Part shown: piece by piece, positions 1-64,000 of the stretch | Numbering within the stretch: position 1 is the first letter of the stretch | How the letters are laid out: the number at the start of each line of letters is the position of its first letter | Virus record (IMG/VR): IMGVR_UViG_3300037325_000203 | Strand: one strand, 5' to 3' | From: a virus | Length of the DNA: 64,000 nucleotides | Made by a program: the position numbers and the translations under genes | The notes under the pieces: generated by a model | What the model was told of the DNA's origin: nothing | Seen by the model: the letters and a program-made list of their open reading frames with translations, nothing else | Databases searched by the model: none

Positions 1-270
1 AAGAGAGTCTTCGGTCAGCCCGCCGAGATTATGAACGTAATATCCTTTGCCGAATAGCGATTTAATATAAATTTTGTTATAGAAGAAGGCTGCGATAACA
101 CCCGCGACACCGTGTGTAACGACCGCAGCGATAATAATAGCAACAGCCCAGATCCAGTCTTGCCGAAACAACCCCGGGATTCCACTAAAGAAGAATGTCG
201 TCCAGGAAAATCCAACAGGAGCCTTCTTAACTTCGATGCCGTTAGTCATATAAATTGTCGTGTATGCCAT
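1..270 (-). CDS. Small membrane protein, HrgC/DUF2628-like (runs off window edge)
   Basis: Manual translation from ATG at 270: MAYTTIYMTNGIEVKKAPVGFSWTTFFFSGIPGCFRQDWIWAV...FFYNKIYIK; the KxAPVGFSWTxFFF...RxDW...YNK pattern fits this family. Not in the ORF track. Confidence 0.7.
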   Translation of the reverse strand, partial: MAYTTIYMTNGIEVKKAPVGFSWTTFFFSGIPGLFRQDWIWAVAIIIAAVVTHGVAGVIAAFFYNKIYIKSLFGKGYYVHNLGGLTEDSL

Positions 271-670
271 TTTTAGATACCTTTAATAATGTAAAAAACT
301 AGCAAGGTCAACCACAGTGGGATCGCTTGCTTACTTGCCAGCAGCGAACATGCTGCACCTACTTCAAACCCAATCTTATATAAAATTTTCTTTCTATTCA
401 CGTCATAACACTCGGTACAGTCTCGCCGCCATCAAGGAGTTTTTATAAACCACCGGGTACAAATTTACACAGTCGATAGCGATGGATCCGTGATTTATGT
501 TTATACTTCGAAGCCGTTGCATTAGTAGCTGAGGAGATGATAGATGTTTCATACTAACTTAATGGGACATAATTTAGTTTCATTTAACAAATCTGCCGCA
601 ACAATGACAAGTTTGTGTACTGCACACTAATCACGAAGTGTAACAGCTCGGGTGGCCTATTAAAATAGAC

Positions 671-694
671 AAAAGGCTTGAGATCAAGCCTTTT
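671..694. terminator. Intrinsic (bidirectional) terminator downstream of rpsU
   Basis: AAAAGGCTTGA-GA-TCAAGCCTTTT inverted repeat with A/T tails. Confidence 0.8.
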
Positions 695-725
695 GCATTT
701 AGTTGTTAACAATATGTCAGCGTTA

Positions 726-986
726 TCAGTAATTTTTGTCTTTATGCCACTGTCCGGCACCAATCATTTCCTCGACTGTCCTTTCCCATCGCTTACGTGC
801 CATTTTTATCTTACGCTGCTTTTCCACAGCAGGTTTCTCATAGGACATTCGGTCCTTGACCTCTTTAAGTAGTCCCGAATCTTGCACCTTCTTACTGAAC
901 ATACGCAAGGCTCTGCCCACGTCGTCATATCGAACCTCTACCATTGTACCTTTGATTTTTCTGCCGTCTCTATTTCTATTACTCAT
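726..986 (-). CDS. rpsU: Phage-encoded ribosomal protein bS21
   Basis: [35 protein letters not shown]...KRW matches the S21 signature (ALRxF..K..G..E...YEKP). Confidence 0.88.
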
Positions 987-2211
987 TGTTTGCTCGTTTC
1001 TTTACCGTGTGGACATGTTTTATATTACCAGTTTCGTCGACAAAAATCTTGCCAACACCTTCCTTTGCTAACCTGGGCAGAGCAAATTGCGTAGCCTGTA
1101 GGTCTTTTTCCATGATTGATCGCAAACCCCTTGCACCAATCTTTTGTTTGAGGCATTGTGCTGCCACATTCAGTAGGTATTTATCATCGAAGTCCAGTTT
1201 AACTCCCTCATAATCGAACAAAGCCCTGAATTGTTCGATTATACTGTTTTTAGGCTCCTTTAATACCCGGACTAGCAAGTCTGCTGTAAGATCATCGAAC
1301 ACAACTACAATTGGATGTCTGCCTACAAACTCCGGAATAAGACCATATTTAATAAAGTCATTGGGAGTGGCAGTTTTTATAATATCGGATACCACAAGTC
1401 CTGAACTCAGTGATGCACCGAACCCCATACTGGACTTTGATCTACTTTTACGAATGATTTCTTCCATTCCCACGAAAGCGCCACTAGATATAAAAAGAAC
1501 ATTTTTAGTATCAAATTCAACAGATCCATTGTAATCTTCGATTTCAACTACAGTCCCTTCTATAAGCTTTAAGAGCGACTGCTGTACACCTTCGCCCGAA
1601 ACATCACGGGCCGCGCCCGCTGATTCTGTTTTTTTGCTCTTCTTATCTATCTCATCAATGAAGACTATACCTTGCTGTGCCTTTGCTAAGTCACCATCTG
1701 CGTTATCTACCAGTCTTTTCAAAATACCGTTGGCATCATCACCTACATATCCCGCTTCCGTTAGACTTGTCGCATCTACTATTACATAAGGGATATCAAA
1801 TAGTTTTGCAAGTGTCTTTACTGTGTGAGTTTTTCCGGAGCCGCTGCCACCAATCATCAACAGATTGGACTTGTCAATTTCTGTTTTCGATTTATTGTTA
1901 ATTCTTTTATAGTGATTATAGACGGCAACAGATATTGCAATTTTTGCACCATCCTGTCCTATAACATATTCATCCAAGTGAGCTTTAATTTCTTCCGGAA
2001 CTAGGATTTTCTCTTTTTTCTTCTTTACTGCCTTCGGGGGCTCTTCTGTTTGAAGTATGTCATGTGTAACATCTACGCATTCGTTACAGATATAGATAAT
2101 ATGACCATGGAACTCAGGGCCTTCCACTATCTGATCAACCTGATGCCTGTCTTTGCCACAAAACGAACAGTTAATGATTTTTTTAATTCCCTTATCTTCG
2201 TTTTCAATCAT
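979..2211 (-). CDS. clpX: ClpX-like AAA+ unfoldase
   Basis: CSFCGK...ICNEC zinc finger, Walker A GGSGSGKT, pore loop GYVG, Walker [20 protein letters not shown] docking loop, GARGLR. Confidence 0.95.
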
Positions 2212-2213
2212 GA

Positions 2214-3488
2214 TTATTGCCTCTTAAACTCGGTTAACCAACCTAGCGCCGTGGGGTATTTATTATTTTTTTGTGGGACGTGCTCATTAATCAGAGTTTG
2301 GACTTCTTTTAGCCTTTCTGGGGAGAAATGGGGCTCTGCGCCCATAAATTCTCTCAGAACTGTAGCGTCATTCATGTATGGAAAGGTAACCTTGGTAGTA
2401 TTACTCGATATTGGATCGGGTGTTTCCAGTATTGATTCGGGTACTTGGTCGCTGATCTTGCCAACCAGATTATCATTTAAGTATGGGAGAGTAACTTCAG
2501 GGGTACTACTTAATGGCAGATCAGGTGCCACTTGTATCGGATCAGGTACCTGGAGATCCGTCGGGATGCCCTCACTAATCTCGCTGATAAAATCACTCCT
2601 ACGCACCCCCACCGGAAGTGTCGAGCCATTCTCCGCTTCTTTATCTTCTTTGCCAGACTCGTAGTTAACGGAGTCATCGGCGGAAGGAACCTCAGAGGAG
2701 TTTGTCGGCGGCCTTGGATGAATATATGCTTTTTCTTTCTCATTTTTTCGCCGAAGTAATGTCTGATTTGCAGCTATCAATAAAAGCACTGCTAGCGGAT
2801 CTAGAGAAGATACAATAATAAGAGTGAATATCATCACGGCTGATTCGATGTTTGTGCGAGTATCTCCTGTATTTCCGTATATAAGCTGAGCAATGTATCT
2901 TAGTGGACCTACATCCAATTCCAGCTTTCTAATTTCAGACCCATATGTAAACTTCTCGTCACTTAATGCGTTGATTCTTTTTTGCGATTCGTACGATGAC
3001 GTTCTGATATCATTTCGTTGCGGGGCTTGGCGATTTCTTATTACCACTGATCTGTCAGCACGGTTACCTCTGATGAGCGAATCTAATGTAGCGTCTAGCT
3101 GTGTAATTATCTTGTCGTTGGCCGCTATTAGTGTCTGTTCCCTCAAAATTTGCTGATCAAGTCTTTCTACTTTAGCAGCATTATCAATTGTGTTCGATCC
3201 CTGCTCCAAATGTAACTTGGATAAGAAACCAAAAACACCGATACTTGTAATCCCCATCAATGCTATCACGAAATAAGTTAATGGAATCTTTAGAAGCCAG
3301 CCAGTGTGCTCCCACTCACGATATAGCCAACTAGCAGTTACTAGTTTTGCGATTTCCGTCGCGACTCCCAGAATAAGGGCAAACACAGGTCCGGCGGCAT
3401 ATATAGTCATAATTCCTATAATAGAAAACCAGCCTGCAACACTAGCCAGTGCTAGGGCGGTAAGTAATGTTAAATAAGGGTAAAACAT
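2214..3488 (-). CDS. Membrane protein with coiled-coil and low-complexity C-terminus
   Basis: Three N-terminal hydrophobic helices, coiled-coil, a further TM ([13 protein letters not shown]), Pro/Ser-rich tail with internal duplication. Confidence 0.7.
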
Positions 3489-3518
3489 TTAATATTTATT
3501 ATAAAATTTCAGAGTATG

Positions 3519-4730
3519 TTAACTTCGATGTACACCTTTGCTTAACGACTGGCAGACATCATTCTCTATTAAGCTTACTAATCTTTTTGCAGTGGCAGGA
3601 CTTATTGTCCACCCTAAGTGACCGTGCCCTGTATGATAGTACACTCTGGTATCATTTTTACTTTGCCTCACAATGGGCATCATGTCAGGTGTCATAGGGC
3701 GCAGACATGCCCATGACGTGTAGTCATTTGTGTTTATGTCGAAATTACTATGTACCCATTTTAACAATGGGTCGATCCTATCGCGACTAATATCGTAATT
3801 TTCACCGGCCAGCTCGGCAGTGCCTGCAACTCTGAAGCGATTGCCTAAGGTACTAGTCACGATCTTAGCCTCGTCATCTAACAGACTTAATTTAGGAATC
3901 TTTACCATGTCTTTGTCGGCTACGTTAATAGTGATGCTGTATCCTTTTACCGGATATACATCGATACTATCGTTAAATATGGTTGCAAATTTCGAACTAC
4001 CGACGCCGTTGCTGGCGACTATGATATCAAACGATTCTAGATGACTTTTGCTGCTAATTTCTGTATTGAATACGAAGTCGACACCATACTTATGTTCTAG
4101 TATGCCTGCCAACTGTGTACAGAATTTGTGTATATCTCCGGTCCAGTCCTGTTCAGTCCAGGCGCCACCCACAATATCTGAGATATCAGCGAGTGCTGCA
4201 TCCATTTCACGAATTTGGTCGGGATCTAGTAAATCCCACTCGCATCCGTTAGCGTGATACATCTCTCTGATAGCAACAGCATTGGCCCAATATGAATTGG
4301 TCTTATAAATATGCAAAATACCGGAAGCGGATTGATCAAACGACAGCCCTTCCTCTAGTATTATCTGCTTATAAAGTTCTCGAGCTTTAATACCAGTTTT
4401 AATGGTTTCTGCTGTGTTCCTATCTGCATAGCCTCGGGCAGTGACCCATAGAAACTTTGCCATCCACTTAATTCTCGCCCACTCGAACCCAGGCCGAATC
4501 AGCAGAGGTGCATCTCTCTTAAACATCCACTTGATGCCTTTGAATACGTTACTCCATGTATTCCACACCTCGCTATTACTGACGCTAACTTGCCCGCCAT
4601 TGGCAAAACTGGTTCGCATTGCAGGGTGCCTTTCAGCATCGTATACTGTTACTTGATAACCTGCCTTTACAAGGTAATATGCTGCACAGATACCTGTGAT
4701 GCCGGCACCCACAACTGCAACTTTTTTCAT
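3519..4730 (-). CDS. dadA: FAD-dependent D-amino acid dehydrogenase-like oxidoreductase
   Basis: GAGITG Rossmann motif, TSFANGGQ, YPVKGYS, RVAGTAE, LRPMTPD, GHGHLGWT; start moved to MKKVAVVG (4730). Confidence 0.88.
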   Translation of the reverse strand: MKKVAVVGAGITGICAAYYLVKAGYQVTVYDAERHPAMRTSFANGGQVSVSNSEVWNTWSNVFKGIKWMFKRDAPLLIRPGFEWARIKWMAKFLWVTARGYADRNTAETIKTGIKARELYKQIILEEGLSFDQSASGILHIYKTNSYWANAVAIREMYHANGCEWDLLDPDQIREMDAALADISDIVGGAWTEQDWTGDIHKFCTQLAGILEHKYGVDFVFNTEISSKSHLESFDIIVASNGVGSSKFATIFNDSIDVYPVKGYSITINVADKDMVKIPKLSLLDDEAKIVTSTLGNRFRVAGTAELAGENYDISRDRIDPLLKWVHSNFDINTNDYTSWACLRPMTPDMMPIVRQSKNDTRVYYHTGHGHLGWTISPATAKRLVSLIENDVCQSLSKGVHRS

Positions 4731-4731
4731 T

Positions 4732-5253
4732 TTAGATATCCGATAGCAAATCTTCATTCCATTCGCGATGACCTTCGCGAAATGCCATGTTGGCCTGTGT
4801 CTCTCTTACCTCTACTCTGTAGCACCAGAGTCTGGCCGCTTCGCCTGGACCCCAGTTATCCGGAATATATGTACTGTTGACATATTTGTATAGCATATCA
4901 GCAAGACCTTCGCAGCCCAGACGCGGCAGGGTCACTATCTTAGCCATTTTCTTTTGTTGTAACAGTTTATAAGTCTCCATTTCTGGATCGTCTTCAGATA
5001 CAATTAAAGTATGATCGAATTGATCTTCTAAAATCTTTTTTAGGTCCTTAAGTCCGCCATAATCGGCAGCCCAATTGCGAACATCAAGATCATTAGTACC
5101 AAAATAGAATTTCATACTAAAGCTGTATCCGTGTATCATGTTGCAATGACTATCGGAGCGCCATTGTCTGTATGCACAAGGGAATGCATCGATATATTCT
5201 TTAGTCGATGTCCATTTATAAGTTATTGCCGGGTACTGTGTCGAAGTTTCCAT
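4732..5253 (-). CDS. queD: 6-carboxy-tetrahydropterin synthase (QueD/PTPS family)
   Basis: CAYRQWRSDSHC..IHGY, FDHT, GCE, VRET motifs; adjacent to folE. Confidence 0.88.
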   Translation of the reverse strand: METSTQYPAITYKWTSTKEYIDAFPCAYRQWRSDSHCNMIHGYSFSMKFYFGTNDLDVRNWAADYGGLKDLKKILEDQFDHTLIVSEDDPEMETYKLLQQKKMAKIVTLPRLGCEGLADMLYKYVNSTYIPDNWGPGEAARLWCYRVEVRETQANMAFREGHREWNEDLLSDI

Positions 5254-5255
5254 GT

Positions 5256-5936
5256 TTAATCCTTACCGATCGACACCAGTCTCATGAACTCTGCTCTGAC
5301 TTGGGCTTCGTTCTTAAAACATCCACCGAGTTTCGAAGTAATGGTACTAGATCCTGTATCTTCTACGCCGCGACTCTTAACACAGGAGTGCTGTGCATGT
5401 ATCACCACTGCAATGTCGTCTGTTTCTAAGATAAATTGAAGTGCATGGTAGATTTGCTCAGTAAGACGCTCTTGAATTTGCGGTCTCTTGGAAAAGTACT
5501 CTACTATACGGTTTATCTTACTAAGCCCCAACACCTTCTGCTTAGGGATATACCCTACTGTTGCAAGACCGTCGATAATAACGAAGTGGTGTTCACAATT
5601 CGACTGAACATTTACTCCGCGCTCTACAACCATTTCGTCGTAATGCATTTTATTATCTACAGTAGTACATTTAGGGAATGCTTCGAAGTCTAATGACCAG
5701 AATATCTCCCCAACGTACATCTTAGCAACACGCCGTGGTGTATCCATTAAACTATCGTCGGACAGATCGAGCCCCAGAGTTTCCATAATGTCACGAAATT
5801 TAGTCTCGATAATTTCTATTTTTTCTACCCTAGATAAGGTATTAGGTTTAACTGGTGTTTCTACGCCGCACGATACCAAATGTTTATGTACTGCCAGGCC
5901 CAGGGCAGGGTCGGTTTTTGTTTTATTGAAGCTCAT
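5256..5936 (-). CDS. folE: GTP cyclohydrolase I
   Basis: TPRRVAKM, SNCEHH, GLSKINR, PQIQERLT, HSCVKSRG. Confidence 0.96.
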   Translation of the reverse strand: MSFNKTKTDPALGLAVHKHLVSCGVETPVKPNTLSRVEKIEIIETKFRDIMETLGLDLSDDSLMDTPRRVAKMYVGEIFWSLDFEAFPKCTTVDNKMHYDEMVVERGVNVQSNCEHHFVIIDGLATVGYIPKQKVLGLSKINRIVEYFSKRPQIQERLTEQIYHALQFILETDDIAVVIHAQHSCVKSRGVEDTGSSTITSKLGGCFKNEAQVRAEFMRLVSIGKD

Positions 5937-5944
5937 TATTCTTA

Positions 5945-6136
5945 TTCCTTGTTATATGTTTAATTAATTCTATAATAAAATTTTGTGCTCCGTATTTTTT
6001 CATGGGCCGGCGCGACGGATACAGAGGGAACTTGGCATCACTTATATGATTTGCCATTCTCTTTTAACTGCGATTTATTGATACCTATATAAATCTTCTG
6101 ATTTATTAGATCGGTGATTTTGTATAATTTATGCAT
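5945..6136 (-). pseudogene. Frameshifted, truncated GIY-YIG homing endonuclease remnant
   Basis: ATG 6136 (GAGGG RBS): MHKLYKITDLINQKIYIGINK...stop at 6038; a shifted frame continues KRMANHISDAKFPLYPSRRPMKKYGAQNFIIELI. Confidence 0.75.
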
Positions 6137-6244
6137 GATAATACCCTCGTAGTACATAGAGTCTTTCGTTTACTCTTAACGCCATTATAGGCGATGACCT
6201 ATAATGGGAATTGTAACCGTTGTGTTACAAAAGTATTTATCTAA

Positions 6245-6577
6245 TCAATCTACATTGTACTTTGATTTTAGGTTCGAAAGATACGTACAATATACCGGTA
6301 CCGGCGGCGACGCAAGCCGGTTGACAGCTCTTATTAGGTCTAAGCAGTCAGCCCTCAGAGACAACATATCCATATTTAATGTCTTGAGCTCCTTCTCGTT
6401 TGCTTTTATCTCTAAAATCATACCAGCAAGTATTCTGGTCTCGGTATTTGTATTTTTTAGTTTTGCAGCAACAAAATCCGCCTTGCACAATTCCTCGATG
6501 TCTTCTGGACTAAGTACCGATAGTAGTTTATCAAGCAATTCAATTTTTTTCAAAGACTCATCATTTAAATATATCAT
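6245..6577 (-). CDS. Hypothetical protein
   Basis: 110-aa ORF with ATGA overlap with thyA stop. Confidence 0.6.
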   Translation of the reverse strand: MIYLNDESLKKIELLDKLLSVLSPEDIEELCKADFVAAKLKNTNTETRILAGMILEIKANEKELKTLNMDMLSLRADCLDLIRAVNRLASPPVPVYCTYLSNLKSKYNVD

Positions 6578-7425
6578 ACTGCCATCCCTGGTTTATTTTT
6601 TACATCAGGATACGGATCGTAGTTTAAAAGCTCGATATCCTCCCACTGTAATGCGAGAATGTCACTTAGTGTATTCAAGTCTTTGTTAATATTCAGTGTT
6701 GGAAGTGATCTGGGTTTTCTTTCAAGGATTTCCCTGACCATGTCCATTTGATTTTGGTAGATGTGTACATCCCACCCAAAGTACACCAACTCGCCTGGTG
6801 CCATCCCTAAATATTTTGCAAAGATGTGGTTGAGTAGTGCATAGCTGGCGATGTTGAAGGGGAGCCCGAAAGGAACATCATTGCTACGCATGACGAAACT
6901 GCTATTAAGTGTCTTATCGATTACTGAATACATGTTGGTTATGTGACATGGAGGCAATGGCGTCTCGGAGAGTTGTTGCGGATTCCATCCAGTTACTATG
7001 TGTCGTCGAGATCCTGGATCATTTTTTAACCCATCGAGCAATAATTTAATCTGGTCAACGCCATTGGAGACTCCGATGTCACCACCAAAATTTCGCCATT
7101 GATGAGAGTACCCGGCGCCTATACTACCCTCGGGCAGATGGGCGAGGCCTCGAGAATCCAGAAACTCTCTGGAAGTATTACCTTTCCAGATGTTAATATT
7201 CTTGTCTTCTAGGAGTTTTGTATTTGTTTCTCCGCGCAAGAAAAACATTGTTTCTTCGAAGGCAATTCGAAGAGGAACTCTGCGTGTTGTTTGTAAAGGG
7301 AAACTGTCTGCCAGGTCCCATCTTAGCATCCTGCCGAACACCGATCGGGAACCAATGCCGGTACGATCGGGTTTATCTATACCATTATCTAGTATATCAC
7401 GAATTAAGTTGTTGTAATTTTCCAT
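6574..7425 (-). CDS. thyA: Thymidylate synthase
   Basis: DRTGIG, SRRHIV, LPPCH catalytic Cys, MRSND, FNIASY, DVHIY. Confidence 0.97.
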   Translation of the reverse strand: MENYNNLIRDILDNGIDKPDRTGIGSRSVFGRMLRWDLADSFPLQTTRRVPLRIAFEETMFFLRGETNTKLLEDKNINIWKGNTSREFLDSRGLAHLPEGSIGAGYSHQWRNFGGDIGVSNGVDQIKLLLDGLKNDPGSRRHIVTGWNPQQLSETPLPPCHITNMYSVIDKTLNSSFVMRSNDVPFGLPFNIASYALLNHIFAKYLGMAPGELVYFGWDVHIYQNQMDMVREILERKPRSLPTLNINKDLNTLSDILALQWEDIELLNYDPYPDVKNKPGMAV

Positions 7426-7450
7426 CTATGTCCTATTCTACTGTTTGCAC

Positions 7451-7479
7451 AGTTTACAGCATAGTTATAAGAAAATCAA
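7451..7479 (-). promoter_or_regulatory. sigma70-like promoter for thyA
   Basis: TTGATT-N17-TAAACT. Confidence 0.55.
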
Positions 7480-7700
7480 TAGCTTTCAGTAAGTCTTCTG
7501 ACAATGTACTCGGCTTCGTCTATGCATTCGATGAAGTCGCGCCAGGTGGGCGCGGCGCCGCCCCAAACTACAAACTTCTTATAATACGGTTTAAACCATA
7601 TTCGGTTATAATCGTAGTCATACACCGGACAGGATGCAAATCTTTTTATGTATACAGTGCGGCTGGGTACGGCGACACCATGCCTCCAGTTACCTTTCAT
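7476..7700 (-). CDS. Hypothetical protein
   Basis: 74-aa ORF starting 1 nt after the hydrolase stop. Confidence 0.45.
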   Translation of the reverse strand: MKGNWRHGVAVPSRTVYIKRFASCPVYDYDYNRIWFKPYYKKFVVWGGAAPTWRDFIECIDEAEYIVRRLTESY

Positions 7701-7701
7701 A

Positions 7702-8217
7702 TTATAGCCTATGGAATTCGTGATTCCCCATCCTCAGTGTAGGCTTCTCACCAGCTGCCCAGTTAGGCTGGGCAAGAGTGGGGTTATGGAAATGTGTGGC
7801 TCCACGGGTGATATCCTTCAAATCTCCATTGATTGCTTGTACTGCAATCTTAGTAGAAGTTTCGAACTGAGCGATAGCTTCATGGTTCTCAGAACCATCT
7901 CTTTTTAGCACAGGCACTATTTTGTTTTTTTCGCACGCCCAGGAAAAGGCACAAACTATTTTCTTTGTATTCCTTAATTTAGCTTTCTGTGTTACTACCT
8001 CACATACTGTATCCGGATATCTTCTGTTGTTTACTCTGTTCATTGTGACTAATGCCACTGCTTTTTGTCCTTGTATACCCTCTCCTCTAGCCTCGAAGTA
8101 GATGTTTTTGGCCATGCAATATACTTCATTAGTATCTATCACTGGATAATTGGTATCTATGCCGATTGCTGTCAGAGTTTGCAAAATATATACAAGAAGA
8201 ATTTGTGTTGTCATCAT
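7702..8217 (-). CDS. Cell wall hydrolase, SleB/Hydrolase_2 family
   Basis: NIYFEARGE, VTMNRV, FSW, GATHFHN, GNHEF; hydrophobic N-terminus; AGGAG RBS. Confidence 0.92.
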   Translation of the reverse strand: MMTTQILLVYILQTLTAIGIDTNYPVIDTNEVYCMAKNIYFEARGEGIQGQKAVALVTMNRVNNRRYPDTVCEVVTQKAKLRNTKKIVCAFSWACEKNKIVPVLKRDGSENHEAIAQFETSTKIAVQAINGDLKDITRGATHFHNPTLAQPNWAAGEKPTLRMGNHEFHRL

Positions 8218-8282
8218 AATGACTTCTCCTTTTAATTAACTAATGTTTTTTAGGTCAGTTATTTAGAACATAAGCTCGATAT

Positions 8283-8311
8283 ATTATATATATCGTAAAG
8301 TGTTTTGTCAA
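8283..8311 (-). promoter_or_regulatory. Consensus sigma70 promoter for the hydrolase operon
   Basis: TTGACA-N17-TATAAT. Confidence 0.8.
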
Positions 8312-8317
8312 TAATTG

Positions 8318-8325
8318 GATAAATA
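8318..8325 (+). promoter_or_regulatory. T4-type late promoter (GATAAATA)
   Basis: Variant of T4 TATAAATA. Also on the coding strand upstream of genes at 6234, 20258, 22048, 28569, 30442, 31117, 31818, 35623, 38091, 41065, 41114 (TATAAATA), 45836, 53712, 58735, 62079. Confidence 0.75.
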
Positions 8326-8353
8326 ATAGAAATCGGAAAAGGATTACCAAAAC

Positions 8354-10381
8354 ATGAAATTAAATCAATTTAGTCAAGTGGTTGCAGAAAACAATGTATA
8401 TGCCGGGATCAATGACACTCTTGACGAGCATACGTCTCAGGTGCCGGAGCCGGGGGATACCATCCGTACAAAGAAGGTACGTATGGAAGGAAGAGTAGAA
8501 CGTCTCGGAACAAATCGCAACGGGCATGAGGAAGTATTTTTCCGACTAGCTGACGGGAGGTTGATGAGATCTTCACTGAGTAATGTCACTGTTATTGAAA
8601 AAATTACAGACGAAGAAATAGGCGAATCTATTAGGTTTGGAAATAATACTCCAGATGTTGACCATATGAACGGGCCTGTGTACAGAGGAGGAGATGCTCC
8701 GCCGATGACTAGGCAACCGCAGCAAAGTACTAATAGAAAGCAGTTTAGTGATTTTGAGAAGTGGAACTCGTATGCGCAACATATCAACAGCGAAGTCTAT
8801 GATGATAATAGTGATATTATCGGTGACAGTTATTCCAGTACATATAGATCACCCGACAACAAGATGTATGCAGAATGGAACAAAGAAAGAAAAATCGGAT
8901 TTGTAACCTTGCCAACCAACGAAGGAGTTACGGGTGGCATTGCAGGTGCAATGGCCGGGGCAGTTGTAAAAAAATCGCCCGGCGGAGCAATGTCCGGATA
9001 CAAAATCGGCAGTAGCATCCAAGACGCAGTGACAAAGGAAGGCTCTGTGGGCGGCATAAATAGATCGGCACCATCAACCGATGTCAGTTACGAAAAAGTA
9101 CTTGATGAAGTTCAGCAAAAATGGCTCGACGAGCAAATGTTATCAGAACTAAGTGTTAATAAAATGAGAGACTTCCAACAAAAAGTAAAGTCACCGGATA
9201 GATTTCGTACTGCGAGTATGAGTCAATTGAGTCGAGATGTCGAAGGAAATGCCCGCGCTTCGCGTAAAATCGCAACAAAAACAGGTGACAGACGTCGAGA
9301 CCCACCTAGAGTAGCAGTTGACGAAGCCGACATTGACTTTTCCCAAATTCTGCAACAGCAACAAAAAGAATATCAAGCAACCAAGAAGATAGCTACTGTG
9401 GATATAGCATATAACGGTTGGACTATTAGGTATCGACCAGCAGCTAAGTCCGGCGAGAAGGTTCGGTGGCAGGCGATGGATGGAAAGGATACCATCAAGG
9501 GTAAAGGCGAGGCCATGACTGATAAAGAAGCTGTGGCTGCTGCAGAGGAATATATTAAAAAGGGTGGTGGAGCAAAAAAAGAATCCAATACAAGCGTTAC
9601 AATCGACTTTAACGTAAACTTTACTAAAGAATTCGGTGATGAGTTTTATTCAAACATCATGGATGATGATGGCGTACCGGCTCTGCTGATATCATACGAG
9701 GATATGAGTGGGATGAAGCGTGCTCATACAAGAAACCAAAAGCATAAGATGACTTCCACTACCACAAGACTTACATCTATACCAATGAGTGCAACGGAAG
9801 CAAACACAGCAGGTCTTAGCCCCAACGGTCGATACTTGCTGGGATCTAAGGAAGACCTCGGTAACGGAATTTCCAAATTTCCTCTGATCTACCAAAGCAC
9901 AGTGCAGGGTAAAGGTGATATGATGAGATTGGGCCGCCCAGGGCTGACAGTTGCACATAACAGAGAGGTAACCGAAGCTTGTTGGAAAGACTATAAGCAA
10001 CTTGGTATGAAAAAGAAAGGCGGTAAGTCCGTGCCTAACTGTGTTCCTAAAACAGACGAAGCATACGAAGGTCCGTGGCAAGGGGATAGTACACAGCTTG
10101 CCAAATCTCCCAAATCCACTATGATGGGAAGTAAAGATGTCCCGTTTGATCAATTGGTGAAAGACACCATTAAGACTCATGGCCTGAAGTGGGCATTCGA
10201 TTATTATGTAAAGAAAAATGGATTATCTCCTAGGCAGTTTCAGATATTTGCTGGTCTGACCACAAAAAGGAAGAACATGCCAGAGGCAGCAAGTGCACAG
10301 ACTGCTGCCGCAACTCCTGCAAGGAGCAAAGACTCTCAGTGGAGGAAAATGGTGGGGAGATTTACAGAAGAAGGATTTTAA
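8354..10381 (+). CDS. Large modular late protein, probable head-internal polyprotein
   Basis: Late promoter, AGGA RBS, many hydrophobic-x-E sites, EACWKDYKQLGMKKKGGKSVPNCVP module seen in T4-like phage proteins. Confidence 0.6.
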   Translation: MKLNQFSQVVAENNVYAGINDTLDEHTSQVPEPGDTIRTKKVRMEGRVERLGTNRNGHEEVFFRLADGRLMRSSLSNVTVIEKITDEEIGESIRFGNNTPDVDHMNGPVYRGGDAPPMTRQPQQSTNRKQFSDFEKWNSYAQHINSEVYDDNSDIIGDSYSSTYRSPDNKMYAEWNKERKIGFVTLPTNEGVTGGIAGAMAGAVVKKSPGGAMSGYKIGSSIQDAVTKEGSVGGINRSAPSTDVSYEKVLDEVQQKWLDEQMLSELSVNKMRDFQQKVKSPDRFRTASMSQLSRDVEGNARASRKIATKTGDRRRDPPRVAVDEADIDFSQILQQQQKEYQATKKIATVDIAYNGWTIRYRPAAKSGEKVRWQAMDGKDTIKGKGEAMTDKEAVAAAEEYIKKGGGAKKESNTSVTIDFNVNFTKEFGDEFYSNIMDDDGVPALLISYEDMSGMKRAHTRNQKHKMTSTTTRLTSIPMSATEANTAGLSPNGRYLLGSKEDLGNGISKFPLIYQSTVQGKGDMMRLGRPGLTVAHNREVTEACWKDYKQLGMKKKGGKSVPNCVPKTDEAYEGPWQGDSTQLAKSPKSTMMGSKDVPFDQLVKDTIKTHGLKWAFDYYVKKNGLSPRQFQIFAGLTTKRKNMPEAASAQTAAATPARSKDSQWRKMVGRFTEEGF

Positions 10382-10389
10382 ATGATCGT

Positions 10390-10422
10390 AAGAAAAGGGT
10401 AGTTAAACTACCCTTTTCTTTT
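10390..10422. terminator. Bidirectional intrinsic terminator between convergent genes
   Basis: AAGAAAAGGGTAGTT-A-AACTACCCTTTTCTT. Confidence 0.85.
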
Positions 10423-10432
10423 GACAACATAA

Positions 10433-11821
10433 TCAACGCACAGGCATGTTGGATCGTTCACGAATCTCTTCAAATGTAGTTTCATTTACAACTCTGCCGT
10501 CGACGTAGCGAGTAATCAGGTAATCTACTACATCTTTACCGTATGCAAGTCGATTGGTAACAAATTTTCCACTGTCGTCAATGTTGAGCATGAGCCTTCC
10601 TTTCTTGCTTCTCTTCATTTTAGAAGTAATAGGGTCCTTATACACGTCTACCCATTCCCCGTTAATGAATGCTGCTGAACACTTCATTGCAAACTCCAGC
10701 GTGTCGCGGTTTACTATTTGCAGCAAGGCGCCGCCTTGACCAAACGCCACGTTATCGGCACTATATCCTGCAACTTGCATGCAAAACAAGATAGAGTGGA
10801 TCATCGCATGGTCAATACCGTCCCCTTGGATGATTCGGACGTTGTTTAGTACTCTAAACCCCTTACTGTTAACTACATGTCCGAAGTGCTTATCCAAAAT
10901 ACGCAGACATTCGACTACCACCTGACTGGGATTTCCGCTGTCGGGTCGGATCACCACAACTGCGCCGCTGTCAATGACTTGCTGTTTCAGTTCGCCACCC
11001 CAAATCTTATCACATGCATTGAAAATGTCATAACTGTCACTAACAAACGCCACTGGCTGTCCCGGCTTGCCGTATAGCCTCAGCATGTTAGAGTACGACG
11101 CTGCTTCGTTTTCCCTGCCCCAACTGGTGACAGTGCTATGTTCCATTGCAGGAATGCTAAACCCGGACACCGGTGCATCATAGTATTCCATTGCAGCCAT
11201 TACTCCAGACACTGTGTCTGTGCCCATAAAGTTTACCAAGTGGGCCATACCACCGAGTGCAGCACTTTCCATACTAGATACGCCGCGAGCGCCAAAGTCA
11301 TGTAATTTGAAGTTGATGTCCCCGGAAGTACCTGTCTTCTCCAACGCGTCGAGGATCATATCCTTGCTGATTCGACTGTTAGTTGCTACGGTTGTCGGGT
11401 ACCAGATTGCTCGAAGCAGTGCAGTTTCTAAGAAACTAGTGAGCCAGTAGCACCTAGGATCGGTATTAACTACAGACACAAGGACGTTCTTTAGATACAT
11501 AACGCTGCCTTCGTCTACCGACTTAATCTCCACCGGCAGATACCCACCCAGGGTGTTTACGATGTACATCCAGTCATCATAGTTAAATGGCTCACCATGA
11601 AGTGCCATAACGTCGCGTGCTTGCTCGACCATTGCGCGTGTAACGGGAGTAGTCATGTACTCGCGGATGAATGCTTGCACACCCATGAATACTAACTTGT
11701 TGTATTTTCCACCGCGTGATTCAATATATGAATATACGTACTTAGTGCCTTCTGGATATTGTTTCCATTGGCTGTACTTGTAACTGTCTGAATTTAATAC
11801 AATGTTTTTTGCGAATTTCAT
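10433..11821 (-). CDS. nadV: Nicotinamide phosphoribosyltransferase (NAMPT)
   Basis: DSYKYS, LHDFGARG, PAMEHS, VSDSYD, IRPDSG, IIQGDG, FGQGG, FAMKCS, KDP...SKKG. Confidence 0.96.
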   Translation of the reverse strand: MKFAKNIVLNSDSYKYSQWKQYPEGTKYVYSYIESRGGKYNKLVFMGVQAFIREYMTTPVTRAMVEQARDVMALHGEPFNYDDWMYIVNTLGGYLPVEIKSVDEGSVMYLKNVLVSVVNTDPRCYWLTSFLETALLRAIWYPTTVATNSRISKDMILDALEKTGTSGDINFKLHDFGARGVSSMESAALGGMAHLVNFMGTDTVSGVMAAMEYYDAPVSGFSIPAMEHSTVTSWGRENEAASYSNMLRLYGKPGQPVAFVSDSYDIFNACDKIWGGELKQQVIDSGAVVVIRPDSGNPSQVVVECLRILDKHFGHVVNSKGFRVLNNVRIIQGDGIDHAMIHSILFCMQVAGYSADNVAFGQGGALLQIVNRDTLEFAMKCSAAFINGEWVDVYKDPITSKMKRSKKGRLMLNIDDSGKFVTNRLAYGKDVVDYLITRYVDGRVVNETTFEEIRERSNMPVR

Positions 11822-11871
11822 AATGATAATCTCCTTATCGTTAATTGCCCAACTCTCTGTTAGGACTTCCT

Positions 11872-12102
11872 CTATATTAATACTGACTTCAGTATTAATA
11901 CAACCTTTTCCTCATCGGATATATGCCATGATGTGCATATACCCATGCGATTTTTTAAATCGTGTGCTATATTACCGGAAATAGAATAGATCTTGTCTGC
12001 ATTGGAAGCTCGGTTCCGCTTTGCGTGGACATAAGGCCAACAAAACTCCAGTCCTGTGATATTTTCTCTACAAAGCAATGCCGGGGCCATCCCGCTATTC
12101 AC
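11872..12102 (-). CDS. Hypothetical protein (possibly decayed)
   Basis: Fills the gap on the coding strand; weak start. Confidence 0.3.
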   Translation of the reverse strand: MNSGMAPALLCRENITGLEFCWPYVHAKRNRASNADKIYSISGNIAHDLKNRMGICTSWHISDEEKVVLILKSVLI

Positions 12103-12128
12103 AACACTTGTGGAGTATTCATAGATAA

Positions 12129-12449
12129 TTATTTTGACTTAATTGCTGCCAATTCATCCGGAGTAAGTCTTGCAAGGACTGCTACTTTAAGTACCCTTAG
12201 TCTTTCTTTCTCTCGGTCCGCGGCTTCGTATTTGGCAATTCTTGCTTTTTCTCTCTTGTCTGCCGCCTTGTGATTGGACCACCACTCATGGATTTCTGGA
12301 TCTTTTAGTAACAAAAATTCTGCACCGTCGTTCGTATCCTCGATATGCTGCAAGGCTTTGCATGCAATTCTGGAAAGCATGTTATTTAAATTCCGCAAGG
12401 TAGTGGGCAGGTCACTATTGTTATCTTCTTCGTAACTACGACATGGCAT
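12129..12449 (-). CDS. Hypothetical protein
   Basis: AAGGAG RBS; MPC...WWxxH pattern. Confidence 0.75.
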   Translation of the reverse strand: MPCRSYEEDNNSDLPTTLRNLNNMLSRIACKALQHIEDTNDGAEFLLLKDPEIHEWWSNHKAADKREKARIAKYEAADREKERLRVLKVAVLARLTPDELAAIKSK

Positions 12450-12483
12450 GTTAATCTCCTTAAATTAGCCGATCTACGGTTTA

Positions 12484-12723
12484 TTAATTACTATCTCTGA
12501 TTGGGACACTTTTGCTAATTTGGCAGCAGTGCGCCAATGAAAATGCAATAGCATCCTGTTCTATTTCAAATTTTAAATGGGAGTGGACAAGATCGGTATC
12601 TCTATCGTTCCATCCGCCACTAAAATAGTCCACTTCTATTGCCCCACTCTGTAGGAGCCATTTGCCCAGCTCAGCATGATCTTTTCGCCCATTCAGCCGA
12701 GGTATTTTGACATAATAACTCAT
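12484..12723 (-). CDS. Small hypothetical protein (F..xDA.AFSL family)
   Basis: Start moved to MSYYVKIP with AAGGA RBS; C-terminal FEIEQDAIAFSL resembles 43814..44008. Confidence 0.6.
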   Translation of the reverse strand: MSYYVKIPRLNGRKDHAELGKWLLQSGAIEVDYFSGGWNDRDTDLVHSHLKFEIEQDAIAFSLAHCCQISKSVPIRDSN

Positions 12724-12733
12724 TTCTGATCCT

Positions 12734-13777
12734 TTATTTACGGCTGCGCGCCACCATTGTTTCAATGATATGTGCATGATCGCCGTAGAGCTGTTCGGCA
12801 ATCTCTGATACTTCAGCTAATGTAAACCACTTTGCAATTTTTGCATCATCACTACCTTTAACCCTTGGTAATGTACCATCACCGCCGTCTAGTTCGATTA
12901 GATATGCATGAGTAATTACTCGGCCTCGGAGATCTCGATCCGGATGATCAAACTTCGTATCGTAAGTAATTGCCTTACGCAATACAATCTCAGGAACCTT
13001 AATTTTAGTTTCTTCACGAAGTTCTCTGATAACACCGTCTTCTAGAGTCTCTCTGGGATTAAGGAAGCCTCCGGGAAGTGCCCATAGGCCCCGTCCCGGA
13101 GAGTGCCCTCGTTGGATGAGCAGGATATGCCCGCCTTGAACCACAACTGCATCTACAGTATGCATGATACTAGGAAATTTCTTAGGATCATACCCCTTAT
13201 AGAAATTATATTCCTCAATTAGGTCTTTAAACCCAGCGTCAGTGGTGAATTTGGTCAAACAGTCGAATACTGTCGCCGGAACTGCTCCGCGAATAAAATC
13301 TAAGTGTCCTTCGAACAGGAGTTCTCGAATTTTTGTGGCATCGATAGGCACAGATCCTACTTCGACAAATCCGCCCACATCAATAAAGTCCCATGCAGGG
13401 AATGCGTGATTGTACCAGCTAGAGTCATCCTTATCGTACCCCATGATACAAATCTGGCTATCACTTACGTCTAAACTATCACCTTTTACCACCCGCTGAA
13501 CTTCTCGAATCCAGTTATTGTTGCTGTATTTGTGATCCCTAAGCGGATAGGTTTCGAAGTTTCTGAAGGGAGACTCACGCAATAGTGTGTGAGTAATAAT
13601 TGTACTGCGCTGATCGTAGGTCAGAGGATTCTTAGGTGTGGATGGCTGGAAGGAACTTCCAATTAAAAATAACACACGATCGGCAATGCCGAATGCATGC
13701 TTTAAGTTACGGAGATGTCCGTTGTGAAATGGCTCGAATCTGCCGATAAGTACGGCTACTTTATATTTCTTTGTCAT
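12734..13777 (-). CDS. nadM: Bifunctional NMN adenylyltransferase / ADP-ribose Nudix hydrolase (NadM-Nudix, NatV)
   Basis: [13 protein letters not shown], Nudix box [38 protein letters not shown]. Confidence 0.95.
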
Positions 13778-13872
13778 ATTTGGCTCCCAAATAAGGTTGA
13801 TTAGTAGAAGTCTGTCTCTACTTTGTATTTAGCATTTACTTTAACATTTACCAACAATGTTAGTCAACATTG

Positions 13873-14166
13873 TCAACAGTCGCCCTTGAGTCTGTTAACT
13901 ATTTTCTGTGCATCTTTGTCTATCATATCTTTATATGCTCTCCATGCACTGATATTGGCTCTGCATAGGTAAACAATCACCATAGTAACCACTACAAGGA
14001 TCGCAAGTAAACCACACAAAACAACCATGTACACTACACCTACAAAACCACCTAATACCGCCGAAACAGTTATACAGAGTGTAAGTAGAATAAGTTCCAA
14101 CGTCATCTGGGCATCTGATCCCATATGCTTCCACCAAAATGGTATAAATTTAGATATACTTTTCAT
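13873..14166 (-). CDS. Small two-TM membrane protein
   Basis: Hydrophobic segments; WW near N-terminus and LKG end shared with the neighbour. Confidence 0.65.
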   Translation of the reverse strand: MKSISKFIPFWWKHMGSDAQMTLELILLTLCITVSAVLGGFVGVVYMVVLCGLLAILVVVTMVIVYLCRANISAWRAYKDMIDKDAQKIVNRLKGDC

Positions 14167-14453
14167 AGTTTCCCTTTCAGTTTTAAAATAATTATTTCAG
14201 CTTCGGTAGGATTCTCTTCCCTGTATATAGAATACTGGCGCCGAGCCGTCTCGATCAGCGTTCGAATGCCCACATATGATATTACGAGGGACATAGGTGC
14301 ATATAACAGAAATATGGAATTTGCGCCTAACCAGCCGCCGGGCCCTGCAGCTACGAGTGCTATCCCAATAATTATAGTTGGTAATATGATCGAGGACGTC
14401 GATTGCGTAATACCATCCAGGCGTTCCCACCACCATCTCATAAACTTAAACAT
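14163..14453 (-). CDS. Small two-TM membrane protein
   Basis: Overlaps flanking genes; probable paralog of 13873..14166. Confidence 0.65.
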   Translation of the reverse strand: MFKFMRWWWERLDGITQSTSSIILPTIIIGIALVAAGPGGWLGANSIFLLYAPMSLVISYVGIRTLIETARRQYSIYREENPTEAEIIILKLKGKL

Positions 14454-14775
14454 CTTCTTCCCCGGGTGTACATTCTATGATCTCGATGAAATCATCTTCC
14501 AATAACAGCACTAGTTCAGAACTTTCGGTCGATTTCGGAAATGGAAGCGGTATCGACCCTTCCTTATGTTTTTCGTACTTGTATTTAGGAACAATGTTAG
14601 CCGAGACAAATTTCCCGGTGGACTCGGCTAACATTAATTCCGTGTAAGCACTGTTCGGCACTTCGGCATAGTCGTAAGTTGCTCCGCCCTTAAAAGTAAT
14701 ACTCAAGACCTGAGTAGAAACATCATATGCAGCCGACTTTATAGAAGAACTACGTTCAAACATGATTTTTGTCAT
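14446..14775 (-). CDS. KTSC-domain protein
   Basis: SSSIKSAAYD...LSITFKGGATYDYAEVP...L..AES.GKF...I. Confidence 0.9.
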   Translation of the reverse strand: MTKIMFERSSSIKSAAYDVSTQVLSITFKGGATYDYAEVPNSAYTELMLAESTGKFVSANIVPKYKYEKHKEGSIPLPFPKSTESSELVLLLEDDFIEIIECTPGEEDV

Positions 14776-15533
14776 TTAAACTCCATAAATTTGTCTAATT
14801 TAAACACAGATTTGCTGTGCAAAACAACCGCACCAGACAAAAATCCGCCCTTGCCGCAGCCCGTGTCCAAAAAGACTGTCTTTCCACCACTCGAGCTCTC
14901 GACTATCATAGGTTCTGTTATAGAAACATTGTTAATGGGTTTTCTGTCATGCCCTACAATGATAGTTTTACCTGACGGAACTTCTTCGATCCAGTTGTAT
15001 AACCTGATTGGATACCCATCTTCGTCTAGTTCGTTCACAGTCTCGCCGTATAAGAATCTAGAAGTTGCTTTTCCACCGATGTTAATCGGGTCTGCCCACA
15101 AACATGGATGAGATGCGGCGTGGACCAATCTTATGTCACCGAACTTGTGAAATGCCCCGGCCAACATACTATCTTCTACTACAGAAGTGTACATGTCTAA
15201 AAATTTCTGTCGTCTGTCTGGGCCCACTAACTCTAAAGTCCGGCGGTTGTCGTCAGAACATGTAACAGTTCTGCCTTTGTGCAACCGCACAAACTTACTA
15301 TCATGGTTGCCCACTGTCATTCCAGCATGGCCAGAGTCCATTCGTTCATACATGGCTTCTATTACTTCGTATGGGCTATCTCCACGGTCGACTAAATCGC
15401 CTAAGGACATAAAAAAGAAATTTTCACTGATTGCAAAATCCAATGCCATACTGAAAGATCGGAAGTCGGAATGGACATCTCCCACTACCAACATACCGTC
15501 ATAGCTACTTACATGGTCTTCTAAACTAAACAT
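14772..15533 (-). CDS. Calcineurin-like metallophosphoesterase (Pnkp/PrpE-type)
   Basis: GDVH, GDLVDRG, GNHD, VHA, LYGET..ELDEDGYPIR..W, VGH, DTG. Confidence 0.9.
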   Translation of the reverse strand: MFSLEDHVSSYDGMLVVGDVHSDFRSFSMALDFAISENFFFMSLGDLVDRGDSPYEVIEAMYERMDSGHAGMTVGNHDSKFVRLHKGRTVTCSDDNRRTLELVGPDRRQKFLDMYTSVVEDSMLAGAFHKFGDIRLVHAASHPCLWADPINIGGKATSRFLYGETVNELDEDGYPIRLYNWIEEVPSGKTIIVGHDRKPINNVSITEPMIVESSSGGKTVFLDTGCGKGGFLSGAVVLHSKSVFKLDKFMEFK

Positions 15534-15549
15534 TTAATTCCTTCTAAAT

Positions 15550-16308
15550 TTACGTCCAAAGTGCCTCTCGAATTTTAATGAGGCGTATTAACATTTCGCT
15601 ATCTTCTTCATCCCATTTTTTTTCTAAAATACCTATGTCATCCATCACCATATTATGCTCTATATAATCTGCTGCAGATTTGTCAAAATCGTCGTCTATA
15701 CAGGCTAGCATACCAAGTTGTTGGTTGTCATATCCGAGTATTGTGGGGTATTTCCTGCCTGGCCGGTTAATCCACCAAGTGTATAGAACCATCATCTCTC
15801 TGGCGGCAACGGCCTGGTGATTGCATCTCTCGTTCAGCGGCAGCGCTGGGTCATCTAGGGAAGCAGCCCACTCCAGATGTTTTATACCTAACTCAGCAGA
15901 ACTCCAGTTTCTAAACAAAATACCCGAAGGAACAAATATGTGCCACCATTTTCTATGTTCAGTGTGGTCATATTGACTCCATGCTTGCTCTACTTCGATG
16001 AAGTGTTTAAACAGATTAAAGTTTACATTCAATATTTGCTGAGACACCGAGTAATATCCCGGTGAAAGCCCTGTGTCTAAGATATGGTACTTATCATAGG
16101 TTCTGTATCGAACATATTCGCTTACCGCCGAGTACATGTGCATGGTCTTATGCCGAATGGGCATTCGCACATAGTGTTTGATCCAATACCTAATCGGAGC
16201 ATTTTCTTTATATTCTGCCTTAAATAATCTCCATCCCTTACTCGTTAAGGAGCACGGCGGATTATAATTCAGCCAGGCTCCTAGTTTCTGTAAGTTTTTT
16301 TTAAACAT
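15550..16308 (-). CDS. Hypothetical protein
   Basis: 252-aa Trp-rich ORF directly under a sigma70 promoter. Confidence 0.75.
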   Translation of the reverse strand: MFKKNLQKLGAWLNYNPPCSLTSKGWRLFKAEYKENAPIRYWIKHYVRMPIRHKTMHMYSAVSEYVRYRTYDKYHILDTGLSPGYYSVSQQILNVNFNLFKHFIEVEQAWSQYDHTEHRKWWHIFVPSGILFRNWSSAELGIKHLEWAASLDDPALPLNERCNHQAVAAREMMVLYTWWINRPGRKYPTILGYDNQQLGMLACIDDDFDKSAADYIEHNMVMDDIGILEKKWDEEDSEMLIRLIKIREALWT

Positions 16309-16313
16309 GCCAC

Positions 16314-16342
16314 ATTATATCTGGCATGTTACGCAGAGTCAA
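16314..16342 (-). promoter_or_regulatory. sigma70 promoter, probably leaderless transcript
   Basis: TTGACT-N17-TATAAT, 5 nt before ATG 16308. Confidence 0.75.
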
Positions 16343-16349
16343 CAGGATG

Positions 16350-16541
16350 TTAAGTTATTCCCCTAGAGACAAAAGAATTTAGTTTATCTGCTTCTGCTAT
16401 CACTTCTTCGGTAGTTGGCGACGTTTGTTGATTATTACCGTTGGCAACATCAGCAGCAAGATGTTTTGCTGAAAGTACATCAAGTGATAGTTGCAAGAGT
16501 CTAAGTCTAATTTCGTATGGGGTCATGTTAATTGTTTTCAT
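16350..16541 (-). CDS. Small conserved phage protein
   Basis: MTPYEIRLxLL...PT.EEVI..A.KL..FVS pattern common in T4-like phages. Confidence 0.7.
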   Translation of the reverse strand: MKTINMTPYEIRLRLLQLSLDVLSAKHLAADVANGNNQQTSPTTEEVIAEADKLNSFVSRGIT

Positions 16542-16548
16542 TAATGTG

Positions 16549-16860
16549 TTATTTTATAATCGAGCCTTTTTGGGGTAATGCTATGCCAGTGGTCACACTT
16601 TCATATTGCCCTTCGAGCTCTGCAACTGGATCAGTTTTAACTAATACCGATGCTTTGTTAAGAGGTAATGCCTTTTTTGGATCTGCCATCATTAAAAATG
16701 GGGCAAATTGCATACCTTTCTGGGTAGCAACCATACATAATGGCTGCTCGATAAGCCAAGCCATAGGCATTTCTCCTACGACCTTACAAATCATTTCTTC
16801 TCCTGTGCTTACTTTGAATACTGAAATATAAGGAAAGTCTTTCTGTGGTTGTGTTAGCAT
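16549..16860 (-). CDS. Sm-like fold phage protein
   Basis: FKVSTGEEMICK...P...FAPF pattern. Confidence 0.6.
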   Translation of the reverse strand: MLTQPQKDFPYISVFKVSTGEEMICKVVGEMPMAWLIEQPLCMVATQKGMQFAPFLMMADPKKALPLNKASVLVKTDPVAELEGQYESVTTGIALPQKGSIIK

Positions 16861-16871
16861 TTATTTTCTCT

Positions 16872-18650
16872 TTATGTTGTTTTAGATTTATTCCAAATAT
16901 AGGCGTTTGTACCGCAGTCCCAAACCCTATCAAACCCATTGGCTTGCATGTTCTGCCATTCGGTAAGCAACGGGTCATATGTAGATGATACGTCGACAAG
17001 CTTATGTTTTTGATATTTTACACGATTCTCGAATTTTATGTAATCTTTCGTATACAAATAGGACGGCGGGCTAACATGAGAAAAATTAAATCCTATTAAT
17101 TCATACATGTTGCCGGTATTTCTCATCTTATCCGAGTAAGATATAACACTCAAAGGATTGCAGCGTTTAACAAAATTCTTAAATAGTCTAGATGCGCCGC
17201 CGACTACATTTGTAAATTGCAACGAACAGTACCTTAACAACTCGTAATCCACATTCTTGTTAAATCTAGATTTACCAAATGTCATTATTGCCGTCAGTAC
17301 ATTGTCATTGTATAGCCCTAAATTTATGGCAGACGGGCAGTTCCCCTGGATATGATTATTATTTAAAAATTCTGCTGTATTAAACTTCGACACCACAGAT
17401 AGCTCGCACTTTCGAGCATAAATTCGCAAATTTAAGCCTAGTCTCGAAGATATTCGAGACTTGATCAGCTCTTGTTTTTTTTTCCACTCATGCTCCCATA
17501 TGTGAATTAGCTCTATGCCGGCATCGGTGCATGCTTTAGTTTTTGTTAAGTGATAATTTTTGTCTTTTCCATTTAGTTCGCTATGCCAATATGACCCGTT
17601 ACACTCGACAGCAATTTTTAAGTCCGGGAGATAGATATCCAACTCCCCCGGACTAATAACTGTTTTCGTATTTAATACAATGTCGCAATCTGTAATGCCA
17701 GTAATGTAATGTTTTACACTTTGTTCAAATAACGAATTGCTGTGTTTTTTGTAAATTAATCCGTGTTTAGTAAAATATTGAGATACTGTCCTGACTGTTA
17801 CACTAAGTTCGTCTGCGATAGATGATATGCTTTTTGTGGAATTTTCGTTAGTTAACCACGTTGCAGATTGTAATTTATCAAGTGTACCGGGCTGCAATGA
17901 TATTTGCCCTGGATTCATCACCGTGTGCGTATTATATAATGTTGCCTGCATTTTACTTAACACAGCAGGCGACGATGCAGGCGATGGTCCGTCGTATCTG
18001 GATATATTTGTATTCCTTATTTGCTCTCTAATTGACGAGTCGTGCATAACGTTATCGACACCGTACTTATTTAAAATTGTCTGTTTTGATTTATTTGTGA
18101 TTTCGGTATTATGAAATACGCAACTGTTGCCGTACCGTTCATAATTTGTAGCACGAATCTTTTCTAATAACTCGGGAGAGTGCACAGCATGTTCTACGCC
18201 GTACCTGTCGAGCATTGTTTTTTTTACTTTAGCTGCTACTGCCGTTGATTTTCTGGGATTATCGACTCCATACTTAATAAGGCAGGTCTCGCGGGTAGCA
18301 GATCTGACAGATGTATCCATACGGGCGCATTTAACCGAGCAAAATCGGTTATAGCAGGACGTTTGGGATTTCCATTTAGTATTTTTACCACATGCACATG
18401 TCGGTATAGCCGATATCCCTTGCTTTATGTGCTGAAATGCTACACCTAATTTGTCTATCCCTAGTTCCCTGGCATATTCTAGGACTTCTTTGTATAACCG
18501 GACATTTGATCTAAGTAATGGCACGTTTAAAGCACCATTACTTTTCACATGTGATGGTATCAATGAATTATATAATTCAGAAATTGTCCCATCCATCGAC
18601 CGCCTCGCTCCTAGAATATTCTGTAACTTTAGTTTCGAAAAAGTTTTCAC
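16872..18650 (-). mobile_element. Putative homing endonuclease: KYGV repeats + Vsr-like nuclease + Mom-like GNAT C-terminus
   Basis: KYGVDNP repeats; ELDIYLP..AVECNGSYWH..IHIWE; IYARKC..H.QG..MTFG..ELLR..GASRL..SYSD..WDCG. Overlaps nrdB 3' end; start may be 18596. Confidence 0.75.
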
Positions 18651-19593
18651 GTTTTTCGGAATTTAAATATTCATACGGGTTTTTGGAAAACCCCTTATAT
18701 ACCACACCCAGGCCTAATATTTTAGTTCTTTGATTTACAAGGTATTTAATATACCCTTCTGTACTTTCCTGCGAAATCCCAAGAATTCTGTCTCCATAAA
18801 TTTCCTTACCCCATTCTATTTCTTGCTCAGCAGCCGCCATAAGATTATCAAGTATGATTTTTCTATCATCTTCATTATTCATGTCGAATACTTCTCGAAT
18901 AATGTTTGCAAAAAAGTTTACATGGGTTACCTCATCATTCTCGATATATTTGATCATCTTTGCAACATTAGCAACTTTGTTTCTAGAGGCTAGCTGATAG
19001 AAGAACTGAAACCCATTATAGAAATAAATCCCTTCTAATGCATAATCTGCTGCAATGGCATTCTTATAGTTAGCTAACGACTTGTCGTTACTAAATTTCT
19101 GAAACTGGCCGGCAATAAACTTGTTACGCTTCAGCAGCATAGGATTATTGCGCCAGTAGTTGTAAATTTCTTCGCGCTCTGTGTTAGGAAATAATTCCTG
19201 TAATAGATACTGATACGACTGAGAGTGAATCAGTTCCTGGAATGCCTGTATAGTAAACAACGCACTTACTTCCGGAGCAGTAATATAGTCCGAAATATTA
19301 GGAAGGTTTGCTACTTGCATACTATCTAGTGCAATCAGAAATGAAAGTGTATTCTTAAATGCTTCCATTTCGTCTTTTGTAAGTTCCTTAATAGTAACTT
19401 TGTCGTCTACTAGAGAAACTTTTTCCGGTATCCAAAAATTGTTCACCATGATCTTATATAACTTGGTTGCCCATACATACTTAACACTATTCAGGTTAAG
19501 TATGCCAGTGGCCGAGCCATTGATCATTTGTCTAGCTGTCGGTGAGTCATCACCGAACTCGTTGAAAATAGTTTTATGTGTTAGTTCGTTCAT
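18577..19593 (-). CDS. nrdB: Ribonucleotide reductase class Ia beta subunit
   Basis: FWIPE, LDS, QELIHSQSY (radical Tyr), LEGIYFYNGF, DEVTH, NFFE. Confidence 0.95.
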   Translation of the reverse strand: MNELTHKTIFNEFGDDSPTARQMINGSATGILNLNSVKYVWATKLYKIMVNNFWIPEKVSLVDDKVTIKELTKDEMEAFKNTLSFLIALDSMQVANLPNISDYITAPEVSALFTIQAFQELIHSQSYQYLLQELFPNTEREEIYNYWRNNPMLLKRNKFIAGQFQKFSNDKSLANYKNAIAADYALEGIYFYNGFQFFYQLASRNKVANVAKMIKYIENDEVTHVNFFANIIREVFDMNNEDDRKIILDNLMAAAEQEIEWGKEIYGDRILGISQESTEGYIKYLVNQRTKILGLGVVYKGFSKNPYEYLNSEKRENFFETKVTEYSRSEAVDGWDNF

Positions 19594-20236
19594 GCTTTTT
19601 CTTCCCGTATATAAACCCGTCCGGCATTTCGCGTCCGGGCTTTAATTTTGTTATTATCTGACCATTTGTAATCCATTTCCCGCGATCAGGAAATGGGGCC
19701 ATTCCCTCGACCCATCCGATCGGAATTGTATCTTCTAGCCTAAAATACTTGCTTTCTTTACCATTTGTAAACCATTTTGCACCGCCCATACTAGGAGTCA
19801 AACCGCCTCGTAGAATATGATTTCTTTCTGGAAATCTACGCATTGGGTTATTATCCCCACTCATCGCTACAGAAATCTTCTTCTTTGCAGCATCCTTGTG
19901 CATTGGATTTCCTACATCTTTCATCCGAATTGAACAATTTCTAGACATTGCAATCTTAGCACGCTCGTATTGCCTGGAAGATATTCTTCTGTCATTTTTC
20001 TTATTTTCGGTAGCCATCCAGAAAAATGCATTTGATATCTTCCAGTTATTTGGATAAAGTTTATACAATAACCAATGTGCCAAATAATGTTCTTTTGCAG
20101 TTAAAGAAGTTAAATTATTTTCTGTATCAACGCCATTCATGCATCTTGGAATAATGTGATGCTTTTCAAAATAATCTAATTTTCTGCCTTTCTTACCCCT
20201 CAAACAAATTGTATCATATATCTTTTTATAGTCCAT
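19574..20236 (-). mobile_element. HNH homing endonuclease, MobE-like, between nrdA and nrdB
   Basis: EKHHIIPRC.NG...NL..LTAKEH..AH; NPM and W.TNG repeats; same position as T4 mobE. Confidence 0.88.
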
Positions 20237-20280
20237 ATTACCCCGCGCATTATAAACTATTTATCTATGTGCGGGATAAT
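20237..20280 (-). promoter_or_regulatory. RBS-sequestering hairpin with late promoter in its loop
   Basis: ATTATCCCGCACAT pairs with ATGCGCGGGGTAAT (13 of 14 pairs); GATAAATA in loop; directly before the HNH ATG. Confidence 0.8.
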
Positions 20281-20783
20281 CAGCCACTACACGCGACACA
20301 ATTTTCTTCCTCTGTTTTAATCACAGAATCAATTGTAGCATTGGCTTTAATTGTTCTAATATAGTAAATTGACTTGATTCCTTTACGATGTGCGTAATGT
20401 ATTGCATCGTATAATTGCTTTGCTGTAAAACTCTCATTACGTTGATCGAATATTAACTCCATAGAGCACCCTGTATCAATAAATTTCTGCAATTCGGAAA
20501 CGACATCGATAATTTCTGTTGCCGTATGCTTTGGAAATGTTTTACCGTATGCAATAGGATTATCTTTAAGAAATTTTGCAACAACTACAAGTTTACCATT
20601 CTTGTTATCTTCTGAAAAGAAGGAATCATAAACAGGTAAGATACTTGCACTAGAGTCCATATAGATCGAAGTACTTGTATTATGACTTACTATGCCATTT
20701 CCCATAAAATACGCATGAGAAGATGGAACTTCAAAATCTGCTGTCGGAATAGTCATTCCTTTTTCTATTTTTTTAATTTTCAT
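20280..20783 (-). CDS. nrdA: Split intein C-half (35 aa) + NrdA C-terminal extein
   Basis: MKIKKIEK...DFEVPSSHAYFMGNGIVSHN|TSTS; extein has QKFID..S, SIYY and terminal CVAC. Confidence 0.93.
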   Translation of the reverse strand: MKIKKIEKGMTIPTADFEVPSSHAYFMGNGIVSHNTSTSIYMDSSASILPVYDSFFSEDNKNGKLVVVAKFLKDNPIAYGKTFPKHTATEIIDVVSELQKFIDTGCSMELIFDQRNESFTAKQLYDAIHYAHRKGIKSIYYIRTIKANATIDSVIKTEEENCVACSG

Positions 20784-22023
20784 TTATAAAATTCCCCAGT
20801 TTATTAAATATGTATTGTTCTTGCATGGGTAAACTAAGCACTTCCCACACATGAATTATGTCGAATCCGTTCTTTACTGCTATGTCACGTTTTAGCTCAT
20901 CGTTATTATATTGTTCATCGGCCGATTTACCAAAGGGTGTTCTCCATGTTGTCCATTCTGCGTCAGATAATCCGAGCTTGTACGGGTGCCAAACTTTTCC
21001 GTTATATTCTACAATTAATTTCATAGACGGTATGCAAAAATCATACAACTTCGGTAATTTAGATTTATCATTGTATAACATTAATTCCTCGCTATCACCT
21101 ACACCCCATTTTATATCATTTCTATTAATGCCATGCCTTCTTAGGTATTTGTATATAGGTAATAAAAATTTAAATGCTGCTTTGGACGATTTATGCCGTT
21201 TTGTTCTATTAAATCCTGCTCTTGCAAATATTATTTCTCTTGCTCTCTCAATTCCGTGTGTTTTAGCCAACGATTCAAATTTACCACTCTCAGATCGTTT
21301 TAAATTAATATTATTATATTCGTCTAACGTATTATTGAATACATGACCGGCGCGTGATGAGGAAAATGAATTTCTATCATTCTTACTGTTGTATAACTTC
21401 GTGCCTTGTTCTTTACCGAATTTTTCTACATAGTATTCCAGTGTATTACTATAAGATACCCTATCACAAAACTGTTTATATTTTACCGGGCCATCACTTA
21501 CACCGTACCTTCTTGTGAATGACGGCAGATTGCCCGCAGTTTCAGTCTTAATCTTTGCTATCTTTTCTACAGCAGTCTCTACTGAATACCCCAAATTAAT
21601 CCATGTACTTATGTCATACGAATTAGGTGGTTTATTTTTGCACTTTGCCTGCGCAATCGGCGCATCCTCGTCAAAGTAATCATTGAAGAATAATGATGTA
21701 TTACATTCGTGGTTGCCTTGTCGTTTAAAGAATAAAGCATTAACCCATGCACGAGATATGCGCAATGTATTCATGCCATATTTAATATATATTTTAAAAA
21801 TAGTTGCAAGGTTGTATGATGTGTATTCATTGTGATATAAACCCATGAATAAATCTCGGGCTTGAGATTCTATGTAAGTAGACAGTATTATACCACGTGC
21901 ATTTAAATATCCACTCAGAGATTCTAATTTTTCAAAAGAAAAATTAGAATCTCTCCTGACACATTTTAAAAAATTAGACCCCGAAATTTTATATATCTTA
22001 TTATCGTATTTTACAACTGACAT
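20773..22023 (-). mobile_element. Free-standing Vsr/DUF559-like endonuclease between the nrdA halves
   Basis: RYG..G repeats; LYDFCIP...IVEYNGKVWH...K...A..NGF....VWE. Confidence 0.8.
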
Positions 22024-22042
22024 GCCCGGCTTCCAATACTTG

Positions 22043-24214
22043 TCAGTTATTTATCATATTTATGTCGACTATTTCCATCTCTTCCGTCATATTTTCCACT
22101 TTAATCCATTGGTTGCCGTCATTTGTTTTAACCAATAGCATATGATTGGGTGTGAATGAATATGTAATCCCGTCCTCGAATGTAATATCTGTGGTCTCTT
22201 GTATTCCGTTCCACCAAATTCTTTCAACAAATTCAGTGTCGCCTTTCGGTGTGTTAACTTCGACAGGTAATTTTAATTCTATCCAATGCTGTGGCAACTC
22301 TATCAACTCGTGTATCTTCAAACCATCATTCTCTAATATCTGTCTAATGGTTGTTAGTCCAGCAATAGTCATTACCTTGTCGTCTAACGAATGGCAATTT
22401 GGAGCAGGGCTTGTTAATTGACTATTACGCATACCATGTACATCTATCTCGGACTGTAATGCTTTCCAGTCATACTTACCGGAAGCATGTTCTGCAAACT
22501 GGCTAATTCGATTTCCGTTTTTCCACTCAGAAGATTCGAACGCACCAAACGACCCGAATCTCTTAGATAACTCTATACTGGATAACACTGCATGATATTC
22601 CACGCACTCTGCAATTTGCCTAATATAGTCTAGGTCTCTGAAATTCATGTACTCCCTGGCAAGGTGGTCGTGCAAACCTTGCAAGCCAATGCCAATTGTT
22701 CTATATCTGTTGTTATGAGCGTGAGTTACAAGATCAGGTGCGCTAGTCAGGCTGATGCCATAATCCAATATACGTGTTGTTAATTCAGAAACTTTACCTA
22801 ATTCTTTAAAATCTTTAATGTTGCCTAATACAATAGAAGCTAGATTACAAACATGGCCTAACTCGTCCGGTTTAACATTAGAAAAGGACTCTGTGCATAA
22901 ATTTACACAAGGAATACCGATGTGACCGTTAGTATCTCCCTTATTCGGATTATACTCGTTGATGGTGTCAGTGAATGCAATGTATGGTAGACCAGTTTCG
23001 AACTGTATACGCATTATAATTTTCATCAGATCACGGGCATTATCGAATTTTCGAGTTACGATTAGTTTACCTTCCTTGGCAGCTGATTCAATTTTAAGGT
23101 ATGCTTCTGTAAATGCAGAACCATACATTCCGCGAACATCAATACCTAATTTTTTCTTAACCTCATACGGGCAAAAGGTATGCCATTCTCCCCTGTTAAG
23201 ATCTCTTTCCATGAAAATGTCTGGAATTGTAACCTGGGGAAACACGTCGTATGCCTTCATTCTCGGGTCACCGTGTTCTGTTTGCATATCCAAGAAGTCA
23301 AGCACATCATTATGCCAGATAGGAAGTGCTATAGTTCCTGCACCAGCCCGCTTACCACCCTGATTAACTGCAACTAACGTATCATTGAGAATTTTGACCC
23401 ACTGAACAACTGTTCCTGCTGCATTCTGATAACCATTTACATCTGCGCCCTTGGCTCGGAGATATCCTAGGAATAAACCTATGCCGCCCCCGTTCTTAGA
23501 AATTAATGCAACACGCTTGATATTATCAAAAATACTGTCTATATCGTCTTCTATAGCAATAATAAAACAAGATGCAACGTTTCCTCCCTTTCTAAGATTA
23601 GATAGGAAAGGTGTTGCTAAAGAAATCTTACGCAGAGAAAGCGCATTATATACTTCCTTTACGAATTTTAACCTAGTCTCTACTGGTTCTAATTGACCGA
23701 ATCGCATTGCATTGACCATATGCATATGTTGATTTAGTTCATGCTTACCTAAATATTTTTTCTTTGCAGTAATGAGACTTGCATAACTATGATCCAAGTC
23801 TCGATTCATTTTAATCGACGAACTTAGCTCCTCTATATCTACGTCTGTATAGAACTCTAAAAGTTCCGATGAGTAATGTCTATTCTTAACATTATAATGA
23901 ACCACTTCTTTAAAGGACTTTCCGCGAAGTGTAAAGTTTGCCCATTCATCCATCGCTAGTGCGCGGCCAGCGACATTCACCCAGTCCGGTGCCGAAGGCG
24001 AAGCAAGCTGTATTGCGTGCTGAATTACATTCAGTTGAATATCACGCGTCTTTATACCTGGCTTTAGAAACTGATCAAACTTGGATTCAAGTTCTAAAGG
24101 ATTAACATCCTGTCCTTCTGCTGCCATTTGTATAGATTTCTTAATCTTAGAAACATCATAAGGCTCTTTCGTACCGTCACGTTTCTCTACCATTATTTCT
24201 CTAACTGTTGCCAT
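22043..24214 (-). CDS. nrdA: NrdA N-terminal extein + split intein N-half (117 aa)
   Basis: ATP-cone VEKRDG, SCF, NLCTE, CNL; ...SPAPN|CHSLDDKV...FTPNH (block B) then stop. Confidence 0.95.
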   Translation of the reverse strand: MATVREIMVEKRDGTKEPYDVSKIKKSIQMAAEGQDVNPLELESKFDQFLKPGIKTRDIQLNVIQHAIQLASPSAPDWVNVAGRALAMDEWANFTLRGKSFKEVVHYNVKNRHYSSELLEFYTDVDIEELSSSIKMNRDLDHSYASLITAKKKYLGKHELNQHMHMVNAMRFGQLEPVETRLKFVKEVYNALSLRKISLATPFLSNLRKGGNVASCFIIAIEDDIDSIFDNIKRVALISKNGGGIGLFLGYLRAKGADVNGYQNAAGTVVQWVKILNDTLVAVNQGGKRAGAGTIALPIWHNDVLDFLDMQTEHGDPRMKAYDVFPQVTIPDIFMERDLNRGEWHTFCPYEVKKKLGIDVRGMYGSAFTEAYLKIESAAKEGKLIVTRKFDNARDLMKIIMRIQFETGLPYIAFTDTINEYNPNKGDTNGHIGIPCVNLCTESFSNVKPDELGHVCNLASIVLGNIKDFKELGKVSELTTRILDYGISLTSAPDLVTHAHNNRYRTIGIGLQGLHDHLAREYMNFRDLDYIRQIAECVEYHAVLSSIELSKRFGSFGAFESSEWKNGNRISQFAEHASGKYDWKALQSEIDVHGMRNSQLTSPAPNCHSLDDKVMTIAGLTTIRQILENDGLKIHELIELPQHWIELKLPVEVNTPKGDTEFVERIWWNGIQETTDITFEDGITYSFTPNHMLLVKTNDGNQWIKVENMTEEMEIVDINMINN

Positions 24215-24227
24215 GTACCTGTTCTCT

Positions 24228-24665
24228 CTATGTTATTACTTTTATTTCATTCCTCGAAAATCTTCTTAGAATCTCGACACTACCTTGTATCTCCGGGTAC
24301 ATATTTACCTTGCCTAATTCGTAATTCAAAATATATCGATTACCAATGATGGGCAAAAGAAATATCCCATCTACGTCTTGTACCAAAATCAAGTCAATAT
24401 CGACATATTCCGTTGACATAGCTATGGTATAGAACATGAGTATGCTTATGGAACTTGTGCAGAATAATCCGTGATGCAGGATCTCCCAAGGAGTGGGCCA
24501 GTCTTTTGGACTATAGTAATCGACGGATCTAGAACCGAATGGTATATGGGCGCAAAATTTGGCAACTTCTTCTAGCTGTTCTTGTTGCTCCATAGCCTGT
24601 ATAGATATTCTAAGCTTTTTCCAAAGATTAAGACGCTCGGCGTCGGGTATAGATGCCCAAATCAT
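24228..24665 (-). CDS. Conserved hypothetical protein
   Basis: WPTPWEIL..G.FC motif; directly upstream of nrdA. Confidence 0.7.
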   Translation of the reverse strand: MIWASIPDAERLNLWKKLRISIQAMEQQEQLEEVAKFCAHIPFGSRSVDYYSPKDWPTPWEILHHGLFCTSSISILMFYTIAMSTEYVDIDLILVQDVDGIFLLPIIGNRYILNYELGKVNMYPEIQGSVEILRRFSRNEIKVIT

Positions 24666-24725
24666 TCTGTTTTAATTTTGTTAGAGTAGGTAGGAAAGTA
24701 TGTCATGTATTTGTATGTGATGTAT

Positions 24726-25391
24726 TTAGTCGAAACCGAACCTGTCATAATATGAGTATAGTCTGTTTGCCCACATTGTTTCGAACCTCCTGAACTCGCT
24801 GCCTTCGATTACAAACTCTTGATACTTTGCATCGCGAGTAGCAATCATTACAACACCCTTAGCTATATTGGTTCCATACATTTCATTATGCGACATGGCA
24901 TATGCTGTTAACTGCATGAAATAATCATCAATCCATTCTTTTTTCTTATCTCTGAGGCTGTTCTTAAAGTCAATTACGGCAGGAATGTTATTATGAAGAC
25001 CTGTTACATCGGTGGTACCTGCATAGAGTCCAGTGGAGTATAGCGCAACTTCTGACCCCCATATTTCATTCACATTACGCATACCATTTTTGATAATCAC
25101 ATTTGCCAGCGCCTTGGACATAAGTGTCCCTGTCATGGGCACACCCGTAATGTAATTTTCCAGATTTTTATGCATCCCGTTTCCTAGGTTGCTTGCAGTG
25201 GTTTTTATTTTTTCTGCTTCCACTTCGCCCACTCGTTCTACCCACGCTTTTAGGTGAGTTAAATCTTTCATCTTACTAAGTATGGTTGTGACGCTGGGAA
25301 GTGCCCGATCTTCACCTACTATATAGCGTCTTCCGTTTGGACTATTAATTCTGTTTAATGGTTTGTAATCGTATTTTTGTTGTATGAGCAT
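24726..25391 (-). CDS. PD-(D/E)XK exonuclease (Cas4/RecB-like phage exonuclease)
   Basis: LPSVTTIL, G..MH, YAGTTD, IDFK, YFMQL.AY. Confidence 0.88.
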   Translation of the reverse strand: MLIQQKYDYKPLNRINSPNGRRYIVGEDRALPSVTTILSKMKDLTHLKAWVERVGEVEAEKIKTTASNLGNGMHKNLENYITGVPMTGTLMSKALANVIIKNGMRNVNEIWGSEVALYSTGLYAGTTDVTGLHNNIPAVIDFKNSLRDKKKEWIDDYFMQLTAYAMSHNEMYGTNIAKGVVMIATRDAKYQEFVIEGSEFRRFETMWANRLYSYYDRFGFD

Positions 25392-25397
25392 TGGCTA

Positions 25398-25426
25398 AGT
25401 ATAACAGAAAGAGTATCCATAGTCAA
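25398..25426 (-). promoter_or_regulatory. sigma70 promoter with extended -10, probably leaderless
   Basis: TTGACT-N17-TATACT with TGn, 6 nt before ATG 25391. Confidence 0.75.
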
Positions 25427-25430
25427 AATC

Positions 25431-26855
25431 TTACCAGCAAATTTTCCACTGAATAGTATTGTTAGTAGCGGGATTAGTCTGGATAATAACAGAATACCCG
25501 AGACGCTTAAAATATGAAACTACCTGGTTTATTTGCAACTGTATTGGTTTATTTGTCACAGTGCCTGCCCATGTTTGCCAATATGCAGACGGCGTCGTTC
25601 CCCGCGTATTTTCTGCAACTCGAATGGCTACATGCGCTGGATTAATCGGAGGATTGGGGAGTTCTGCTGTCGGTGGGTTAAATACCGTTCCAATCGCACC
25701 CTGCGTGTATCCAGTGCCGGGTGTTAAGAGTGTGATAGATGAAACAGAATTACCACTTAGTACGACTCGAGTAGTGGCACCAATACCAGGATCGGATATT
25801 ACTAAGTAAGGAGGGTACACAGCATATCCTGCGCCGGTGTTAGATACGATTACTCCGGATATGGAGCCGTTCGTGTTAGTTATTACAGTCCCCATAAACC
25901 CGGTTCCAAGAGGATAGTTTAGTAGTGGTGTAAGTGATGACGTAATTCTGACTTCAGTAACGCTGGGCTGATAACCAGTCCCTGGATTAATAATAGCTAT
26001 TGCTAAAATTTCTCCGATCATACTAACAGACGTTATGGTGAATATTGCGGTTGTATATGCAGAATTTGGCGACACTGCTCTGGTTGCGGTCACAGTGTCG
26101 GCTAGTGTATAACCGGTTCCGCCGTTAGGTATGCTGATACCCGCAATCTGCCCAGATGCATTAACTAACGGAATCAACAGGGATCCAGTACCTGTTGATG
26201 ACGATGCAGTCATTGTGGCTGCAACCGGAGTATATCCTAGCCCAGCATTTGTAACATTAATACTAATAATGTTCCCGCCGTTTGTAGTAACGACCCCTGT
26301 AGCAACAGCAGAAGGTGTTACACCTATGGCAGGCACAAATTCTAAAGAAGGAACATCTTGAAAATACTCAGAACCGCCGCCGAATTGTACGCCAGAGGCA
26401 TACGAGTATATAGCTACTTCGTCGAGTACACTTAGTGGATTTGCAAATGTGATTTGATTTGACCCAGTCACTGTATATAATAATCCTTCTACTTGCATTA
26501 GCCCATTAACAAAGACAACCAAATATGAAATATTGCTAGAGATCGGTACTGTAGAAATTATTGTATTAAATACTGTCTGAGCAGCAACGGCAATGATTAG
26601 TTGATATGTAGGCGCTGCACCCGGTGTTGCATTGCCTATATCGATACCTAGTATGCCGTCCACAAATGTCATCGGTGTTGTTCCACCAACTGTGGTACAC
26701 ATTTGGCCACCGGGTACAGAGCACAAACTAGATGCCGACAGTATGGCCTGCTGGATCATGCAGATCTCTTCCCATACAACTGGGAGATTTGTAGCCAACT
26801 GCTCCATCTGAGCAGCAGTGGGGAATCCGTACCCCGGGGAGCAGCAATCAGCCAT
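25431..26855 (-). CDS. Virion structural protein with Gly/Thr-rich beta repeats
   Basis: Repeated I.(I/V).N.G.GY units; VFVNGL.Q..Y motif. Confidence 0.7.
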   Translation of the reverse strand: MADCCSPGYGFPTAAQMEQLATNLPVVWEEICMIQQAILSASSLCSVPGGQMCTTVGGTTPMTFVDGILGIDIGNATPGAAPTYQLIIAVAAQTVFNTIISTVPISSNISYLVVFVNGLMQVEGLLYTVTGSNQITFANPLSVLDEVAIYSYASGVQFGGGSEYFQDVPSLEFVPAIGVTPSAVATGVVTTNGGNIISINVTNAGLGYTPVAATMTASSSTGTGSLLIPLVNASGQIAGISIPNGGTGYTLADTVTATRAVSPNSAYTTAIFTITSVSMIGEILAIAIINPGTGYQPSVTEVRITSSLTPLLNYPLGTGFMGTVITNTNGSISGVIVSNTGAGYAVYPPYLVISDPGIGATTRVVLSGNSVSSITLLTPGTGYTQGAIGTVFNPPTAELPNPPINPAHVAIRVAENTRGTTPSAYWQTWAGTVTNKPIQLQINQVVSYFKRLGYSVIIQTNPATNNTIQWKICW

Positions 26856-26859
26856 TTTT

Positions 26860-27183
26860 TTATCCTATTTTTGTAGCCTTCTGTGCCATATCAGTTACCT
26901 GAGCAGCACTGTCCTGGGTTTGTTGACTTTGGTCTGCACCGGCGACCGACGGCGATGCAAGCTCAACAGTATCTGGAGTAACATTCATAACCATTGGGTT
27001 CGAAGTAAGCATGGGAATTACACTCTGTATACTTACGGAATATCCGGAGCTATAAAGTTGATTTACCAAATCTACAGTGTTGATGCTTGTAGATCCATTT
27101 GCTTTTGCTGCTACGAGAAGATTATTCAAATCTGACTGTAAACTAGCATTGTAATCTTCCCCTAATATTTCTCGTGCTCTCAT
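26860..27183 (-). CDS. Hypothetical late protein
   Basis: MRAREILGE N-terminus; ATGA overlap. Confidence 0.65.
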   Translation of the reverse strand: MRAREILGEDYNASLQSDLNNLLVAAKANGSTSINTVDLVNQLYSSGYSVSIQSVIPMLTSNPMVMNVTPDTVELASPSVAGADQSQQTQDSAAQVTDMAQKATKIG

Positions 27184-28538
27184 TTGCCCGAACTGATATT
27201 AGATTTCATTCTCGAGGCCCCGCCTGCGTTCCTAATTATTATTGCGTCATCCGACATTTCTTTTAGTGATCTGGCTTTGTCAACCAGTCGCTTCATTTCT
27301 GTGATCTTTGCCTGCAATGCGGATTCTTTCATAGCACGGCCGAGTGGTTCTTCCCCAGCGGCACCGCCAAATTCGTCATCCGATGCCATGTCCAGATCGC
27401 CTTCGATATTATCCAAGTCAGCATCCATCGAAACATCGTCCATCCCGCCATCCATCCCGCCATCCATCCCATCGTCAACCGGCAGATCCATGTCTGTTGG
27501 TGCACTGAATTGTCCGGTTGTTGCCATATTAGTAACTGCATCATCGACTTGCCCTTTCGCTGTGTACAACGAATCCATAACGTTCTGAAGTGCTCCGTAG
27601 ATTTGTGTTTGGAATGCTGATGCCGATCGCATTCCGTATGTTTCTCTCATTTGATCGGTCACAGGGGGTAGATCCTCGTTTTGTAGACGACCAATTTTTT
27701 CTACCATCTCTTGCAACTCCCGAGCAAAACCCTTTGCTGCCATCATTACTTCGGCTTGACTAACCTCGGTCTCCAGGAGACGACGTAGGTTTTTTACTAA
27801 GTTGACTTGTTCTTTCATTTTTTTTCCTTCGTTTTGTGGAATCATGCCCTGTGTGCGCTTTATTTTTTGAAGTTCAAAAGGATCTGGGACATATCTGCCT
27901 TGTGCGTTCTTTACCATCGATACAGTTTCGCCTGTACTCAGAGTGTCTTTTCCAGTTTTACGCATGCGCTCCTGATCGGCCATGTCGCTGTGCCATTCGT
28001 ACTCGTCTCCGGATTTTTCTTCTAATCCTGCCATCGGCGCTGGCGCCTGCGGGACAACTGGGTCATTCTGCATACCATCAGGCTGGAGTTTTGCCATGGC
28101 GTACTGCCTAACTTGCTGTTCTACCATATCGTCGGGGAAACGATACTGACTCGATCGGTATTCCTCCATGGCGCGGGCCATCGAATGTTCAAAGTCTGAC
28201 TGGTTGCATCCACTAATCTCGAAAGTATGAATCACATATTCAGCTAGGCCATTGATTACAACATCAAATTTCGGGGATTGAAAATGTGTCATGGCAAATT
28301 CGCGTAATGTCTTTAGTCCTTCCAATACTAATAGACGCTTAGAGATTTCAGGGGATGCTTCAGAGTTATCTCCCTTAATCTTAAGATTAATAATTTCTCC
28401 CTCTAGTTGTTCCATAATTAAAACTAAATCTTTATCGCTAGCATTTTCGGAAATTTTAAATCCGTAATTTGCTTCTAGATGCTGATTTATCTTTCTTAAT
28501 GTAGTATTTGGCGTTTTACCGATGTCGTTTAAAAGCAT
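27180..28538 (-). CDS. Acidic coiled-coil head/scaffold-like protein
   Basis: Late promoter at 28569; LxE sites; acidic GMDG repeats. Confidence 0.6.
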   Translation of the reverse strand: MLLNDIGKTPNTTLRKINQHLEANYGFKISENASDKDLVLIMEQLEGEIINLKIKGDNSEASPEISKRLLVLEGLKTLREFAMTHFQSPKFDVVINGLAEYVIHTFEISGCNQSDFEHSMARAMEEYRSSQYRFPDDMVEQQVRQYAMAKLQPDGMQNDPVVPQAPAPMAGLEEKSGDEYEWHSDMADQERMRKTGKDTLSTGETVSMVKNAQGRYVPDPFELQKIKRTQGMIPQNEGKKMKEQVNLVKNLRRLLETEVSQAEVMMAAKGFARELQEMVEKIGRLQNEDLPPVTDQMRETYGMRSASAFQTQIYGALQNVMDSLYTAKGQVDDAVTNMATTGQFSAPTDMDLPVDDGMDGGMDGGMDDVSMDADLDNIEGDLDMASDDEFGGAAGEEPLGRAMKESALQAKITEMKRLVDKARSLKEMSDDAIIIRNAGGASRMKSNISSGK

Positions 28539-28586
28539 ATACCCTTTCCTGTTAAGTTTTATTTCTACTATTTATCTTTACAGAGC

Positions 28587-29033
28587 CTATTTTAGTCTCT
28601 TGTAAACCGAGATGCCGTCCCGTACAGACTTAGCAGAAGTTTCTGCTAATCTAAATCTATCTTCCAATATAGAAAATTTCTCTGTGTCTTTGTTGCGCCG
28701 AGCACCTTTCATGGCGTGTAAATAAAATACCATATCAGTATGGTACTTGGAAAATCTTTCTTCTAAATATAATATTTTCTTTATGTCAGAATAATGACCG
28801 CGATTGTGATTTTGAGCTACAGTAATTGCAACATCAAACACAGCTATATTTTCATATAACTTTTGTTTACCGAAAGACATTATATCAAACAATCCCTTGT
28901 CATTTTTCCTCACAGACAAGTTTCCCACAATCACAGATTTCTTAGTTATTGCTAATGGCATGCACTCCCGGATGGCAACAGTTACCGCCTTATCAGTGGC
29001 CCTATCTAATTTATCGAGGAGTTCAGATTTCAT
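28587..29033 (-). CDS. Hypothetical protein
   Basis: 148-aa ORF in the late operon. Confidence 0.65.
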   Translation of the reverse strand: MKSELLDKLDRATDKAVTVAIRECMPLAITKKSVIVGNLSVRKNDKGLFDIMSFGKQKLYENIAVFDVAITVAQNHNRGHYSDIKKILYLEERFSKYHTDMVFYLHAMKGARRNKDTEKFSILEDRFRLAETSAKSVRDGISVYKRLK

Positions 29034-29809
29034 TTTCTTAATCCGTTATTTTTTCTATTTGCAGTCTTTTTACCATTAGCAGCTAAAGTTGAGGATAATT
29101 CACCAGATGCCTGATGCGACTTAGTGTCGCCTACTATAGTTTTTGTCGGCCCCGACTTATTGTACTCTTTCTTTAATGCTTCCTCTGTGGGCTGGCGCTT
29201 TTGTATGTTGCCCATCGCAACAGGTGCAACTGCGATGGAACCGGCTCCAGTTGCACCTGCACTGCATGTTTCTGTAATCCCGGCAAGTTGACGCATTCTT
29301 TTAATATCCTTTTGCTCTGCTGTCATCTGCTGGCCGGGCTGGATGTTGCCGCTTTGTTGGTCCGACGTTTGAAACTGTTCGAGATCGTCCATGTTACGCC
29401 ATTCCTCCTGGCCGGTTGCAGGGTTGTTGACTTTCACACCCTTTGCATTCATGTCTACCTGAGACACCGATCCTGGAACTGAACGTCCATCCAGTCCCTT
29501 AAAGCCGACTGTCATTCCTACTTCTACTGGCGCGCCCGCGCCGGGCCACATAGACTTGATATTAGATGCCGGGCTACCAGATGGCGGGCTATTGGGTGAC
29601 ATCCGGGAATTAGTACTCCCCGAGGATGGGCCAATTGTACTCCCCGATGGAGGTGTAATGTTTGCCTCAGCCATTGCTTGATAATCTCCAAAAGTCATGC
29701 TCGATAGTATGCTTCTGGCTTCTGTTAATCCCACCCCGTTCAGTTTTGAAATTCTTCTAACTGAATCACCATACGACATATCATCTGATAAAATTTTTAA
29801 ACTTTTCAT
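29030..29809 (-). CDS. Hypothetical head-associated protein
   Basis: Start moved to MKSLKIL (GGAG RBS, ATGA overlap); RMRQLAGI.E..SAGAT.AG.IA motif. Confidence 0.65.
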   Translation of the reverse strand: MKSLKILSDDMSYGDSVRRISKLNGVGLTEARSILSSMTFGDYQAMAEANITPPSGSTIGPSSGSTNSRMSPNSPPSGSPASNIKSMWPGAGAPVEVGMTVGFKGLDGRSVPGSVSQVDMNAKGVKVNNPATGQEEWRNMDDLEQFQTSDQQSGNIQPGQQMTAEQKDIKRMRQLAGITETCSAGATGAGSIAVAPVAMGNIQKRQPTEEALKKEYNKSGPTKTIVGDTKSHQASGELSSTLAANGKKTANRKNNGLRK

Positions 29810-30306
29810 ATCGACTCCATTTTTGTAAACGCGACATTTTGTTGCCAACTGCTGGCGCTGCCCGTTACTGTAGTTACTCTAACACCGCTCGGTAAAATTA
29901 CTCCGTCTATGTCATCTATAAGAAGACCGACGGGGCCGGGTGTACCATAGGGTGTGAAATTATAAAATTGCACACCTCTTTCTACTGCAAATTTCCATAT
30001 AAATCCTTCGCCGGATAACTCCGTAGTGTGTACTGCAAGTTCTATAACGGGCTGAGGATCGTTCAGAATTACCGGCATGGCCCTGAGGCCAATGCTCATC
30101 AGAAATACTTCAAAATTTTTCTGACTCTCATCTAACGGGTTACCTGTAACTTGTAAATTAACTAATCTAGTCACTTCCTCAGCTGTCGGAGGATTAGGGT
30201 TCGGATCAACAAAGCATAGCGGACTACTGGCATAACAAACATAATACTGTAAGTCTGCTGATAGATTTTGCATCGAAGATGAGGCACCGTGTATTTTTTT
30301 AGTCAT
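29806..30306 (-). CDS. Virion protein, M.K.(H/N)G paralog family
   Basis: MTKKIHGA N-terminus resembles the next two genes. Confidence 0.6.
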   Translation of the reverse strand: MTKKIHGASSSMQNLSADLQYYVCYASSPLCFVDPNPNPPTAEEVTRLVNLQVTGNPLDESQKNFEVFLMSIGLRAMPVILNDPQPVIELAVHTTELSGEGFIWKFAVERGVQFYNFTPYGTPGPVGLLIDDIDGVILPSGVRVTTVTGSASSWQQNVAFTKMESI

Positions 30307-30471
30307 AAAATTGTTCCTTATCTATTTACCTTGTATTTCTTAAACTAACAACCCAATCTGAAGCTGCCAGTTAATATCTATTCATCAATCACGTTGCTTG
30401 TCATTCTTACTAGAATATTGTTTATTCTCGAATATTTCTTATATTTATCAAGAAATAGATAAGTTGAGTTC

Positions 30472-30504
30472 AAAAAGAAAGGACCAGTCTGGTCCTTTCT
30501 TTTT
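30472..30504. terminator. Intrinsic terminator
   Basis: AAAAAGAAAGGACCAG-T-CTGGTCCTTTCTTTTT. Confidence 0.85.
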
Positions 30505-30518
30505 ACAATCGAATATAA

Positions 30519-31094
30519 TTATGCTAATGTGTAATGAGTTAACGTACCCAATGAGAATGAAACTTCAGTGACAGTTACGCTAGCAAAAGAAGCAGATGCT
30601 GTAACCGGTACGCTAGTAGGTGTGTTAACCTCGCCGGCAGTGACATACACTGTAGCAGTGGGCAATGCTCTGATAGCCGCTTGCATCTGCAATGCCGCAG
30701 CAGTCGGCGTGATAGGCAATTGTTGCTCATCAGTGTCGGCAGGTGGTGTCGAATAAGAAGGTGTGTCCGACCCCCATCCCATGGATGAGGAAGATACTCC
30801 GATATGTATTGCTGTTGTGTCACCATATGTGGCAGGCACTAGCCCGATTAACACGATACCTGCCTGCTTACTGACCTCATGGAGTGCTAGTTCGGCTGCA
30901 CTATTCGGAACAGCTCTGTTATTTCCCACTACGAAGTACGTAGTAACTGTGGTTGCACCGCCTGCTATAGATACTGGTAAGTTTACCGAACCGTTAGAAA
31001 CAGACCATGCGAAAGGCCCGACAATTTTAAAAAATCTCATGCCGCCTGTCAGTGTCTGGTCGCTGATAATGCCGCCGTTTACTTTAACTACCAT
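30519..31094 (-). CDS. Virion protein, M.K.(H/N)G paralog family
   Basis: MVVKVNGG, AGGAG RBS, late promoter at 31117, Ala/Thr-rich. Confidence 0.65.
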   Translation of the reverse strand: MVVKVNGGIISDQTLTGGMRFFKIVGPFAWSVSNGSVNLPVSIAGGATTVTTYFVVGNNRAVPNSAAELALHEVSKQAGIVLIGLVPATYGDTTAIHIGVSSSSMGWGSDTPSYSTPPADTDEQQLPITPTAAALQMQAAIRALPTATVYVTAGEVNTPTSVPVTASASFASVTVTEVSFSLGTLTHYTLA

Positions 31095-31196
31095 AATGTA
31101 ATCTCCTAATTTAATGTATTTATCAATATACATAGAATTTTAATCGTTAAAAAACCCGCATACTCGATACGGGGTTTGTTCTAATCTTGTTTAGGA

Positions 31197-31772
31197 TTAA
31201 ACTGGATAGAAACCAGCGGTGCCTGTTGGGCTATTAGTTGGTGTTGCACCGGATGTAGCACCAGGACCAGTGGCTAGATCGCCGGCCTCGGCGGTTGCTA
31301 CTGCCATTGCGCCGTTGAAAGCTGCAAACGAAACGCCAACTGTAACTGCATTGGCTGCTACGCTAACCAATGCACCTACTACGTTTGTAGGGGCATCGCC
31401 AGCTGTGGTCACCACTGCTTGAGCATTGGAAATTGGCAGATCGGTAGCGACGACGCCAACATTGTTGGAGAACCAACCTTCTGCGTGACCTAGCATAACG
31501 TCAACGCTCTTTGATGAAACATGGTACTTGGAAACGCCAAGAATTGTTGCCTTCTGATCAACAACCTTAAGGGCCTGTACAAGTGCACTTTCTACGACTC
31601 CGAACGTAGCATCAGCTACTGTATTTGCACCAGCTGAGGTTGCAGTACCTAGTACGCGAAGATCAGCAGCCGCCAAGGCGGAAATATCCTTGCTGAATGT
31701 TAGCTTCACAAATACTACTTTTCTTTCTACCCAAATACCTGTATACGCGGCACCATTTACTTTTACTGTCAT
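31197..31772 (-). CDS. Virion protein, M.K.(H/N)G paralog family (possible decoration protein)
   Basis: MTVKVNGA, AAGGAG RBS, late promoter at 31818, own downstream hairpin. Confidence 0.65.
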   Translation of the reverse strand: MTVKVNGAAYTGIWVERKVVFVKLTFSKDISALAAADLRVLGTATSAGANTVADATFGVVESALVQALKVVDQKATILGVSKYHVSSKSVDVMLGHAEGWFSNNVGVVATDLPISNAQAVVTTAGDAPTNVVGALVSVAANAVTVGVSFAAFNGAMAVATAEAGDLATGPGATSGATPTNSPTGTAGFYPV

Positions 31773-31827
31773 GATAAAACTCCTTAAATTTTAATAGGTT
31801 AATCCTATTTATGCATTTATTTATCTT

Positions 31828-32694
31828 TTATATAAGATATTTACGGATCTCCGATGGATAATAGAAGTTTTGTCCGGCTTTCCAATCGGTAAAGTTATGT
31901 GCCATTTGTCGACAAATACGTTCTTGCTCAACTAAGCCGCAATATCGTTTTACAGCGCTCATTATAGTCTCTAAGCTGAACAAGTCGTTGACTGTTGCTC
32001 TGTCATCGTTAAATAGTATTACAGCAATTTCAACAGGATTAATGACTGGGCCAGCCAGAACATAGTCCAATTGCTTCCTCATCCGGTTACCGTCGACATC
32101 GGTCACACTATTCCTGTGTACTTTTATAAGACCGTTGGATCCAAATTTCCATCTTACTATCGAAGTACATCTGCCTAACTGATCTACACTTTGAGCCAAG
32201 TTCTCTGTATTAACCGAACAAATTGCTGCTATTGCTAAATTCCTGTGTGCACCTTTGTATTCAGACTTGTCACCGGGGCTGAAATGATAAAATCTTTCCC
32301 AGTCTGCATCCCCGAAGTTAAAGTCAATCTGTACAAAACCGGATCGCGGTTTACACTCTTGTAGTTCTTCCTTGTAATTTACAATGGGATACTTCAAGTG
32401 AACCATTGCGCCATTGCGAGCAGTAAATTCTATACCGAACAGACTGATTAAATTTTCCCTGAAACTTCCCGGACCGTGAGACCAGCGCTCATTGTCTAAC
32501 ACAATATCGATGTCGCCGGAGTATTCTCTTTTTCCAGTCGAGCCCAAAGTATAGTCGTTTAGGTCAAATGGGAACCCTAAGTCATCTGACAGCTTTGTCA
32601 GCGTATCTCTGACTTCAGACATGTGGATTGTTCCGCAACCGCGGACAGCCGTGCCCGCTTCATTATCAGGCTGTACTATATATTTTAATTTCAT
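31828..32694 (-). CDS. Pol-beta superfamily nucleotidyltransferase
   Basis: LGSTGK...GDIDI and third acidic strand VQIDF. Confidence 0.75.
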   Translation of the reverse strand: MKLKYIVQPDNEAGTAVRGCGTIHMSEVRDTLTKLSDDLGFPFDLNDYTLGSTGKREYSGDIDIVLDNERWSHGPGSFRENLISLFGIEFTARNGAMVHLKYPIVNYKEELQECKPRSGFVQIDFNFGDADWERFYHFSPGDKSEYKGAHRNLAIAAICSVNTENLAQSVDQLGRCTSIVRWKFGSNGLIKVHRNSVTDVDGNRMRKQLDYVLAGPVINPVEIAVILFNDDRATVNDLFSLETIMSAVKRYCGLVEQERICRQMAHNFTDWKAGQNFYYPSEIRKYLI

Positions 32695-34093
32695 TTATTA
32701 AATCATCTAATTGTTTCCCGACAATAACCCCTAGTAAGGCCGGCGTTTCCACCGCCCCGTTGATCTTGCGCTGCATATTATTAATCTTCTCAAAAATATA
32801 AGCAAACGATTCTCTTGTCCTCTGGTTGATGGAACCTTGCACGATACAGGTGACTTCGTGCAAATTTTCTTCTTTCTCATATCTATGCAAGTCCTCTTCT
32901 AACCTAGATCGGCCGGATTCTATTAAACTCAGCCAATTTGTTTTAATCTCATGCAGATCTAACCCCTTAGTTAGGTTAAAAGTTATTTCTGAGTTATTGA
33001 TTCCTGCTTTTCGTAAATAGTTTTTTGCCTGCGTAGTTCCTAACGCAGGATGCCCGATTACAGTTGCCATACTAACATGAAGATTACCTATAAAACTTAA
33101 TTCACCGGTAATACTCTTTGCACGTTCGGTTAATTTATTTCTTTTTTCCCATGCAGATTCTCTGGCAGTACCAAATATACGCTTGTCTACGATCTTAACC
33201 ATTTTACCAGTGACAGTATGCCGAAGCACCACACCCTCGATCCATCCGCCATCTTCTAACGACGGTCCAAAACTACTTGTCTTATTTCTGACAACCTGAT
33301 CTAACAATACTTCTTTAATGTTTGCTTTCATTTCGGCTACAATAGTGCCAATTTCATTTTTCTTTTCTTTAACCAAGTGCTTGGTTAATTTCCAGTCTTG
33401 TGTATCGCACCAGACTGGTCTCTTGTTTAGGGGCAGGGACTCGATAATACGCACTGGTTGATCTGCAATTCCAGACGGTAACATTAAGTAAGCCGTGAGG
33501 GTGTCAACTTTCAATTTAATCGATTCTTCAATTTTTTCTGAGTCAAATTCAATATGTGGAACACGGACAAATACCCATCGACCTGATTCCTCTTTTAATT
33601 GTATTGTTCTGCCGTCGTGAGTAAAGGGCACGGGCAGATTTATTTCGTAGGAGGTATTGCACAGAAAATGGCTTAGTCGGTCGATGCACGACGAACCTTC
33701 GGTTACTCGCAAGAATATTATATAATTAAGATCTTTCGAGTATGTGACTACGTTGGGTAGCTCGCCGAATAATACTTCTGCCTCTACCTGATCACCTTCC
33801 GACAGACCCGCAGCTTTAAGCCTCGGCAGAGCGTCCTCAAGTAAGAGATGTGCTGAACGCATATATGTCGTAGGAAAGCTTATATCATAGCCATCCACCG
33901 AGTATATTCTTTTACCGCCCTTCGTTTCCCGTGAGGTGTAGAATCCGTTTTTGTCGATTCCGAACAGGATTTGAGCTCCGTCTACTTTTTCAGTTAACTC
34001 ATATTCGGAAAGATTCTGTAATGTATCGTAAAGACTATCTATGGATAAATCTTCTATGTGTAGTATGTTACGTGTTATTTTCTCAAGGATCAT
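32666..34093 (-). CDS. RNA-ligase-like covalent nucleotidyltransferase (DUF6267-like)
   Basis: HIEDL, motif I TEKVDG, EAE, motif IV IEGVV, motif V VKIVD. Confidence 0.7.
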   Translation of the reverse strand: MILEKITRNILHIEDLSIDSLYDTLQNLSEYELTEKVDGAQILFGIDKNGFYTSRETKGGKRIYSVDGYDISFPTTYMRSAHLLLEDALPRLKAAGLSEGDQVEAEVLFGELPNVVTYSKDLNYIIFLRVTEGSSCIDRLSHFLCNTSYEINLPVPFTHDGRTIQLKEESGRWVFVRVPHIEFDSEKIEESIKLKVDTLTAYLMLPSGIADQPVRIIESLPLNKRPVWCDTQDWKLTKHLVKEKKNEIGTIVAEMKANIKEVLLDQVVRNKTSSFGPSLEDGGWIEGVVLRHTVTGKMVKIVDKRIFGTARESAWEKRNKLTERAKSITGELSFIGNLHVSMATVIGHPALGTTQAKNYLRKAGINNSEITFNLTKGLDLHEIKTNWLSLIESGRSRLEEDLHRYEKEENLHEVTCIVQGSINQRTRESFAYIFEKINNMQRKINGAVETPALLGVIVGKQLDDLINEIKIYSTA

Positions 34094-35340
34094 TTCCGAG
34101 TTCTTCCAAGATGTACTAGTTCTGTTTGTCGTCTTGTTATTATACTCTCTTTTATAACAATGTCAAACAGCTCCATCACCTCTTCTTCTCTTAATCTATC
34201 CCCGATGAATTTACCAGCAGCCTTTCCCATCCTGGCCATAATTCCGCCCGGCGCCTGGACAGGGTCTATCTCTGATGCAAATTCTTGCTTCATAAATGCA
34301 ATAGTATCTTCTACAAAATTATTCTTCTTTATATAATCTGCAATCTGCGTAATTGCCTTTGTCTGATCAACAGATGGGTATCTGCCCGACTCTGGGTCGC
34401 CTGATACAGTTGCAAATGCTTTGGATATTTCTTTCTCAGAAAATCCAAATCTATTAAGAATAGACTGTATATCTCTAGAATCATCCGGCTTGTATTGTTT
34501 TCTCCACTCATTCATTAATGCCTCGACACTAACATTCCGCCTAAATGTGTTTACTATTCCTTTTTTATTTCTGACCTGAGAAATATTAGTAAGCATAGAC
34601 TTTATCTGGGAATCTGCCATCTTTGCTTCATTAACATCCGCCTGGTCTTGCAGAATTCCCCATAATATTTTGCGCTGGGAAGGCGTCATTGCATCCCGAA
34701 TAATTCTTCTTACTTCTTTTAACTCGGCTATCTTCTTTTCCGGGTCATTGTTATTTGCCGATTGCTGAGGGCTTCCTGCGGGGCTGTCGGCGCCATCGGG
34801 AGCGGATAATATATTGAAAATCTGCTCCACATCATTTTCCTCAAACTCTGCACCCGGGTCATCTCGAAAATCCTCATCTATATCTCTCCAATCGATATCG
34901 GTAGCATCGTCTGTATTGTATCTATTCTTCTTTTTTGATTTAGATGCCGGTTGCTCAGGCTGTCCCGAAAGTCGGGGCTGTCCCGAAAGTCGGGGCTGTT
35001 GCTGCCCGGGTGTCGGTGTCGGCCGAGCCGAAGGGGATTGTCGTCTTCGCGAGGAAATATCACTCCCCGGGGTTGAGTCGGAAGGATCGTTCTGCAGTCG
35101 TCTGTTACCAGAGGCTTGTAGTTTCTTTGCACTGACTATGCCTATTGCATTGTTAATTTGCTTGTCATCATAATCAGTCGCAAATTTTAAAAAGTGAATG
35201 ACGATATCTGCTGTTATTGGTTTTCGATAAGATAGTTTTCCAGAAGCACTTGCGTTTGTACCCACTAAACTATTGTTCTTAAGATACTGTATCCACTTCT
35301 TAACAAGAGGGTCGGTATTAGATGACATCTGATTCATCAT
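34090..35340 (-). CDS. Hypothetical low-complexity protein
   Basis: 416-aa ORF, Q/P-rich linker, hydrophobic-x-E sites. Confidence 0.65.
   Translation of the reverse strand: MMNQMSSNTDPLVKKWIQYLKNNSLVGTNASASGKLSYRKPITADIVIHFLKFATDYDDKQINNAIGIVSAKKLQASGNRRLQNDPSDSTPGSDISSRRRQSPSARPTPTPGQQQPRLSGQPRLSGQPEQPASKSKKKNRYNTDDATDIDWRDIDEDFRDDPGAEFEENDVEQIFNILSAPDGADSPAGSPQQSANNNDPEKKIAELKEVRRIIRDAMTPSQRKILWGILQDQADVNEAKMADSQIKSMLTNISQVRNKKGIVNTFRRNVSVEALMNEWRKQYKPDDSRDIQSILNRFGFSEKEISKAFATVSGDPESGRYPSVDQTKAITQIADYIKKNNFVEDTIAFMKQEFASEIDPVQAPGGIMARMGKAAGKFIGDRLREEEVMELFDIVIKESIITRRQTELVHLGRTRK
34958..34999. repeat. 18-bp in-frame tandem repeat (2.3 copies)
   Basis: GGCTGTCCCGAAAGTCGG x2 + GGCTGT, encoding QPRLSG repeats. 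Confidence 0.9.
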
Positions 35341-35596
35341 CCCTGCAACCGCCCTTGATCCGTTTTACCATTCTAGTAAATCTGCCAGGATCTGCACCTC
35401 TTATGCTAGACACGAATCGCTTTTTCAGTGACTCAGCCTCCTCTGCACTAAATGATTCGTCGATAGACTCCATCAGATTAATAGCAGAAACTATTATGTG
35501 CTGGGCACGAGCTTCAATTAAGTCTTCTTTGCTTTTTTGGGGCACATAGGAGCTTATCTCCTCTAAAATGGATTTGCTTCTTCGATTAACTGACAA
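35318..35596 (-). CDS. Conserved hypothetical protein
   Basis: TTG start, GGAG RBS, late promoter at 35623. Confidence 0.7.
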   Translation of the reverse strand: MSVNRRSKSILEEISSYVPQKSKEDLIEARAQHIIVSAINLMESIDESFSAEEAESLKKRFVSSIRGADPGRFTRMVKRIKGGCRDDESDVI

Positions 35597-35636
35597 TTTA
35601 GTTATCTCCTGTCTATTTCACGTATTTATCTATAAT

Positions 35637-36983
35637 CTAGTTTTTCTTATTCTTAATGAAGGCCCTTAGTATTGCTGCTCCGGCAAGCGGGTCGGGCTTG
35701 TTTTCCCTTCGAGTGATAGATGTAACGTCCTCCGATTCGACACCTAATTTCTCACTAGCCCTGATAATACTCTTTTGCTTTAGCTTCTCATAAATATCCT
35801 TAGATGTAGCAGTAATGGCGCCATCATCCCCTTCCTCTAAGTCACTAATCCTTAGGCTCCTGTTGTTAAATGCTAAATCGACCTTGGATCCTACACCCGA
35901 ACTAGATCGAGTTTTCATAAACTGGATCTGATAGCGACCGCCTTCCTTCATCGCGGCGCTAGTAAAAATGCCTATGACATTATCTGCTGTGTTAACTTTA
36001 GAGATACCACCAGCGATGTGACTAGGATCGAATTCTATTTGTTCGTACGAATTGCGATTTAGCTGGGATGCAGATACAGTCACTGTCTGCAATTCTACTG
36101 CTAAGTTACGTAGCTCTTCTGTTATATATTTGTCCTTAACAAACAAATTTTCTGCAGATATCTTTTTACTCATTGGCATCATTAAGTCTAAGTAGTCAAC
36201 TAAAATTGCATCGACTTTGCGTTTAGCATATATTTCATATTCCTTGATGTAAGCTCGTATATCGTTGGAAGTACACCCATTAGGCAGTTGCTTAACCCTT
36301 AACGACCCTCCACTTTTTTGCTGCGATGATCTGACCTTCATGTGTACATCGTCGATATTTCTCATGACTTCTCGAGTCTCATACCCAGTGTGCATCGCAT
36401 CTATACGCATAGCACACAATTTTTCACTTAGTTCCAAGGAAAGGTATACCACATTCAGACCAGACATGGCCCAATTTACTGCAAGGTTCTGTAAGAAAAG
36501 GGATTTTCCTGCACCAGAATTATGGGACGATATTCCGTTAGTATAGTACCTGTGATTTTCACTATCTACTACCAAATCAAATACAAGATCTGTTTCATTT
36601 GTATCCAGAATATCAGACACTATTCTAAATCCGTTATCGGATAATAATTTATCACCTATTTGTAAATTAATTATAGATACCCAGCACCCGTATATATTCT
36701 CAAACATATGCATAGGAGACGCTGTAACATATGTACCGTCGGTAAATTGGACGCAATAAATTTCATAACTTCCCTTGCTAATCAAATGCTTAACTGGTAC
36801 ATAGCCATCCGGCGAATCTACAAACCAATCATTTTTACATTTATTTAAATCAAAGATATTATATTCGATCGGTTGCATTTCAAGATATAATCTTTCAAAT
36901 GTGTCTATGTCCTGAGATTGATATTTAATTAATGTTTCTCTATCGTAAAACTGTGATAGGTATTCAATTTTTTCGTAATTCAT
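35637..36983 (-). CDS. gp41: Split intein C-half (155 aa, long) + gp41 helicase C-terminal extein
   Basis: SPDGYVPV...TASPMH (block B)...FDLVV..HRYYTNGISSHN|SGAGKS; extein has SLELSE, VDYLD, SQLNR, KTR. Confidence 0.93.
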   Translation of the reverse strand: MNYEKIEYLSQFYDRETLIKYQSQDIDTFERLYLEMQPIEYNIFDLNKCKNDWFVDSPDGYVPVKHLISKGSYEIYCVQFTDGTYVTASPMHMFENIYGCWVSIINLQIGDKLLSDNGFRIVSDILDTNETDLVFDLVVDSENHRYYTNGISSHNSGAGKSLFLQNLAVNWAMSGLNVVYLSLELSEKLCAMRIDAMHTGYETREVMRNIDDVHMKVRSSQQKSGGSLRVKQLPNGCTSNDIRAYIKEYEIYAKRKVDAILVDYLDLMMPMSKKISAENLFVKDKYITEELRNLAVELQTVTVSASQLNRNSYEQIEFDPSHIAGGISKVNTADNVIGIFTSAAMKEGGRYQIQFMKTRSSSGVGSKVDLAFNNRSLRISDLEEGDDGAITATSKDIYEKLKQKSIIRASEKLGVESEDVTSITRRENKPDPLAGAAILRAFIKNKKN

Positions 36984-38055
36984 TTATTTTAAAATTCCTA
37001 TTTTTTAAATCATTATTCCAGAATACATAATATTTTGTGCCTGTAAAAGTATTTAATATGTGATTTTTCTTTATATTATCGTTTCGATAACTATCCCCGT
37101 AAGTCCCGAGATGTGGCAAAGGCTTGTTATCTACTTCTATTATTTTATTAGATAATTCTTCTTTATAATCTGAGAAATTTATATGCCCGGGGCCGTGAAA
37201 CTCCATAATACACAGTAATTCTTTCTTCGCCGAATCTGCAAATACAGCTAAATCATATCTTCTAAATCCTGCAGTGGGTATCCATTGGAAATACTGTTCA
37301 GTTGGTGCACCGAACATACAATTTTCTCTATTGATATTATTTTGTTCTATAAATAGATTTACTGCCTGCATTTCCTGGCCGTTAATATTAAAGGATTTCT
37401 GAAGGGTCTTTAAGTAATGAGCCGACCTTTCGTCTTGTGTCTTGTTTTTCCAAGTCTGTTTCCGCTTATTGCAAGCATATCTGTATTTAATTGCACCTTC
37501 TATAGTTCCGTATTTCTCTATATAAAACGGTAACCCGCGTGCCTGATATGTTGTTACTAATACCTCAGCAGATTCTTTATCGTATCCCTTCTTTTCCCAG
37601 TATTCAACACACCTTACACTACACTTTCGATGATTTTTATTTCGGGAACTACCGGAGGCCATGATCTGATGATTTCTTACCTTCTCTATCGCCTCTGCTT
37701 CGGTAAATCCTTGATTTGTCCAATATATCTTTCTCGATGGAAAATAATCTTTGATTTTCGATAAATTATTATTCCATCTCTTTAAACCTAATTCGGCTCC
37801 ATACAAAATACAAAAATATTCGACACTCATTCTCTCATGTTTTAAAAGATCGAATTCTCGACTAATAACATCGGAATACCCTTGTTTTAAAAACCAGGCC
37901 AGGCGCATAAAATGATCTTGCGATTTTCTATAACCGCGCAAATCGAAATAGTCTAATAATCCACTTTCCTGTTCTGGTGTCAATAATATATCTGATAATA
38001 TTTTCTTAACTACTTTTATGTTTAAAAACTTCCTGATATACATTTTCCTGTTCAT
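36964..38055 (-). mobile_element. Free-standing Vsr-like endonuclease between the gp41 halves
   Basis: YW..G...EA and KYG...G repeats; RYDLAV...MEFHGPGH...FW; start moved to MNRK (AAGGGA RBS, late promoter at 38091). Confidence 0.75.
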
Positions 38056-38725
38056 AATAAATTCCCTTTTGCTGATCACTCTGGCTAAAGTATTTATCAA
38101 TATCTATAACTCTTATTGCTTTTACTTTGGTGTCCGCAGTAACGCACTGACCTGCAAATATTGTTAGTTCGCCTTTATTAAGTCCGCCGTATAATTTTTC
38201 ATCTACTGTTTTCCACCCCGTAGAGCACTGACCTTTGCCTTCCCGAATAGCCTCTAGGCGCTCTTTCGGGTTTGCGTAATAATCTGTTCCCAGGTCTTTA
38301 ACTAGTGCAATTTGTACAGCCGCTTTAATAGTTGCCTCGACTTCCCCGTATCTTCCTTCGTCGAGTAGATCAGGAGATGCAAGAATGGCATCTCTAAGTG
38401 CTTTGTGTCTACAGAATTTTTCAAACTCTCTCAGAAACCATTCGTCATGCAGGGCGGCCTCGGCCTCCATCATGTTAATTTCTTTCCTAGTAACCGCTTT
38501 GATTTGTACTAAGGATGGTATGCTCACGAAGTCTGTGCTATATCCTTCAATAAATGCCACTGTGTCCCTGTTTTGCTTATCGTCGAAATACTCGGACTTC
38601 AATATTCCTTTGCATCTGACAAACAGGTCAGGTTTACTCATCATGAAGCTAATGAACAGATCTTCTATGTCCGTACTGTAGTCATTAATTTCGCTTGCGT
38701 TTTCTGTCTCTAGCATTTTGTTCAA
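38006..38725 (-). CDS. gp41: gp41/DnaB-like helicase N-terminal extein + short split intein N-half (46 aa)
   Basis: DLGTDYY, STGW..VD.KLYGG..KGEL.IFAGQ|CVTADTKV. Confidence 0.92.
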   Translation of the reverse strand: MNKMLETENASEINDYSTDIEDLFISFMMSKPDLFVRCKGILKSEYFDDKQNRDTVAFIEGYSTDFVSIPSLVQIKAVTRKEINMMEAEAALHDEWFLREFEKFCRHKALRDAILASPDLLDEGRYGEVEATIKAAVQIALVKDLGTDYYANPKERLEAIREGKGQCSTGWKTVDEKLYGGLNKGELTIFAGQCVTADTKVKAIRVIDIDKYFSQSDQQKGIYYEQENVYQEVFKHKSS

Positions 38726-39752
38726 TGTCCCATGTAATTTGAATCTTTTCTTTCCCTTCTACTGCTGTAGAAATTATAGAATATGTTGTTAAAAGTCTTC
38801 CGTATTTTTCGGAAGCGTGGGCTGCGTCTTTTATCATCGGATCCCAATTGGGAAAAGACACTGCCCAGTTATTCTGTATCGCAACGTCTACCAAATCTTT
38901 GCCTTTTTTATCTCTGTCGGGGCATACTATGACTTGCTTTTGCAGTCTATTTATTATATCAATCTTTGTCTGCCCTATTTCTCCAAGTATAGCTAGCCCG
39001 TCTACTGACCATGCATCTAATACACCTTCCAGGACAAGTGCATATTTCCTTGTCCAATCCTGATGGTTGTCCAAATTATAAACAAAATCCTCCGGGCACT
39101 GTTGGTAATATTTAGGTATGGACTTTCCGTCTGTGTTATAACAAAGTCGAGATGTAAATCCTACCACCTTATCTTTATAAAAATAGGGAATGATTAATCT
39201 CTCGTTTATATTAAAGAATTTGTCAGGAGACCAATAAAACTCGTCTAGATTATAGATTTCTCTATCAATTGTGTAATTAACAACCTTTAGAAAATAGGGA
39301 TCGTCCAGGCCATTTTCTAACCAAACACTAATTGGAAGTGCACCATTTGGTAAGTCCATCGGTTTCCACTTTTGAAAAAGTGTTTTGAATTTCTGCTCCA
39401 GAGTTATTGTTTCGTTGTCGCCATCCCTGATTGATAAAATGCTATTCTTTTGTTTAAATATTTCAAACTCTATTTTATCTACAAATTTTCTGTCTATGTT
39501 TAGTTGACTGAGGAAAAACTTAAACGATCCAGACAACTCTTTACCCTCAGAATACCCAGAGGAGAATCCACAGTTAAAGCAATTACATGCTATAGATTGT
39601 GGGTTAAATTGTATTCCGAATCTATGACGAGTATCCCGCCCGTGTCCCTGGGTATGACAAAGGGGGCAATTTCTTTTATTCCATCCCTTGGGGGCTTGTT
39701 TTACTGGGCCTAGGTTTTGTCGAATAGCATTGGTTAATATGTCTATGATCAT
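38685..39752 (-). CDS. gp61: DNA primase (gp61-like)
   Basis: CPLC...CNCFNCG zinc ribbon, RLIIP, KY, EGVLDA, PDRD Toprim, KDA. Confidence 0.9.
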   Translation of the reverse strand: MIIDILTNAIRQNLGPVKQAPKGWNKRNCPLCHTQGHGRDTRHRFGIQFNPQSIACNCFNCGFSSGYSEGKELSGSFKFFLSQLNIDRKFVDKIEFEIFKQKNSILSIRDGDNETITLEQKFKTLFQKWKPMDLPNGALPISVWLENGLDDPYFLKVVNYTIDREIYNLDEFYWSPDKFFNINERLIIPYFYKDKVVGFTSRLCYNTDGKSIPKYYQQCPEDFVYNLDNHQDWTRKYALVLEGVLDAWSVDGLAILGEIGQTKIDIINRLQKQVIVCPDRDKKGKDLVDVAIQNNWAVSFPNWDPMIKDAAHASEKYGRLLTTYSIISTAVEGKEKIQITWDIEQNARDRKRKRN

Positions 39753-39758
39753 CCAGAC

Positions 39759-39787
39759 ATTATAACAGGGTAATTGTTGGAAATCAA
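39759..39787 (-). promoter_or_regulatory. sigma70 promoter with extended -10, probably leaderless
   Basis: TTGATT-N17-TATAAT with TGn, 6 nt before primase ATG. Confidence 0.75.
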
Positions 39788-39792
39788 ATACT

Positions 39793-40089
39793 CTATTCTT
39801 CGCAATTCCACTTGTCTAATGCAAGTTTCTTTCTAGTAGGTTCCCCATTATCCTTCTTCATAGGTCCATCCATGCCACCCATCCTGGCACAGAATGACTT
39901 TCTGCGCTTAGCATCTTTGCTACCGGCTTTGAGTTTCGAAGGCGGGGTGGTTACTGCTTTCTGCAACTTAGATCCAGGATTTTCTTTTCGATATGATGCC
40001 ACACCCTTGTCATTGAGTCCGCCGTTTTTGTTTTTGCCCTCTTTCTTCTTCCATGCAGCAGATTCTTGTAAGATCTCGTCTAATGTCAT
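39793..40089 (-). CDS. Small basic phage protein (DUF6321-like)
   Basis: AAW.K.EGKN..GGLN.KG..SY..ENPGS.L...RRKSFCARM. Confidence 0.75.
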   Translation of the reverse strand: MTLDEILQESAAWKKKEGKNKNGGLNDKGVASYRKENPGSKLQKAVTTPPSKLKAGSKDAKRRKSFCARMGGMDGPMKKDNGEPTRKKLALDKWNCEE

Positions 40090-40175
40090 ATTTTATTCCC
40101 TATCGATTACTTATTGCACTTATATAAGAACCTGGAGTGATATATTCTCCAGTAATGCCTTTATTGATCCAGCGC

Positions 40176-41048
40176 TCAAGTCCTTACAATTAGCTTTGTC
40201 ATTTTACCGGCATCTAATACCTCAGTAGACGGTGTCCATCTAAATTTGATCCACATGAAATTTGCTGCAAATGTCCATGCCTGAGTGCCGGTATATCCTT
40301 TGTACCTAATATCTCTGGACATGGATGATGGATAAATCTTTGTCCAATGTGTAGATTGCAAATAAGGGTCTGGAGTTGACTCGAGTGAGCCAAAAATTTC
40401 CAATACACCTGTTGCATTTTCCGTATAGGTCGAGAAAGTATGTACTGAATTTATATGATTTCTGACTCTGCCGCCGGGAATCCTAGAAGTATACAAGCAG
40501 GGTGCCGGGGACTTGGATAATGAAGGAATTACGTCCTGCGACCAATGCTCTCTGAATATAGTTATACTAGGAGATGGTGTCTTAAAGGCTTGTTCGGTAA
40601 TCTCTATCTGCATCGCAACGTCATCATTCATGTTACTATATAGAGGCTTTTCGACATAGTATCCAGGAATATTAGCAACAAAGTCTTCTGTTCTGATTAG
40701 TACGATTTCATGAAGGCCGGCGTGTATCAGAGCAAGATCTCCCGAGTCTAGTTCTAGAGTGATTATGCCTTTTGCAGGACCTAGTCTGCATAACTTTTCT
40801 ATTTCCACCTTCCTGTTATCTGGATCAATAATCCTGGCATAGACTTGCTGATTACTTGCAATGTCCTGAGGAGATCTGTCAGGCCCCAACACCCTAAAGA
40901 TTAGTTTATTATCCAACCCTTTGTGCGCTTTCATGCTTATATTATTATTCATTGGTCCATTGTCCTTATAAGGGCAGAAACTGTCACCTACGGCCAGCAA
41001 TTGCCATACATGATCGTATAAATATAGTTTGTGAAAAGTTACATCCAT
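40176..41048 (-). CDS. Hypothetical late/virion protein
   Basis: Start moved to MDVTFHK downstream of late promoter at 41065. Confidence 0.65.
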   Translation of the reverse strand: MDVTFHKLYLYDHVWQLLAVGDSFCPYKDNGPMNNNISMKAHKGLDNKLIFRVLGPDRSPQDIASNQQVYARIIDPDNRKVEIEKLCRLGPAKGIITLELDSGDLALIHAGLHEIVLIRTEDFVANIPGYYVEKPLYSNMNDDVAMQIEITEQAFKTPSPSITIFREHWSQDVIPSLSKSPAPCLYTSRIPGGRVRNHINSVHTFSTYTENATGVLEIFGSLESTPDPYLQSTHWTKIYPSSMSRDIRYKGYTGTQAWTFAANFMWIKFRWTPSTEVLDAGKMTKLIVRT

Positions 41049-41128
41049 TTGCCCGCCTTTGTTATATTTATCAAGAAAGGTGTCAAAAAAAGGATCCAAA
41101 ATTACCATAACTGTATAAATATATTCAT

Positions 41129-41500
41129 ATGATTAATTCGCAAGATATCCAGATAAAATTTCCCTTTTTAACCGGGTTAAAGTCTTATACCCAAGAATAT
41201 ATAGGTATTATTCAGAATTCCGATGACAAAATCATTAGTTTTTACGATTACGAGTCTATAAGAACATCGGCGGAAAAAATAGTATTTCTAGAACACGGGG
41301 AAACATGGTGGTGGGAGAGTAATAGATTATTACCTATTAACATATTTTTGCAAGGGCAGATGATACCGTTTCGTTACTGTCTAAAAACAGTAGTAAATAA
41401 AGATATCGAAATAATGTTTGGCTCAGTTACAAGTCTAAATAATATTATGAAAAAACGCATTAAAAAGCGTCAAATTCAACTAATACGTAAGTCTGACTAA
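41129..41500 (+). CDS. Conserved hypothetical protein
   Basis: FPFLT...YIGIIQN...WWWESNR..PI..FL; TATAAATA 7 nt upstream. Confidence 0.75.
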   Translation: MINSQDIQIKFPFLTGLKSYTQEYIGIIQNSDDKIISFYDYESIRTSAEKIVFLEHGETWWWESNRLLPINIFLQGQMIPFRYCLKTVVNKDIEIMFGSVTSLNNIMKKRIKKRQIQLIRKSD

Positions 41501-43143
41501 GGTAGTACGGGTCTAGTCCAGGCCCATACATCGACCCCGCAATCCCATATTCTGTCATATCCATGATCTTGCATATTCTCCCATTCGGTGCGGCCAGGGT
41601 TGAAATTATCTAGTAATTTAGATAGTTTATGCTTTTGATATTTCATTCTATTTTCAAAAGATTTATAATTATTTGTATAATAGTAAGATGGTGGAGAAGT
41701 AGATATAAATTCGAATCCCAAATTACCATAAACTGCCCCACTTCCGTACTGTTTGTCGGAATAGCTAATAACATTCTCTGGATTAACAGTCTTAATAAAA
41801 TGTTTAAATAATTTACTCGCTCCGCCTATCACAGTTGTGCCGAGTATTGTGGAAAATCTAAGAAGTTCCCATTTATATGCAGAATTAAATCGTGGCTTTC
41901 CAAATGTCATAACAGAATACAGCGTATCGCCAATATATAGCCCGATTTCGACCGATGAGCCGCAGTCACCCTGCAGATGAGAGTATTCTAAAAATTTAAC
42001 TTTGTCCGACTTAGACACTGGACGTATTTCACACTTCCTTGCGTAGATTTTTTTAGAACAATTAAACTTATTCGAAATTCTAGATTTAATTATATCCTTC
42101 TTTGTATTCCACAGATGTTCCCAAACAAAGAACACATCTATCCCTCTTTCCTTACATGCGTTCAGTTTATCGATATGATACTTGTTTCCTCGATTATTTA
42201 ATTCACTATGCCAATACGACCCATTAACCTCTATGGCAAATAAGATGTCATCGAAATAAATATCTAATTCTTTCGGTGATATAATCTTACGTGTATCTGT
42301 TTGCATAGATAAAATATTAGATAAACTTAGAGATTTTATATATTCGATGACCTCTTGCTGAATGCTAGATTTGAATGTAATCTGTATATTAAACTGCTTA
42401 ATTCTCGATCGTAATGTATCAATTGATATGTCTAAGAATTTGGATAACCCGACAAGGCCGTAACGAGTTAATAGTAATATTAATTCTTGCTCATTATCTA
42501 TAGCAGCTCGTACTGCGGATGGTATAAGCGATAATTGAAAACTTGTTGCTCCATACTTTTCGACACATGTATCCCTGATCTTGGACTTAGTTGATTCGAG
42601 TAAGTGGGTTGATCTAATTTTCTCAATTATTGAATCTGCCTTGGATGCAATCTCATTACCATATCTAGCCTTGCATGTTTCCCTTATTTTTAATTCAATC
42701 TCTTTACATAAGATAGGGTGTTCAACGCCATACCGTTCTAATAACGTTTTTCGTCTCAATTCTCTTATCAAATAATCAGACTGTGGATTGCCGTTATAGT
42801 TTTTCTCCCATGTGTTAGTTTGTTTGCTCTTTAACTCGCTATTCTGGCACGCAAAAGGCACTCCATACTTTTCTATCATAGATGCTTGCTGCCTGGCCCT
42901 GACTTCTGCTAGTTTAAATGGGTTAGATACCCCATATTTTTTAATATTACTATCGGTACGAGTATTAATAATGTCTATACTTTTACTTGGGTTATCGACA
43001 CCATACTTCTTTATGTTAGTGGCTTTTCGTTTAATGATTGTATTTTTAGAATTATGTCTGGACCTGCACGACATTGAGCAGAAATCAGACTGCTTACCGT
43101 GTTTTGTTATTATCGCATCTGCATCACAATTAAGACATTTCAT
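41497..43143 (-). mobile_element. Putative homing endonuclease: Zn finger + KYGV repeats + Vsr-like nuclease + Mom-like GNAT
   Basis: Paralog of 16872..18650: ELDIYF..AIEVNGSYWH; IYARKC..HLQG..MTFG..ELLR..GASKL..SYSD..WDCG. Confidence 0.75.
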
Positions 43144-43183
43144 AGTATGCTCCTTAAATGGTATTTAGCATCCCAACATACAG

Positions 43184-43771
43184 TTAATCTTTTTCCATTC
43201 TTTCTATCAGAAGATTAAGGTTTACTACGATGGCGATTGCATACGCAATTCCGTGACCTCTTTTAAATTGATAGCTGGACATAACTTCCTTTTCCCATAC
43301 CTTCTTTTGTATTTCTTCCCATGGGGAGTTTTTTAAATAGGACTTCGACGGACGAATAATTGCAAGTATCATAGCTAGGTCTTCTACCGATGTAGGTTTG
43401 TACCTGACAAGTAGGTCGCTGTGCCCCTTCAAATGAAACAATTGATCAGTAACCTCCTGATATAGGAAGAAATCCCACGGAGGTTCCCTGTCTATAAGAC
43501 GAAGCAGATGGTCCTCGTTTTCTATCCCTGAGTACATGTTTACATTGAGAAAGTCTATCTTAAAATATCCATACTCGTTTGCAATTCTGTGATCTAATGT
43601 AGATGTATTCGTGACGGGATCTCTAGGAATATTCTGAAAATATACACCAGTTGGGTGCTTCTCGAATTTGTCGTTTGGACGATCTATCCTGCCATATATA
43701 CACTCCATACTGTCCAGTATCTTATCTCTGCCGAATACGTCTATGTCTACATCAGTTGCTACTTTTTTCAA
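43184..43771 (-). CDS. dnaE: Minimal DNA polymerase III alpha (DnaE)-like catalytic fragment
   Basis: DVDID, KHPTGVY, YFKIDFL, LAIIRP, YQFKRGHGIAYA. Confidence 0.8.
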   Translation of the reverse strand: MKKVATDVDIDVFGRDKILDSMECIYGRIDRPNDKFEKHPTGVYFQNIPRDPVTNTSTLDHRIANEYGYFKIDFLNVNMYSGIENEDHLLRLIDREPPWDFFLYQEVTDQLFHLKGHSDLLVRYKPTSVEDLAMILAIIRPSKSYLKNSPWEEIQKKVWEKEVMSSYQFKRGHGIAYAIAIVVNLNLLIERMEKD

Positions 43772-43813
43772 AATATGATCTCATAGTAAATACTAATCGG
43801 CATTCTTTAGCCA

Positions 43814-44008
43814 TCAATTTATATCCCTATCGTACACTGGTAATTGAAATTTTAAGGAAAAGGCCACTGCATCGTCGCAATGTGCAAACGAAACCACATG
43901 CGGTGACCATTCATACGTAAAGTCATTCTCCAGACGGTTTAACGATATCCATTCATACACCTCTACTAAGTGTATGGCGTTCAGTTTAAAGTACACAGGG
44001 GTATTCAT
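43814..44008 (-). CDS. Small hypothetical protein (F..xDA.AFSL family)
   Basis: FAHCDDAVAFSLKF C-terminal motif; ATGA overlap. Confidence 0.55.
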   Translation of the reverse strand: MNTPVYFKLNAIHLVEVYEWISLNRLENDFTYEWSPHVVSFAHCDDAVAFSLKFQLPVYDRDIN

Positions 44009-44685
44009 ATGCCGGCCTGTTCCAGTAAATCTTTAATAAAATCTACATCATCATCCTGTTTTTTAAACTTTTTCATCCAGAAGCCGGGGTCTATGATATC
44101 CGCGATCATTTTAGAGTGATCTTCGCTGAATCTGCCCATTAGATCATCTCCGCTTGCGGACAGGTATAACACCCACGGGCTAATTCTCCCAGTTCTGATC
44201 ATATATGCAGCCTCGTTCGCAGACACACTAAAGAAGAATTCATTAAACTTCACTCTGTTCACTTCGCACCATTGCATAATATCCATTATGGTTCTGTCTG
44301 TCGCACTAGTAGCTGGTTCCTTTTTTAATAAATCCATAATATACGTGTCATACACAAAGTCCTTTGTCCAGTCCTTTAACTTAACTCCGTTTTTGATAAC
44401 AAAATCGATGTATTGCTCCAGGTAAACGGGCTTTAAACATGCAAGGTGATGTCCGAATTTAACAAAATCAATATAGTATGCACTATTGATAAATTCTTCC
44501 GAAGACTTCAGTTTCTTAGAGTTGGCACTAATTTCGTAAAATCGTTGATAGGCTCTGAACCCTAGCCTCGGGCCAGTTGAATCTTTTTCCATGTGTCGTC
44601 TTTTTTTAACGCACATGTGTGTCATGAGGGTGGCTTCCTTATGAAACTTTGTATTACAAAATTTACATTGGAAATTTTGTTCCAT
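44005..44685 (-). CDS. C2H2-type zinc-finger protein
   Basis: FQCKFC..KF....L..H.C; G.ISPW; start moved to MEQNF. Confidence 0.7.
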   Translation of the reverse strand: MEQNFQCKFCNTKFHKEATLMTHMCVKKRRHMEKDSTGPRLGFRAYQRFYEISANSKKLKSSEEFINSAYYIDFVKFGHHLACLKPVYLEQYIDFVIKNGVKLKDWTKDFVYDTYIMDLLKKEPATSATDRTIMDIMQWCEVNRVKFNEFFFSVSANEAAYMIRTGRISPWVLYLSASGDDLMGRFSEDHSKMIADIIDPGFWMKKFKKQDDDVDFIKDLLEQAGI

Positions 44686-44738
44686 TAACCTGTTCGATTC
44701 TGACAATTTTGTCAATAGTTTCACCATAAGTCATCAAA

Positions 44739-45323
44739 TCAGCGTTTATCAGCAGGGATGTAGTGTTTGAGTAATTCTTTAATAGTTTTATCGTCGTACC
44801 CATTTTCTTTAAAAAATCCCTCAATGTCTTCTTTACTATTTATTTGCAATAAGAGCTCAAGGTCAGAATCATTTAGCAAGGGATAGTGAATTAGTATTCC
44901 CTCTTCTAATTTATTTTTCTTCAATCCCTTCGGCGCTGGTACCTTTTCATGATACTGCTTTTTTCCAGATCCGCACAGAGCCAGTAACATCCATTGTAGC
45001 TCGGGATGGCCTTCTTTTCCTTCTCGGGCCTTCTTTACAAAGAGATTAAAGTTTACATTTACCAGCTCATTAACCATTAGCAAATGGTGTTCGGCCGCAG
45101 ACTTGGATGAGCTCATAAACCTCATAAGTATCCACATAGATTTTTCTATTTCTTTTCTTTGTTCGGGGGATCGGTTACTATAAAACTTCAAATCCCTTGC
45201 ATCAAGCGCAGGCAAGGATTCCCTGAACATGTCAACTAGATATTCTTTACCAGCTGTAATGGCATACTCGGATGTATTTGACACGTTAAATCCATCTAGC
45301 CAGTCTTTAAGGTCGTTACTCAA
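44739..45323 (-). CDS. gp62: Clamp loader small subunit (gp62-like)
   Basis: MRFMSS...VNE.VN...HPELQW.LL...K.YH pattern; replication context. Confidence 0.6.
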   Translation of the reverse strand: MSNDLKDWLDGFNVSNTSEYAITAGKEYLVDMFRESLPALDARDLKFYSNRSPEQRKEIEKSMWILMRFMSSSKSAAEHHLLMVNELVNVNFNLFVKKAREGKEGHPELQWMLLALCGSGKKQYHEKVPAPKGLKKNKLEEGILIHYPLLNDSDLELLLQINSKEDIEGFFKENGYDDKTIKELLKHYIPADKR

Positions 45324-45822
45324 ACAATGCCCCTATATCTATAACGTCGGGTAGTTTTGAAGTTTCTTTAACAAACAGCGCACAATCCGGGTGCGGAGAG
45401 TCATCCAACGGGACAACTAATATATTACCATTCTTTAGTTTAGGAAAAAACCATTTAACTTCCGAATATACGTTTGTTATTGTAATTTCTTGAGGGCGAG
45501 GTACCATGTGCCGAAGAGGATTGAATGCCATTGTGTAAAATCCTCTATCATTAAGGCTCGTTAATGGCATTAACTCCAGATCACTGTAATCCTCATCACA
45601 TACAAGTATGGACCAATCTAACGGCATTTGTACTGTATATTTTCCAATAGTCAGCACAACTGCTGGTGCATGAAAACTTTCTAAAAATATCAAAGGTATA
45701 AAGAAATAGTCTGAATTCTTTGGGTCTGAGTAGTCAAGAACTGCGTACCTGATATCTTCAATTTCGTTTGGAATCTTATCCAAATTATATGCTTTATTTT
45801 CGTTCGTGAGGATGAATGTCAT
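45316..45822 (-). CDS. Conserved hypothetical protein
   Basis: 168-aa ORF between uvsW region and clamp loader. Confidence 0.7.
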   Translation of the reverse strand: MTFILTNENKAYNLDKIPNEIEDIRYAVLDYSDPKNSDYFFIPLIFLESFHAPAVVLTIGKYTVQMPLDWSILVCDEDYSDLELMPLTSLNDRGFYTMAFNPLRHMVPRPQEITITNVYSEVKWFFPKLKNGNILVVPLDDSPHPDCALFVKETSKLPDVIDIGALFE

Positions 45823-45903
45823 TAATATACCTTATGATAAATAAGTGTAGTTCGCGATACTATCAATATCCAACTACTCTAACGCCTATCAGGAGCAATC
45901 AGC

Positions 45904-46569
45904 ATGATATTTATCGACAACAAATACACTAGGTGTTATTTTAACATCATTGCTATAGCAAAAGCAAGAATTCCGATTACGGGTTATGTAGAAAAACATC
46001 ATATTTTGCCACGATCACTCGGTGGAAATAATACTACATCTAATTTAGTGCAATTAACAGCACGAGAACATTTTATATGCCACGCATTACTAACTAAAAT
46101 GACATCTGGGGATGATAGAAGAAAAATGATTTTTGCTTCTAATATGATGTTGTGTGGTAAAAATAGATATGTCCCGTCTGGTAAAATCTATCAGATTGTA
46201 AAGGGAGATTTTGCCAAAATGTCTTCTATATTACATACTGGAAAATCTATATCAGATAAACAGAAATTATTAATTTCGGAAGCAAATAAGAATAAAATTG
46301 TTTCAGATGAAACATGTATTAAAATTTCTAATAGTAAGATTGGAAAGAAAAGAAAATTGTTTGCCGAATCTGCCAAAGAAAATATGAGTAAATGCAAATT
46401 AGGTGAAAAGAATGCAAGTTTTGGAAAAACTTTCACGGCTTGCACAATAGAAAAAATGAAGTTATCTGCACAAAATCGGTCTAAATTAAAATGCCAGTGC
46501 GGAAAGGAATGTTCACCGTCAAATTTCAAAAGATGGCATGGAGATAACTGCAAGTCATCTAAATCTTAG
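45904..46569 (+). mobile_element. HNH homing endonuclease with NUMOD3 repeats, antisense insertion
   Basis: EKHHILPRSLGG....NL..LTAREHFICH; SE/DET..KIS repeats; terminal C.CGK...WH..NC; own late promoter and AGGAG RBS. Confidence 0.9.
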
Positions 46570-46896
46570 TTTGTTTCTTTTATGTAATTCCCAGTCGTCA
46601 TCTAACTTTTTCATATCACGCTGTATTGCTACTTTACCTACGGGAATCATACCAGGACATATTCCGCATTTTATAAGATAATCGCATAACATGTTTTCAA
46701 ATCCAAGATGTCTAACTGACATAAATGTTATGGAATGTGCAGTCGGCGAGTTGTCTTCGAACACTAAGTTCATCATTGACATAGGAGGGGATCCTTCTAG
46801 TCTTTCCTCGCACGTTACGTCTAATTTGTTTGCTTCAAAAAAAGTCTTTAGCAGACTTACATATCCCCACGAGATATTACTTTCTACAGCCGACAT
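46555..46896 (-). CDS. Hypothetical protein
   Basis: Start moved to MSAVESN (TAATG overlap with uvsW stop). Confidence 0.55.
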   Translation of the reverse strand: MSAVESNISWGYVSLLKTFFEANKLDVTCEERLEGSPPMSMMNLVFEDNSPTAHSITFMSVRHLGFENMLCDYLIKCGICPGMIPVGKVAIQRDMKKLDDDWELHKRNKLRFR

Positions 46897-47738
46897 TAGT
46901 ATTTTACCTTTGTAACTGTATAAGGGTACTCTGCCTCGGCATAGAACTTTTTTCGTTGAGTTAAATGCCTCTTTGAGAACTTGCAATTTGAACAAACATC
47001 GTAGACGTTCACGAAGTCCTTGTCCTCCGCAACCCTGATGCCGCGGCCTATGCTCTGAATTACTCTCACAAAACTCTTGCCAGACTCGAAGAGAACAAGA
47101 TTAAAAATACGCACAATGTTAATGCCTGTAGAAGCAACCCCGTAAGTTGCAATAATGACCTTCCCGTCTACTTCTTGTACTTCCTTATATTCATCTTTCC
47201 TGTCTTTAGATTTCATTTTTCCTGAAACAAATACAGAATCCGGTATAAGCGATTGTAACAGGGTTCCCGTCTCGATTCTATCTACCAATACTAGCGTGTT
47301 GCCAGATGCTGACATTTCAATAACAGACTTGGCAAGAAACTTTAACCTAGTCTGGCTTGTGGTCAACCACTTTAACTCTGCTTGATAGTTAGTGAATGCA
47401 GCTTCTCCTAAATCTTGAAGCTGCCAAACATTAACATGCAACTGTGCAAGTATTCCTTTGTCTTGCAGCTCTTTTGTTCTGATTTTTCCAAGCATAGGTC
47501 CAATACATGCAAGGACAGACATTCTTTCGTGATCCTGTTCGGGCATAGTGCCTGTTAGCCCCCACCTAATCGGCACGTGGGACAAATAAGTCGACAATAG
47601 CTTTCTCAATACATCTGCCTTTGCTTTGTGGCAATTCTGAACTACTGCATCATTAACGATAAAGTTATGGTCATCTTTTATACCTAATGTATATACTTCG
47701 GGCGGCTTATCTATTTCTGTTCTTAATATAAGTTTCAT
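46896..47738 (-). CDS. uvsW: Split intein C-half (35 aa) + UvsW helicase C-terminal extein
   Basis: MKLILR...VYTLGIKDDHNFIVNDAVVQN|CH; extein has GLTGT, STGINI, QSIGRGIR. Confidence 0.92.
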   Translation of the reverse strand: MKLILRTEIDKPPEVYTLGIKDDHNFIVNDAVVQNCHKAKADVLRKLLSTYLSHVPIRWGLTGTMPEQDHERMSVLACIGPMLGKIRTKELQDKGILAQLHVNVWQLQDLGEAAFTNYQAELKWLTTSQTRLKFLAKSVIEMSASGNTLVLVDRIETGTLLQSLIPDSVFVSGKMKSKDRKDEYKEVQEVDGKVIIATYGVASTGINIVRIFNLVLFESGKSFVRVIQSIGRGIRVAEDKDFVNVYDVCSNCKFSKRHLTQRKKFYAEAEYPYTVTKVKY

Positions 47739-48751
47739 GTATTTATGCTTTTTACACTATCATCAACATCTAACTGATCTGCTCGTACCCAACCTCGTTG
47801 AGTTAAAAACTTATGATTTCCTGTAACTTTTATTTTCTTATTATTATCGAACTCTAATTCATACATTTTTTCATTTGACGATTTTGTCAGATTTTTATAG
47901 ACTGCATCAACGGTATCTTCTTTGAATATATTCTCCATTTCTGAATAGTTTATTATCCTATCCCCGACTTTTATTTCCGATATTTTCAAATAGCCCAATG
48001 ATGTCAAGACTAATGCATCTGGGTGAAAACATTCGTCCACCATAACGCAGACCACTCCCTTGAAGAAAGCGATTATATCTATTTCTAAATCGGTTCCTTT
48101 CGAACGCTTTGCCAGGCTTTCCAAACTTTGCCATGTACATATAGTATGAGTCTTCAGATACTCCTTCCTATCTCCAAAAAATACCCCGACATCGAGTCCG
48201 AGATTAGTATAATCTTCTTCGGTCTGTGTTACTAAATCCTTAGTAGGCACGATTACTATACTGCGACCATACGGCTGGACCTTGTGGCTAAGAATCGCCG
48301 TTATTAGTGTCTTTCCAGCACCTGTAGGGGCGATAGCGACGCCTGCTAAGTTCTCTAAATAAGAATTGATAACGTCGACTTGATGCTCTCGAAGTGTTAT
48401 GGGTTCGCCGGTCTTGACATGCCCTTTGGGCCAGGAATGCGCGGCATAGCTATTTTCATCTACCTTAGTAAACTCGAATACGTGCTGATCCCTCATATCT
48501 TCGATATCAATATCGAAACCATGTTGTTGTACAATGGGTAGTAATATGTCCAACAGATTCAAATAAGATCTGCCGCCTACATCGCAGAAACTCATACATC
48601 CATCCCATCTGCCTAGTTTGTAGCTGGGCATATGTCTTGCGTGCTGCAAGAAAAACTTTACCGAATCTACTAACTTACGTCGAGTAGAAACATCGAGCCC
48701 GTCTAGCTTAACGTTTACTTCGTCTTGAATTATTAATTTACATGTTGCCAT
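47735..48751 (-). CDS. uvsW: UvsW SF2 helicase N-terminal extein + split intein N-half (98 aa)
   Basis: LREHQ, PTGAGKT, TWQSL, VMVDE|CFHPDALV...VTGNH...GWVRA; start moved to MATCK. Confidence 0.92.
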   Translation of the reverse strand: MATCKLIIQDEVNVKLDGLDVSTRRKLVDSVKFFLQHARHMPSYKLGRWDGCMSFCDVGGRSYLNLLDILLPIVQQHGFDIDIEDMRDQHVFEFTKVDENSYAAHSWPKGHVKTGEPITLREHQVDVINSYLENLAGVAIAPTGAGKTLITAILSHKVQPYGRSIVIVPTKDLVTQTEEDYTNLGLDVGVFFGDRKEYLKTHTICTWQSLESLAKRSKGTDLEIDIIAFFKGVVCVMVDECFHPDALVLTSLGYLKISEIKVGDRIINYSEMENIFKEDTVDAVYKNLTKSSNEKMYELEFDNNKKIKVTGNHKFLTQRGWVRADQLDVDDSVKSINT

Positions 48752-48761
48752 TATTCTTCCA

Positions 48762-49223
48762 TTACATACTTGCATCGTCCAGACCTGCCACACGCAATTT
48801 AACAATGTGTCCAGTCATGAAATTCTTTGCTTCGAAGCCCTTTGTGATACCCAAAAACTTATTCCTCAGCAGTGCAACTTCATTTATTAGCATAGTCGAA
48901 TCGACAATACCGGGGACTCCGTCTACGTATTTCTCAGCATCTCGAGAACTTAATACCTTGTTATATGCTTCTATAAATACTTTAAATTGAGCCGATCTAT
49001 CCTTTTTCAACTGTATGTTGAGGTATTCCAGAACTGCCTCAATTTCTTGTAATTGGGAATACCTATGCTCGACTACGCCGGGCAGTTCTGCGGCATGCTT
49101 CTCTAGCGTCTTCCCTTTTAGTGATAATTCCATTCTTGCTTTATCGAGCTCTAACTCAAAAAAGCCGATAAAATCGGGGATGTTTGATAGATCACTCGTC
49201 ACTTTGTAATACCAATTGCTCAT
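48762..49223 (-). CDS. uvsY: Recombination mediator UvsY-like
   Basis: Coiled coil, LSSRDAEKYVDG, KLR.AG; between uvsX and uvsW. Confidence 0.7.
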   Translation of the reverse strand: MSNWYYKVTSDLSNIPDFIGFFELELDKARMELSLKGKTLEKHAAELPGVVEHRYSQLQEIEAVLEYLNIQLKKDRSAQFKVFIEAYNKVLSSRDAEKYVDGVPGIVDSTMLINEVALLRNKFLGITKGFEAKNFMTGHIVKLRVAGLDDASM

Positions 49224-49344
49224 CTTGTTTCACATTTTTTATAAATCTTATAGCCGGAGTGTTCGAGCAATAAAAATGCCCAGTCGTATAAATGGAGCGA
49301 GACATTTAATCTGCCGATTTCCTTATTAGTCTCATGCTTGCCAT

Positions 49345-49650
49345 TCATAGTTTATAAACTCTTTTAATTGCAATCTCCATTGCATGAACTAAGCGCGAAG
49401 CTCTTTGTGACCTCGACATTAATACTCTTTTAATCGCCATAGCTCTTGGAGGGACCGATAGGTCTTCTGCCAATGCTTTATGCAGTCTGGTCAGATTTGC
49501 AGGTTCAGATACCCAAAAAACGTAGTCAGAACCGACAGTTGCATCTCTCATGTTTTCTCTGAACTGCTGGACTTGCGTAATGGTCATCTGGACATCCTTG
49601 CTCTTGATTGTCTCGAGTAAAAGCTCGCCGAATTCGCCGGCTTTAATCAT
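49345..49650 (-). CDS. Hypothetical protein
   Basis: Start moved to MIKAGE (GAGG RBS). Confidence 0.6.
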   Translation of the reverse strand: MIKAGEFGELLLETIKSKDVQMTITQVQQFRENMRDATVGSDYVFWVSEPANLTRLHKALAEDLSVPPRAMAIKRVLMSRSQRASRLVHAMEIAIKRVYKL

Positions 49651-49879
49651 CGCTGATATCCTCGTCTGATTCGTCTTCGTTAAACTCGGCCAAGTGACTT
49701 CGGGCTGCTGCACTCAGTTCTTTATCAAGTTCCTCACTCAGGAGACTCTCTGTTACTAGCCCAAACTCGTCGAAGACTGCGACAAAAATATCTGCCACTT
49801 CAAGTCTTTCCTTAGGAGCAACGTGGGACTTTATACGAGCCCACAACTCCAATAATAATTCGTTATTGTCGTTTACCAT
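49643..49879 (-). CDS. Small acidic hypothetical protein
   Basis: GGAG RBS; follows uvsX. Confidence 0.65.
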   Translation of the reverse strand: MVNDNNELLLELWARIKSHVAPKERLEVADIFVAVFDEFGLVTESLLSEELDKELSAAARSHLAEFNEDESDEDISDD

Positions 49880-49882
49880 TTC

Positions 49883-50986
49883 TTAATCTCCATGAACAAC
49901 TACCAACCCGGGTAATTCGTCCCCGTTATCCTTAATTACTACGATCAAATCTTCTTTTGTAAATTCATCCATAAGTATTTTCATACTATCTAAATCATTG
50001 TTCCATGCTTTCTTGAACTGTTTGATTACCTTACCGGTAATCTTCGAAGTGTAAACATAACTATTCCCTTCCTTCACGAGCTTTCCTGCTTTGTCGAACA
50101 GATCAAATAATCCAGATGTTGGGTTCATGCCCGTCTCCCACGGAATATCAATCTTAATAGACTCAAACGGCTTTGAATACCGAGTTTTAACAACTTTACA
50201 AGTTGCACGAATTCCTCGGATATCGGATCCTGTAGTTTTATTACCATCCTCATCTTCTTTAAGTTTGTACTTCTTCATAGCAATAACTATGCTGGAGGCA
50301 AACATAAAACCAGATCCGCCAGAAATTTTATCATCGGGGTCAAACATGTCTTGACTTGCGTATGTATGGTTAGTAACTACCATACCCATGTTCAGATCTC
50401 CAAACATGTTTACACAGTTGGAAACAAACGCCTTTAGCTGCTTTGCTTTGCGACCCATGTCACCCTTCATATCAGCTGCTTCGAACTGCTTCACCTCAGT
50501 AGGTGTTAGTAACATACCCAGAGAGTCGATAATGAAAAGTATCTTTGGACGATCTGGTTTAGGAAGATCCATGTGATTGGCTTTGTAGTCTGTCACAAAG
50601 GCATGAACGATGCCTGCAACATCATCGATCATAGATGCACTAATTCGAAGTAACTTGTCCTCCGATGTGTCTACTCCGAGTGGAATTAACCACTTTTCAT
50701 CTAAGGCGTTTTCTGTATCGATCATAACAACAAAAATGCCTTGCTCTTGTGCATGCTTTGCAATGTTGCCAGATACGATGTAAGATTTGCCGGCGCCTGA
50801 TTCGCCTGCAAACACTGTTACCTTACCCATCGGTACTCCTTTGTCGAAGTCTCCGCTAATAAGATAGTTTAATCCGTAGGATCCTGTACTTATCCAGGTA
50901 TCCGGATCATTAAAACCGGTCGAAATGCCGGTAATGCTCTTAGTAAGAGTTTTTCTAAATTTACTTATGTCGAATGGTCTAGTCAT
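49883..50986 (-). CDS. uvsX: RecA-like recombinase UvsX
   Basis: AGESGAGKS, IDTENA, IDSLG, TNHTY, SGG, KTRY. Confidence 0.95.
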   Translation of the reverse strand: MTRPFDISKFRKTLTKSITGISTGFNDPDTWISTGSYGLNYLISGDFDKGVPMGKVTVFAGESGAGKSYIVSGNIAKHAQEQGIFVVMIDTENALDEKWLIPLGVDTSEDKLLRISASMIDDVAGIVHAFVTDYKANHMDLPKPDRPKILFIIDSLGMLLTPTEVKQFEAADMKGDMGRKAKQLKAFVSNCVNMFGDLNMGMVVTNHTYASQDMFDPDDKISGGSGFMFASSIVIAMKKYKLKEDEDGNKTTGSDIRGIRATCKVVKTRYSKPFESIKIDIPWETGMNPTSGLFDLFDKAGKLVKEGNSYVYTSKITGKVIKQFKKAWNNDLDSMKILMDEFTKEDLIVVIKDNGDELPGLVVVHGD

Positions 50987-51005
50987 GGCTACTACTTGTA
51001 AATGA

Positions 51006-51028
51006 TGGGGCAAGTTGACACCTGCCCC
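51006..51028 (-). terminator. GC-rich hairpin after gene 32
   Basis: GGGGCAGGT-GTCA-ACTTGCCCC; weak U tail. Confidence 0.5.
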
Positions 51029-51037
51029 GGTTAAGGA

Positions 51038-52066
51038 TTACTTGCTACGGTTTCTGATCATCGCAAGAATTTCCTGCGGTGTCTTACCACTAGAAGCAGT
51101 GCTGACTGCTGCAACAGTTTCCTTAGCCACTGCTGGAGGATCAATGTCGAACGGTGGGCCCGATGTATCATCCTCTTTTACTACAGGTTTTGTGGTTGGT
51201 ACGGTAGTTACTGGCCGGGCTGGCGCCCTCGCAGCAGGTCGGCTGGATTCGCCGTCGTCGCTTGCACCTGCACCCGACTCGAACCCAAACGGCTTGTAAA
51301 ACTGTGCCCACAATGATGGGTCATACATTTCGCCATCTAGGGATGCCTGGAACATGTCAAACATGATTGCCAGTTGCTCTGGTGTTGGGCGCTTTGGTAA
51401 ATATGTTGCCAGATCCACCAATCCAAATTGATCAATTGCCTCTTGCATTTCTGCTGCGATGCTAGATTCTTTTCTTGCCCACTTAGAGGTGCCATAGTCC
51501 GAGTAGCCGCCTTTGCTTGTCTTTGAAACAATAAAGTCAGTTCCATTGATATAGTCCACTGGACTGTTTTCCATATCAGGATCCATCAGCGCCGCTTTCA
51601 TGATTGCATAGATTTGCGGACCAATAATAAATTTACGAATTGGGTTCTCCGGGGAATCCGTTTCATTCATCGGATCCTGCTTTACAAAGCCCTGTGCGTA
51701 ATAGGTCTTCTTTACCCAATACTTACGAGCTGTGTCTTCCAGTGATTTATCCTTCCACATAGGACGGACTTCATTAAGGATAGGGCAAGTGTTTTTGCCT
51801 GTCCACATTTCTACGCAAGGCACTTGTACGGTGACTGATTTAGTTTCGTCCTGTCCCTTAATGCCTGGAAATTCCAACTTAATAAGTTGTCGTTCTGTCC
51901 AGAATAGTGTGTTATCTTCATTTGCGTCGGGTAAAAACCTGAGGAGTGTAGTTGTTCCTTCAGGAATGTTCCAGTGGGGATATGTTGACTTATCCCCAAT
52001 TTTGGGTCCCTTGCGTGTATCGAGTGCTTGTAATTTCTTACGAATTTCGTCTAATGTTTTTGACAT
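51038..52066 (-). CDS. gp32: Single-stranded DNA-binding protein (gp32-like)
   Basis: LRFLPD, VPC.EM...CPI, G.DF...K..KGGY.DY..S. Confidence 0.88.
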   Translation of the reverse strand: MSKTLDEIRKKLQALDTRKGPKIGDKSTYPHWNIPEGTTTLLRFLPDANEDNTLFWTERQLIKLEFPGIKGQDETKSVTVQVPCVEMWTGKNTCPILNEVRPMWKDKSLEDTARKYWVKKTYYAQGFVKQDPMNETDSPENPIRKFIIGPQIYAIMKAALMDPDMENSPVDYINGTDFIVSKTSKGGYSDYGTSKWARKESSIAAEMQEAIDQFGLVDLATYLPKRPTPEQLAIMFDMFQASLDGEMYDPSLWAQFYKPFGFESGAGASDDGESSRPAARAPARPVTTVPTTKPVVKEDDTSGPPFDIDPPAVAKETVAAVSTASSGKTPQEILAMIRNRSK

Positions 52067-52172
52067 GATTTTGTTTTCCTGTGCTTTAACGCTATTAATT
52101 GAGTTGCTAGCCTACTCAGGACACGTTAATCCTTTTTGCGCCTACCTTCTACGAACATTTCGTACAGCAACT

Positions 52173-52201
52173 ATTTTACGAAATTTTTATAACTTTGTCA
52201 A
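52173..52201 (-). promoter_or_regulatory. sigma70 promoter for gene 32
   Basis: TTGACA-N17-TAAAAT. Confidence 0.75.
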
Positions 52202-52208
52202 GGACTTC

Positions 52209-53693
52209 TTAATAGAAATTCTTAATATATTTATCAAACATTGTGTCTATGGCCATCGACTCTTTAATATCTTTCTTTTCTGAAAATTCTTCTATTTTTG
52301 CATTTTCAAAAACCTGAGACAGCACTGCTTTTTCGAAATCGTTTACAACACCTTCTTTACATAGCTTGGTGCCTATTTTTCCAATGAATCCTGCAAGTTC
52401 ATCATTCTCTACCAATCTGAGTGCAAGTTCGCTTAACTTAAACCCCATCCGGGCATTGTCGCTGGCAAATTCGAACATCGGCGTACTATTTATAGATCCT
52501 CGACGCAGAGTAACTGTATTTGCGGCAGCTTCTTCAATGCGTTTACGAAAGGAATCTTTTTCCTGGACTAGCTGTTTCACAATAGGGAGGACTTCCTCGA
52601 ACTTCTCGTCAAATCTACGGACGGTGAAAAGGTCTTTGAGACCCGATACATCGTCTTCGGCCAATATCTCTTGCTCTAGTGTCTCGACACGAGCCCTAAT
52701 GGTTTCATAAGTCTTTGTGCCGGTGAACTTTTTAAGTTCGGTACGAAGTGTTTCGATACTCTCTTTAATGGTCTCAATGATTCCCGAACTATCTTCATTA
52801 ATCAATTTATTCGTAGTCACGTATCGGTTAAACGACTGTAGCTTCAGTAGCTGGCTTGTACTTTCAGTGATATGGTGCCCTACCTTATCTGTCATTGTGC
52901 CGGCGTGAGCCAGGTGTTGAGCCATAGCCCTGGCGCCTGGCAAATAATTGTGAGGGAAACGAAATCGTTCGCCGTTGCTTTCTAAGAAAATAGAGGAAAT
53001 ATGGCGGCTACGCGAGCCTCTTACTGTCTCGTCCACTGGAGTTTTGTGTCTGACTAGTATCTTTACATTTTCTAATGTTTGATGTGATGTCTTTAAGGAA
53101 CCAAACATCTTACTGAAACTTTCTGTAATTGCTTCTTCCACGGACTTTCCATACACAGGCTGTTTACCCATATACTGAATAATTTCAATTTTGTCATCGT
53201 GCTGTAAGGCGTTCAATGCGCGCTGTACGTCGTTTAGGTCTGCACCGGGTATACTGGATGCGAGAGCTTCTGCTGTCATACCAGAAGTATATCCTAATTC
53301 GTGATAGACCTTAGATAACATTAGACTGTTGGTTTTGTACCCTTCCATCATGGCCGACTCCTGTTCTGCTTTAGCCTTGTAAGAGAAATCCCTTGGCTGA
53401 ATTGTTTTACCAAAAACTTTTATATCTGAATTCATCAGGAAACTATCTGCTAATTTCCTAATTTGTTTCTGTACATTTAAAATCGAATCATCATCTGTCG
53501 ACCCTTTGCTAAACTCTACAGCGTTACCTTCCTCATCTATAGTAACCATAAGGTTCGGTGTTAGTACGAAAAATCTACGGCCGTCTGCGGGATTAGTTGT
53601 TTCGGCGCCGGCCTGATCGAAAATTTTAATTTTCAATCCGTTACCTTTTAACAATGAAAAAATCTTTCCAGCAAGATCGTCTATTTCAACCAT
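52209..53693 (-). CDS. Conserved head-associated protein
   Basis: Tandem late promoters at 53712 and 53720; GERF..P...L.GARAMA.H motif. Confidence 0.65.
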   Translation of the reverse strand: MVEIDDLAGKIFSLLKGNGLKIKIFDQAGAETTNPADGRRFFVLTPNLMVTIDEEGNAVEFSKGSTDDDSILNVQKQIRKLADSFLMNSDIKVFGKTIQPRDFSYKAKAEQESAMMEGYKTNSLMLSKVYHELGYTSGMTAEALASSIPGADLNDVQRALNALQHDDKIEIIQYMGKQPVYGKSVEEAITESFSKMFGSLKTSHQTLENVKILVRHKTPVDETVRGSRSRHISSIFLESNGERFRFPHNYLPGARAMAQHLAHAGTMTDKVGHHITESTSQLLKLQSFNRYVTTNKLINEDSSGIIETIKESIETLRTELKKFTGTKTYETIRARVETLEQEILAEDDVSGLKDLFTVRRFDEKFEEVLPIVKQLVQEKDSFRKRIEEAAANTVTLRRGSINSTPMFEFASDNARMGFKLSELALRLVENDELAGFIGKIGTKLCKEGVVNDFEKAVLSQVFENAKIEEFSEKKDIKESMAIDTMFDKYIKNFY

Positions 53694-53741
53694 TTATATT
53701 TCCCTTTTCATTATTTATCTATTTATCAAACAATTGCTGTG

Positions 53742-54827
53742 TCAGATAAAAATAGGCATAGGAGAATCATAGCTGTTATCGTCTGAGGATGCTATATTAC
53801 TATTAGTTGCAGCTTGTGATTGGTCATCCCACGTAGAAATATAATCTGTCATGCGTAATGCAAGGATAAGAGCCATGATTAAATCATCTGTCTGCCCGTT
53901 TCTTGCTTCGTACGTATTACCTCTAGACACGAATACCTTAAGCTCGGAGATTATTCCCCTGGAGTTGAGTTTCAGTCGTTGGGATTCTAACAAAAACTTC
54001 AATTTGGCGCAAGCTTCGAGCTTAGACTTATTAGTAGTTACAAACCCGGCACGCCGGCCCGACTTTCCTTGTAATCTATTCTTAGGGTCGTGTAGCATTG
54101 TTCCGGGAAAGTTTTCCTCGCCTGTATCCCTAATGACTACTAATGCTGCTTCACCAAGTGTATTGCTTTCTACTGACCAGTATATTTCTGGACGCCCTGC
54201 TGCTGCCAGTTCTTCCAGTATATTACGCATAGTCCTGACCTGATCTTCAACTGGCGCCTTATTGTTACTCCATTCTGCAACTTGCACTAGCGTAGGCAGT
54301 TCAATGACCTGTATTGCAGAATTATCGCCGCCGGTTCCCATAGCAGGATCTAATGCAACAACATATGTCAGGTCTGCTCTAATCGGCGAATACCATCTTA
54401 CTTGCCCGGTCTTTCTGATCGGCTGAATGGATGTAATTTGACTTAGCTTAACGGCATTGATAAGAGTTTCTTCGAAGGTAATAAACTGGCAATTCGAAAC
54501 TAAAATACCATTTCCATAAAATCTATTGCCGCCGTGGACACCTATAACATCATAAACATTAGACACCGCACCGGTGTATATCGACCCAATAAGTTGCAAA
54601 TGTCCATAGATAGATAACACCATATCGCCTAATTTAATATCCTTTGCCTCTATCATATCACTATCATTTATATAGATCTTATGATCGTCAGTGCATTCTA
54701 AAAATATACCATTAGGAAAATCTAATCTAATTATTGCCTTTTCGCCCATGAATGCTATGCCGGCAAAAGGCATATAACCGTCAGGGGTATTTATTTGTAA
54801 TCCTAGTGTATTTTCTCTATAGATCAT
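53742..54827 (-). CDS. gp17: Split intein C-half (112 aa, long) + terminase nuclease-domain extein
   Basis: TPDGY..F...ECTDDH (block B)...VYD...FYGNGILVSN|CQF; extein has LDPAMG.GGD, ESN, DDL.MA. Confidence 0.92.
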   Translation of the reverse strand: MIYRENTLGLQINTPDGYMPFAGIAFMGEKAIIRLDFPNGIFLECTDDHKIYINDSDMIEAKDIKLGDMVLSIYGHLQLIGSIYTGAVSNVYDVIGVHGGNRFYGNGILVSNCQFITFEETLINAVKLSQITSIQPIRKTGQVRWYSPIRADLTYVVALDPAMGTGGDNSAIQVIELPTLVQVAEWSNNKAPVEDQVRTMRNILEELAAAGRPEIYWSVESNTLGEAALVVIRDTGEENFPGTMLHDPKNRLQGKSGRRAGFVTTNKSKLEACAKLKFLLESQRLKLNSRGIISELKVFVSRGNTYEARNGQTDDLIMALILALRMTDYISTWDDQSQAATNSNIASSDDNSYDSPMPIFI

Positions 54828-55872
54828 ATCTTAATATCTCATATTCTGTTAGTGTCTTAAATAACCATACTTCGTATTTATGCCCCTTAGATAAGACTGC
54901 ATCTTTCTTTTTAAGATTATTGATTAATCTCGACTTATAGATATCCTTTAGGTCGCCATTGCCATCCCACCAATACTGTGCCTTAACCTCGATGATTCGA
55001 TTTTCTGCTGGAATAAAAATATCAGGATAATATTTTAATAGTTTTCTGTCATTTGTTACATATTCGAATATAGGTAATTCATATTTTTCAAGTGAATTAT
55101 GTATGATTAAGTCGGTCTCGACATACCCTTGATTAAATAATGAATCTAATACTTTATTTTCATATCCTCGTATGTGAACTATCTTTCCGGACGGTAATAT
55201 ATAATCCTTACCTATTGCGTTAGACTGACGTGACTTCTTAATTGCCTCTGGTATAAGAAATGTACAACTCACGCCAAATTTTTCTATATTTGTCAATCGA
55301 CGGATCTGATTTATCTCATTCTGTTCTTCTATAGTTTTATTTCTATTTGTTTCTGCAGATTTCTGCCACCCTGCATAATATTCGTTTCCGTATTTTCTTA
55401 GCTTTGTAGCTCTTGATTTATTTTTATTATTAGTCGATTGAGTGGAATGTACGACCCCAAATTTTACTAAATTCGTGTCTTTTCTTTTTTTAATAATCTC
55501 ATTATATTCATCGTCTGTGCGCTGTGAGACTGCAAATTTTTTATTTGCTTTATCACTCTCTTGCTGTTCTTTAGACCATCGAGATTTAGTAGCATGTACT
55601 TCTTTTCCTACACATGCCGTACTACCGCATGTCTTGCCATAGGTGTGATCCTTTTGGTAGAATGTCTTAGGAGAATTGCAGTGCAGACACTGCTCCTTAG
55701 TACCTGTTATGTATTTTTCGTAATATTGTTGATACGAAATATTATTATTTCGTAAATGCCTAGTGAATTGCCCATTAGACTTACAATACCGCACATTGTC
55801 AATTATTGATGTAATATAGGTTGCTTCACTCATTATGATTTCGATTAAATAGTTATTTTCCAAACTATTCAT
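54817..55872 (-). mobile_element. Free-standing PD-(D/E)XK endonuclease between the terminase halves
   Basis: CxxC motifs, KFGV/KYG repeats, RGYE, YYPDIFI....IIEVK; start may be 55833. Confidence 0.8.
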
Positions 55873-55875
55873 CTC

Positions 55876-56793
55876 TTAGCCTAACATACCGAATAGGTCT
55901 CCGATTGTTATGTCGAATTTTTCAGTATTTTTATCCGATATTTGTAAGAGTGTTGTTTGCGCGCAACACTTATGCTCACGAAGGAAACGGTCCTCGCCTA
56001 AGGACGCGAGCTGTTCATCTGCCCAACTTTCGTCTCTGTCAGGATGAGCTTCCCACGTAGCCATATACGGCTTAAATCCATTAGTGCCCGTGACTGTTTC
56101 GTTGCCATTATTATCCACTAGCTTGTTGGCGTTGAACCAAATGTCGGCGAACTGGTCTTCATCGGTATTCGGCGTTGATGTGATTATGCACTTACCGCCC
56201 GTCGATAGTGTCGGTGCCAATGAAGTCCAGAATTCTTTTGCAATGTTTGCATCGACGAAAGCGAACTCATCCAGATAGATTAACGATAACGCCATTCCTC
56301 GACCTGTGTTTTGTGTAGTCGTTGTTGCCGTGATTTTAGAACCGTTGTCGAACACAATGGAGCGTTTGTTATATGTCGTTACTCCTGCTCGTATATGGTC
56401 TGGTACAGATTCATACGCATAGCGAACCCTGTCCATGATATCCTGTGCAGAGTCGTACTTGTAGGATGTTACTAATATCTGTGAATCATCGGTGAACATT
56501 GCGTACCATAGGAGATACCCTGCGGCAACAGCAGTCTTGCCCATCTGCCTACTTACCATATTCACTGATTTTTTGAAGTGAGTATATGAATCAATTAAAT
56601 CTAATTGAAAATCGTATGGTGAAAATTTTTGTTTTCCCCGGGTCGAGTGCTGCACATACATGAAGTTGGAAACAAAATACAAAGGACCCGTGTCGGGATC
56701 CATACATGCAGCGAGCTGGTCTATCTGCTCCTTTGTATAGGATACCTTTGTATACGCACGCTTAACTAACTTATCGTCTTGATATATTGCCAC
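55876..56793 (-). CDS. gp17: Terminase large subunit ATPase extein + short split intein N-half (30 aa)
   Basis: YDFQ, SRQMGKT, GRG, LDEFAF, STPN, FLREHK|CCAQTTLLQI...ITIGDLF. Confidence 0.93.
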   Translation of the reverse strand: MAIYQDDKLVKRAYTKVSYTKEQIDQLAACMDPDTGPLYFVSNFMYVQHSTRGKQKFSPYDFQLDLIDSYTHFKKSVNMVSRQMGKTAVAAGYLLWYAMFTDDSQILVTSYKYDSAQDIMDRVRYAYESVPDHIRAGVTTYNKRSIVFDNGSKITATTTTQNTGRGMALSLIYLDEFAFVDANIAKEFWTSLAPTLSTGGKCIITSTPNTDEDQFADIWFNANKLVDNNGNETVTGTNGFKPYMATWEAHPDRDESWADEQLASLGEDRFLREHKCCAQTTLLQISDKNTEKFDITIGDLFGMLG

Positions 56794-56796
56794 ATT

Positions 56797-58050
56797 TTAG
56801 TACCGGTTATCGTCTCTGTCGCTGTAGTCTCTGTCGGGCTCCGACGGAGGTATACCCTCCGCTTCTTTGTCAAACAAGGGCCCGAGCACCCCTGCATACG
56901 TTAACGGATGCAGAAGTTGCTTTATAACCGCCGGGTCTATAACTTTTATAGCATCATTAACCGAATACTCTTTCCCGTTGATGCCAATGGCATCTACATC
57001 GGGGGAAAACGCAACCGAGCTAACAGTCACATCACCTGCTACTGAATATAACTGTGTTGTATAAGTTTCGCTGTCTGTGCGGTGATTCCATCCAGTAGGA
57101 CTTTCGTCAGACTCCGTAGATACATCGCAAGATGCAGAAATATCCAGAAGATACCGTAGGTTAACCGGATTTCCTTGTCGATCTGCCACTGTTGCGCTAA
57201 ATCCCATCCAGCCGGTATAACTGATGTCTGACGATGAGGTTTTAAAATCATCGTACATGTCGACAATCTTTACTTCAGATATTTGTCGGCTCTCATTTAT
57301 TTTTTTTTTAGAAACTGCAGACTCGTTTAGGTATTTCCTATAAGCATACACCAACTCTGTATGAGTTTCTGCAACTTGCATTTTTTTCTGCTCTGGATTA
57401 TCGCCATGGCGGGCACCCGACGGACCGACTGCTTTTACTACAGGGCCGTCTGCTCCGTTTGGGAAGTAGTCATTTCCGTCTAATTCTTTTACATCGTTGT
57501 AGCCATTTTGGATATCTTCCTCGAACGATCTCTCGTCTCCCGAGTACCCGCGATCTATCCAGCCAGTGTCATTACCCGAGACATTATCTGGTTCATCATT
57601 CGGGAAAAAATCTCTCTCTAAATTTGATAAGATTTCCTCAATTTCTACGTCGTCGAGCCCTTGTTCGGACATCTCTCTTTTCACAGTATCAAAGGCTTCT
57701 TTGATGCCAACGAAATTAGAAATTAACATAGAAAACCTTGAATGTTGTTGCTGATAATTCAACTCTGTCATTTCATCCATTTCTCTCCTGGGCGTGTGTC
57801 CTCCCAGAGCTTTACTTATTCCTTTAGCTCTTTTATCTCTATTAAATGCATGTTTCTTTCGATCGTCGGCAGTCATTGCATTGCGTGCCCCCATTTCTTG
57901 GTGGCTATGGTCTGACATAGCTTTAGACATGTAGTTGCCTTTCATTCTAGAACTAATTTCGTTAAGTTCGGTCTCTACGTTCTGTGAACTGATGCCGGGT
58001 ACAGCAACAACACCTTCCATAAGATTTATTAGTTTACGCATATTACTCAT
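56797..58050 (-). CDS. Acidic head-associated protein with protease-like xE sites
   Basis: Start moved to MSNMRKLINLME; LNE/INE repeats. Confidence 0.6.
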   Translation of the reverse strand: MSNMRKLINLMEGVVAVPGISSQNVETELNEISSRMKGNYMSKAMSDHSHQEMGARNAMTADDRKKHAFNRDKRAKGISKALGGHTPRREMDEMTELNYQQQHSRFSMLISNFVGIKEAFDTVKREMSEQGLDDVEIEEILSNLERDFFPNDEPDNVSGNDTGWIDRGYSGDERSFEEDIQNGYNDVKELDGNDYFPNGADGPVVKAVGPSGARHGDNPEQKKMQVAETHTELVYAYRKYLNESAVSKKKINESRQISEVKIVDMYDDFKTSSSDISYTGWMGFSATVADRQGNPVNLRYLLDISASCDVSTESDESPTGWNHRTDSETYTTQLYSVAGDVTVSSVAFSPDVDAIGINGKEYSVNDAIKVIDPAVIKQLLHPLTYAGVLGPLFDKEAEGIPPSEPDRDYSDRDDNRY

Positions 58051-58063
58051 AGTACACCTGATT

Positions 58064-58711
58064 TTAAAATTTAGATTTCTTAATTCTGCCAAAAAATCCT
58101 ACATCATCCGATTTTAGGTTCTTTGGGCTATTAAATTCGTCGTAGCCACTTGGCAAAGTCGAATGATTTTCTGTTGATTCGGGACTTAGTGGATTAATAA
58201 CTACTGTTCTAGCACGTTCTTTACTAACTTTCTCAAGTTCTTTTAGAAAGTCGGTATTGTGTTCGGCTCCGTATGCCGGGACCTCAGTGGGATCTGGGTC
58301 ACTCCCCAGTCGAGCTTTGTATTTGGTTTTGTACTCTTCCGAGTTCCTGTCCAAGTACAAATCAGTTTCTATCTGCCTTGGATCGTTTTCGGAATATACT
58401 GCCAGGTTTGCTGGAGAAATTCCTAATGTGTTACAAATGTATGTTCTAAGGAAATCCAACGAACCTGGATAGCCTAACACTAAGTCGCAGATATAAACTG
58501 CTGTATTCTTAACATTAGGAAAGTCCAGCGGACTTTCCTGGATTGGGGTTTTCCTGAATGAAGATGCGGATTTTAGATCGTACTTCTTAAGACTTTGTTC
58601 AAGATGATCTATCATGACGTCCGACATCTCATTTACTGCAAATTTCAAGACGTACTTATAGTCTGCGTTGTTCTCTGCAACGTAATTTGAAAAAGATTTA
58701 GTATCTGCCAT
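58064..58711 (-). CDS. Conserved hypothetical late protein
   Basis: TPIQESPLDFPN motif; GGAG RBS; late promoter at 58735. Confidence 0.7.
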   Translation of the reverse strand: MADTKSFSNYVAENNADYKYVLKFAVNEMSDVMIDHLEQSLKKYDLKSASSFRKTPIQESPLDFPNVKNTAVYICDLVLGYPGSLDFLRTYICNTLGISPANLAVYSENDPRQIETDLYLDRNSEEYKTKYKARLGSDPDPTEVPAYGAEHNTDFLKELEKVSKERARTVVINPLSPESTENHSTLPSGYDEFNSPKNLKSDDVGFFGRIKKSKF

Positions 58712-58733
58712 TATAATAACTCCGGTGTTATTA

Positions 58734-59240
58734 CTATTTATCAGATGTTTCCGTTTTTGCAGATACAATGTATTTCAACAGTTCATTCCGGTCGAAATCG
58801 CCGCCATTGGCATTTTTTCTATCTCCATTACCCTGATCTAAGTCGATTTGTTCTGATCTGACCTTCTTTAGCTGAAGTTCTATCATTCTAAGTTTTCGGT
58901 CAGTTTTTGAATTCTTTGCATCTAACGCTGTCTTTAGCATCTGTCCTGCTACTTCGTATATTTTCCCAGCGTGCATATCCGGTACATTACCACCCAGGGA
59001 TATAAGGTCATTGAATGTGTTAATTGCCTTAGTAGCAATACTATCCATTTCTGTGTCGTGAGATTCTAACCCCAACACTACCGGGAGTGCAGAATCCACT
59101 TTTTCCGCAGTCGTCAACGACGAGTACACTTGTTGAGCCTCGGCAAGAACTTCTGATCTAGTCTTAATGTGTACTTCCATATCATCTTCGTTCACACTAG
59201 TAGGTGGCAAATTGAAAAAGTCTTCTAATTTTTTTGTCAA
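58734..59240 (-). CDS. gp16: Terminase small subunit (gp16-like)
   Basis: Helical, IYEVA..MLK, DRNELL; near terL; TTG start. Confidence 0.6.
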   Translation of the reverse strand: MTKKLEDFFNLPPTSVNEDDMEVHIKTRSEVLAEAQQVYSSLTTAEKVDSALPVVLGLESHDTEMDSIATKAINTFNDLISLGGNVPDMHAGKIYEVAGQMLKTALDAKNSKTDRKLRMIELQLKKVRSEQIDLDQGNGDRKNANGGDFDRNELLKYIVSAKTETSDK

Positions 59241-59245
59241 GCTGT

Positions 59246-59683
59246 CTATCCCTTCCCTTTTGGATTATTGAATATATTATTCTCTGTCATTACCCGAAAC
59301 GTCATCCCATGACTCTTAGCAAATGCTTGCGCTGCCGCCCATTTGAAGGTATTCAATGCGACCGCTGCCTTAGCTCGTTGACTCTTGGCTTGTTCCAAGA
59401 AAGTTTCTTTAGCTGGCTTTACTTCGATAATCTCTGCTCTCTGATTACCTTTAGCATCCACATAAGTTACTACAAAATCAGGTACATACACAGTGTATTT
59501 ACCAGTGAAGGGATTCTGGTAAGGGATTTTAATTGGCTCGCTTGCCCAGGAAGAAATATTAGGATTTGTATCAAATAGTACCATAACCTTATGTTCCCAT
59601 GACGATCGGAAAACAATAGGATATGTGCCTGCATACTTACTTGGGTTTATAGGCTTATAATGACCTTGGACATAAGATCTCAT
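59246..59683 (-). CDS. gp4: Head completion nuclease (gp4-like)
   Basis: P.NP.KY.G, FRSSWE, WASE, YVPDF, EVKP, KW.AA. Confidence 0.9.
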   Translation of the reverse strand: MRSYVQGHYKPINPSKYAGTYPIVFRSSWEHKVMVLFDTNPNISSWASEPIKIPYQNPFTGKYTVYVPDFVVTYVDAKGNQRAEIIEVKPAKETFLEQAKSQRAKAAVALNTFKWAAAQAFAKSHGMTFRVMTENNIFNNPKGKG

Positions 59684-60153
59684 ACACGTATTTGCCTTGC
59701 CTGCAAACTATGCTTATTACTCACCGAAGTAACAGTGCCTACTTGGCTTCCCGGGTCTCTAAGATTGTTGAATGCCCTATATGCATTGTCACTGAACGCT
59801 AACTGTCCGGTGGTCGGAAGTGCTTCCAATAGTGCTTGCGTGGATACGCCAATTTGTGCAGCAATGTCAGTAGATAACGCGGACATGGTATCCGCATACA
59901 GAGGACCGGTGCCCCTTGATAAAAAATAGCATTTAGCAGAATCAAATGATGCAGCAGAGTAGTTACCTACGACGCCGCCACCTAAATCAGATTGTAGAAA
60001 AGACCCTGCGCTGGGGAATACAGTGCCTCCTGCAGAATACTTAAACGTGTTAGTCGGTGTCCCGTTAACTGTCTTTACAGTCTTTTGCGTACCCAGATAT
60101 GTAAGCATCTGAGAACTAAATCTGCCTATAGTTGCTATGGTAGGATTAGCCAC
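59680..60153 (-). CDS. Hypothetical virion protein
   Basis: Overlapping start and stop within the late operon. Confidence 0.6.
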   Translation of the reverse strand: MANPTIATIGRFSSQMLTYLGTQKTVKTVNGTPTNTFKYSAGGTVFPSAGSFLQSDLGGGVVGNYSAASFDSAKCYFLSRGTGPLYADTMSALSTDIAAQIGVSTQALLEALPTTGQLAFSDNAYRAFNNLRDPGSQVGTVTSVSNKHSLQARQIRV

Positions 60154-61414
60154 CCGAATTTCCTCCTGTTCGATTCACATCAGTGTAGGCCGATGGGGTT
60201 CTTGCTGCGGCAAACTTAAACGGTCTTGTCTGTAATACAGCAGTCTTTGTGGGATGATAGGGGGTTGGACTAATATTTGCCAGCCCGTTTAGTGCACTTG
60301 CACTTACCCTTCTTACTATCTTGTCAGATGCAAAGGCGCCGGTAACATCCCCTATACTAGATTGAACATTCTTTCCTATTCTTTGCAAAATAGGATTATC
60401 GGATTGTAATAAAGGATTATTAGACTCGATGAAATCTAGCAGTGATACATTAAATGCCAATGAGGGTAGTTCTAAGAACTCTCCGTGTTCGAACGGCTCC
60501 GTAGAAGAAGTATTCTGGGGATTACTTGCACCGCTACCCAATTCTAAATTCTGAACAGTGTAGTATGCATACTCATATTCAAACGTAAACGTAAGTTCCA
60601 ATGTTTTATCTGTGGTTGCATAATTTAGTACATCATGGCTAAAAGCCGCTATTCTAGGATTCACAAGTGTTACCTGATTAAATCTTCCAGCGTGTACCTG
60701 ATATATGTCTATGGTTTGAATAAGATTTCGTTCGTTCTGCACCTGTGGTAAGTTAAAACCGAAATTATGGTTGATCAGTGCGTCGGCAACAATATTCTGT
60801 GTATCTTGTTTGCTCCCGTCTGTGTTGGCCAGCGGCGGTACCGATGGATTTGTCCCTTGAAACAAATTTCTAATACTAGATGGTAAATTAGCAATATTAG
60901 GATTAATTGAAGGTGCAAATTGTCTCTTAAAGCTTTCTACCGAGAATGTACCTGGTGCACCGGTAGATGACTTTGCAGCATTTCGACCGGGCTCAGTGCC
61001 ATCGGCAAAATAATATCGATAATACATTTCCCAAAACTTCAAAGTCTTGCCATCGGCCACATCATGGAATACCATTTTTATCGGTTCAAACTCTATTTTA
61101 GTCTGGCTTATTCTTTTTCTGTTGTATTGGTTAAGAGCCTCAGTTTCTATCTTAAAGGACGGCATTTCTACAGACTTAATCAAGGGCGCAATCTGATCCC
61201 ATGTAGCAGAATTAAAGAATGTATTATAAAATTTACCTGCTGTTTCCGACTTATTTAACGATATGTTAACATAATATTGAAACGGGAATCTAGGCTGGTT
61301 CCTGTATAAGGACTGACCTTCCTGATTGAAGTGGTGACTAGCGTGGCGCGGACTTTTATTATAATAAAATCCCGCGCCTGTAAGCGACGTAAAAATGCTC
61401 GAAAAGCTAGCCAT
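60146..61414 (-). CDS. Tail-tube-like / tube initiator protein
   Basis: K.VEMP....E..NQYNRK....I.F.PI...FHD tube-fold pattern. Confidence 0.7.
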   Translation of the reverse strand: MASFSSIFTSLTGAGFYYNKSPRHASHHFNQEGQSLYRNQPRFPFQYYVNISLNKSETAGKFYNTFFNSATWDQIAPLIKSVEMPSFKIETEALNQYNRKRISQTKIEFEPIKMVFHDVADGKTLKFWEMYYRYYFADGTEPGRNAAKSSTGAPGTFSVESFKRQFAPSINPNIANLPSSIRNLFQGTNPSVPPLANTDGSKQDTQNIVADALINHNFGFNLPQVQNERNLIQTIDIYQVHAGRFNQVTLVNPRIAAFSHDVLNYATTDKTLELTFTFEYEYAYYTVQNLELGSGASNPQNTSSTEPFEHGEFLELPSLAFNVSLLDFIESNNPLLQSDNPILQRIGKNVQSSIGDVTGAFASDKIVRRVSASALNGLANISPTPYHPTKTAVLQTRPFKFAAARTPSAYTDVNRTGGNSGG

Positions 61415-61436
61415 CTATTACCCCGATAATCTCTCG

Positions 61437-62051
61437 TCACCCGAAAGTAGTACCACCAGTCGGGCTGGCAATATTGGGATATGGATTTCCGCCCACTGTT
61501 GTTCCATCGTTTGTATTCGGGCCGGCAATGTTTGTTGCATTGTCGAAACGAATCGTCAATGTTACCATGACAGGCTCGCCTTCCTTATAGTCGTGATCAC
61601 CATAAGAGACAGTCTTAATGAAACACCCACTTAGAACCCATGATTCTAGTTGGTCATTGTCTGTACCATCTAATGTATGAATTTCCATTGCAAACTTGTA
61701 ATTAATACCCGCAACAGCACTTGTCTGTTCAAAGTGGTTCATTTGTTTTTGTATCTGGGCGCCGACTGACGACACAACCGAGTTCGTAATATCATCTCGA
61801 AGTGTAATTTCTATTGGGTCGAACGTATGCTTACCCATTATCCACGCAATAGAGTTGTATGAATGCAACTCTACTTCAGAGTGATCAACTTTCGGTCTCT
61901 GACAAGTTACTACGTTAGCAGTCATCTCGCGCAGGCCGTTGTTTTCGCCAAAGTTTTGCCAGACCACTCTAAAGCGATATTTTTGCTTTGGGTGAAGTAT
62001 ACCGAGCTTGGCGCCGTCTAAGGGTACGCCGAATTTAGCTAAATTTGCCAT
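61437..62051 (-). CDS. gp19: Tail tube protein (gp19-like)
   Basis: PK.KYRFRV, GKH.F.PI...RDD, W...GC, T..FDNA; AGGAG RBS; late promoter at 62079. Confidence 0.88.
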   Translation of the reverse strand: MANLAKFGVPLDGAKLGILHPKQKYRFRVVWQNFGENNGLREMTANVVTCQRPKVDHSEVELHSYNSIAWIMGKHTFDPIEITLRDDITNSVVSSVGAQIQKQMNHFEQTSAVAGINYKFAMEIHTLDGTDNDQLESWVLSGCFIKTVSYGDHDYKEGEPVMVTLTIRFDNATNIAGPNTNDGTTVGGNPYPNIASPTGGTTFG

Positions 62052-62100
62052 CTTTTTCTCCTGCTTTTAAGCTAATACTATTTATCAATTTGACATATTT

Positions 62101-63711
62101 TTATTTCAACCGATTAGGAATCCATTCCCACTTGGATGACCCCGAGTCCCATATAGTCTTATATCCTTGCAATAGTCTGTTTTCCCTTTCCGTAAGAAGC
62201 ATATCATCATCCGGTGTCTTCCTTAGCGAGAATCGATGTATTCTCGCTATAATATTATCTTTTATATACCAGTATCCAGGTACAGTATTCTTAACAAAGT
62301 TAAACCCTAATATGCTATAGAGATTACCGTTGGACCAGCGTCTGTCTGCATATGTTACAATAGATGTGGGAGAATTATTAGATATGAAATATTTAAATAA
62401 TTTAGAGGCACCGCCTGGTATATTATAGTTTGCGGAGCAGAATCTATTTAATTCCCAAGATAAAACTTTTCTAGAAATGTTATTTTTAGAAAATGTCATA
62501 ACAGATATCAGCTCCTTATTAAAAAACAGGCCAAGTCGCAAATTACTACGACCAGCCCCTTGAAGGTGATATCTGTTGCAAAATACTGAGGCCTGGGATG
62601 AACTAATTTCTTCGACCACACAGCGTCTTGCATACACTGTTGCTGATTTATTTTGTTTAATCAGTTGAAGTAATCTAGATTCGACTACTTCTCTCTTATT
62701 TTTCCATTCATCCTCAAAGATTTGTATAAGCCGTATTCCAGTACCCTCTACATCTCTAAGCTTATCCATGTCCTTTGTCTTCGAGTAGCCATTAGCGGAC
62801 AGCACCTGCTCTGAGTGCCAATACAATCCATTGTACTCTATGCCCGTATTCAGTGAAGGTATGAATATATCTAATTCTTTTTTACCATCGTATCTGTAGT
62901 TCGGAATGGCAGTGACATGTGAACTTATGAAGTCAAATATTTCTATCTCCGCAGCACTCCTGTTTACAATAGGGGGATAACATGTTAGACAAAGTCGATC
63001 TTTTATTTTGTTTGGCTGAAACATTTGCTTTGTGTATGATACGTCATTTCCACACTTGTTACATGTTGCAGTGAGATAATTACCATCTACATTCCCCGGG
63101 GTAAACCCTAGATCTACTAATCTAGCCTTCATTAACTCTAGACTTTTTTTCTGCTTCATTTCCCCTATTATCTTAGATTTTATGGAAATTTTCTCTCGTG
63201 TCTCATCCGTATGTTTTTTACCTCTGAAGAATGCAAGGTCATGCCCATTTTTTAGCTTTGTCTCCAATGCTTTTTTTGCACGTAAAGAAACCTCGTCCCT
63301 GTTGTTGGAAGCATAGTCGGAAACAGATGCCGATATTTTCTGCCGTGTGGCGTCTGATACAATTTGAGTTGGTCTGGTCAATACGCCTGTGGCATATCTT
63401 TCCTCTCTGAGGCGAGCCGATTCTACATACGCAGTTGTGTCTTCCAGGGTCTTGCCTGTGTTCCACGTGACATTCCCCGTATTTGCCACGGATATCAATC
63501 TTTTAGATTCGACTGACATTTTATTCCCGTAGTTGGGATTATTTTTACCAGCAGATTGTGCCGACTTCGAAGTTCTGTACTCCACTGATGTCAGCGACTC
63601 CTTGCCATATTTGTTAACATATTCGGCAGTAAGAATACCGTGTTTCTTCAAATGGGTGCTGGATATGAGTTTTTCAAACTCAATATTACATATTTGGCAT
63701 CTAATAGACAT
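62101..63711 (-). mobile_element. Putative homing endonuclease: Zn finger/NUMOD3 + Vsr-like nuclease + Mom-like GNAT, between sheath and tube genes
   Basis: ELDIFIP...IEYNGLYWH..IFEDEW; VYARRC..HLQG..ELNR..GASKL..TYAD..WDSG. Confidence 0.78.
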
Positions 63712-63755
63712 AGTTATGTATTCCTGTAAGAGTAATAACGCAACAGTAAAATTAA

Positions 63756-63783
63756 AATAATAGTGACCGGAGTCACTATTATT
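63756..63783 (-). terminator. Hairpin/terminator after the tail sheath gene
   Basis: AATAATAGTGAC-TCCG-GTCACTATTATT followed by TTAATTTT. Confidence 0.7.
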
Positions 63784-63798
63784 CAGGGTATTTACTAA

Positions 63799-63999
63799 TC
63801 AAGACAACGATGCGCCGGTGTTCTTGATCCTGATCGGAATGTAAATAAATTCAATTGCCTTAACTGGTTGAATTGCAATGTCTACCCACAACTCATTCCT
63901 GTCGATTCGAGCAACGGTATTATTTGACAAGTCACAGACTACCAAGAAGTCATATAATGCGCGAAGAGTAATTAACTCAGATAAGAACCTGTCAAACGC
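63799..63999 (-). CDS. gp18: Tail sheath protein C-terminus (gp18-like, partial)
   Basis: Manual translation ...LYDFLVVCDLSNNTVARIDRNELWVDIAIQPVKAIEFIYIPIRI; not in ORF track. Confidence 0.92.
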   Translation of the reverse strand, partial: AFDRFLSELITLRALYDFLVVCDLSNNTVARIDRNELWVDIAIQPVKAIEFIYIPIRIKNTGASLS

Positions 64000-64000
64000 A

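Follow-up and report, generated by a model that had tools for sequence, protein, structure and literature searches.

Three Hef-like homing endonuclease genes with a Mom-like C-terminal domain in the genome of an uncultured salt-lake phage

The window analysed here is a 64,000-nucleotide stretch of viral DNA (IMG/VR record IMGVR_UViG_3300037325_000203), and it contains three minus-strand genes whose proteins follow a common plan, in which an N-terminal DNA-binding part of variable make-up precedes a Vsr-like nuclease and a C-domain of about 185 aa. The three open reading frames were found where an earlier note, made from the sequence alone, had placed them. They are given below together with a related nuclease gene and the spacer in front of copy 3.

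16872..18650, minus strand: Hef-like homing endonuclease, copy 1, 592 aa from a GTG start; Zn-ribbon-like Cys cluster, DUF7487 repeats, HTH, Vsr-like/EDxHD nuclease (about aa 320-400) and Mom-like GNAT domain (aa 404-592)
20773..22023, minus strand: related Vsr-like/EDxHD nuclease gene without a Mom domain, 416 aa
41497..43143, minus strand: Hef-like homing endonuclease, copy 2, 548 aa; CxxC...CxxxC N-terminus, DUF7487 repeats, HTH, nuclease (aa 280-355, with residues D294, E305, N307, H312, H323 and K326) and Mom-like domain (aa 362-548)
62101..63711, minus strand: Hef-like homing endonuclease, copy 3, 536 aa; C2H2-like finger, three NUMOD3 repeats, treble-clef Zn finger, nuclease and Mom-like domain (aa 354-536)
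63725..63798, minus strand: spacer between the sheath stop and the start of copy 3, read from the sequence

The GTG start of copy 1 at 18650 makes the gene overlap nrdB by 74 nt, so that translation from the ATG at 18596, 54 nt further downstream, is no less plausible. The spacer in front of copy 3 contains a hairpin (AATAGTGAC...GTCACTATT), then a T-run and then AGGA 8 nt ahead of the ATG, and it looks like a terminator followed by a ribosome-binding site of copy 3's own. The gene at 20773..22023 lies between the two halves of a split-intein nrdA and was not counted in the fusion family. The variability of the N-termini that the earlier note described was confirmed, with DUF7487 repeats in copies 1 and 2 versus NUMOD3 repeats and a zinc finger in copy 3. 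The alignment also bore out its motifs, both in the nuclease (ELDI(Y/F), E.NG.YWHSE and (W/F)E(H/D)(E/L)W) and in the C-domain (YAR.C, H.QG, LGL(Y/F), MTF, EL.R, GGAS(K/R)L, (S/T)Y(S/A)D, G..Y, GF.F and WD.G), where the other two copies are 49% and 36% identical to copy 2.

Each of the three proteins is matched over its full length by phrog_3339, annotated as homing endonuclease, with E values from 1e-91 to 1e-134, so the resemblance among them is far beyond chance. The tblastn matches were genes annotated as Hef-like or as homing endonuclease in Campylobacter, Acinetobacter, Dickeya, Pseudomonas PA5oct and other phages, and the best identity to any gene of the isolate-phage collection was at most 52%, over the C-domain. 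The family is a very large one, with 18,716 clusters at 50% identity. Queries with the nuclease alone and with the C-domain alone recovered nearly the same set of places in phages (1011 and 1014, respectively), which indicates that the fusion of the two domains is near-obligate. Taylor 2011 (PMC3239194) placed Hef-type enzymes in the Vsr-like EDxHD family, and Edgell 2010 (PMC2988022) described that U5 Hef cleaves nrdB; going by Sandegren 2005 as cited in PMC2988022, homing is shown for U5 Hef only. The homology to U5 Hef is based on annotations and on Taylor 2011. We are highly confident that the three genes are free-standing homing endonuclease genes of the Hef family.

The three copies had been called paralogous in the earlier note, which holds in that they belong to the same family, but they are not recent duplicates. 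A recent duplication within this genome was considered and rejected because closer relatives of each copy sit in other genomes, the identity over the two conserved domains being 46-63% to relatives elsewhere versus 34-48% between the copies of the window.

All three genes are placed beside other phage genes. Copy 1 lies between nrdB and a phrog_527 gene, and among 53 loci all relatives with both genes have the empty site, with nrdB followed directly by the phrog_527 gene. Copy 2 has a DNA-polymerase piece (43184-43771) on one side and a phrog_11637 gene on the other, and it is absent from all seven related loci that were compared in full (L082-L084 and L087-L090), where a gap of 36 to about 190 bp is found. 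Copy 3 separates the tail sheath and tail tube genes, which are adjacent and 128 bp apart in locus L012, while locus L002 has a different ORF at this position; a Hef-like gene near the tube gene was present in only 4 of 80 tube loci. Three salt-lake metagenome runs and no RNA run matched this DNA, and in their contigs no variant skipping copy 1 or the neighbouring mobile genes was seen. Sporadic insertion between conserved genes, together with empty sites in relatives, fits homing, and from this pattern we infer that the three genes are probably mobile in this way.

The same arrangement bears on a restriction-modification-like reading, in which the Mom domain would label the genome of its own phage at numerous positions, leaving unmarked DNA of the host or of a superinfecting phage to be degraded by the nuclease. 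Iyer et al. 2021 (PMC7824862) described jumbo-phage proteins in which a Mom domain is joined to a REase-fold nuclease, and predicted that such fusions protect self and cut others. They counted five momylating enzymes in PA5oct, which equals the number of Hef-like places found there, and multiple copies are frequent among phages, with as many as 12 places in one phage record; both points speak for a conflict system. Such a system is nevertheless hard to reconcile with sporadic insertions beside conserved genes and clean empty sites in relatives, or with N-terminal NUMOD3 and DUF7487 arrays, which are typical of homing enzymes with long sites; moreover, U5 Hef is reported as a homing endonuclease cleaving nrdB, which copy 1 also adjoins. 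We therefore regard the conflict system as improbable, and the insertion pattern favours homing over it.

The nuclease domain proved to be Vsr-like, as had been proposed from its motifs, with Foldseek matches to 1cw0 (E 7.5e-4) and 1vsr (E 1.4e-3). The family nuclease profile also matches I-Bth0305I (3r3p) with an E value of 7.1e-7, and D294, N307 and H312 of copy 2 align on D196, N208 and H213 of that enzyme. Among 152 relatives, 150-151 share D294, E305, H312 and K326, and 148 share H323. In terms of the EDxHD motif, for which the comparison covers D, N, H and the last position, D294, N307 and H312 are about 99% conserved, and the last Asp position is occupied by His (H323).

The C-domain, for which the earlier note had proposed a likeness to phage Mu Mom, was indeed modelled as a GNAT fold (AlphaFold2, pLDDT 96), and Mu Mom (8bv8) was the top Foldseek match with an E value of 2.2e-7. 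VIA-align against 8bv8 gave a Z of 13.4, a value tied with those of other GNATs, among which Mu Mom had the longest aligned stretch (148 residues) and the highest identity (18%). At the level of profiles, the C-domain of copy 2 alone reached 28.7 bits with Pfam Mom (PF25680; cut-off 27.1), while on the whole proteins the scores against this same cut-off were 24.3 for copy 2 and 17.5 for copy 3, with no match for copy 1; the same profile matched 27 of 42 relatives at E below 0.01, and phrog_1384, annotated as Mom-like, gave a match with E 9e-8. PDB sequence searches with copy 2 and with a three-sequence C-domain profile returned no Mom match, so the link to Mom needed the Pfam and PHROG profiles and the fold. 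The alignment of the C-domain profile with the single Mu Mom sequence (hhalign) was weak, E 0.052, and was used for residue mapping only. In the model, about 45 residues between the late core strands (aa 122-168 of the domain) form a helical insertion; Mom has an HTH-like insertion, residues 175-209, which is needed for activity. Taken together, the C-domain very probably belongs to the Mom family, either as a true member or as a sister group. A predicted C-domain homodimer scored 0.01 against a mark of 0.42, which is no evidence either way.

Stand-alone C-domain proteins (P0016 and P0127) were also observed, on short contigs of low coverage. At locus L144, the ORF upstream of a stand-alone C-domain carries DUF7487/HTH and the nuclease was seemingly deleted, a weak case.

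The residues needed for Mom activity are H58, S124, D149, R151 and Y159, and a further Mom-specific Arg (R111 in the numbering of Silva, R101 in that of Karambelkar) is said to be conserved in Mom homologues and not in other GNATs. The equivalent of this Arg was found in all 157 close relatives and in all three copies, the His equivalent in 156 and the Tyr equivalent in all 157 of the relatives, and the H, S, D and Y equivalents are present in every copy of the window. The S124, D149 and R151 equivalents are kept in 87%, 88% and 66% of the 157 relatives, all three together in 84 of them, which is less well than the nuclease residues (about 99%). At the R151 position copy 1 has Met and copy 2 has Gln, with a Lys one residue earlier, and copy 3 is the only copy of the window with the full H/R/S/D/R/Y set of Mom.

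These substitutions raise the tentative alternative, which we consider unlikely on balance, that the Mom-like domain is no longer catalytic. It would then be a module for structure or DNA recognition, for instance holding on to a base next to the cut or flipping it out, and the genes would encode ordinary homing endonucleases that do nothing but cut. Loss of the Ser, Asp and second Arg equivalents in 13%, 12% and 34% of the relatives would be understandable for such a module, as would the absence of the R151 equivalent from copies 1 and 2, given that R151A abolishes Mom activity (PMC13219725). The model of the nuclease together with the Mom-like domain (pTM 0.90), in which the latter is predicted to be packed rigidly against the former, would also suit a scaffold. 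However, the His, the Tyr and the Mom-specific Arg do not vary, Ser and Asp are present in all three copies of the window, and conservation reaches 75% or more at about 60 sites in the C-domain, beyond what a plain scaffold would usually require.

Another possibility is that the domain acts on something other than DNA, for instance on charged tRNA, like the GNAT toxins TacT and AtaT, or on a protein, and thereby serves host manipulation or addiction. Some GNATs do act on tRNA, Gly-tRNA is bound by Mom itself (PMC13219725), and the fold does not reveal the acceptor. The nearest family by both sequence and structure is nevertheless Mom, a DNA modifier, and the order in which the domain follows DNA-binding and DNA-cutting modules in one polypeptide is fixed; we consider a non-DNA target very improbable.

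The best explanation overall, which we hold with moderate confidence, is that the three are Hef-type homing endonuclease genes with a probably enzymatic Mom-family domain. In a related phage without the insert, the N-terminal module (Zn ribbon, DUF7487 or NUMOD3 repeats, HTH) would bind a long site located within a conserved gene or next to it, and the Vsr-like EDxHD-type domain would cut this insert-free DNA. Recombinational repair from the carrier genome would then copy the endonuclease gene and its flanks into the recipient. While the protein is bound to DNA, its C-domain may place an acyl or aminoacyl group on one of the bases there, and by analogy with Mom the acceptor could be the N6 of adenine. 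We put the chance that the three copies here actively modify DNA through the Mom-like domain at slightly below even. We infer that such a modification might protect the carrier's own site, or the repaired one, from the nuclease. For self-immunity to arise in this way an extra assumption is required, because modification alone cannot tell carrier DNA from recipient DNA in a co-infected cell. The full proposal, that the Hef-type Mom-like domain is an active acyl- or aminoacyl-transferase marking its own recognition site, maybe with an acyl-CoA donor, is a speculative one, which we consider unlikely. An acyl-CoA rather than a charged tRNA as donor is conceivable from the Gly-Gly-Ala-Ser loop found where Mom has Asn-Ser-Glu-Ser. 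If the proposal is true, a selfish gene carries epigenetic immunity in the same polypeptide, and a new and very widespread class of site-specific DNA hypermodification exists in phages.

The donor of Mom has been reported as glycyl-tRNA(Gly) (PMC13219725), which makes the expectation of acetyl-CoA and Fe for a Mom-like domain, as held in the earlier note, outdated. Its statement that the C-domain is experimentally uncharacterised still holds; Silva et al. 2026 tested only stand-alone Mom proteins and built their profile only from sequences with the Mom domain alone. Both the gene design and the idea of cutting and protecting by one polypeptide are already in print, and nothing in this window is new. 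The family is routinely annotated just as homing endonuclease, yet its members carry a domain that is well conserved and related to a DNA-hypermodifying enzyme. Should this domain prove active, site-specific adenine acylation would be tied to gene mobility in thousands of phage genomes, and each of these proteins would naturally combine a programmable DNA binder with a nuclease and a base modifier.

As compared to known systems, the present proteins have the same full-length architecture as Hef and Hef-like proteins (U5; F-LimIII, VII, VIII and X of Dickeya phage LIMEstone1; and the genes of Campylobacter, Acinetobacter and Klebsiella phages and PA5oct). These Hef-like genes, like the present ones, are free-standing, with conserved genes such as nrdB and that for the tail tube as neighbours; the carrier here is an uncultured salt-lake phage. 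I-Bth0305I, a Vsr-like EDxHD enzyme, shares the homologous nuclease with NUMOD-type DNA-binding repeats N-terminal of it, but it stops at the nuclease and has no Mom domain, whereas Hef-type proteins continue into the Mom-like domain and have His (H323) in place of the last EDxHD Asp of the I-Bth0305I family; the window gene at 20773-22023 is a Mom-less relative of the I-Bth0305I type. Mu Mom (8bv8, PF25680) shares with the C-domain the GNAT fold, with a putatively equivalent helical insertion late in it, as well as the EL.R motif with its Mom-specific Arg and counterparts of the Ser, Asp and Tyr, at 14-18% identity and with NSES where the C-domain has the GGAS loop. Mom is a stand-alone dimer of 241 aa using Gly-tRNA(Gly), whereas the domain described here is fused to a nuclease. 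The Mom-REase fusions of Iyer et al. 2021 have the same domain fusion and were given the same protect-self, cut-others reading, but they were interpreted as restriction-like conflict systems and were not called Hef homing endonucleases.

The earlier note had read three ORFs as fusions of a Vsr-like nuclease with a Mom-like C-terminal domain (C-domain), and these ORFs are real, all on the minus strand:

16872-18650, minus strand, copy 1, ORF of 592 aa
41497-43143, minus strand, copy 2, ORF of 548 aa
62101-63711, minus strand, copy 3, ORF of 536 aa

A three-way alignment showed that the N-terminal halves are unrelated and that two blocks are conserved: a nuclease block with the motifs ELDI(Y/F), E.NG.YWHSE and (W/F)E(H/D)(E/L)W, and a C-terminal block of ~185 aa, in which all the C-domain motifs that had been claimed are present. 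The variable N-terminal DNA-binding repeats were also recovered by Pfam, as DUF7487 repeats in copies 1 and 2 vs NUMOD3 repeats with a treble-clef finger in copy 3. Sub-threshold Pfam matches were to Vsr/MTES_1575 in copy 1 and to Mom in copies 2 and 3. The C-domains of copies 1 and 3 share 49% and 36% identity, respectively, with that of copy 2. The six-frame scan of the window found these three full copies only, plus one nuclease-only relative at 20773-22023.

All three copies matched PHROG 3339 "homing endonuclease" over their whole length (E 1e-91 to 1e-134), and we regard them as very likely Hef-family homing endonucleases. The tblastn search of isolate phages matched 420 records, many labelled "Hef-like homing endonuclease" or "homing endonuclease" and a few "putative nuclease/acetyltransferase protein", from phages whose hosts include Campylobacter, Acinetobacter, Dickeya, Klebsiella, Vibrio and Pseudomonas (PA5oct). 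The family is very large, with 18,716 clusters at an E cut-off of 1e-3, of which 8,329 pass 1e-30. LIMEstone has four Hef-like free-standing endonucleases, one of which adjoins the tail tube gene (PMC3296691), and the U5 hef was described in the Edgell review as a unique endonuclease with nrdB as its cleavage target (PMC2988022). Taylor et al. 2011 assigned the "bacteriophage Hef type homing endonucleases" to the Vsr-like EDxHD family, with I-Bth0305I as prototype (PMC3239194). This assignment is confirmed directly, because the profile of 47 two-domain sequences matched the catalytic domain of I-Bth0305I (3r3p, E 7e-7); D294, N307 and H312 of copy 2 align on its D196, N208 and H213, and H323 on its D222. 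Foldseek also found Vsr (1cw0) for the nuclease half, so the nuclease was correctly called Vsr-like, and ~99% of relatives keep the nuclease residues.

Copy 1 adjoins a phrog_527 gene, which lies 3-150 bp after nrdB in every relative with both genes among 53 loci. Copy 2 is absent from the fully read relatives of its locus, that of the DNA-polymerase piece, which have 36 to ~190 bp instead. Copy 3 separates the tail sheath gene from the tail tube gene; in the related locus L012 these two are 128 bp apart without an insert, and in L002 an unrelated 229-aa ORF stands between them; a Hef-like gene was near the tail tube in only 4 of 80 tube loci, in differing positions and orientations. The window copies are 46-63% identical to proteins of other genomes vs 34-48% among themselves. 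This is the occurrence pattern of free-standing homing endonuclease genes, each acquired independently, and a restriction-modification-like role without homing is improbable. In contigs of three salt-lake metagenomes no insert-free variant was seen around copy 1, and the region was unchanged.

Downstream of their tail tube gene, several relatives encode another type of endonuclease (L002 6664-7572 and L012 6664-7578; 302-304 aa), with DUF7487-type repeats in common with Hef-like proteins. Its N-terminal repeats correspond to phrog_3339 positions 72-185, its nuclease is phrog_15137, and it lacks a Mom domain; shuffling seems to join the DNA-binding module to more than one type of nuclease. On a short, low-coverage contig, L144 694-2101, a DUF7487/HTH ORF is followed after 13 nt by a 209-aa ORF with the Mom-like domain only. 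The nuclease was apparently deleted there; decay of a copy or a misassembly could account for this. Other mobile genes and gene pieces lie in the window:

22043-24214, minus strand, nrdA N-terminal ORF, extein aa 1-609, then Int-N
20773-22023, minus strand, Vsr-like/EDxHD nuclease gene, 416 aa, no Mom domain, between the nrdA halves
20280-20783, minus strand, nrdA C-terminal ORF, beginning with a 35-aa Int-C ending GIVSHN, then Thr
19574-20236, minus strand, HNH + NUMOD3 homing endonuclease gene (phrog_655), between nrdA-C and nrdB
43184-43771, minus strand, ORF of 195 aa beside copy 2, matching "DNA polymerase" phrog_11778 (197 aa) and phrog_405 positions 583-679

The nrdA gene (20280-24214, minus strand) is a "fractured gene" with a split intein, whose Int-N begins CHSLDDKV, contains TPNH and weakly matches Pfam Intein_splicing. 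The two nrdA ORFs and the nuclease gene between them lie in three different frames, and nrdA is uninterrupted in ~50 relatives. The phrog_655 gene occurs at this place in few relatives (L096, L116, L124), and with it the RNR locus holds, besides copy 1, three different genes for mobile nucleases. In one salt-lake metagenome run (X2), single contigs at low depth agree with the window as far as 20775, or from 22219 on, and run into unlike sequence beyond these points; between the split-intein halves a co-occurring strain may differ in sequence. The PHROG phrog_11778 is short, and the long polymerase family phrog_405 is matched in part; the polymerase gene may be split into pieces next to copy 2.

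The C-domain is very probably Mom-family. Its AlphaFold2 model (42-sequence alignment) reached pLDDT 96 and has the GNAT fold predicted in the earlier note; the best PDB matches by Foldseek were both chains of Mu Mom S124A (8bv8, E 2e-7), with generic GNATs next. In VIA-align many GNATs scored Z ~13, and among them Mom (Z 13.4) aligned over the most residues (148) and was the most identical (18%). Taken by itself, the C-domain of copy 2 scored 28.7 bits against Pfam Mom (threshold 27.1), which 27 of 42 relatives matched at E below 0.01, and PHROG 1384 "Mom-like DNA modification protein" was matched at E 9e-8. The residues needed by Mom, listed by Silva et al. 2026 (PMC13219725), were mapped through the hhalign register against Mu Mom, a weak match (E 0.052) used for this mapping only, and their conservation was scored in 157 close relatives.

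Mom residues, C-domain equivalents and conservation
W48, F23: 157/157 relatives; all three copies
H58, near H28: 156/157; all three copies
R111, R68: 157/157; all three copies
S124, S82: 136/157; all three copies
D149, D102: 138/157; all three copies
R151, position 104: 103/157; Met, Gln and Arg in copies 1, 2 and 3
Y159, Y111: 157/157; all three copies

Karambelkar et al. 2020 reported that R101 (R111 of Silva et al.) is conserved in Mom homologues and not in other GNATs, so its conserved equivalent ties the C-domain specifically to Mom. That the C-domain is an active DNA modifier in copies 1-3 is a tentative reading, which we put at slightly under even. Ser, Asp and the second Arg are all retained in only 84 of 157 relatives, and the main alternative, a non-catalytic recognition or scaffold module, is possible though rather unlikely; a substrate other than DNA is very improbable. 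The domain is C-terminal in proteins of median length ~545 aa (best 150 metagenomic representatives), and in isolate phages the nuclease-only and C-domain-only queries found 1011 and 1014 places with almost identical host lists. From the pLDDT of 95 and pTM of 0.90 of the joint model (294 aa), nuclease and C-domain are predicted to behave as a single rigid unit.

The interpretation as nuclease plus Mom-like modifier is partly supported and already published, and copies 1-3 are further members of a known gene type. Iyer et al. 2021 reported jumbo-phage fusions of Mom with REase-fold nucleases and proposed that the phage's own DNA is shielded by momylation and other DNA is attacked by the nuclease (PMC7824862). 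By their count PA5oct has five momylating enzymes, and tblastn found five Hef-like places in that genome. Simple self-immunity is difficult because modification alone cannot distinguish carrier from recipient DNA in one co-infected cell; self-immunity would call for cis-preferential action or for differences between sites. The role of the Mom-like half is a real and testable question, general rather than particular to this window. In the work of Silva et al. 2026, which provided the Mom structure and identified glycyl-tRNA(Gly) as the donor, only sequences with the Mom domain alone were mined (PMC13219725). At the start of helix 3, Mu Mom has N-S-E-S124 whereas the Hef type has G-G-A-S, which we infer to resemble the phosphate-binding loop of CoA-using GNATs.

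Follow-up and report, generated by a model that had tools for sequence, protein, structure and literature searches.

Four genes in the window, a stretch of 64,000 nucleotides from a viral metagenome record, are each broken into two open reading frames (ORFs), which raises the question of whether the inteins encoded at the breaks work as one coordinated system or were acquired one by one. The window is part of a metagenome-assembled, Rak2/121Q/CBB-like jumbo-phage genome; genomes of relatives measure 330-385 kb, and the contig covers only part of such a genome. All eight ORFs lie on the (-) strand and encode the halves of ribonucleotide reductase (NrdA), the replicative helicase (gp41), the UvsW helicase and the DNA-packaging terminase (TerL), and Pfam profile searches confirm the extein identity for all four genes. 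A preliminary description, made from the letters alone, had proposed that each upstream ORF ends in a Cys-initiated N-terminal intein half (IntN) and that each downstream ORF begins with a C-terminal half (IntC) ending in Asn before Thr, Ser or Cys. All eight ORFs were recovered, and cutting at these motifs reproduced its half lengths exactly (IntN/IntC: nrdA 117/35, gp41 46/155, uvsW 98/35 and terL 30/112 aa). We propose, with a probability of about 0.8, that the four genes were independently invaded by mobile intein/homing-endonuclease cassettes and that the halves trans-splice, restoring NrdA, gp41, UvsW and TerL, with no co-selection needed.

The breaks are exact to the base. When compared with IMG/VR relatives, the N-extein ends at one base and the C-extein starts at the next in all four genes (52 loci for nrdA, 79 for gp41, 44 for uvsW and 75 for terL). 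For three genes, the predicted spliced peptide is also the commonest intein-free peptide (slashes mark the junction): TSPAPN/TSTSIY in nrdA (36/52 loci), TIFAGQ/SGAGKS in gp41 (21/79) and FLREHK/CQFITF in terL (32/75). The uvsW product would carry DE/CH, and intein-free uvsW alleles mostly have DE/VH or DE/TH. All four pairs retain Cys1, the block B His, the terminal Asn and the +1 nucleophile, residues that do not vary across diverged alleles and that the preliminary description had named for the termini; the four are different, class-1-type split inteins. Pfam Intein_splicing matches three pieces (NrdA-N, gp41-C and UvsW-N), and the PF14890 scan misses terL. The anticipated division into two canonical and two atypical splits was borne out, and the atypical pair is of different types, giving three topologies: S0 (canonical; nrdA and uvsW), S2 (terL), where the split would fall after the first helix, and S1 (gp41), where it would fall after strand 2.

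The nrdA locus consists of the following features:

22397..24214, (-) strand: nrdA N-extein, 606 aa, with ATP-cone, all-alpha domain and RNR barrel profile positions to 389 (Pfam; intact NrdA of relatives)
22046..22396, (-) strand: nrdA IntN, 117 aa, canonical (S0) split, Cys1, block B TPNH (Pfam Intein_splicing, E 0.0035)
20773..22023, (-) strand: free-standing homing-endonuclease-like gene between the halves, 416 aa (PHROG phrog_559, phrog_3339)
20679..20783, (-) strand: nrdA IntC, 35 aa, C-terminal GIVSHN then Thr+1 (motif cut; L298 homologue)
20283..20678, (-) strand: nrdA C-extein, 132 aa, with the SIYYIR tyrosine pair and C-terminal cysteines (Pfam profile positions 391-523)

The N-extein is 75-85% identical to the intact NrdA of relatives and ends exactly at SPAPN, the Pfam domain Ribonuc_red_lgC is divided between the pieces at profile positions 389/391, and the C-extein aligns with the C-terminal end of class I RNR alpha chains of known structure. 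A search of 5.8 billion proteins yielded only four relatives of the IntN, whose stop codon lies at 22043-22045; they are 45-64% identical to it and all keep Cys1 and T-x-x-H, and the PDB gave no sequence match. The top fold matches of its AF2 model (pLDDT 77) are almost only inteins, the best being Npu DnaE IntN (E 1.7e-3), with low TM-scores. The endonuclease matches the homing/HNH endonuclease families phrog_559 (E 1.6e-7) and phrog_3339 (E 3.4e-4); SATAAATA motifs precede its start by 25-34 nt, and its ORF end overlaps the IntC start codon. The same split recurs in a relative (L298), in which the exteins are 75-78% and IntN/IntC 60/71% identical, the IntC likewise ends in GNGIVSHN/TSTS, and a 412-aa ORF at the equivalent position is 45% identical to the endonuclease.

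In gp41, the cut lies within the Walker A loop:

38147..38725, (-) strand: gp41-type helicase N-extein, 193 aa, terminal TIFAGQ within the Walker A loop (comparison with relatives)
38009..38146, (-) strand: gp41 IntN, a 46-aa ORF tail (alignment with contiguous and split relatives)
36964..38100, (-) strand: free-standing ORF between the halves, 378 aa from TTG, likely ATG at 38055 (L301 homologue)
36519..36983, (-) strand: gp41 IntC, 155 aa, S1-type, block B SPMH, SSHN then Ser+1 (PDB, cluster alignments)
35640..36518, (-) strand: gp41 C-extein, 293 aa, DnaB_C ATPase starting at SGAGKS (Pfam DnaB_C, E 5e-16)

In 79 relatives, the N-extein runs straight on into SGAGKS. The 46-aa length of the IntN holds for the ORF tail and fails for the intein half, of which only the first ~16-20 aa are conserved (CVTADTKVKAIRVIDIDKYF, about 38087-38146); the remainder, a tail of variable sequence, runs over the ribosome-binding site and start of the endonuclease gene. 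In agreement with this, the IntN of a second relative (L301) shows 80% identity across its first 20 aa and no relation beyond. The ORF between the halves has no match in Pfam or PHROG, is weakly similar to the nrdA endonuclease (E 2e-4) and is 49% identical to a 361-aa ORF at the equivalent position in L301; it is presumed to be a homing endonuclease of an unnamed family, and GATAAATA is found 36 nt upstream of its ATG. The IntC has a conserved leader of ~50 aa (YLSQFY...MQP.EY.I.DL) and invariant positions Y13, P38, H92, S153-H154-N155 and S156. L301 has the same split, and more than 120 protein clusters are related to the IntC, contiguous ~650-aa helicases among them. The gp41 halves were predicted to form a complex with a score of 0.82 (best control 0.01), a mark also passed by 58/80 solved complexes and 2/110 mismatched pairs; at least 85% of contacts agree between runs, with a partner pLDDT of 59 or more, and the predicted contacts lie on IntN residues 1-14, reaching residue 23. 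The structure of a similar, fused intein, VidaL, is already solved, and the pass may therefore mirror this likeness.

VidaL (Burton et al., 2020; PDB 6VGV), an atypical 'ultra-short' split intein of the S1 class, which also has PolB16, is the closest known relative and best PDB match of the gp41 IntC (E 3.5e-8). The ~16-20-aa core agrees with the 16-aa IntN of VidaL and its split after strand 2, and cysteine dependence is common to both. Unlike VidaL, the window's IntN ORF carries a non-conserved tail of ~26-30 aa, the stretch ahead of the DSPDGY motif in the IntC is longer by about 27 residues, which form the conserved leader, and the +1 residue is a Ser in the helicase P-loop.

The other atypical split is found in terL:

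55969..56793, (-) strand: terL N-extein, 275 aa, ATPase domain, terminal FLREHK (Pfam Terminase_6N, E 5e-22)
55879..55968, (-) strand: terL IntN, 30 aa, S2-type atypical split, begins Cys-Cys (motif cut; relatives)
54817..55872, (-) strand: free-standing homing-endonuclease gene between the halves, 351 aa, DUF7487 (Pfam, PHROG)
54492..54827, (-) strand: terL IntC, 112 aa, block B TDDH, terminal LVSN then Cys+1 (PDB, relatives)
53745..54491, (-) strand: terL C-extein, 249 aa, RNaseH-like nuclease domain (Pfam Terminase_6C)

The endonuclease matches Pfam DUF7487 (E 1e-29) and PHROG phrog_3339, a homing endonuclease family (E 1.5e-10). The split recurs in three relatives: two (L067, L070) have a 31-aa IntN with the pattern seen in the window and an IntC of 31-32% identity, and the third (L005) has a 50-aa IntN, an IntC of 42% identity and an endonuclease gene reduced to a remnant. 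As in AceL-TerL, GOS-TerL and the consensus Cat-TerL (Thiel, 2014, Bachmann and Mootz, 2015, Stevens, 2018; PDB 6DSL), the host protein is TerL; the half lengths are comparable (IntN 25-37 aa versus 30, IntC about 104-115 versus 112), and the terL intein shares the nucleophiles Cys1 and Cys+1 with AceL and Cat. The best PDB match of the IntC is CatC (6dsl_B, E 8.5e-8), followed by VidaL (E 6e-5). Identity to the known TerL inteins is only about 30%, and the window's intein is further set apart by its Cys-Cys start and by the intact DUF7487 endonuclease gene between its halves.

The uvsW locus has no endonuclease gene between its halves:

48032..48751, (-) strand: uvsW N-extein, terminal VMVDE (Walker B/DExH) (Pfam ResIII/DEAD)
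47738..48031, (-) strand: uvsW IntN, 98 aa, canonical (S0) split, Cys1, block B TGNH (Pfam Intein_splicing, E 5e-9, above cut-off)
47634..47738, (-) strand: uvsW IntC, 35 aa, terminal VVQN then Cys+1 (24 distinct alleles)
46899..47633, (-) strand: uvsW C-extein, 245 aa, Helicase_C (Pfam)

The listed ORF begins at a TTG at 48805, and the alignment with relatives sets in at the ATG at 48751. The IntN stop overlaps the IntC start (ATGA). In the PDB, the IntN matches the DnaB, DnaX and NrdJ-1 inteins. The split was seen in 62 loci; Cys1 and T/S-x-x-H are present in 32/32 distinct IntN alleles, and the terminal Asn and Cys+1 are invariant in the 24 distinct IntC alleles, the penultimate residue being S, A, E or Q. 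Among the alleles of relatives, 26 have a ~300-aa ORF between the halves, three an intermediate gap and eight no homing-endonuclease gene, and one is contiguous. Like Npu/Ssp DnaE, gp41-1 and NrdJ-1, the uvsW and nrdA inteins have their break at the canonical endonuclease-insertion point, and their halves resemble those of canonical natural split inteins in size (IntN about 100-120 aa, IntC about 35 aa), whereas sequence similarity is low and nrdA uses Thr+1.

Fractured genes with split inteins are known as a kind since Dassa et al. (2009), who described gp41-1 to -9, NrdA-1 to -7, NrdJ-1/2, IMPDH, DnaE, ligase and terminase from GOS metagenomes (PMC2677866); together with the TerL types, these loci bear out the earlier statement that single fractured phage genes are established. 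They share with the window the order N-extein plus IntN, free-standing endonuclease gene, IntC plus C-extein on one strand of a phage DNA-metabolism gene, and an endonuclease with its own control elements (PMC2677866); in the window, two endonuclease genes have a promoter-like motif of their own upstream. Their gp41-7, without an endonuclease, parallels the window's uvsW. The differences are that these loci are short single-gene assemblies, whereas the window has four on one contig, that uvsW lies outside their eight enzyme types, that their complete split inteins are all canonical and two of the window's are atypical, and that the nrdA site APN/TSTS differs from their thiyl-cysteine site (PMC2677866). 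The relative L302 uses that thiyl-cysteine site. Four split-intein pairs in one genome were not found in the searchable literature.

We suggest that mobile cassettes entered the four genes independently, leaving them fractured. After translation, IntN and IntC would associate and fold into a Hint domain, and class-1 protein trans-splicing would follow, with an acyl shift at Cys1, attack by Thr+1, Ser+1 or Cys+1 and Asn cyclisation, ligating the exteins into intact NrdA, gp41 helicase, UvsW and TerL. Downstream intein halves that start inside the end of an endonuclease ORF suggest translational coupling. The cassettes may be at different evolutionary stages, those of nrdA, gp41 and terL keeping a free-standing endonuclease gene and that of uvsW having lost its own. 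We infer both the splicing itself and the absence of cross-reaction between pairs; mutual non-interference would follow from deep divergence (22-28% identity among the four inteins) and mismatched topologies, as only nrdA and uvsW are complementary, and would need no co-selection.

The preliminary description had gone further and read the four as a natively co-selected, mutually orthogonal set, with splicing as a post-translational gate coordinating dNTP supply, replication, recombination and packaging. All eight fragments must indeed share one infected cell, the targets are important enzymes cut in or beside key motifs, and redox sensitivity is conceivable as all four inteins depend on cysteine and that of terL begins Cys-Cys. 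Nevertheless, we regard such a set or gate as unlikely. Close relatives carry alleles without an intein for each of the four genes, the distribution among relatives differs for each intein, and the endonucleases differ between cassettes. The closest contig (G014) has the uvsW split alone plus a different gp41 insertion, with terL and the gp41 P-loop site intact, and L301/L302 combine the gp41 split of the window with a different nrdA split. The count of inteins per genome that had been suggested gave no Hint matches in three complete close genomes (G001-G003) and two Hint loci each in G004 and G005, all lower bounds as the PF14890 scan misses some inteins, the window's own terL included. In addition, selfish endonuclease genes are still present in three cassettes (that of gp41 presumed). 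The uvsW split has been kept after endonuclease loss in at least eight distinct alleles, but this is expected anyway, since precise intein deletion is rare. Orthogonality is likewise the default expectation and no evidence of design, as 15 of 16 unrelated split inteins were orthogonal without any co-selection (Pinto et al., 2020; PMC7090010). The picture is one of selfish cassettes, of known kinds and apparently acquired independently, rather than of a coordinated regulatory system.

Slightly less probable still is that at least one pair no longer splices and that its halves serve as non-covalent association domains. In Aeromonas phage Aeh1, a homing-endonuclease gene (mobE) cuts nrdA in two; there is no intein, and the two pieces, both required for activity, assemble non-covalently into a working RNR (PMC3045599). 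In the window, the penultimate His is absent from the uvsW (VVQN) and terL (LVSN) IntC. This absence is normal within both families, and, in contrast to Aeh1, the window's nrdA cut is flanked by complete intein halves with catalytic residues. The catalytic positions are preserved in all four pairs and across diverged alleles, a 170-aa insert left unspliced inside the Walker A loop of gp41 would be hard to tolerate, and the +1 Cys of uvsW is confined to intein-bearing alleles, where it is sensible only as a splicing nucleophile. Lastly, it is very improbable that the splits arose in assembly or sequencing, that they mark the pseudogenes of a defective phage or that group I introns remove the interruptions at the RNA level: although the contig is a metagenome assembly with possible strain-level chimerism, an Rfam search of the whole window, which addressed the RNA-level alternative raised earlier, matched no family and hence no intron model, the fragments are found in two assemblies, possibly from the same reads (JGI/IMG, 161,363 bp; Logan, 74,452 bp), other samples show every split again in the same architecture but with different sequences, and in-frame Hint blocks are encoded on the flanks of every interruption.

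All long ORFs between 20 and 58 kb of the window lie on the minus strand, and nrdA, gp41, uvsW and terL are indeed each divided over two ORFs, as stated in the preliminary description. Cutting the pieces at the intein motifs gives intein N- and C-halves (IntN and IntC) of exactly 117/35, 46/155, 98/35 and 30/112 aa, respectively. The four loci are composed of the following ORFs:

22043-24214, minus strand, nrdA N-piece
20773-22023, minus strand, nrdA between-halves ORF, 416 aa
20280-20783, minus strand, nrdA C-piece
38006-38725, minus strand, gp41-type helicase N-piece
36964-38100, minus strand, gp41 between-halves ORF, 378 aa
35637-36983, minus strand, gp41-type helicase C-piece
47735-48805, minus strand, uvsW N-piece
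46896-47738, minus strand, uvsW C-piece, overlapping the N-piece (ATGA), no ORF between
55876-56793, minus strand, terL N-piece
54817-55872, minus strand, terL between-halves ORF, 351 aa
53742-54827, minus strand, terL C-piece

The enzyme parts, or exteins, were recognized by Pfam: the RNR barrel is broken at profile positions 389/391 in nrdA, the gp41 C-piece contains DnaB_C, the two uvsW pieces match ResIII and Helicase_C, and the two terL pieces match Terminase_6N and Terminase_6C. With regard to the intein halves claimed for these pieces, the Pfam profile Intein_splicing matches the NrdA-N, gp41-C and UvsW-N pieces, and the gp41, terL and uvsW inteins have sequence matches to solved inteins of the Hint fold. 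Class 1 intein residues are present in all four inteins (nrdA: C1, TPNH and HN|T; gp41: C1, SPMH and HN|S; uvsW: C1, TGNH and QN|C; terL: C1, TDDH and SN|C; the bar marks the splice junction) and are invariant among relatives. A PDB sequence search with the IntN of nrdA, gp41 or terL alone returned no meaningful match, which we do not count against them, as these halves are short or divergent.

To define the junctions, 296 related IMG/VR loci were searched with the extein, intein and endonuclease pieces taken separately. In intein-free loci, the N-extein runs to base X and the C-extein continues from base X+1, leaving a junction gap of 0, in 52 cases for nrdA, 79 for gp41, 44 for uvsW and 75 for terL. 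All four genes are hence fractured genes, that is, same-strand ORF pairs with exteins that are directly contiguous in unbroken homologues. The spliced peptide predicted for the window is also the most frequent intact peptide for nrdA (TSPAPN|TSTSIY, 36/52 loci), gp41 (TIFAGQ|SGAGKS, 21/79 loci) and terL (FLREHK|CQFITF, 32/75 loci). At the uvsW junction, loci without the intein mostly read DE|VH or DE|TH, whereas those with the intein read DE|CH, and this restriction of DE|CH to intein-containing loci is the signature expected of an intein that requires a nucleophile as first C-extein residue (+1). Protein trans-splicing is very likely the mechanism by which the four fractured genes yield their enzymes. 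Group I or group II introns were rejected as an explanation, as not a single Rfam family matched across the window, and RNA-level splicing is thus not supported.

The arrangement in the window is that of Dassa et al. (Dassa et al., 2009, PMC2677866), who described fractured gp41, NrdA and terminase loci, one of the loci being endonuclease-less. Natural atypical splits have been reported after strand 2 (S1; VidaL, 16 aa, and PolB16, 15 aa; PMC13014065) and after the first helix (S2; AceL-TerL, 25 aa, and GOS-TerL, 37 aa; PMC11766414), and by these published positions the window holds two canonical splits (S0), one S1 split and one S2 split. Inteins have also been published in the TerL proteins of Rak2 and K64-1, and phages with multiple inteins, such as the Campylobacter phage IBB_35, are known. 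All element types, namely fractured genes and canonical, TerL-type and VidaL-type atypical split inteins, are already described, and it is their number and variety in one genome that is notable. Our literature search, which was limited and does not prove an unreported status, returned protein engineering papers at most, and none that described a phage genome with several split inteins of natural origin. With four different split inteins and three split positions within 36 kb, all of which must function in one cell, the window is the densest natural collection that we found. For protein engineering, it provides a naturally co-resident candidate set for orthogonality testing, among which are a rare family of NrdA inteins with Thr+1 and an intein similar to VidaL that occurs in nature in contiguous and split forms.

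The IntC of the gp41 intein is closest to VidaL (IntC residues 55-154 against residues 44-141 of 6vgv_A, E 3.5e-8) and is common to more than 120 protein clusters, including helicases of ~650 aa with a contiguous intein. When contiguous and split forms are aligned, the conserved part of IntN is only CVTADTKVKAIRVIDI(DKYF), the ~16-20 N-terminal residues, and the other ~26-30 residues of the 46-aa IntN form a tail in the variable linker, the DNA of which overlaps the AAGGGA ribosome-binding site and ATG of the endonuclease gene. In L301, a locus from another sample with the same gp41 split, IntN is 80% identical across 20 aa and unrelated beyond, and is followed by a 361-aa ORF with 49% identity to the gp41 ORF of the window. 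A leader of ~50 aa in IntC (YLSQFY...MQP.EY.I.DL), in which Tyr13 and Pro38 are invariant, is kept in contiguous and split forms and hence belongs to the intein. A predicted complex of N-piece residues 184-239 with C-piece residues 1-170 scored 0.82, a mark reached by 58/80 solved complexes and 2/110 mismatched pairs, against 0.01 for the best control; since the structure of fused VidaL has already been solved, this result indicates likeness and is no proof of binding. The runs share at least 85% of contacts with a partner pLDDT of at least 59, and the confident contacts are on IntN residues 1-14, reaching residue 23. By definition, S1 inteins are split after strand 2 and have a functional IntN of ~15-16 aa (PMC13014065); on the alignment, the gp41 split is assigned to the S1 type, with a conserved IntN core of ~16-20 aa. 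Contiguous VidaL-like gp41 inteins are present in the proteins P0007, P0011, P0015, P0025, P0026, P0031 and others, and carry a variable linker of 15-25 aa at the exact spot that the endonuclease gene occupies in split forms. The contiguous and split inteins thus form before/after pairs from nature that illustrate how an S1 atypical split originates. This suggests that atypical split sites originate by an endonuclease gene landing in a variable intein loop. [quoted passage not shown]

The terL halves of 30/112 aa and their host protein TerL fit the AceL/GOS/Cat-TerL family, with an IntN of 25-37 aa and an IntC of ~104-115 aa (PMC11766414), and the best match of IntC is CatC, an AceL/GOS-TerL consensus (6dsl_B, 6DSL, E 8.5e-8). 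The same intein occurs in three relatives at 31-42% identity with an IntN of 31-50 aa, one of them with a mere endonuclease remnant. An insertion at the exact uvsW site of the window was found in 62 loci. Among non-redundant uvsW alleles, 26 are split with an ORF of ~300 aa, three have intermediate gaps, eight are split without an ORF, one of these with the same 4-nt overlap, and one is contiguous. Without a free-standing endonuclease and with halves overlapping by 4 nt, the uvsW locus of the window resembles the gp41-7 locus of Dassa et al. (2009). All distinct alleles retain Cys1, T/S-x-x-H, the terminal Asn and Cys+1. In the penultimate position, S, A, E or Q is found, which makes the VVQN of the window normal for its family.

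A search of 5.8 billion proteins recovered only four relatives of the nrdA IntN (45-64% identity), and Cys1 and the block B T-x-x-H are invariant in their alignment. One relative, L298, has the same layout, with a 719-aa N-piece, a 412-aa ORF and a 166-aa C-piece followed by nrdB; identity to the window is 75-78% in the extein, 71% in IntC, 60% in IntN and 45% in the endonuclease. In an AF2 model of IntN (pLDDT 77), the top fold matches are nearly all inteins, the best being the Npu DnaE IntN (E 1.7e-3), with TM-scores of just 0.3-0.4, which are low because a half-domain was modelled. Two relatives of this IntN, P0122 and P0124, are proteins of ~500 aa with an IntC-like head (...VYDLVV...LGIVHN|GGKR) and the same IntN as tail after SPAPN|CHSLDD. 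With this combination of head and tail, the NrdA of the genomes concerned appears to consist of three pieces, owing to two different split inteins within the one gene. On the contig of L301, which has the gp41 P-loop split as well, nrdA (L302:14731-18249) is fractured by a different intein. This intein is inserted at the site of the thiyl-radical cysteine (VNL|CLTGDSEL...ILVHN|CTESFS), and its halves flank an HNH-like ORF of 283 aa.

An endonuclease gene lies between the halves of nrdA and terL and is missing in uvsW. The terL ORF belongs to DUF7487/phrog_3339 ('homing endonuclease'), the nrdA ORF matches phrog_559 and phrog_3339 (PHROG homing/HNH endonuclease), and the gp41 ORF falls outside the named families of Pfam and PHROG and is conserved in position, including in L301. 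The three ORFs show no close paralogy among themselves, and the start codons of IntC fall among the final codons of these ORFs. A promoter-like motif, SATAAATA, similar to the late promoter of T4 (TATAAATA), occurs at twice the expected frequency in the window (25 matches against 12 +/- 3, 25 being reached in no shuffle):

20258, 22048, 22057, 28569, 31806, 35623, 38091, 47740, 53712 and 62079, among 25 sites, minus strand, SATAAATA

Most copies are 20-35 nt upstream of gene starts. The endonuclease genes within nrdA and gp41 have copies 25-36 nt ahead of their starts, which agrees with the view of Dassa et al. (2009) that the invading gene carries its own control elements. The copy at the endonuclease-less uvsW split point is possibly a relic.

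The preliminary description had also proposed that the four inteins are a natively co-selected orthogonal set and possibly a post-translational gate. In a more far-reaching version of this idea, the shared cytoplasm would have made the pairs non-cross-reactive, and Cys-dependent splicing would tie dNTP synthesis, replication, recombination and packaging to the state of the cell; this would make the four pairs an orthogonal four-plex toolkit ready for use, as well as a viral example of natural regulation by inteins. The four pairs do differ in split topology (S0, S1 or S2) and in +1 nucleophile (Thr, Ser or Cys). However, pairwise identity among the four inteins is 22-28%, 15/16 unrelated split inteins were found to be orthogonal (PMC7090010), and only the nrdA/uvsW combination has complementary split topologies, all others being mismatched, so that non-interference is expected without special selection. 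The charge complementarity of the halves gave no clear pattern telling apart the two canonical pairs.

The distribution of the four inteins also speaks against co-selection. The uvsW intein is widespread in relatives, the gp41 intein is common in the wider collection, yet found in 1/80 IMG/VR gp41 loci, the terL intein is in three or four relatives, and the nrdA intein is in four clusters overall and 0/52 IMG/VR loci. In the closest relative contig, G014 (TerL 92% identical, UvsW intein 94-97%), terL and the P-loop site of gp41 are both uninterrupted; its gp41 (L297:5166-6688) has a ~1.5-kb insertion downstream of this site with Hint matches, which we assign on sequence to a further intein located elsewhere in this gene. 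When inteins were counted per record in relatives, as the preliminary description had envisaged, PF14890 detected none in eight of 14 records, three complete genomes among them, one locus in one and two loci in five. These counts are lower bounds, since even the terL intein of the window escapes this profile. The set of four was found in no other fetched record, the highest elsewhere being two intein loci per record. The notion of a natively co-selected set is thus not supported, and we consider the cytoplasm-driven, cell-state-coupled scheme improbable. The gate reading is not supported either, and a role of inteins as regulators of the phage life cycle is not shown by the contig. The pattern of presence and absence fits the independent gain and loss of selfish cassettes.

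With regard to the genome itself, UvsX is ~56-65% identical to that of the jumbo phages Vibrio 2.275.O, CBB, GAP32, Atu_ph07 and 121Q. When a 10-kb part of the window was compared with the GenBank phages by megablast, there was no nucleotide match, relatives being found at the protein level only. Relatives in IMG/VR that are complete and have terminal repeats measure 330-385 kb, and contigs of JGI (161,363 bp) and Logan (74,452 bp) contain fragments of the window. Seven endonuclease-like ORFs are present in the 64 kb, namely the three between intein halves and the following four further free-standing genes:

16872-18650, homing endonuclease, large paralogue
41497-43143, homing endonuclease, large paralogue
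62101-63711, homing endonuclease, large paralogue
19574-20236, HNH-type gene between nrdA-C and nrdB

The large paralogues are 34-37% identical (DUF7487/phrog_3339); the product of 41497-43143 has a detectable Mom-like C-terminal domain, and the gene is absent from G014. The product of the adjacent 43184-43771, 195 aa in length, weakly resembles the finger domain of DNA polymerase III alpha. Its match extends over all 197 positions of phrog_11778 ('DNA polymerase'), and identity to its counterpart in G014 is 71%, which makes it a conserved small stand-alone protein rather than a fragment of a fractured gene. Upstream of the split genes, 979-13777 encodes a ClpX-like ATPase, an FAD oxidoreductase, a thymidylate synthase, a PTPS/QueD-like protein and GTP cyclohydrolase I, the last two possibly of a 7-deazaguanine or pterin pathway, as well as NAMPT and an NMNAT-NUDIX protein for NAD salvage.

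What the first reader, a model, noticed from the sequence alone, without database searches (positions are those of the whole stretch)
35637..38146. gp41 intein split extremely close to its N-terminus, inside the helicase P-loop
Seen: IntN (38009..38146) is CVTADTKVKAIRVID plus a tail whose last 50 nt overlap the endonuclease gene. The 155-aa IntC (36519..36983) carries the I..L segment (IEYNIFDL), SPDG, block B and blocks F/G, preceded by about 38 non-Hint residues. Inference: the functional N-half may be only about 15 aa, as in VidaL-type atypical inteins. The two extra segments may be remnants of an insertion at a non-canonical site. A peptide this short would be useful for semisynthesis.
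Basis: partly seen in the sequence, partly recalled or inferred. Interest (0 to 1): 0.78.

Follow-up and report, generated by a model that had tools for sequence, protein, structure and literature searches.

The report
VidaL-type split intein in phage helicase
A salt-lake phage encodes its replicative helicase as two genes cut inside the ATP-binding loop by a lopsided split intein with a selfish nuclease gene between the halves; it is an uncharacterised relative of the known VidaL intein, and its short half is probably about 22-28 residues long, not 15.

Summary
On the minus strand lie helicase-N + a 46-aa IntN (38009..38146), a 363-aa nuclease gene (36964..38055) and a 155-aa IntC + helicase-C (35637..36983). 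Splicing would restore the Walker A sequence FAGQ-SGAGKS, exactly as in intein-less relatives.

The IntC's best solved relative is VidaL (6vgv, E 3.5e-8), a natural split intein with a 16-aa IntN. The VidaL comparison is therefore right. This is a fractured gene with an S1-type atypical split, a known kind.

- Unsplit relatives exist. P0007's 187-aa intein equals a split relative's IntN(1-28) + 4 residues + IntC(155), at 82.5% identity.
- The two "extra segments" are halves of one clade-specific helical insert. In the AlphaFold2 model this is a short helix, a loop and three helices. They are not debris.
- The nuclease gene sits in the insert's loop.
- IntN residues 29-46 are unconserved read-through over the nuclease gene's start.
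- Natural IntNs in this clade are 22-46 aa and always keep the first helix. A 15-aa functional IntN is untested.

Three unlike nuclease genes occupy this split region in different lineages. This scan has logged similar helicase inteins on other DNA. Verdict: new variant of a known kind, moderate interest. Splicing was not tested.

The parts
38147..38716 (-). N-extein: DnaB/gp41-like helicase N-terminal domain up to the first half of Walker A (..TIFAGQ). The ATG is at 38716; a TTG at 38725 is also possible.
   Evidence: P0121, 236 aa. Intein-less relatives read FAGQSGAGKS without a break.
38063..38146 (-). IntN conserved part, residues 1-28. It comprises Cys1, the block A beta-hairpin (about residues 1-15) and a short helix, IDKYFSQS..KG, which is the first part of the clade-specific insert.
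   Evidence: It aligns without a gap to residues 188-215 of the contiguous P0007. AF2 of P0007 gives a strand at 194-200 and a helix at 203-207.
38009..38062 (-). IntN tail, residues 29-46. It is unconserved read-through that overlaps the 5' end of the nuclease gene in another frame.
   Evidence: (no comparable residues in the 14 relatives).
38091..38098 (-). GATAAATA, a late-promoter-like motif inside IntN codons D17-K18-Y19, 35 nt upstream of the nuclease ATG.
   Evidence: The motif is conserved in L001 and L002. Function is inferred only.
38063..38068 (-). AAGGGA Shine-Dalgarno-like site for the nuclease gene, formed by IntN codons K27-G28, 7 nt before the ATG.
   Evidence: Equivalent AAGGA/AGGA sites are present in L001 and L002.
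36964..38055 (-). Free-standing homing-endonuclease-like gene (363 aa). It has an N-terminal helical repeat region and a C-terminal domain with a restriction-endonuclease-like (Vsr / I-Bth0305I-like) fold.
   Evidence: 343 homologues. Invariant residues Y267 D268 E285 G288 H291 D326 K329 W346. AF2 mean pLDDT 91.4. VIA-align Z 6.5-7.4 to RAP, TnsA, Vsr 1cw0 and I-Bth0305I 3r3p over residues 220-363. No Pfam, PHROG or PDB sequence hit.
36996..36999 (-). AGGA Shine-Dalgarno-like site for the IntC-helicase gene, 12 nt before ATG 36983 and inside the 3' end of the nuclease gene.
   Evidence: L001 and L002 have the same spacing.
36870..36983 (-). IntC head, residues 1-38. This is the second half of the clade-specific insert (three helices; conserved YLSQFY and LY..MQP).
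   Evidence: It corresponds to helices 223-228, 234-243 and 245-254 of P0007, with pLDDT about 88-90.
36519..36869 (-). IntC Hint core, residues 39-155: I..L segment, SPDG, block B (SPMH), block F, and block G ending SHN.
   Evidence: VidaL 6vgv at E 3.5e-8 over residues 55-154. PF14890 below its cut-off. Alignment.
35637..36518 (-). C-extein: the rest of Walker A (SGAGKS) and the DnaB_C RecA-like domain.
   Evidence: PF03796 at E 5.4e-16. 80.6% identical to the C-extein of P0007.

Best explanation
This is a fractured replicative-helicase gene of an uncultured salt-lake phage. It is rejoined after translation by a naturally, atypically (S1-type) split class-1 intein of the VidaL family.

Shown here:
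- There are three overlapping same-strand genes: helicase-N + IntN, a nuclease gene, and IntC + helicase-C.
- All canonical splicing residues are present: Cys1, the block B His, the block F Asp, the terminal His-Asn and Ser+1.
- The predicted spliced product has the Walker A sequence seen in intein-less homologues.
- IntC is homologous to VidaL.
- Unsplit relatives show that the break lies in the loop of a clade-specific helical insert that follows the first beta-hairpin.

Inferred:
- The ancestor was a contiguous mini-intein that carried this insert.
- A free-standing nuclease gene cassette landed in the insert's loop, after the codon for Gly28. It brought its own start and used intein codons as ribosome-binding sites.
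- The two polypeptides now associate through the IntN hairpin (about residues 1-15), probably helped by the short IntN helix (residues 16-24) packing on the three-helix head of IntC. They then trans-splice.
- IntN residues 29-46 are a by-product of overlap with the nuclease gene and play no role.
- The nuclease promotes spread of the cassette into nuclease-free or intein-free alleles during co-infection.
For: - Layout and coordinates.
- VidaL homology: (E 3.5e-8). One search shows VidaL aligning end to end with a T4-like member of the same family, with G(-1) and SG(+1,+2) flanks.
- Family size and forms: 148 hits; split forms of about 445 aa, contiguous forms of 650-663 aa; IMG/VR loci with the same three-gene layout: L001, L002, L004-L015.
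- Continuity of the insert. P0007's intein equals L002's IntN(1-28) + TEDK + IntC at 82.5% identity. L002 still encodes ..EDK just upstream of the IntC start.
- Structure of the insert. The split point falls in the pLDDT-59 loop at residues 208-222.
- IntN lengths of 22-46 aa, with conservation up to about residue 28.
- Intein-less alleles read FAGQSGAGKS.
- Exteins are about 79-82% identical across relatives, compared with 41-63% for the intein parts.
- Nuclease gene.
- Ribosome-binding sites and overlaps are conserved in L001 and L002.
- Both junctions are present in contigs of other runs.
Against: - No splicing assay and no RNA or protein data exist. No RNA run holds the stretch.
- Pfam intein models score below their cut-offs on this IntC.
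- The AF2 model of the precursor is only moderate (mean pLDDT 73) and is poor at both splice junctions. I could not inspect 3D contacts, so packing of the IntN helix on the IntC helices is not shown.
- The nuclease fold match is middling (Z below 8), and no nuclease activity or target site is known.
- The cassette-insertion point was deduced from proteins only.
Confidence: 0.82

Rival explanations
1. One reading: the working IntN is only the first ~15 residues, as in VidaL, and everything after it (residues 16-46) plus IntC residues 1-38 is dispensable baggage.
For: - VidaL-type relatives in the same family have natural IntNs of 13-18 aa.
- The insert-less contiguous relative L061 shows that the Hint fold does not need the insert.
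- Residues 16-28 are less conserved (36.5%) than residues 1-15 (62.9%).
Against: - None of the 15 natural IntNs of this clade stops before residue 22. All keep a helix-forming segment.
- The IntC head keeps near-invariant positions (YLSQFY, LY..MQP) in both split and unsplit forms.
- The head is modelled with pLDDT about 88-90, which argues for a folded unit. That unit might sterically or energetically need its partner helix.
Confidence: 0.25
2. Conservation of IntN residues 16-22 (I-D-K-Y-F-S-Q) is imposed by DNA, not protein. The codons GAT AAA TAC form a GATAAATA late promoter, plus a downstream ribosome-binding site, for the nuclease gene. On this view the helix has no role in fragment association.
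For: - GATAAATA at 38091..38098 lies 35 nt upstream of the nuclease ATG.
- The same motif lies 18-47 nt upstream of many minus-strand ORF starts in this window.
- It is conserved in L001 and L002.
- Dassa et al. 2009 (PMC2677866) describe T4 late-promoter-like elements in front of the endonuclease genes of fractured genes.
Against: - The nuclease-free contiguous relative P0007 keeps the protein motif as DEYFSQS, and split P0131 has DEYF. Neither can encode GATAAATA at the K18 position, because K is replaced by E.
- A second IntN subtype (LNELRRNF) is also conserved as protein.
- The motif count in the whole window is not above chance (37 against 28.5 +/- 5.5).
- The predicted hairpins are not significant.
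Confidence: 0.3
3. The locus is a dead helicase gene disrupted by a selfish nuclease gene. No trans-splicing occurs, and another helicase does the work.
For: No expression or splicing data exist. Only 64 kb of the genome could be examined, and no whole genome is held.
Against: - All splicing residues are intact, and both extein halves are highly conserved (79-82% identity across relatives).
- The same split layout persists in relatives whose intein parts have diverged to 55-64% identity.
- The overlaps and ribosome-binding sites are conserved.
- Intact ORFs are seen in several samples.
Confidence: 0.04

Closest known systems
VidaL intein (natural atypically split intein, 16-aa IntN; PDB 6vgv/6vgw; Neugebauer et al. 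2017 and Burton et al. 2020, as cited in PMC13014065)
   Same: - Homologous Hint core: E 3.5e-8, IntC residues 55-154 against chain residues 44-141.
- Cys1, terminal His-Asn and Ser+1 are shared.
- Both are split next to the first beta-hairpin (S1 region) and before block B.
- The flanks of the VidaL chain (G at -1, SG at +1 and +2) fit the same Walker A insertion point.
- From memory only, not checkable here: VidaL was named T4Lh-1, for a T4-like helicase.
   Different: - About 35% identity.
- The window's clade has an insert of about 55 aa (a short helix, a loop and three helices) between the hairpin and the I..L segment, and it is split inside that insert rather than directly after strand 2.
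- IntN is 46 aa (28 conserved) against 16. IntC is 155 aa against about 129.
- A same-strand restriction-endonuclease-like nuclease gene lies between the halves. VidaL-type loci found here carry a reverse-strand HNH gene instead.
Fractured genes of Dassa et al. 2009 (PMC2677866), including gp41-1 to gp41-9 and the terminase split at an 'unusual point'
   Same: - Phage DNA-metabolism gene split as extein-N + IntN, a free-standing endonuclease gene, and IntC + extein-C.
- Reading frames overlap.
- A late-promoter-like element lies before the endonuclease gene.
- A primase gene lies upstream of the helicase, as at gp41-8.
- The endonuclease has a Vsr-like fold.
   Different: - The gp41-1 to gp41-9 inteins described there are canonically split (IntN 88-105 aa) and sit at other integration points. 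gp41-1 to -7 are at the position that corresponds to QLNR| in this family. Here the site is Walker A and the split is atypical.
- The only atypical case in that paper is a terminase.
AceL-TerL / GOS-TerL / Cat inteins (S2-type atypical split; IntN 25-37 aa)
   Same: A short IntN and a long IntC in a phage P-loop ATPase. The Hint core of the window's IntC is also related to TerL inteins of Vi01-like phages (35-41% identity).
   Different: Those are split after the first helix of the minimal fold (S2) and sit in a different host protein. This same phage carries its own TerL-type atypical split intein at 53742..56793.
PolB16 OarG intein (S1-type, 15-aa IntN, 168-aa IntC; PMC10189870)
   Same: A natural S1-type split, a long IntC and a phage-like polymerase host. 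There is a weak sequence match (E 0.4-0.6).
   Different: It is cysteine-less (Ser1/Ser+1). Its extra length comes from an insertion at T84-D101, not at the split site.

Membership tests
Class 1 intein (Hint domain) | Nucleophile at position 1 and at +1, block B His, block F Asp, terminal His-Asn | tested here: met
   Cys1 (38146..38144); His in SPMH; Asp in FDLVVD..SSHN followed by Ser+1. All are conserved across 27 aligned family members.
Class 1 intein (Hint domain) | Hint fold recognised by profile or structure | tested here: met
   - PDB hits: VidaL at E 3.5e-8, then gp41-1, CatC, Mxe GyrA and PolB16 inteins.
- Pfam PF14890 reaches only 19-23 bits against a cut-off of 35.8.
- AF2 of the contiguous relative gives the expected all-beta core after the insert.
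Class 1 intein (Hint domain) | Protein splicing activity | not testable with these tools
   This needs co-expression or an in vitro assay.
S1-type atypically split inteins (VidaL, PolB16) | Halves encoded by separate genes; the break lies before block B, next to the first beta-hairpin | tested here: met
   There are separate ORFs with stop and start codons. Block B lies in IntC. The break is 13 residues after the hairpin, inside an insert that occupies the S1 position.
S1-type atypically split inteins (VidaL, PolB16) | IntN within the 15-37 aa reported for natural atypical split inteins (PMC13014065) | tested here: not met
   The window's IntN is 46 aa. Its conserved part is 28 aa and relatives have 22-37 aa. 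The excess is read-through over the nuclease gene.
S1-type atypically split inteins (VidaL, PolB16) | Sequence homology to VidaL and the same insertion site | tested here: inconclusive
   Homology is met. The insertion site is inferred only from the G(-1) and SG(+1,+2) residues of the crystallised chain, which may be engineered. The VidaL papers are not held.
Fractured gene (Dassa et al. 2009) | Order extein-N + IntN, free-standing endonuclease gene, IntC + extein-C on one strand, in a phage DNA-metabolism gene | tested here: met
   The same order occurs in L001, L002, L169 and L004-L015.
Vsr-like homing endonucleases (I-Bth0305I family) | Vsr-like catalytic domain recognisable by sequence | tested here: inconclusive
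   The window protein has no Pfam, PHROG or PDB sequence hit. One of 25 relatives hits DUF559 (E 0.0024) and one hits MTES_1575 (E 0.0044).
Vsr-like homing endonucleases (I-Bth0305I family) | Vsr / restriction-endonuclease-like fold with conserved acidic, His and Lys residues | tested here: inconclusive
   - Residues 220-363 align to I-Bth0305I 3r3p (Z 6.5, 92 of 98 residues) and to Vsr 1cw0 (Z 6.5).
- These are tied with RAP and TnsA (Z 7.0-7.4), and all are below Z 8.
- Invariant D268, E285, H291, D326 and K329.
Vsr-like homing endonucleases (I-Bth0305I family) | Site-specific DNA cleavage at the empty allele | not testable with these tools
   This needs a cleavage assay.

The most novel reading that the evidence does not exclude
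The clade-specific insert is a dedicated docking module. The short helix at the end of IntN completes a small helical bundle with the three-helix head of IntC. This S1-split intein would then assemble by helix-bundle completion rather than only by capture of a beta-hairpin. That would be a natural, transferable affinity handle. It would make these inteins orthogonal to VidaL-type ones and would explain why no natural IntN in the clade is shorter than 22 aa.
Probability: 0.25. Interest if true: 0.55.

Novelty: new variant of a known kind. Interest (0 to 1): 0.38.

Why it matters
Atypically split inteins with short N-fragments are valued for protein semisynthesis, and few natural ones have been characterised. 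This locus adds no shorter IntN than VidaL (16 aa) or PolB16 (15 aa), so its direct tool value is modest.

Its main value is evolutionary. One helicase intein family contains several forms side by side:
- intein-less alleles;
- contiguous mini-inteins with and without a helical insert;
- split forms in which three unlike nuclease genes occupy the same region just after the first hairpin. These are a restriction-endonuclease-like gene with a C-terminal nuclease domain, a Vsr-like gene with a different architecture, and a reverse-strand HNH gene.

This offers a concrete, testable account of how atypical split sites arise: invasion of a tolerant loop by a free-standing nuclease gene. It also supplies matched split and unsplit pairs (82.5% identical) for asking what a fragment needs in order to re-associate.

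Tried and rejected
DNA of the contiguous relatives (P0007 and others) could not be fetched, so the cassette boundaries were not compared at nucleotide level.
- No whole genome is held for the window, so I could not search for a second helicase.
- The papers by Burton 2020, Bachmann & Mootz 2015 and Stevens 2018 are not held. A search for 'T4Lh' found nothing. VidaL's host gene is therefore from memory.
- The IntN region alone gave no PDB hit.
- A viral-contig scan with P0007 returned almost only intein-less alleles and no contiguous intein-bearing locus.
- A scan with an LNELRRNF-type N-part found no locus of that subtype. Co-variation of IntN tail type with IntC head type therefore could not be tested.
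- The nuclease ORF gave no Pfam, PHROG or PDB sequence match, singly or as a profile. Foldseek found nothing at E<=0.001.
- The IntC head alone (45 aa) gave no Pfam match. The ESM Atlas gave only generic Hint clusters.
- Sigma-70 promoter and terminator scans were at chance level.
- RNA hairpins around the nuclease and IntC starts are not better than shuffles.
- No RNA holder was listed for the stretch. Runs X4-X6 hold only small parts.
- I considered a decayed pseudogene and rejected it (see rival explanations).
- I considered fusing IntN and IntC for a fold prediction but did not do so, because a fusion is not a sequence of the window.
Full report
**1. What is in the sequence**

Three overlapping ORFs lie on the minus strand.
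- ORF 38006..38725 encodes a DnaB/gp41-type helicase N-terminal region. It ends ..ELTIFAGQ and is followed by a 46-residue intein N-fragment beginning CVTADTKVKAIRVID. The Cys1 codon is 38146..38144 and the stop is 38008..38006.
- ORF 36964..38055 encodes 363 aa from its first ATG. It overlaps the last 47 coding nt of IntN and the first 20 nt of the next gene.
- ORF 35637..36983 begins with a 155-residue intein C-fragment ending ..NGISSHN. This is followed by SGAGKS and a DnaB_C domain (PF03796, E 5.4e-16).
- A Toprim-type primase gene lies just upstream.

**2. The locus is real DNA**

The stretch occurs at 99% identity or more in contigs from several salt-lake metagenome runs. Contigs from runs other than the likely source bridge both junctions: X2 records 4 and 7, and X3 records 10 and 14. 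No alternative joined form was seen. These runs all date from 2020 and may belong to one sampling campaign.

**3. Kinship with VidaL**

- The IntC's best match among solved structures is the VidaL intein: 6vgv, E 3.5e-8, residues 55-154 against chain residues 44-141. Next come the gp41-1, CatC, Mxe GyrA and PolB16 inteins.
- A T4-like contiguous member of the same family (L010) aligns with the whole VidaL chain at E 1.7e-13.
- The crystallised chain shows G at -1 and SG at +1 and +2, which fits a Walker A insertion point.
- According to PMC13014065, natural atypically split inteins have IntNs of 15-37 aa. They are split either right after strand 2 (S1: VidaL, PolB16) or after the first helix (S2: AceL-TerL, GOS-TerL).
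- Dassa et al. 2009 (PMC2677866) described fractured genes, including gp41 loci at other integration points and one terminase split at an unusual point.

**4. The family**

A search with the IntC part found 148 proteins.
- About 25 are split forms of about 445 aa that cover the whole IntC, including its first 38 residues.
- Several are 650-663 aa (P0007, P0011, P0015, P0025), and P0034 and P0038 are similar. In these the helicase, the intein and the insert run in one chain.
- A larger set of about 375-400 aa lacks the first ~50 residues. These are VidaL-type.

IMG/VR loci gave genomic context.
- In the window's clade, L001, L002 and L169 have IntNs of 36 aa and a homologous same-strand ORF of 359-360 aa that overlaps both halves.
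- L004-L015 have IntNs of 27-43 aa and a different 391-aa ORF (phrog_3339 'homing endonuclease'; weak Vsr match).
- T4-like loci have IntNs of 13-18 aa (for example CVHPDTKVRIRFRKKE) and a reverse-strand HNH gene of about 210 aa.
- Contiguous T4-like forms also exist (L010, L016, L045 and others).
- One hundred and eleven further loci carry intein-less alleles that read ..FAGQSGAGKS... That is exactly the sequence splicing of the window's halves would produce.

**5. What the two extra segments are**

- In the alignment, IntN residues 16-28 and IntC residues 1-38 of the split forms align with one continuous stretch of the unsplit forms.
- P0007's 187-aa intein equals L002's IntN(1-28) + four residues (TEDK) + IntC(155), at 82.5% identity. 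The window's two parts align the same way at 58.5%.
- L002 still encodes ..EDK in the IntC frame just upstream of its start codon.
- An AlphaFold2 model of P0007 (mean pLDDT 73; intein = residues 188-374) has the following elements:
  - a strand at 194-200;
  - a short helix at 203-207 (LDEYF);
  - a low-confidence loop at 208-222;
  - three helices at 223-254 (pLDDT about 88-90);
  - the I..L segment and the beta core.
- The split point, after Gly28, falls in that loop.
- The insert is absent from VidaL-type members and from the contiguous relative L061. It is therefore an optional module at the S1 position. It is not debris from a lost domain, and it is not created by the split.

**6. How much of IntN matters**

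- Fifteen N-parts of this clade have IntNs of 22-46 aa.
- They are conserved to about residue 28. There are two subtypes: ..D(I/L)DKYFSQS..KG and ..LNELRRNF.E..R.
- Mean pairwise identity is 62.9% for residues 1-15 and 36.5% for residues 16-28. Nothing is comparable beyond that.
- The window's residues 29-46 are translated from DNA that encodes the nuclease N-terminus in another frame.
- The IntC head averages 40.9% identity, with near-invariant positions (YLSQFY, LY..MQP). The Hint core averages 59.1% and the exteins about 79-82%.
No natural member drops the following helix, and its role is open.

**7. Expression signals**

- AAGGGA, formed by IntN codons K27-G28, lies 7 nt before the nuclease ATG.
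- AGGA, inside the nuclease 3' end, lies 12 nt before the IntC ATG.
- Both are conserved in L001 and L002.
- GATAAATA (38091..38098), formed by codons D17-K18-Y19, lies 35 nt upstream of the nuclease ATG. The same motif precedes many minus-strand ORFs in the window by 18-47 nt. Overall the motif is not enriched, and the hairpins are not significant.
- There are no terminator-like sites between the genes.

**8. The middle gene**

- It has 343 homologues. Invariant residues are Y267, D268, E285, G288, H291, D326, K329 and W346.
- It gives no Pfam, PHROG or PDB sequence match. One relative each hits DUF559 and MTES_1575.
- The AF2 model has mean pLDDT 91.4. It shows a helical N-terminal region and an alpha/beta C-terminal domain.
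- Foldseek found nothing significant.
- VIA-align matches residues 220-363 almost only to restriction-endonuclease-like folds: RAP (Z 7.4, 7.0), TnsA (7.0), Vsr 1cw0 (6.5) and I-Bth0305I 3r3p (6.5; 92 of 98 residues).
- This fits the Vsr-like homing endonucleases of Dassa et al., but the scores are middling. Membership is inconclusive.
- The gene shares an N-terminal repeat with the window's nrdA-associated gene (E 3e-5), but nothing with the TerL-associated gene, which is a DUF7487 protein.

**9. Most likely mechanism**

- A contiguous, insert-bearing mini-intein in the helicase Walker A loop was invaded in its insert loop by a free-standing nuclease gene.
- The two halves are now made as separate proteins, probably from one transcript with translational coupling. 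They associate and trans-splice to give a normal helicase.
- The nuclease spreads the cassette.
- Shown here: the layout, the homology, the continuity in relatives and the restoration of Walker A.
- Inferred: association, splicing, nuclease activity and promoter use.

**10. Comparison and novelty**

- The locus works like VidaL and PolB16 (S1 split) and is arranged like Dassa's fractured genes.
- It differs in four ways: the helical insert that contains the split, a longer IntN, the type of nuclease gene, and the host clade. The helicase is closest to PA5oct-like jumbo phages.
- I found no paper that describes this clade in the library I could search. The key VidaL papers are not held.
- Earlier notes of this scan describe similar Walker A helicase inteins with a three-helix piece on other DNA. 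They agree with this reading but are not independent evidence.
- The same phage also carries split inteins in nrdA, uvsW and TerL.

**11. Verdict**

This is a new variant of a known kind, of moderate interest.

Noticed in passing
window 38091..38098 (-); also L001 and L002 at the equivalent place: GATAAATA, formed by IntN codons D17-K18-Y19, lies 35 nt upstream of the nuclease ATG. The same motif lies 18-47 nt upstream of many minus-strand ORF starts in this window. It may be this phage's late promoter, here embedded in intein coding sequence.
   Followed up: partly
proteins P0053, P0004, P0038 (relatives): Some family members carry a second intein N-fragment, or a whole intein, after QLNR|C (the gp41-1 / gp41-8-like site). 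Those helicases are encoded in three pieces joined by two different split inteins. The window's helicase has no intein there (..QLNRNSYE..).
   Followed up: no
window 53742..56793 (-): The same phage has a TerL gene fractured by a second atypically split intein. Its IntN is 30 aa and starts CC. Its IntC is 112 aa and ends ..VSN. A 351-aa DUF7487 gene (54817..55872) lies between the halves.
   Followed up: partly
window 20773..22023 (-) versus 36964..38055 (-): The nrdA-associated endonuclease-like gene and the helicase-associated one share only a helical repeat module of about 50 aa (W..GY..E.A ... YG...G..KY; E 3e-5). This suggests a shared DNA-binding module on different nuclease domains.
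   Followed up: partly
L031, L036, L043, L044, L052, L058, L060 (upstream of the T4-like helicase C-part): Canonical-length split-intein N-fragments (89-102 aa, for example CVIAGTKIQLADG..) end other genes 1.4-2.6 kb upstream of the VidaL-type IntC genes. Several fractured genes therefore cluster in these T4-like contigs. My first regular expression wrongly paired them with the helicase IntC.
   Followed up: no
GenBank phages, for example Vi01-like Salmonella phages: The closest relatives of this Hint core in cultured phages are contiguous inteins in terminase large subunits (35-41% identity over residues 41-155), not helicase inteins. This hints at exchange of inteins between P-loop sites of different ATPases.
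   Followed up: no
L004-L015 (IMG/VR): A sister group of the window's clade has IntNs of 27-43 aa, a gap of about 1.7 kb and a 391-aa ORF with a weak Vsr match near its N-terminal half plus GNAT-like matches. This is a different architecture from the window's nuclease gene.
   Followed up: partly
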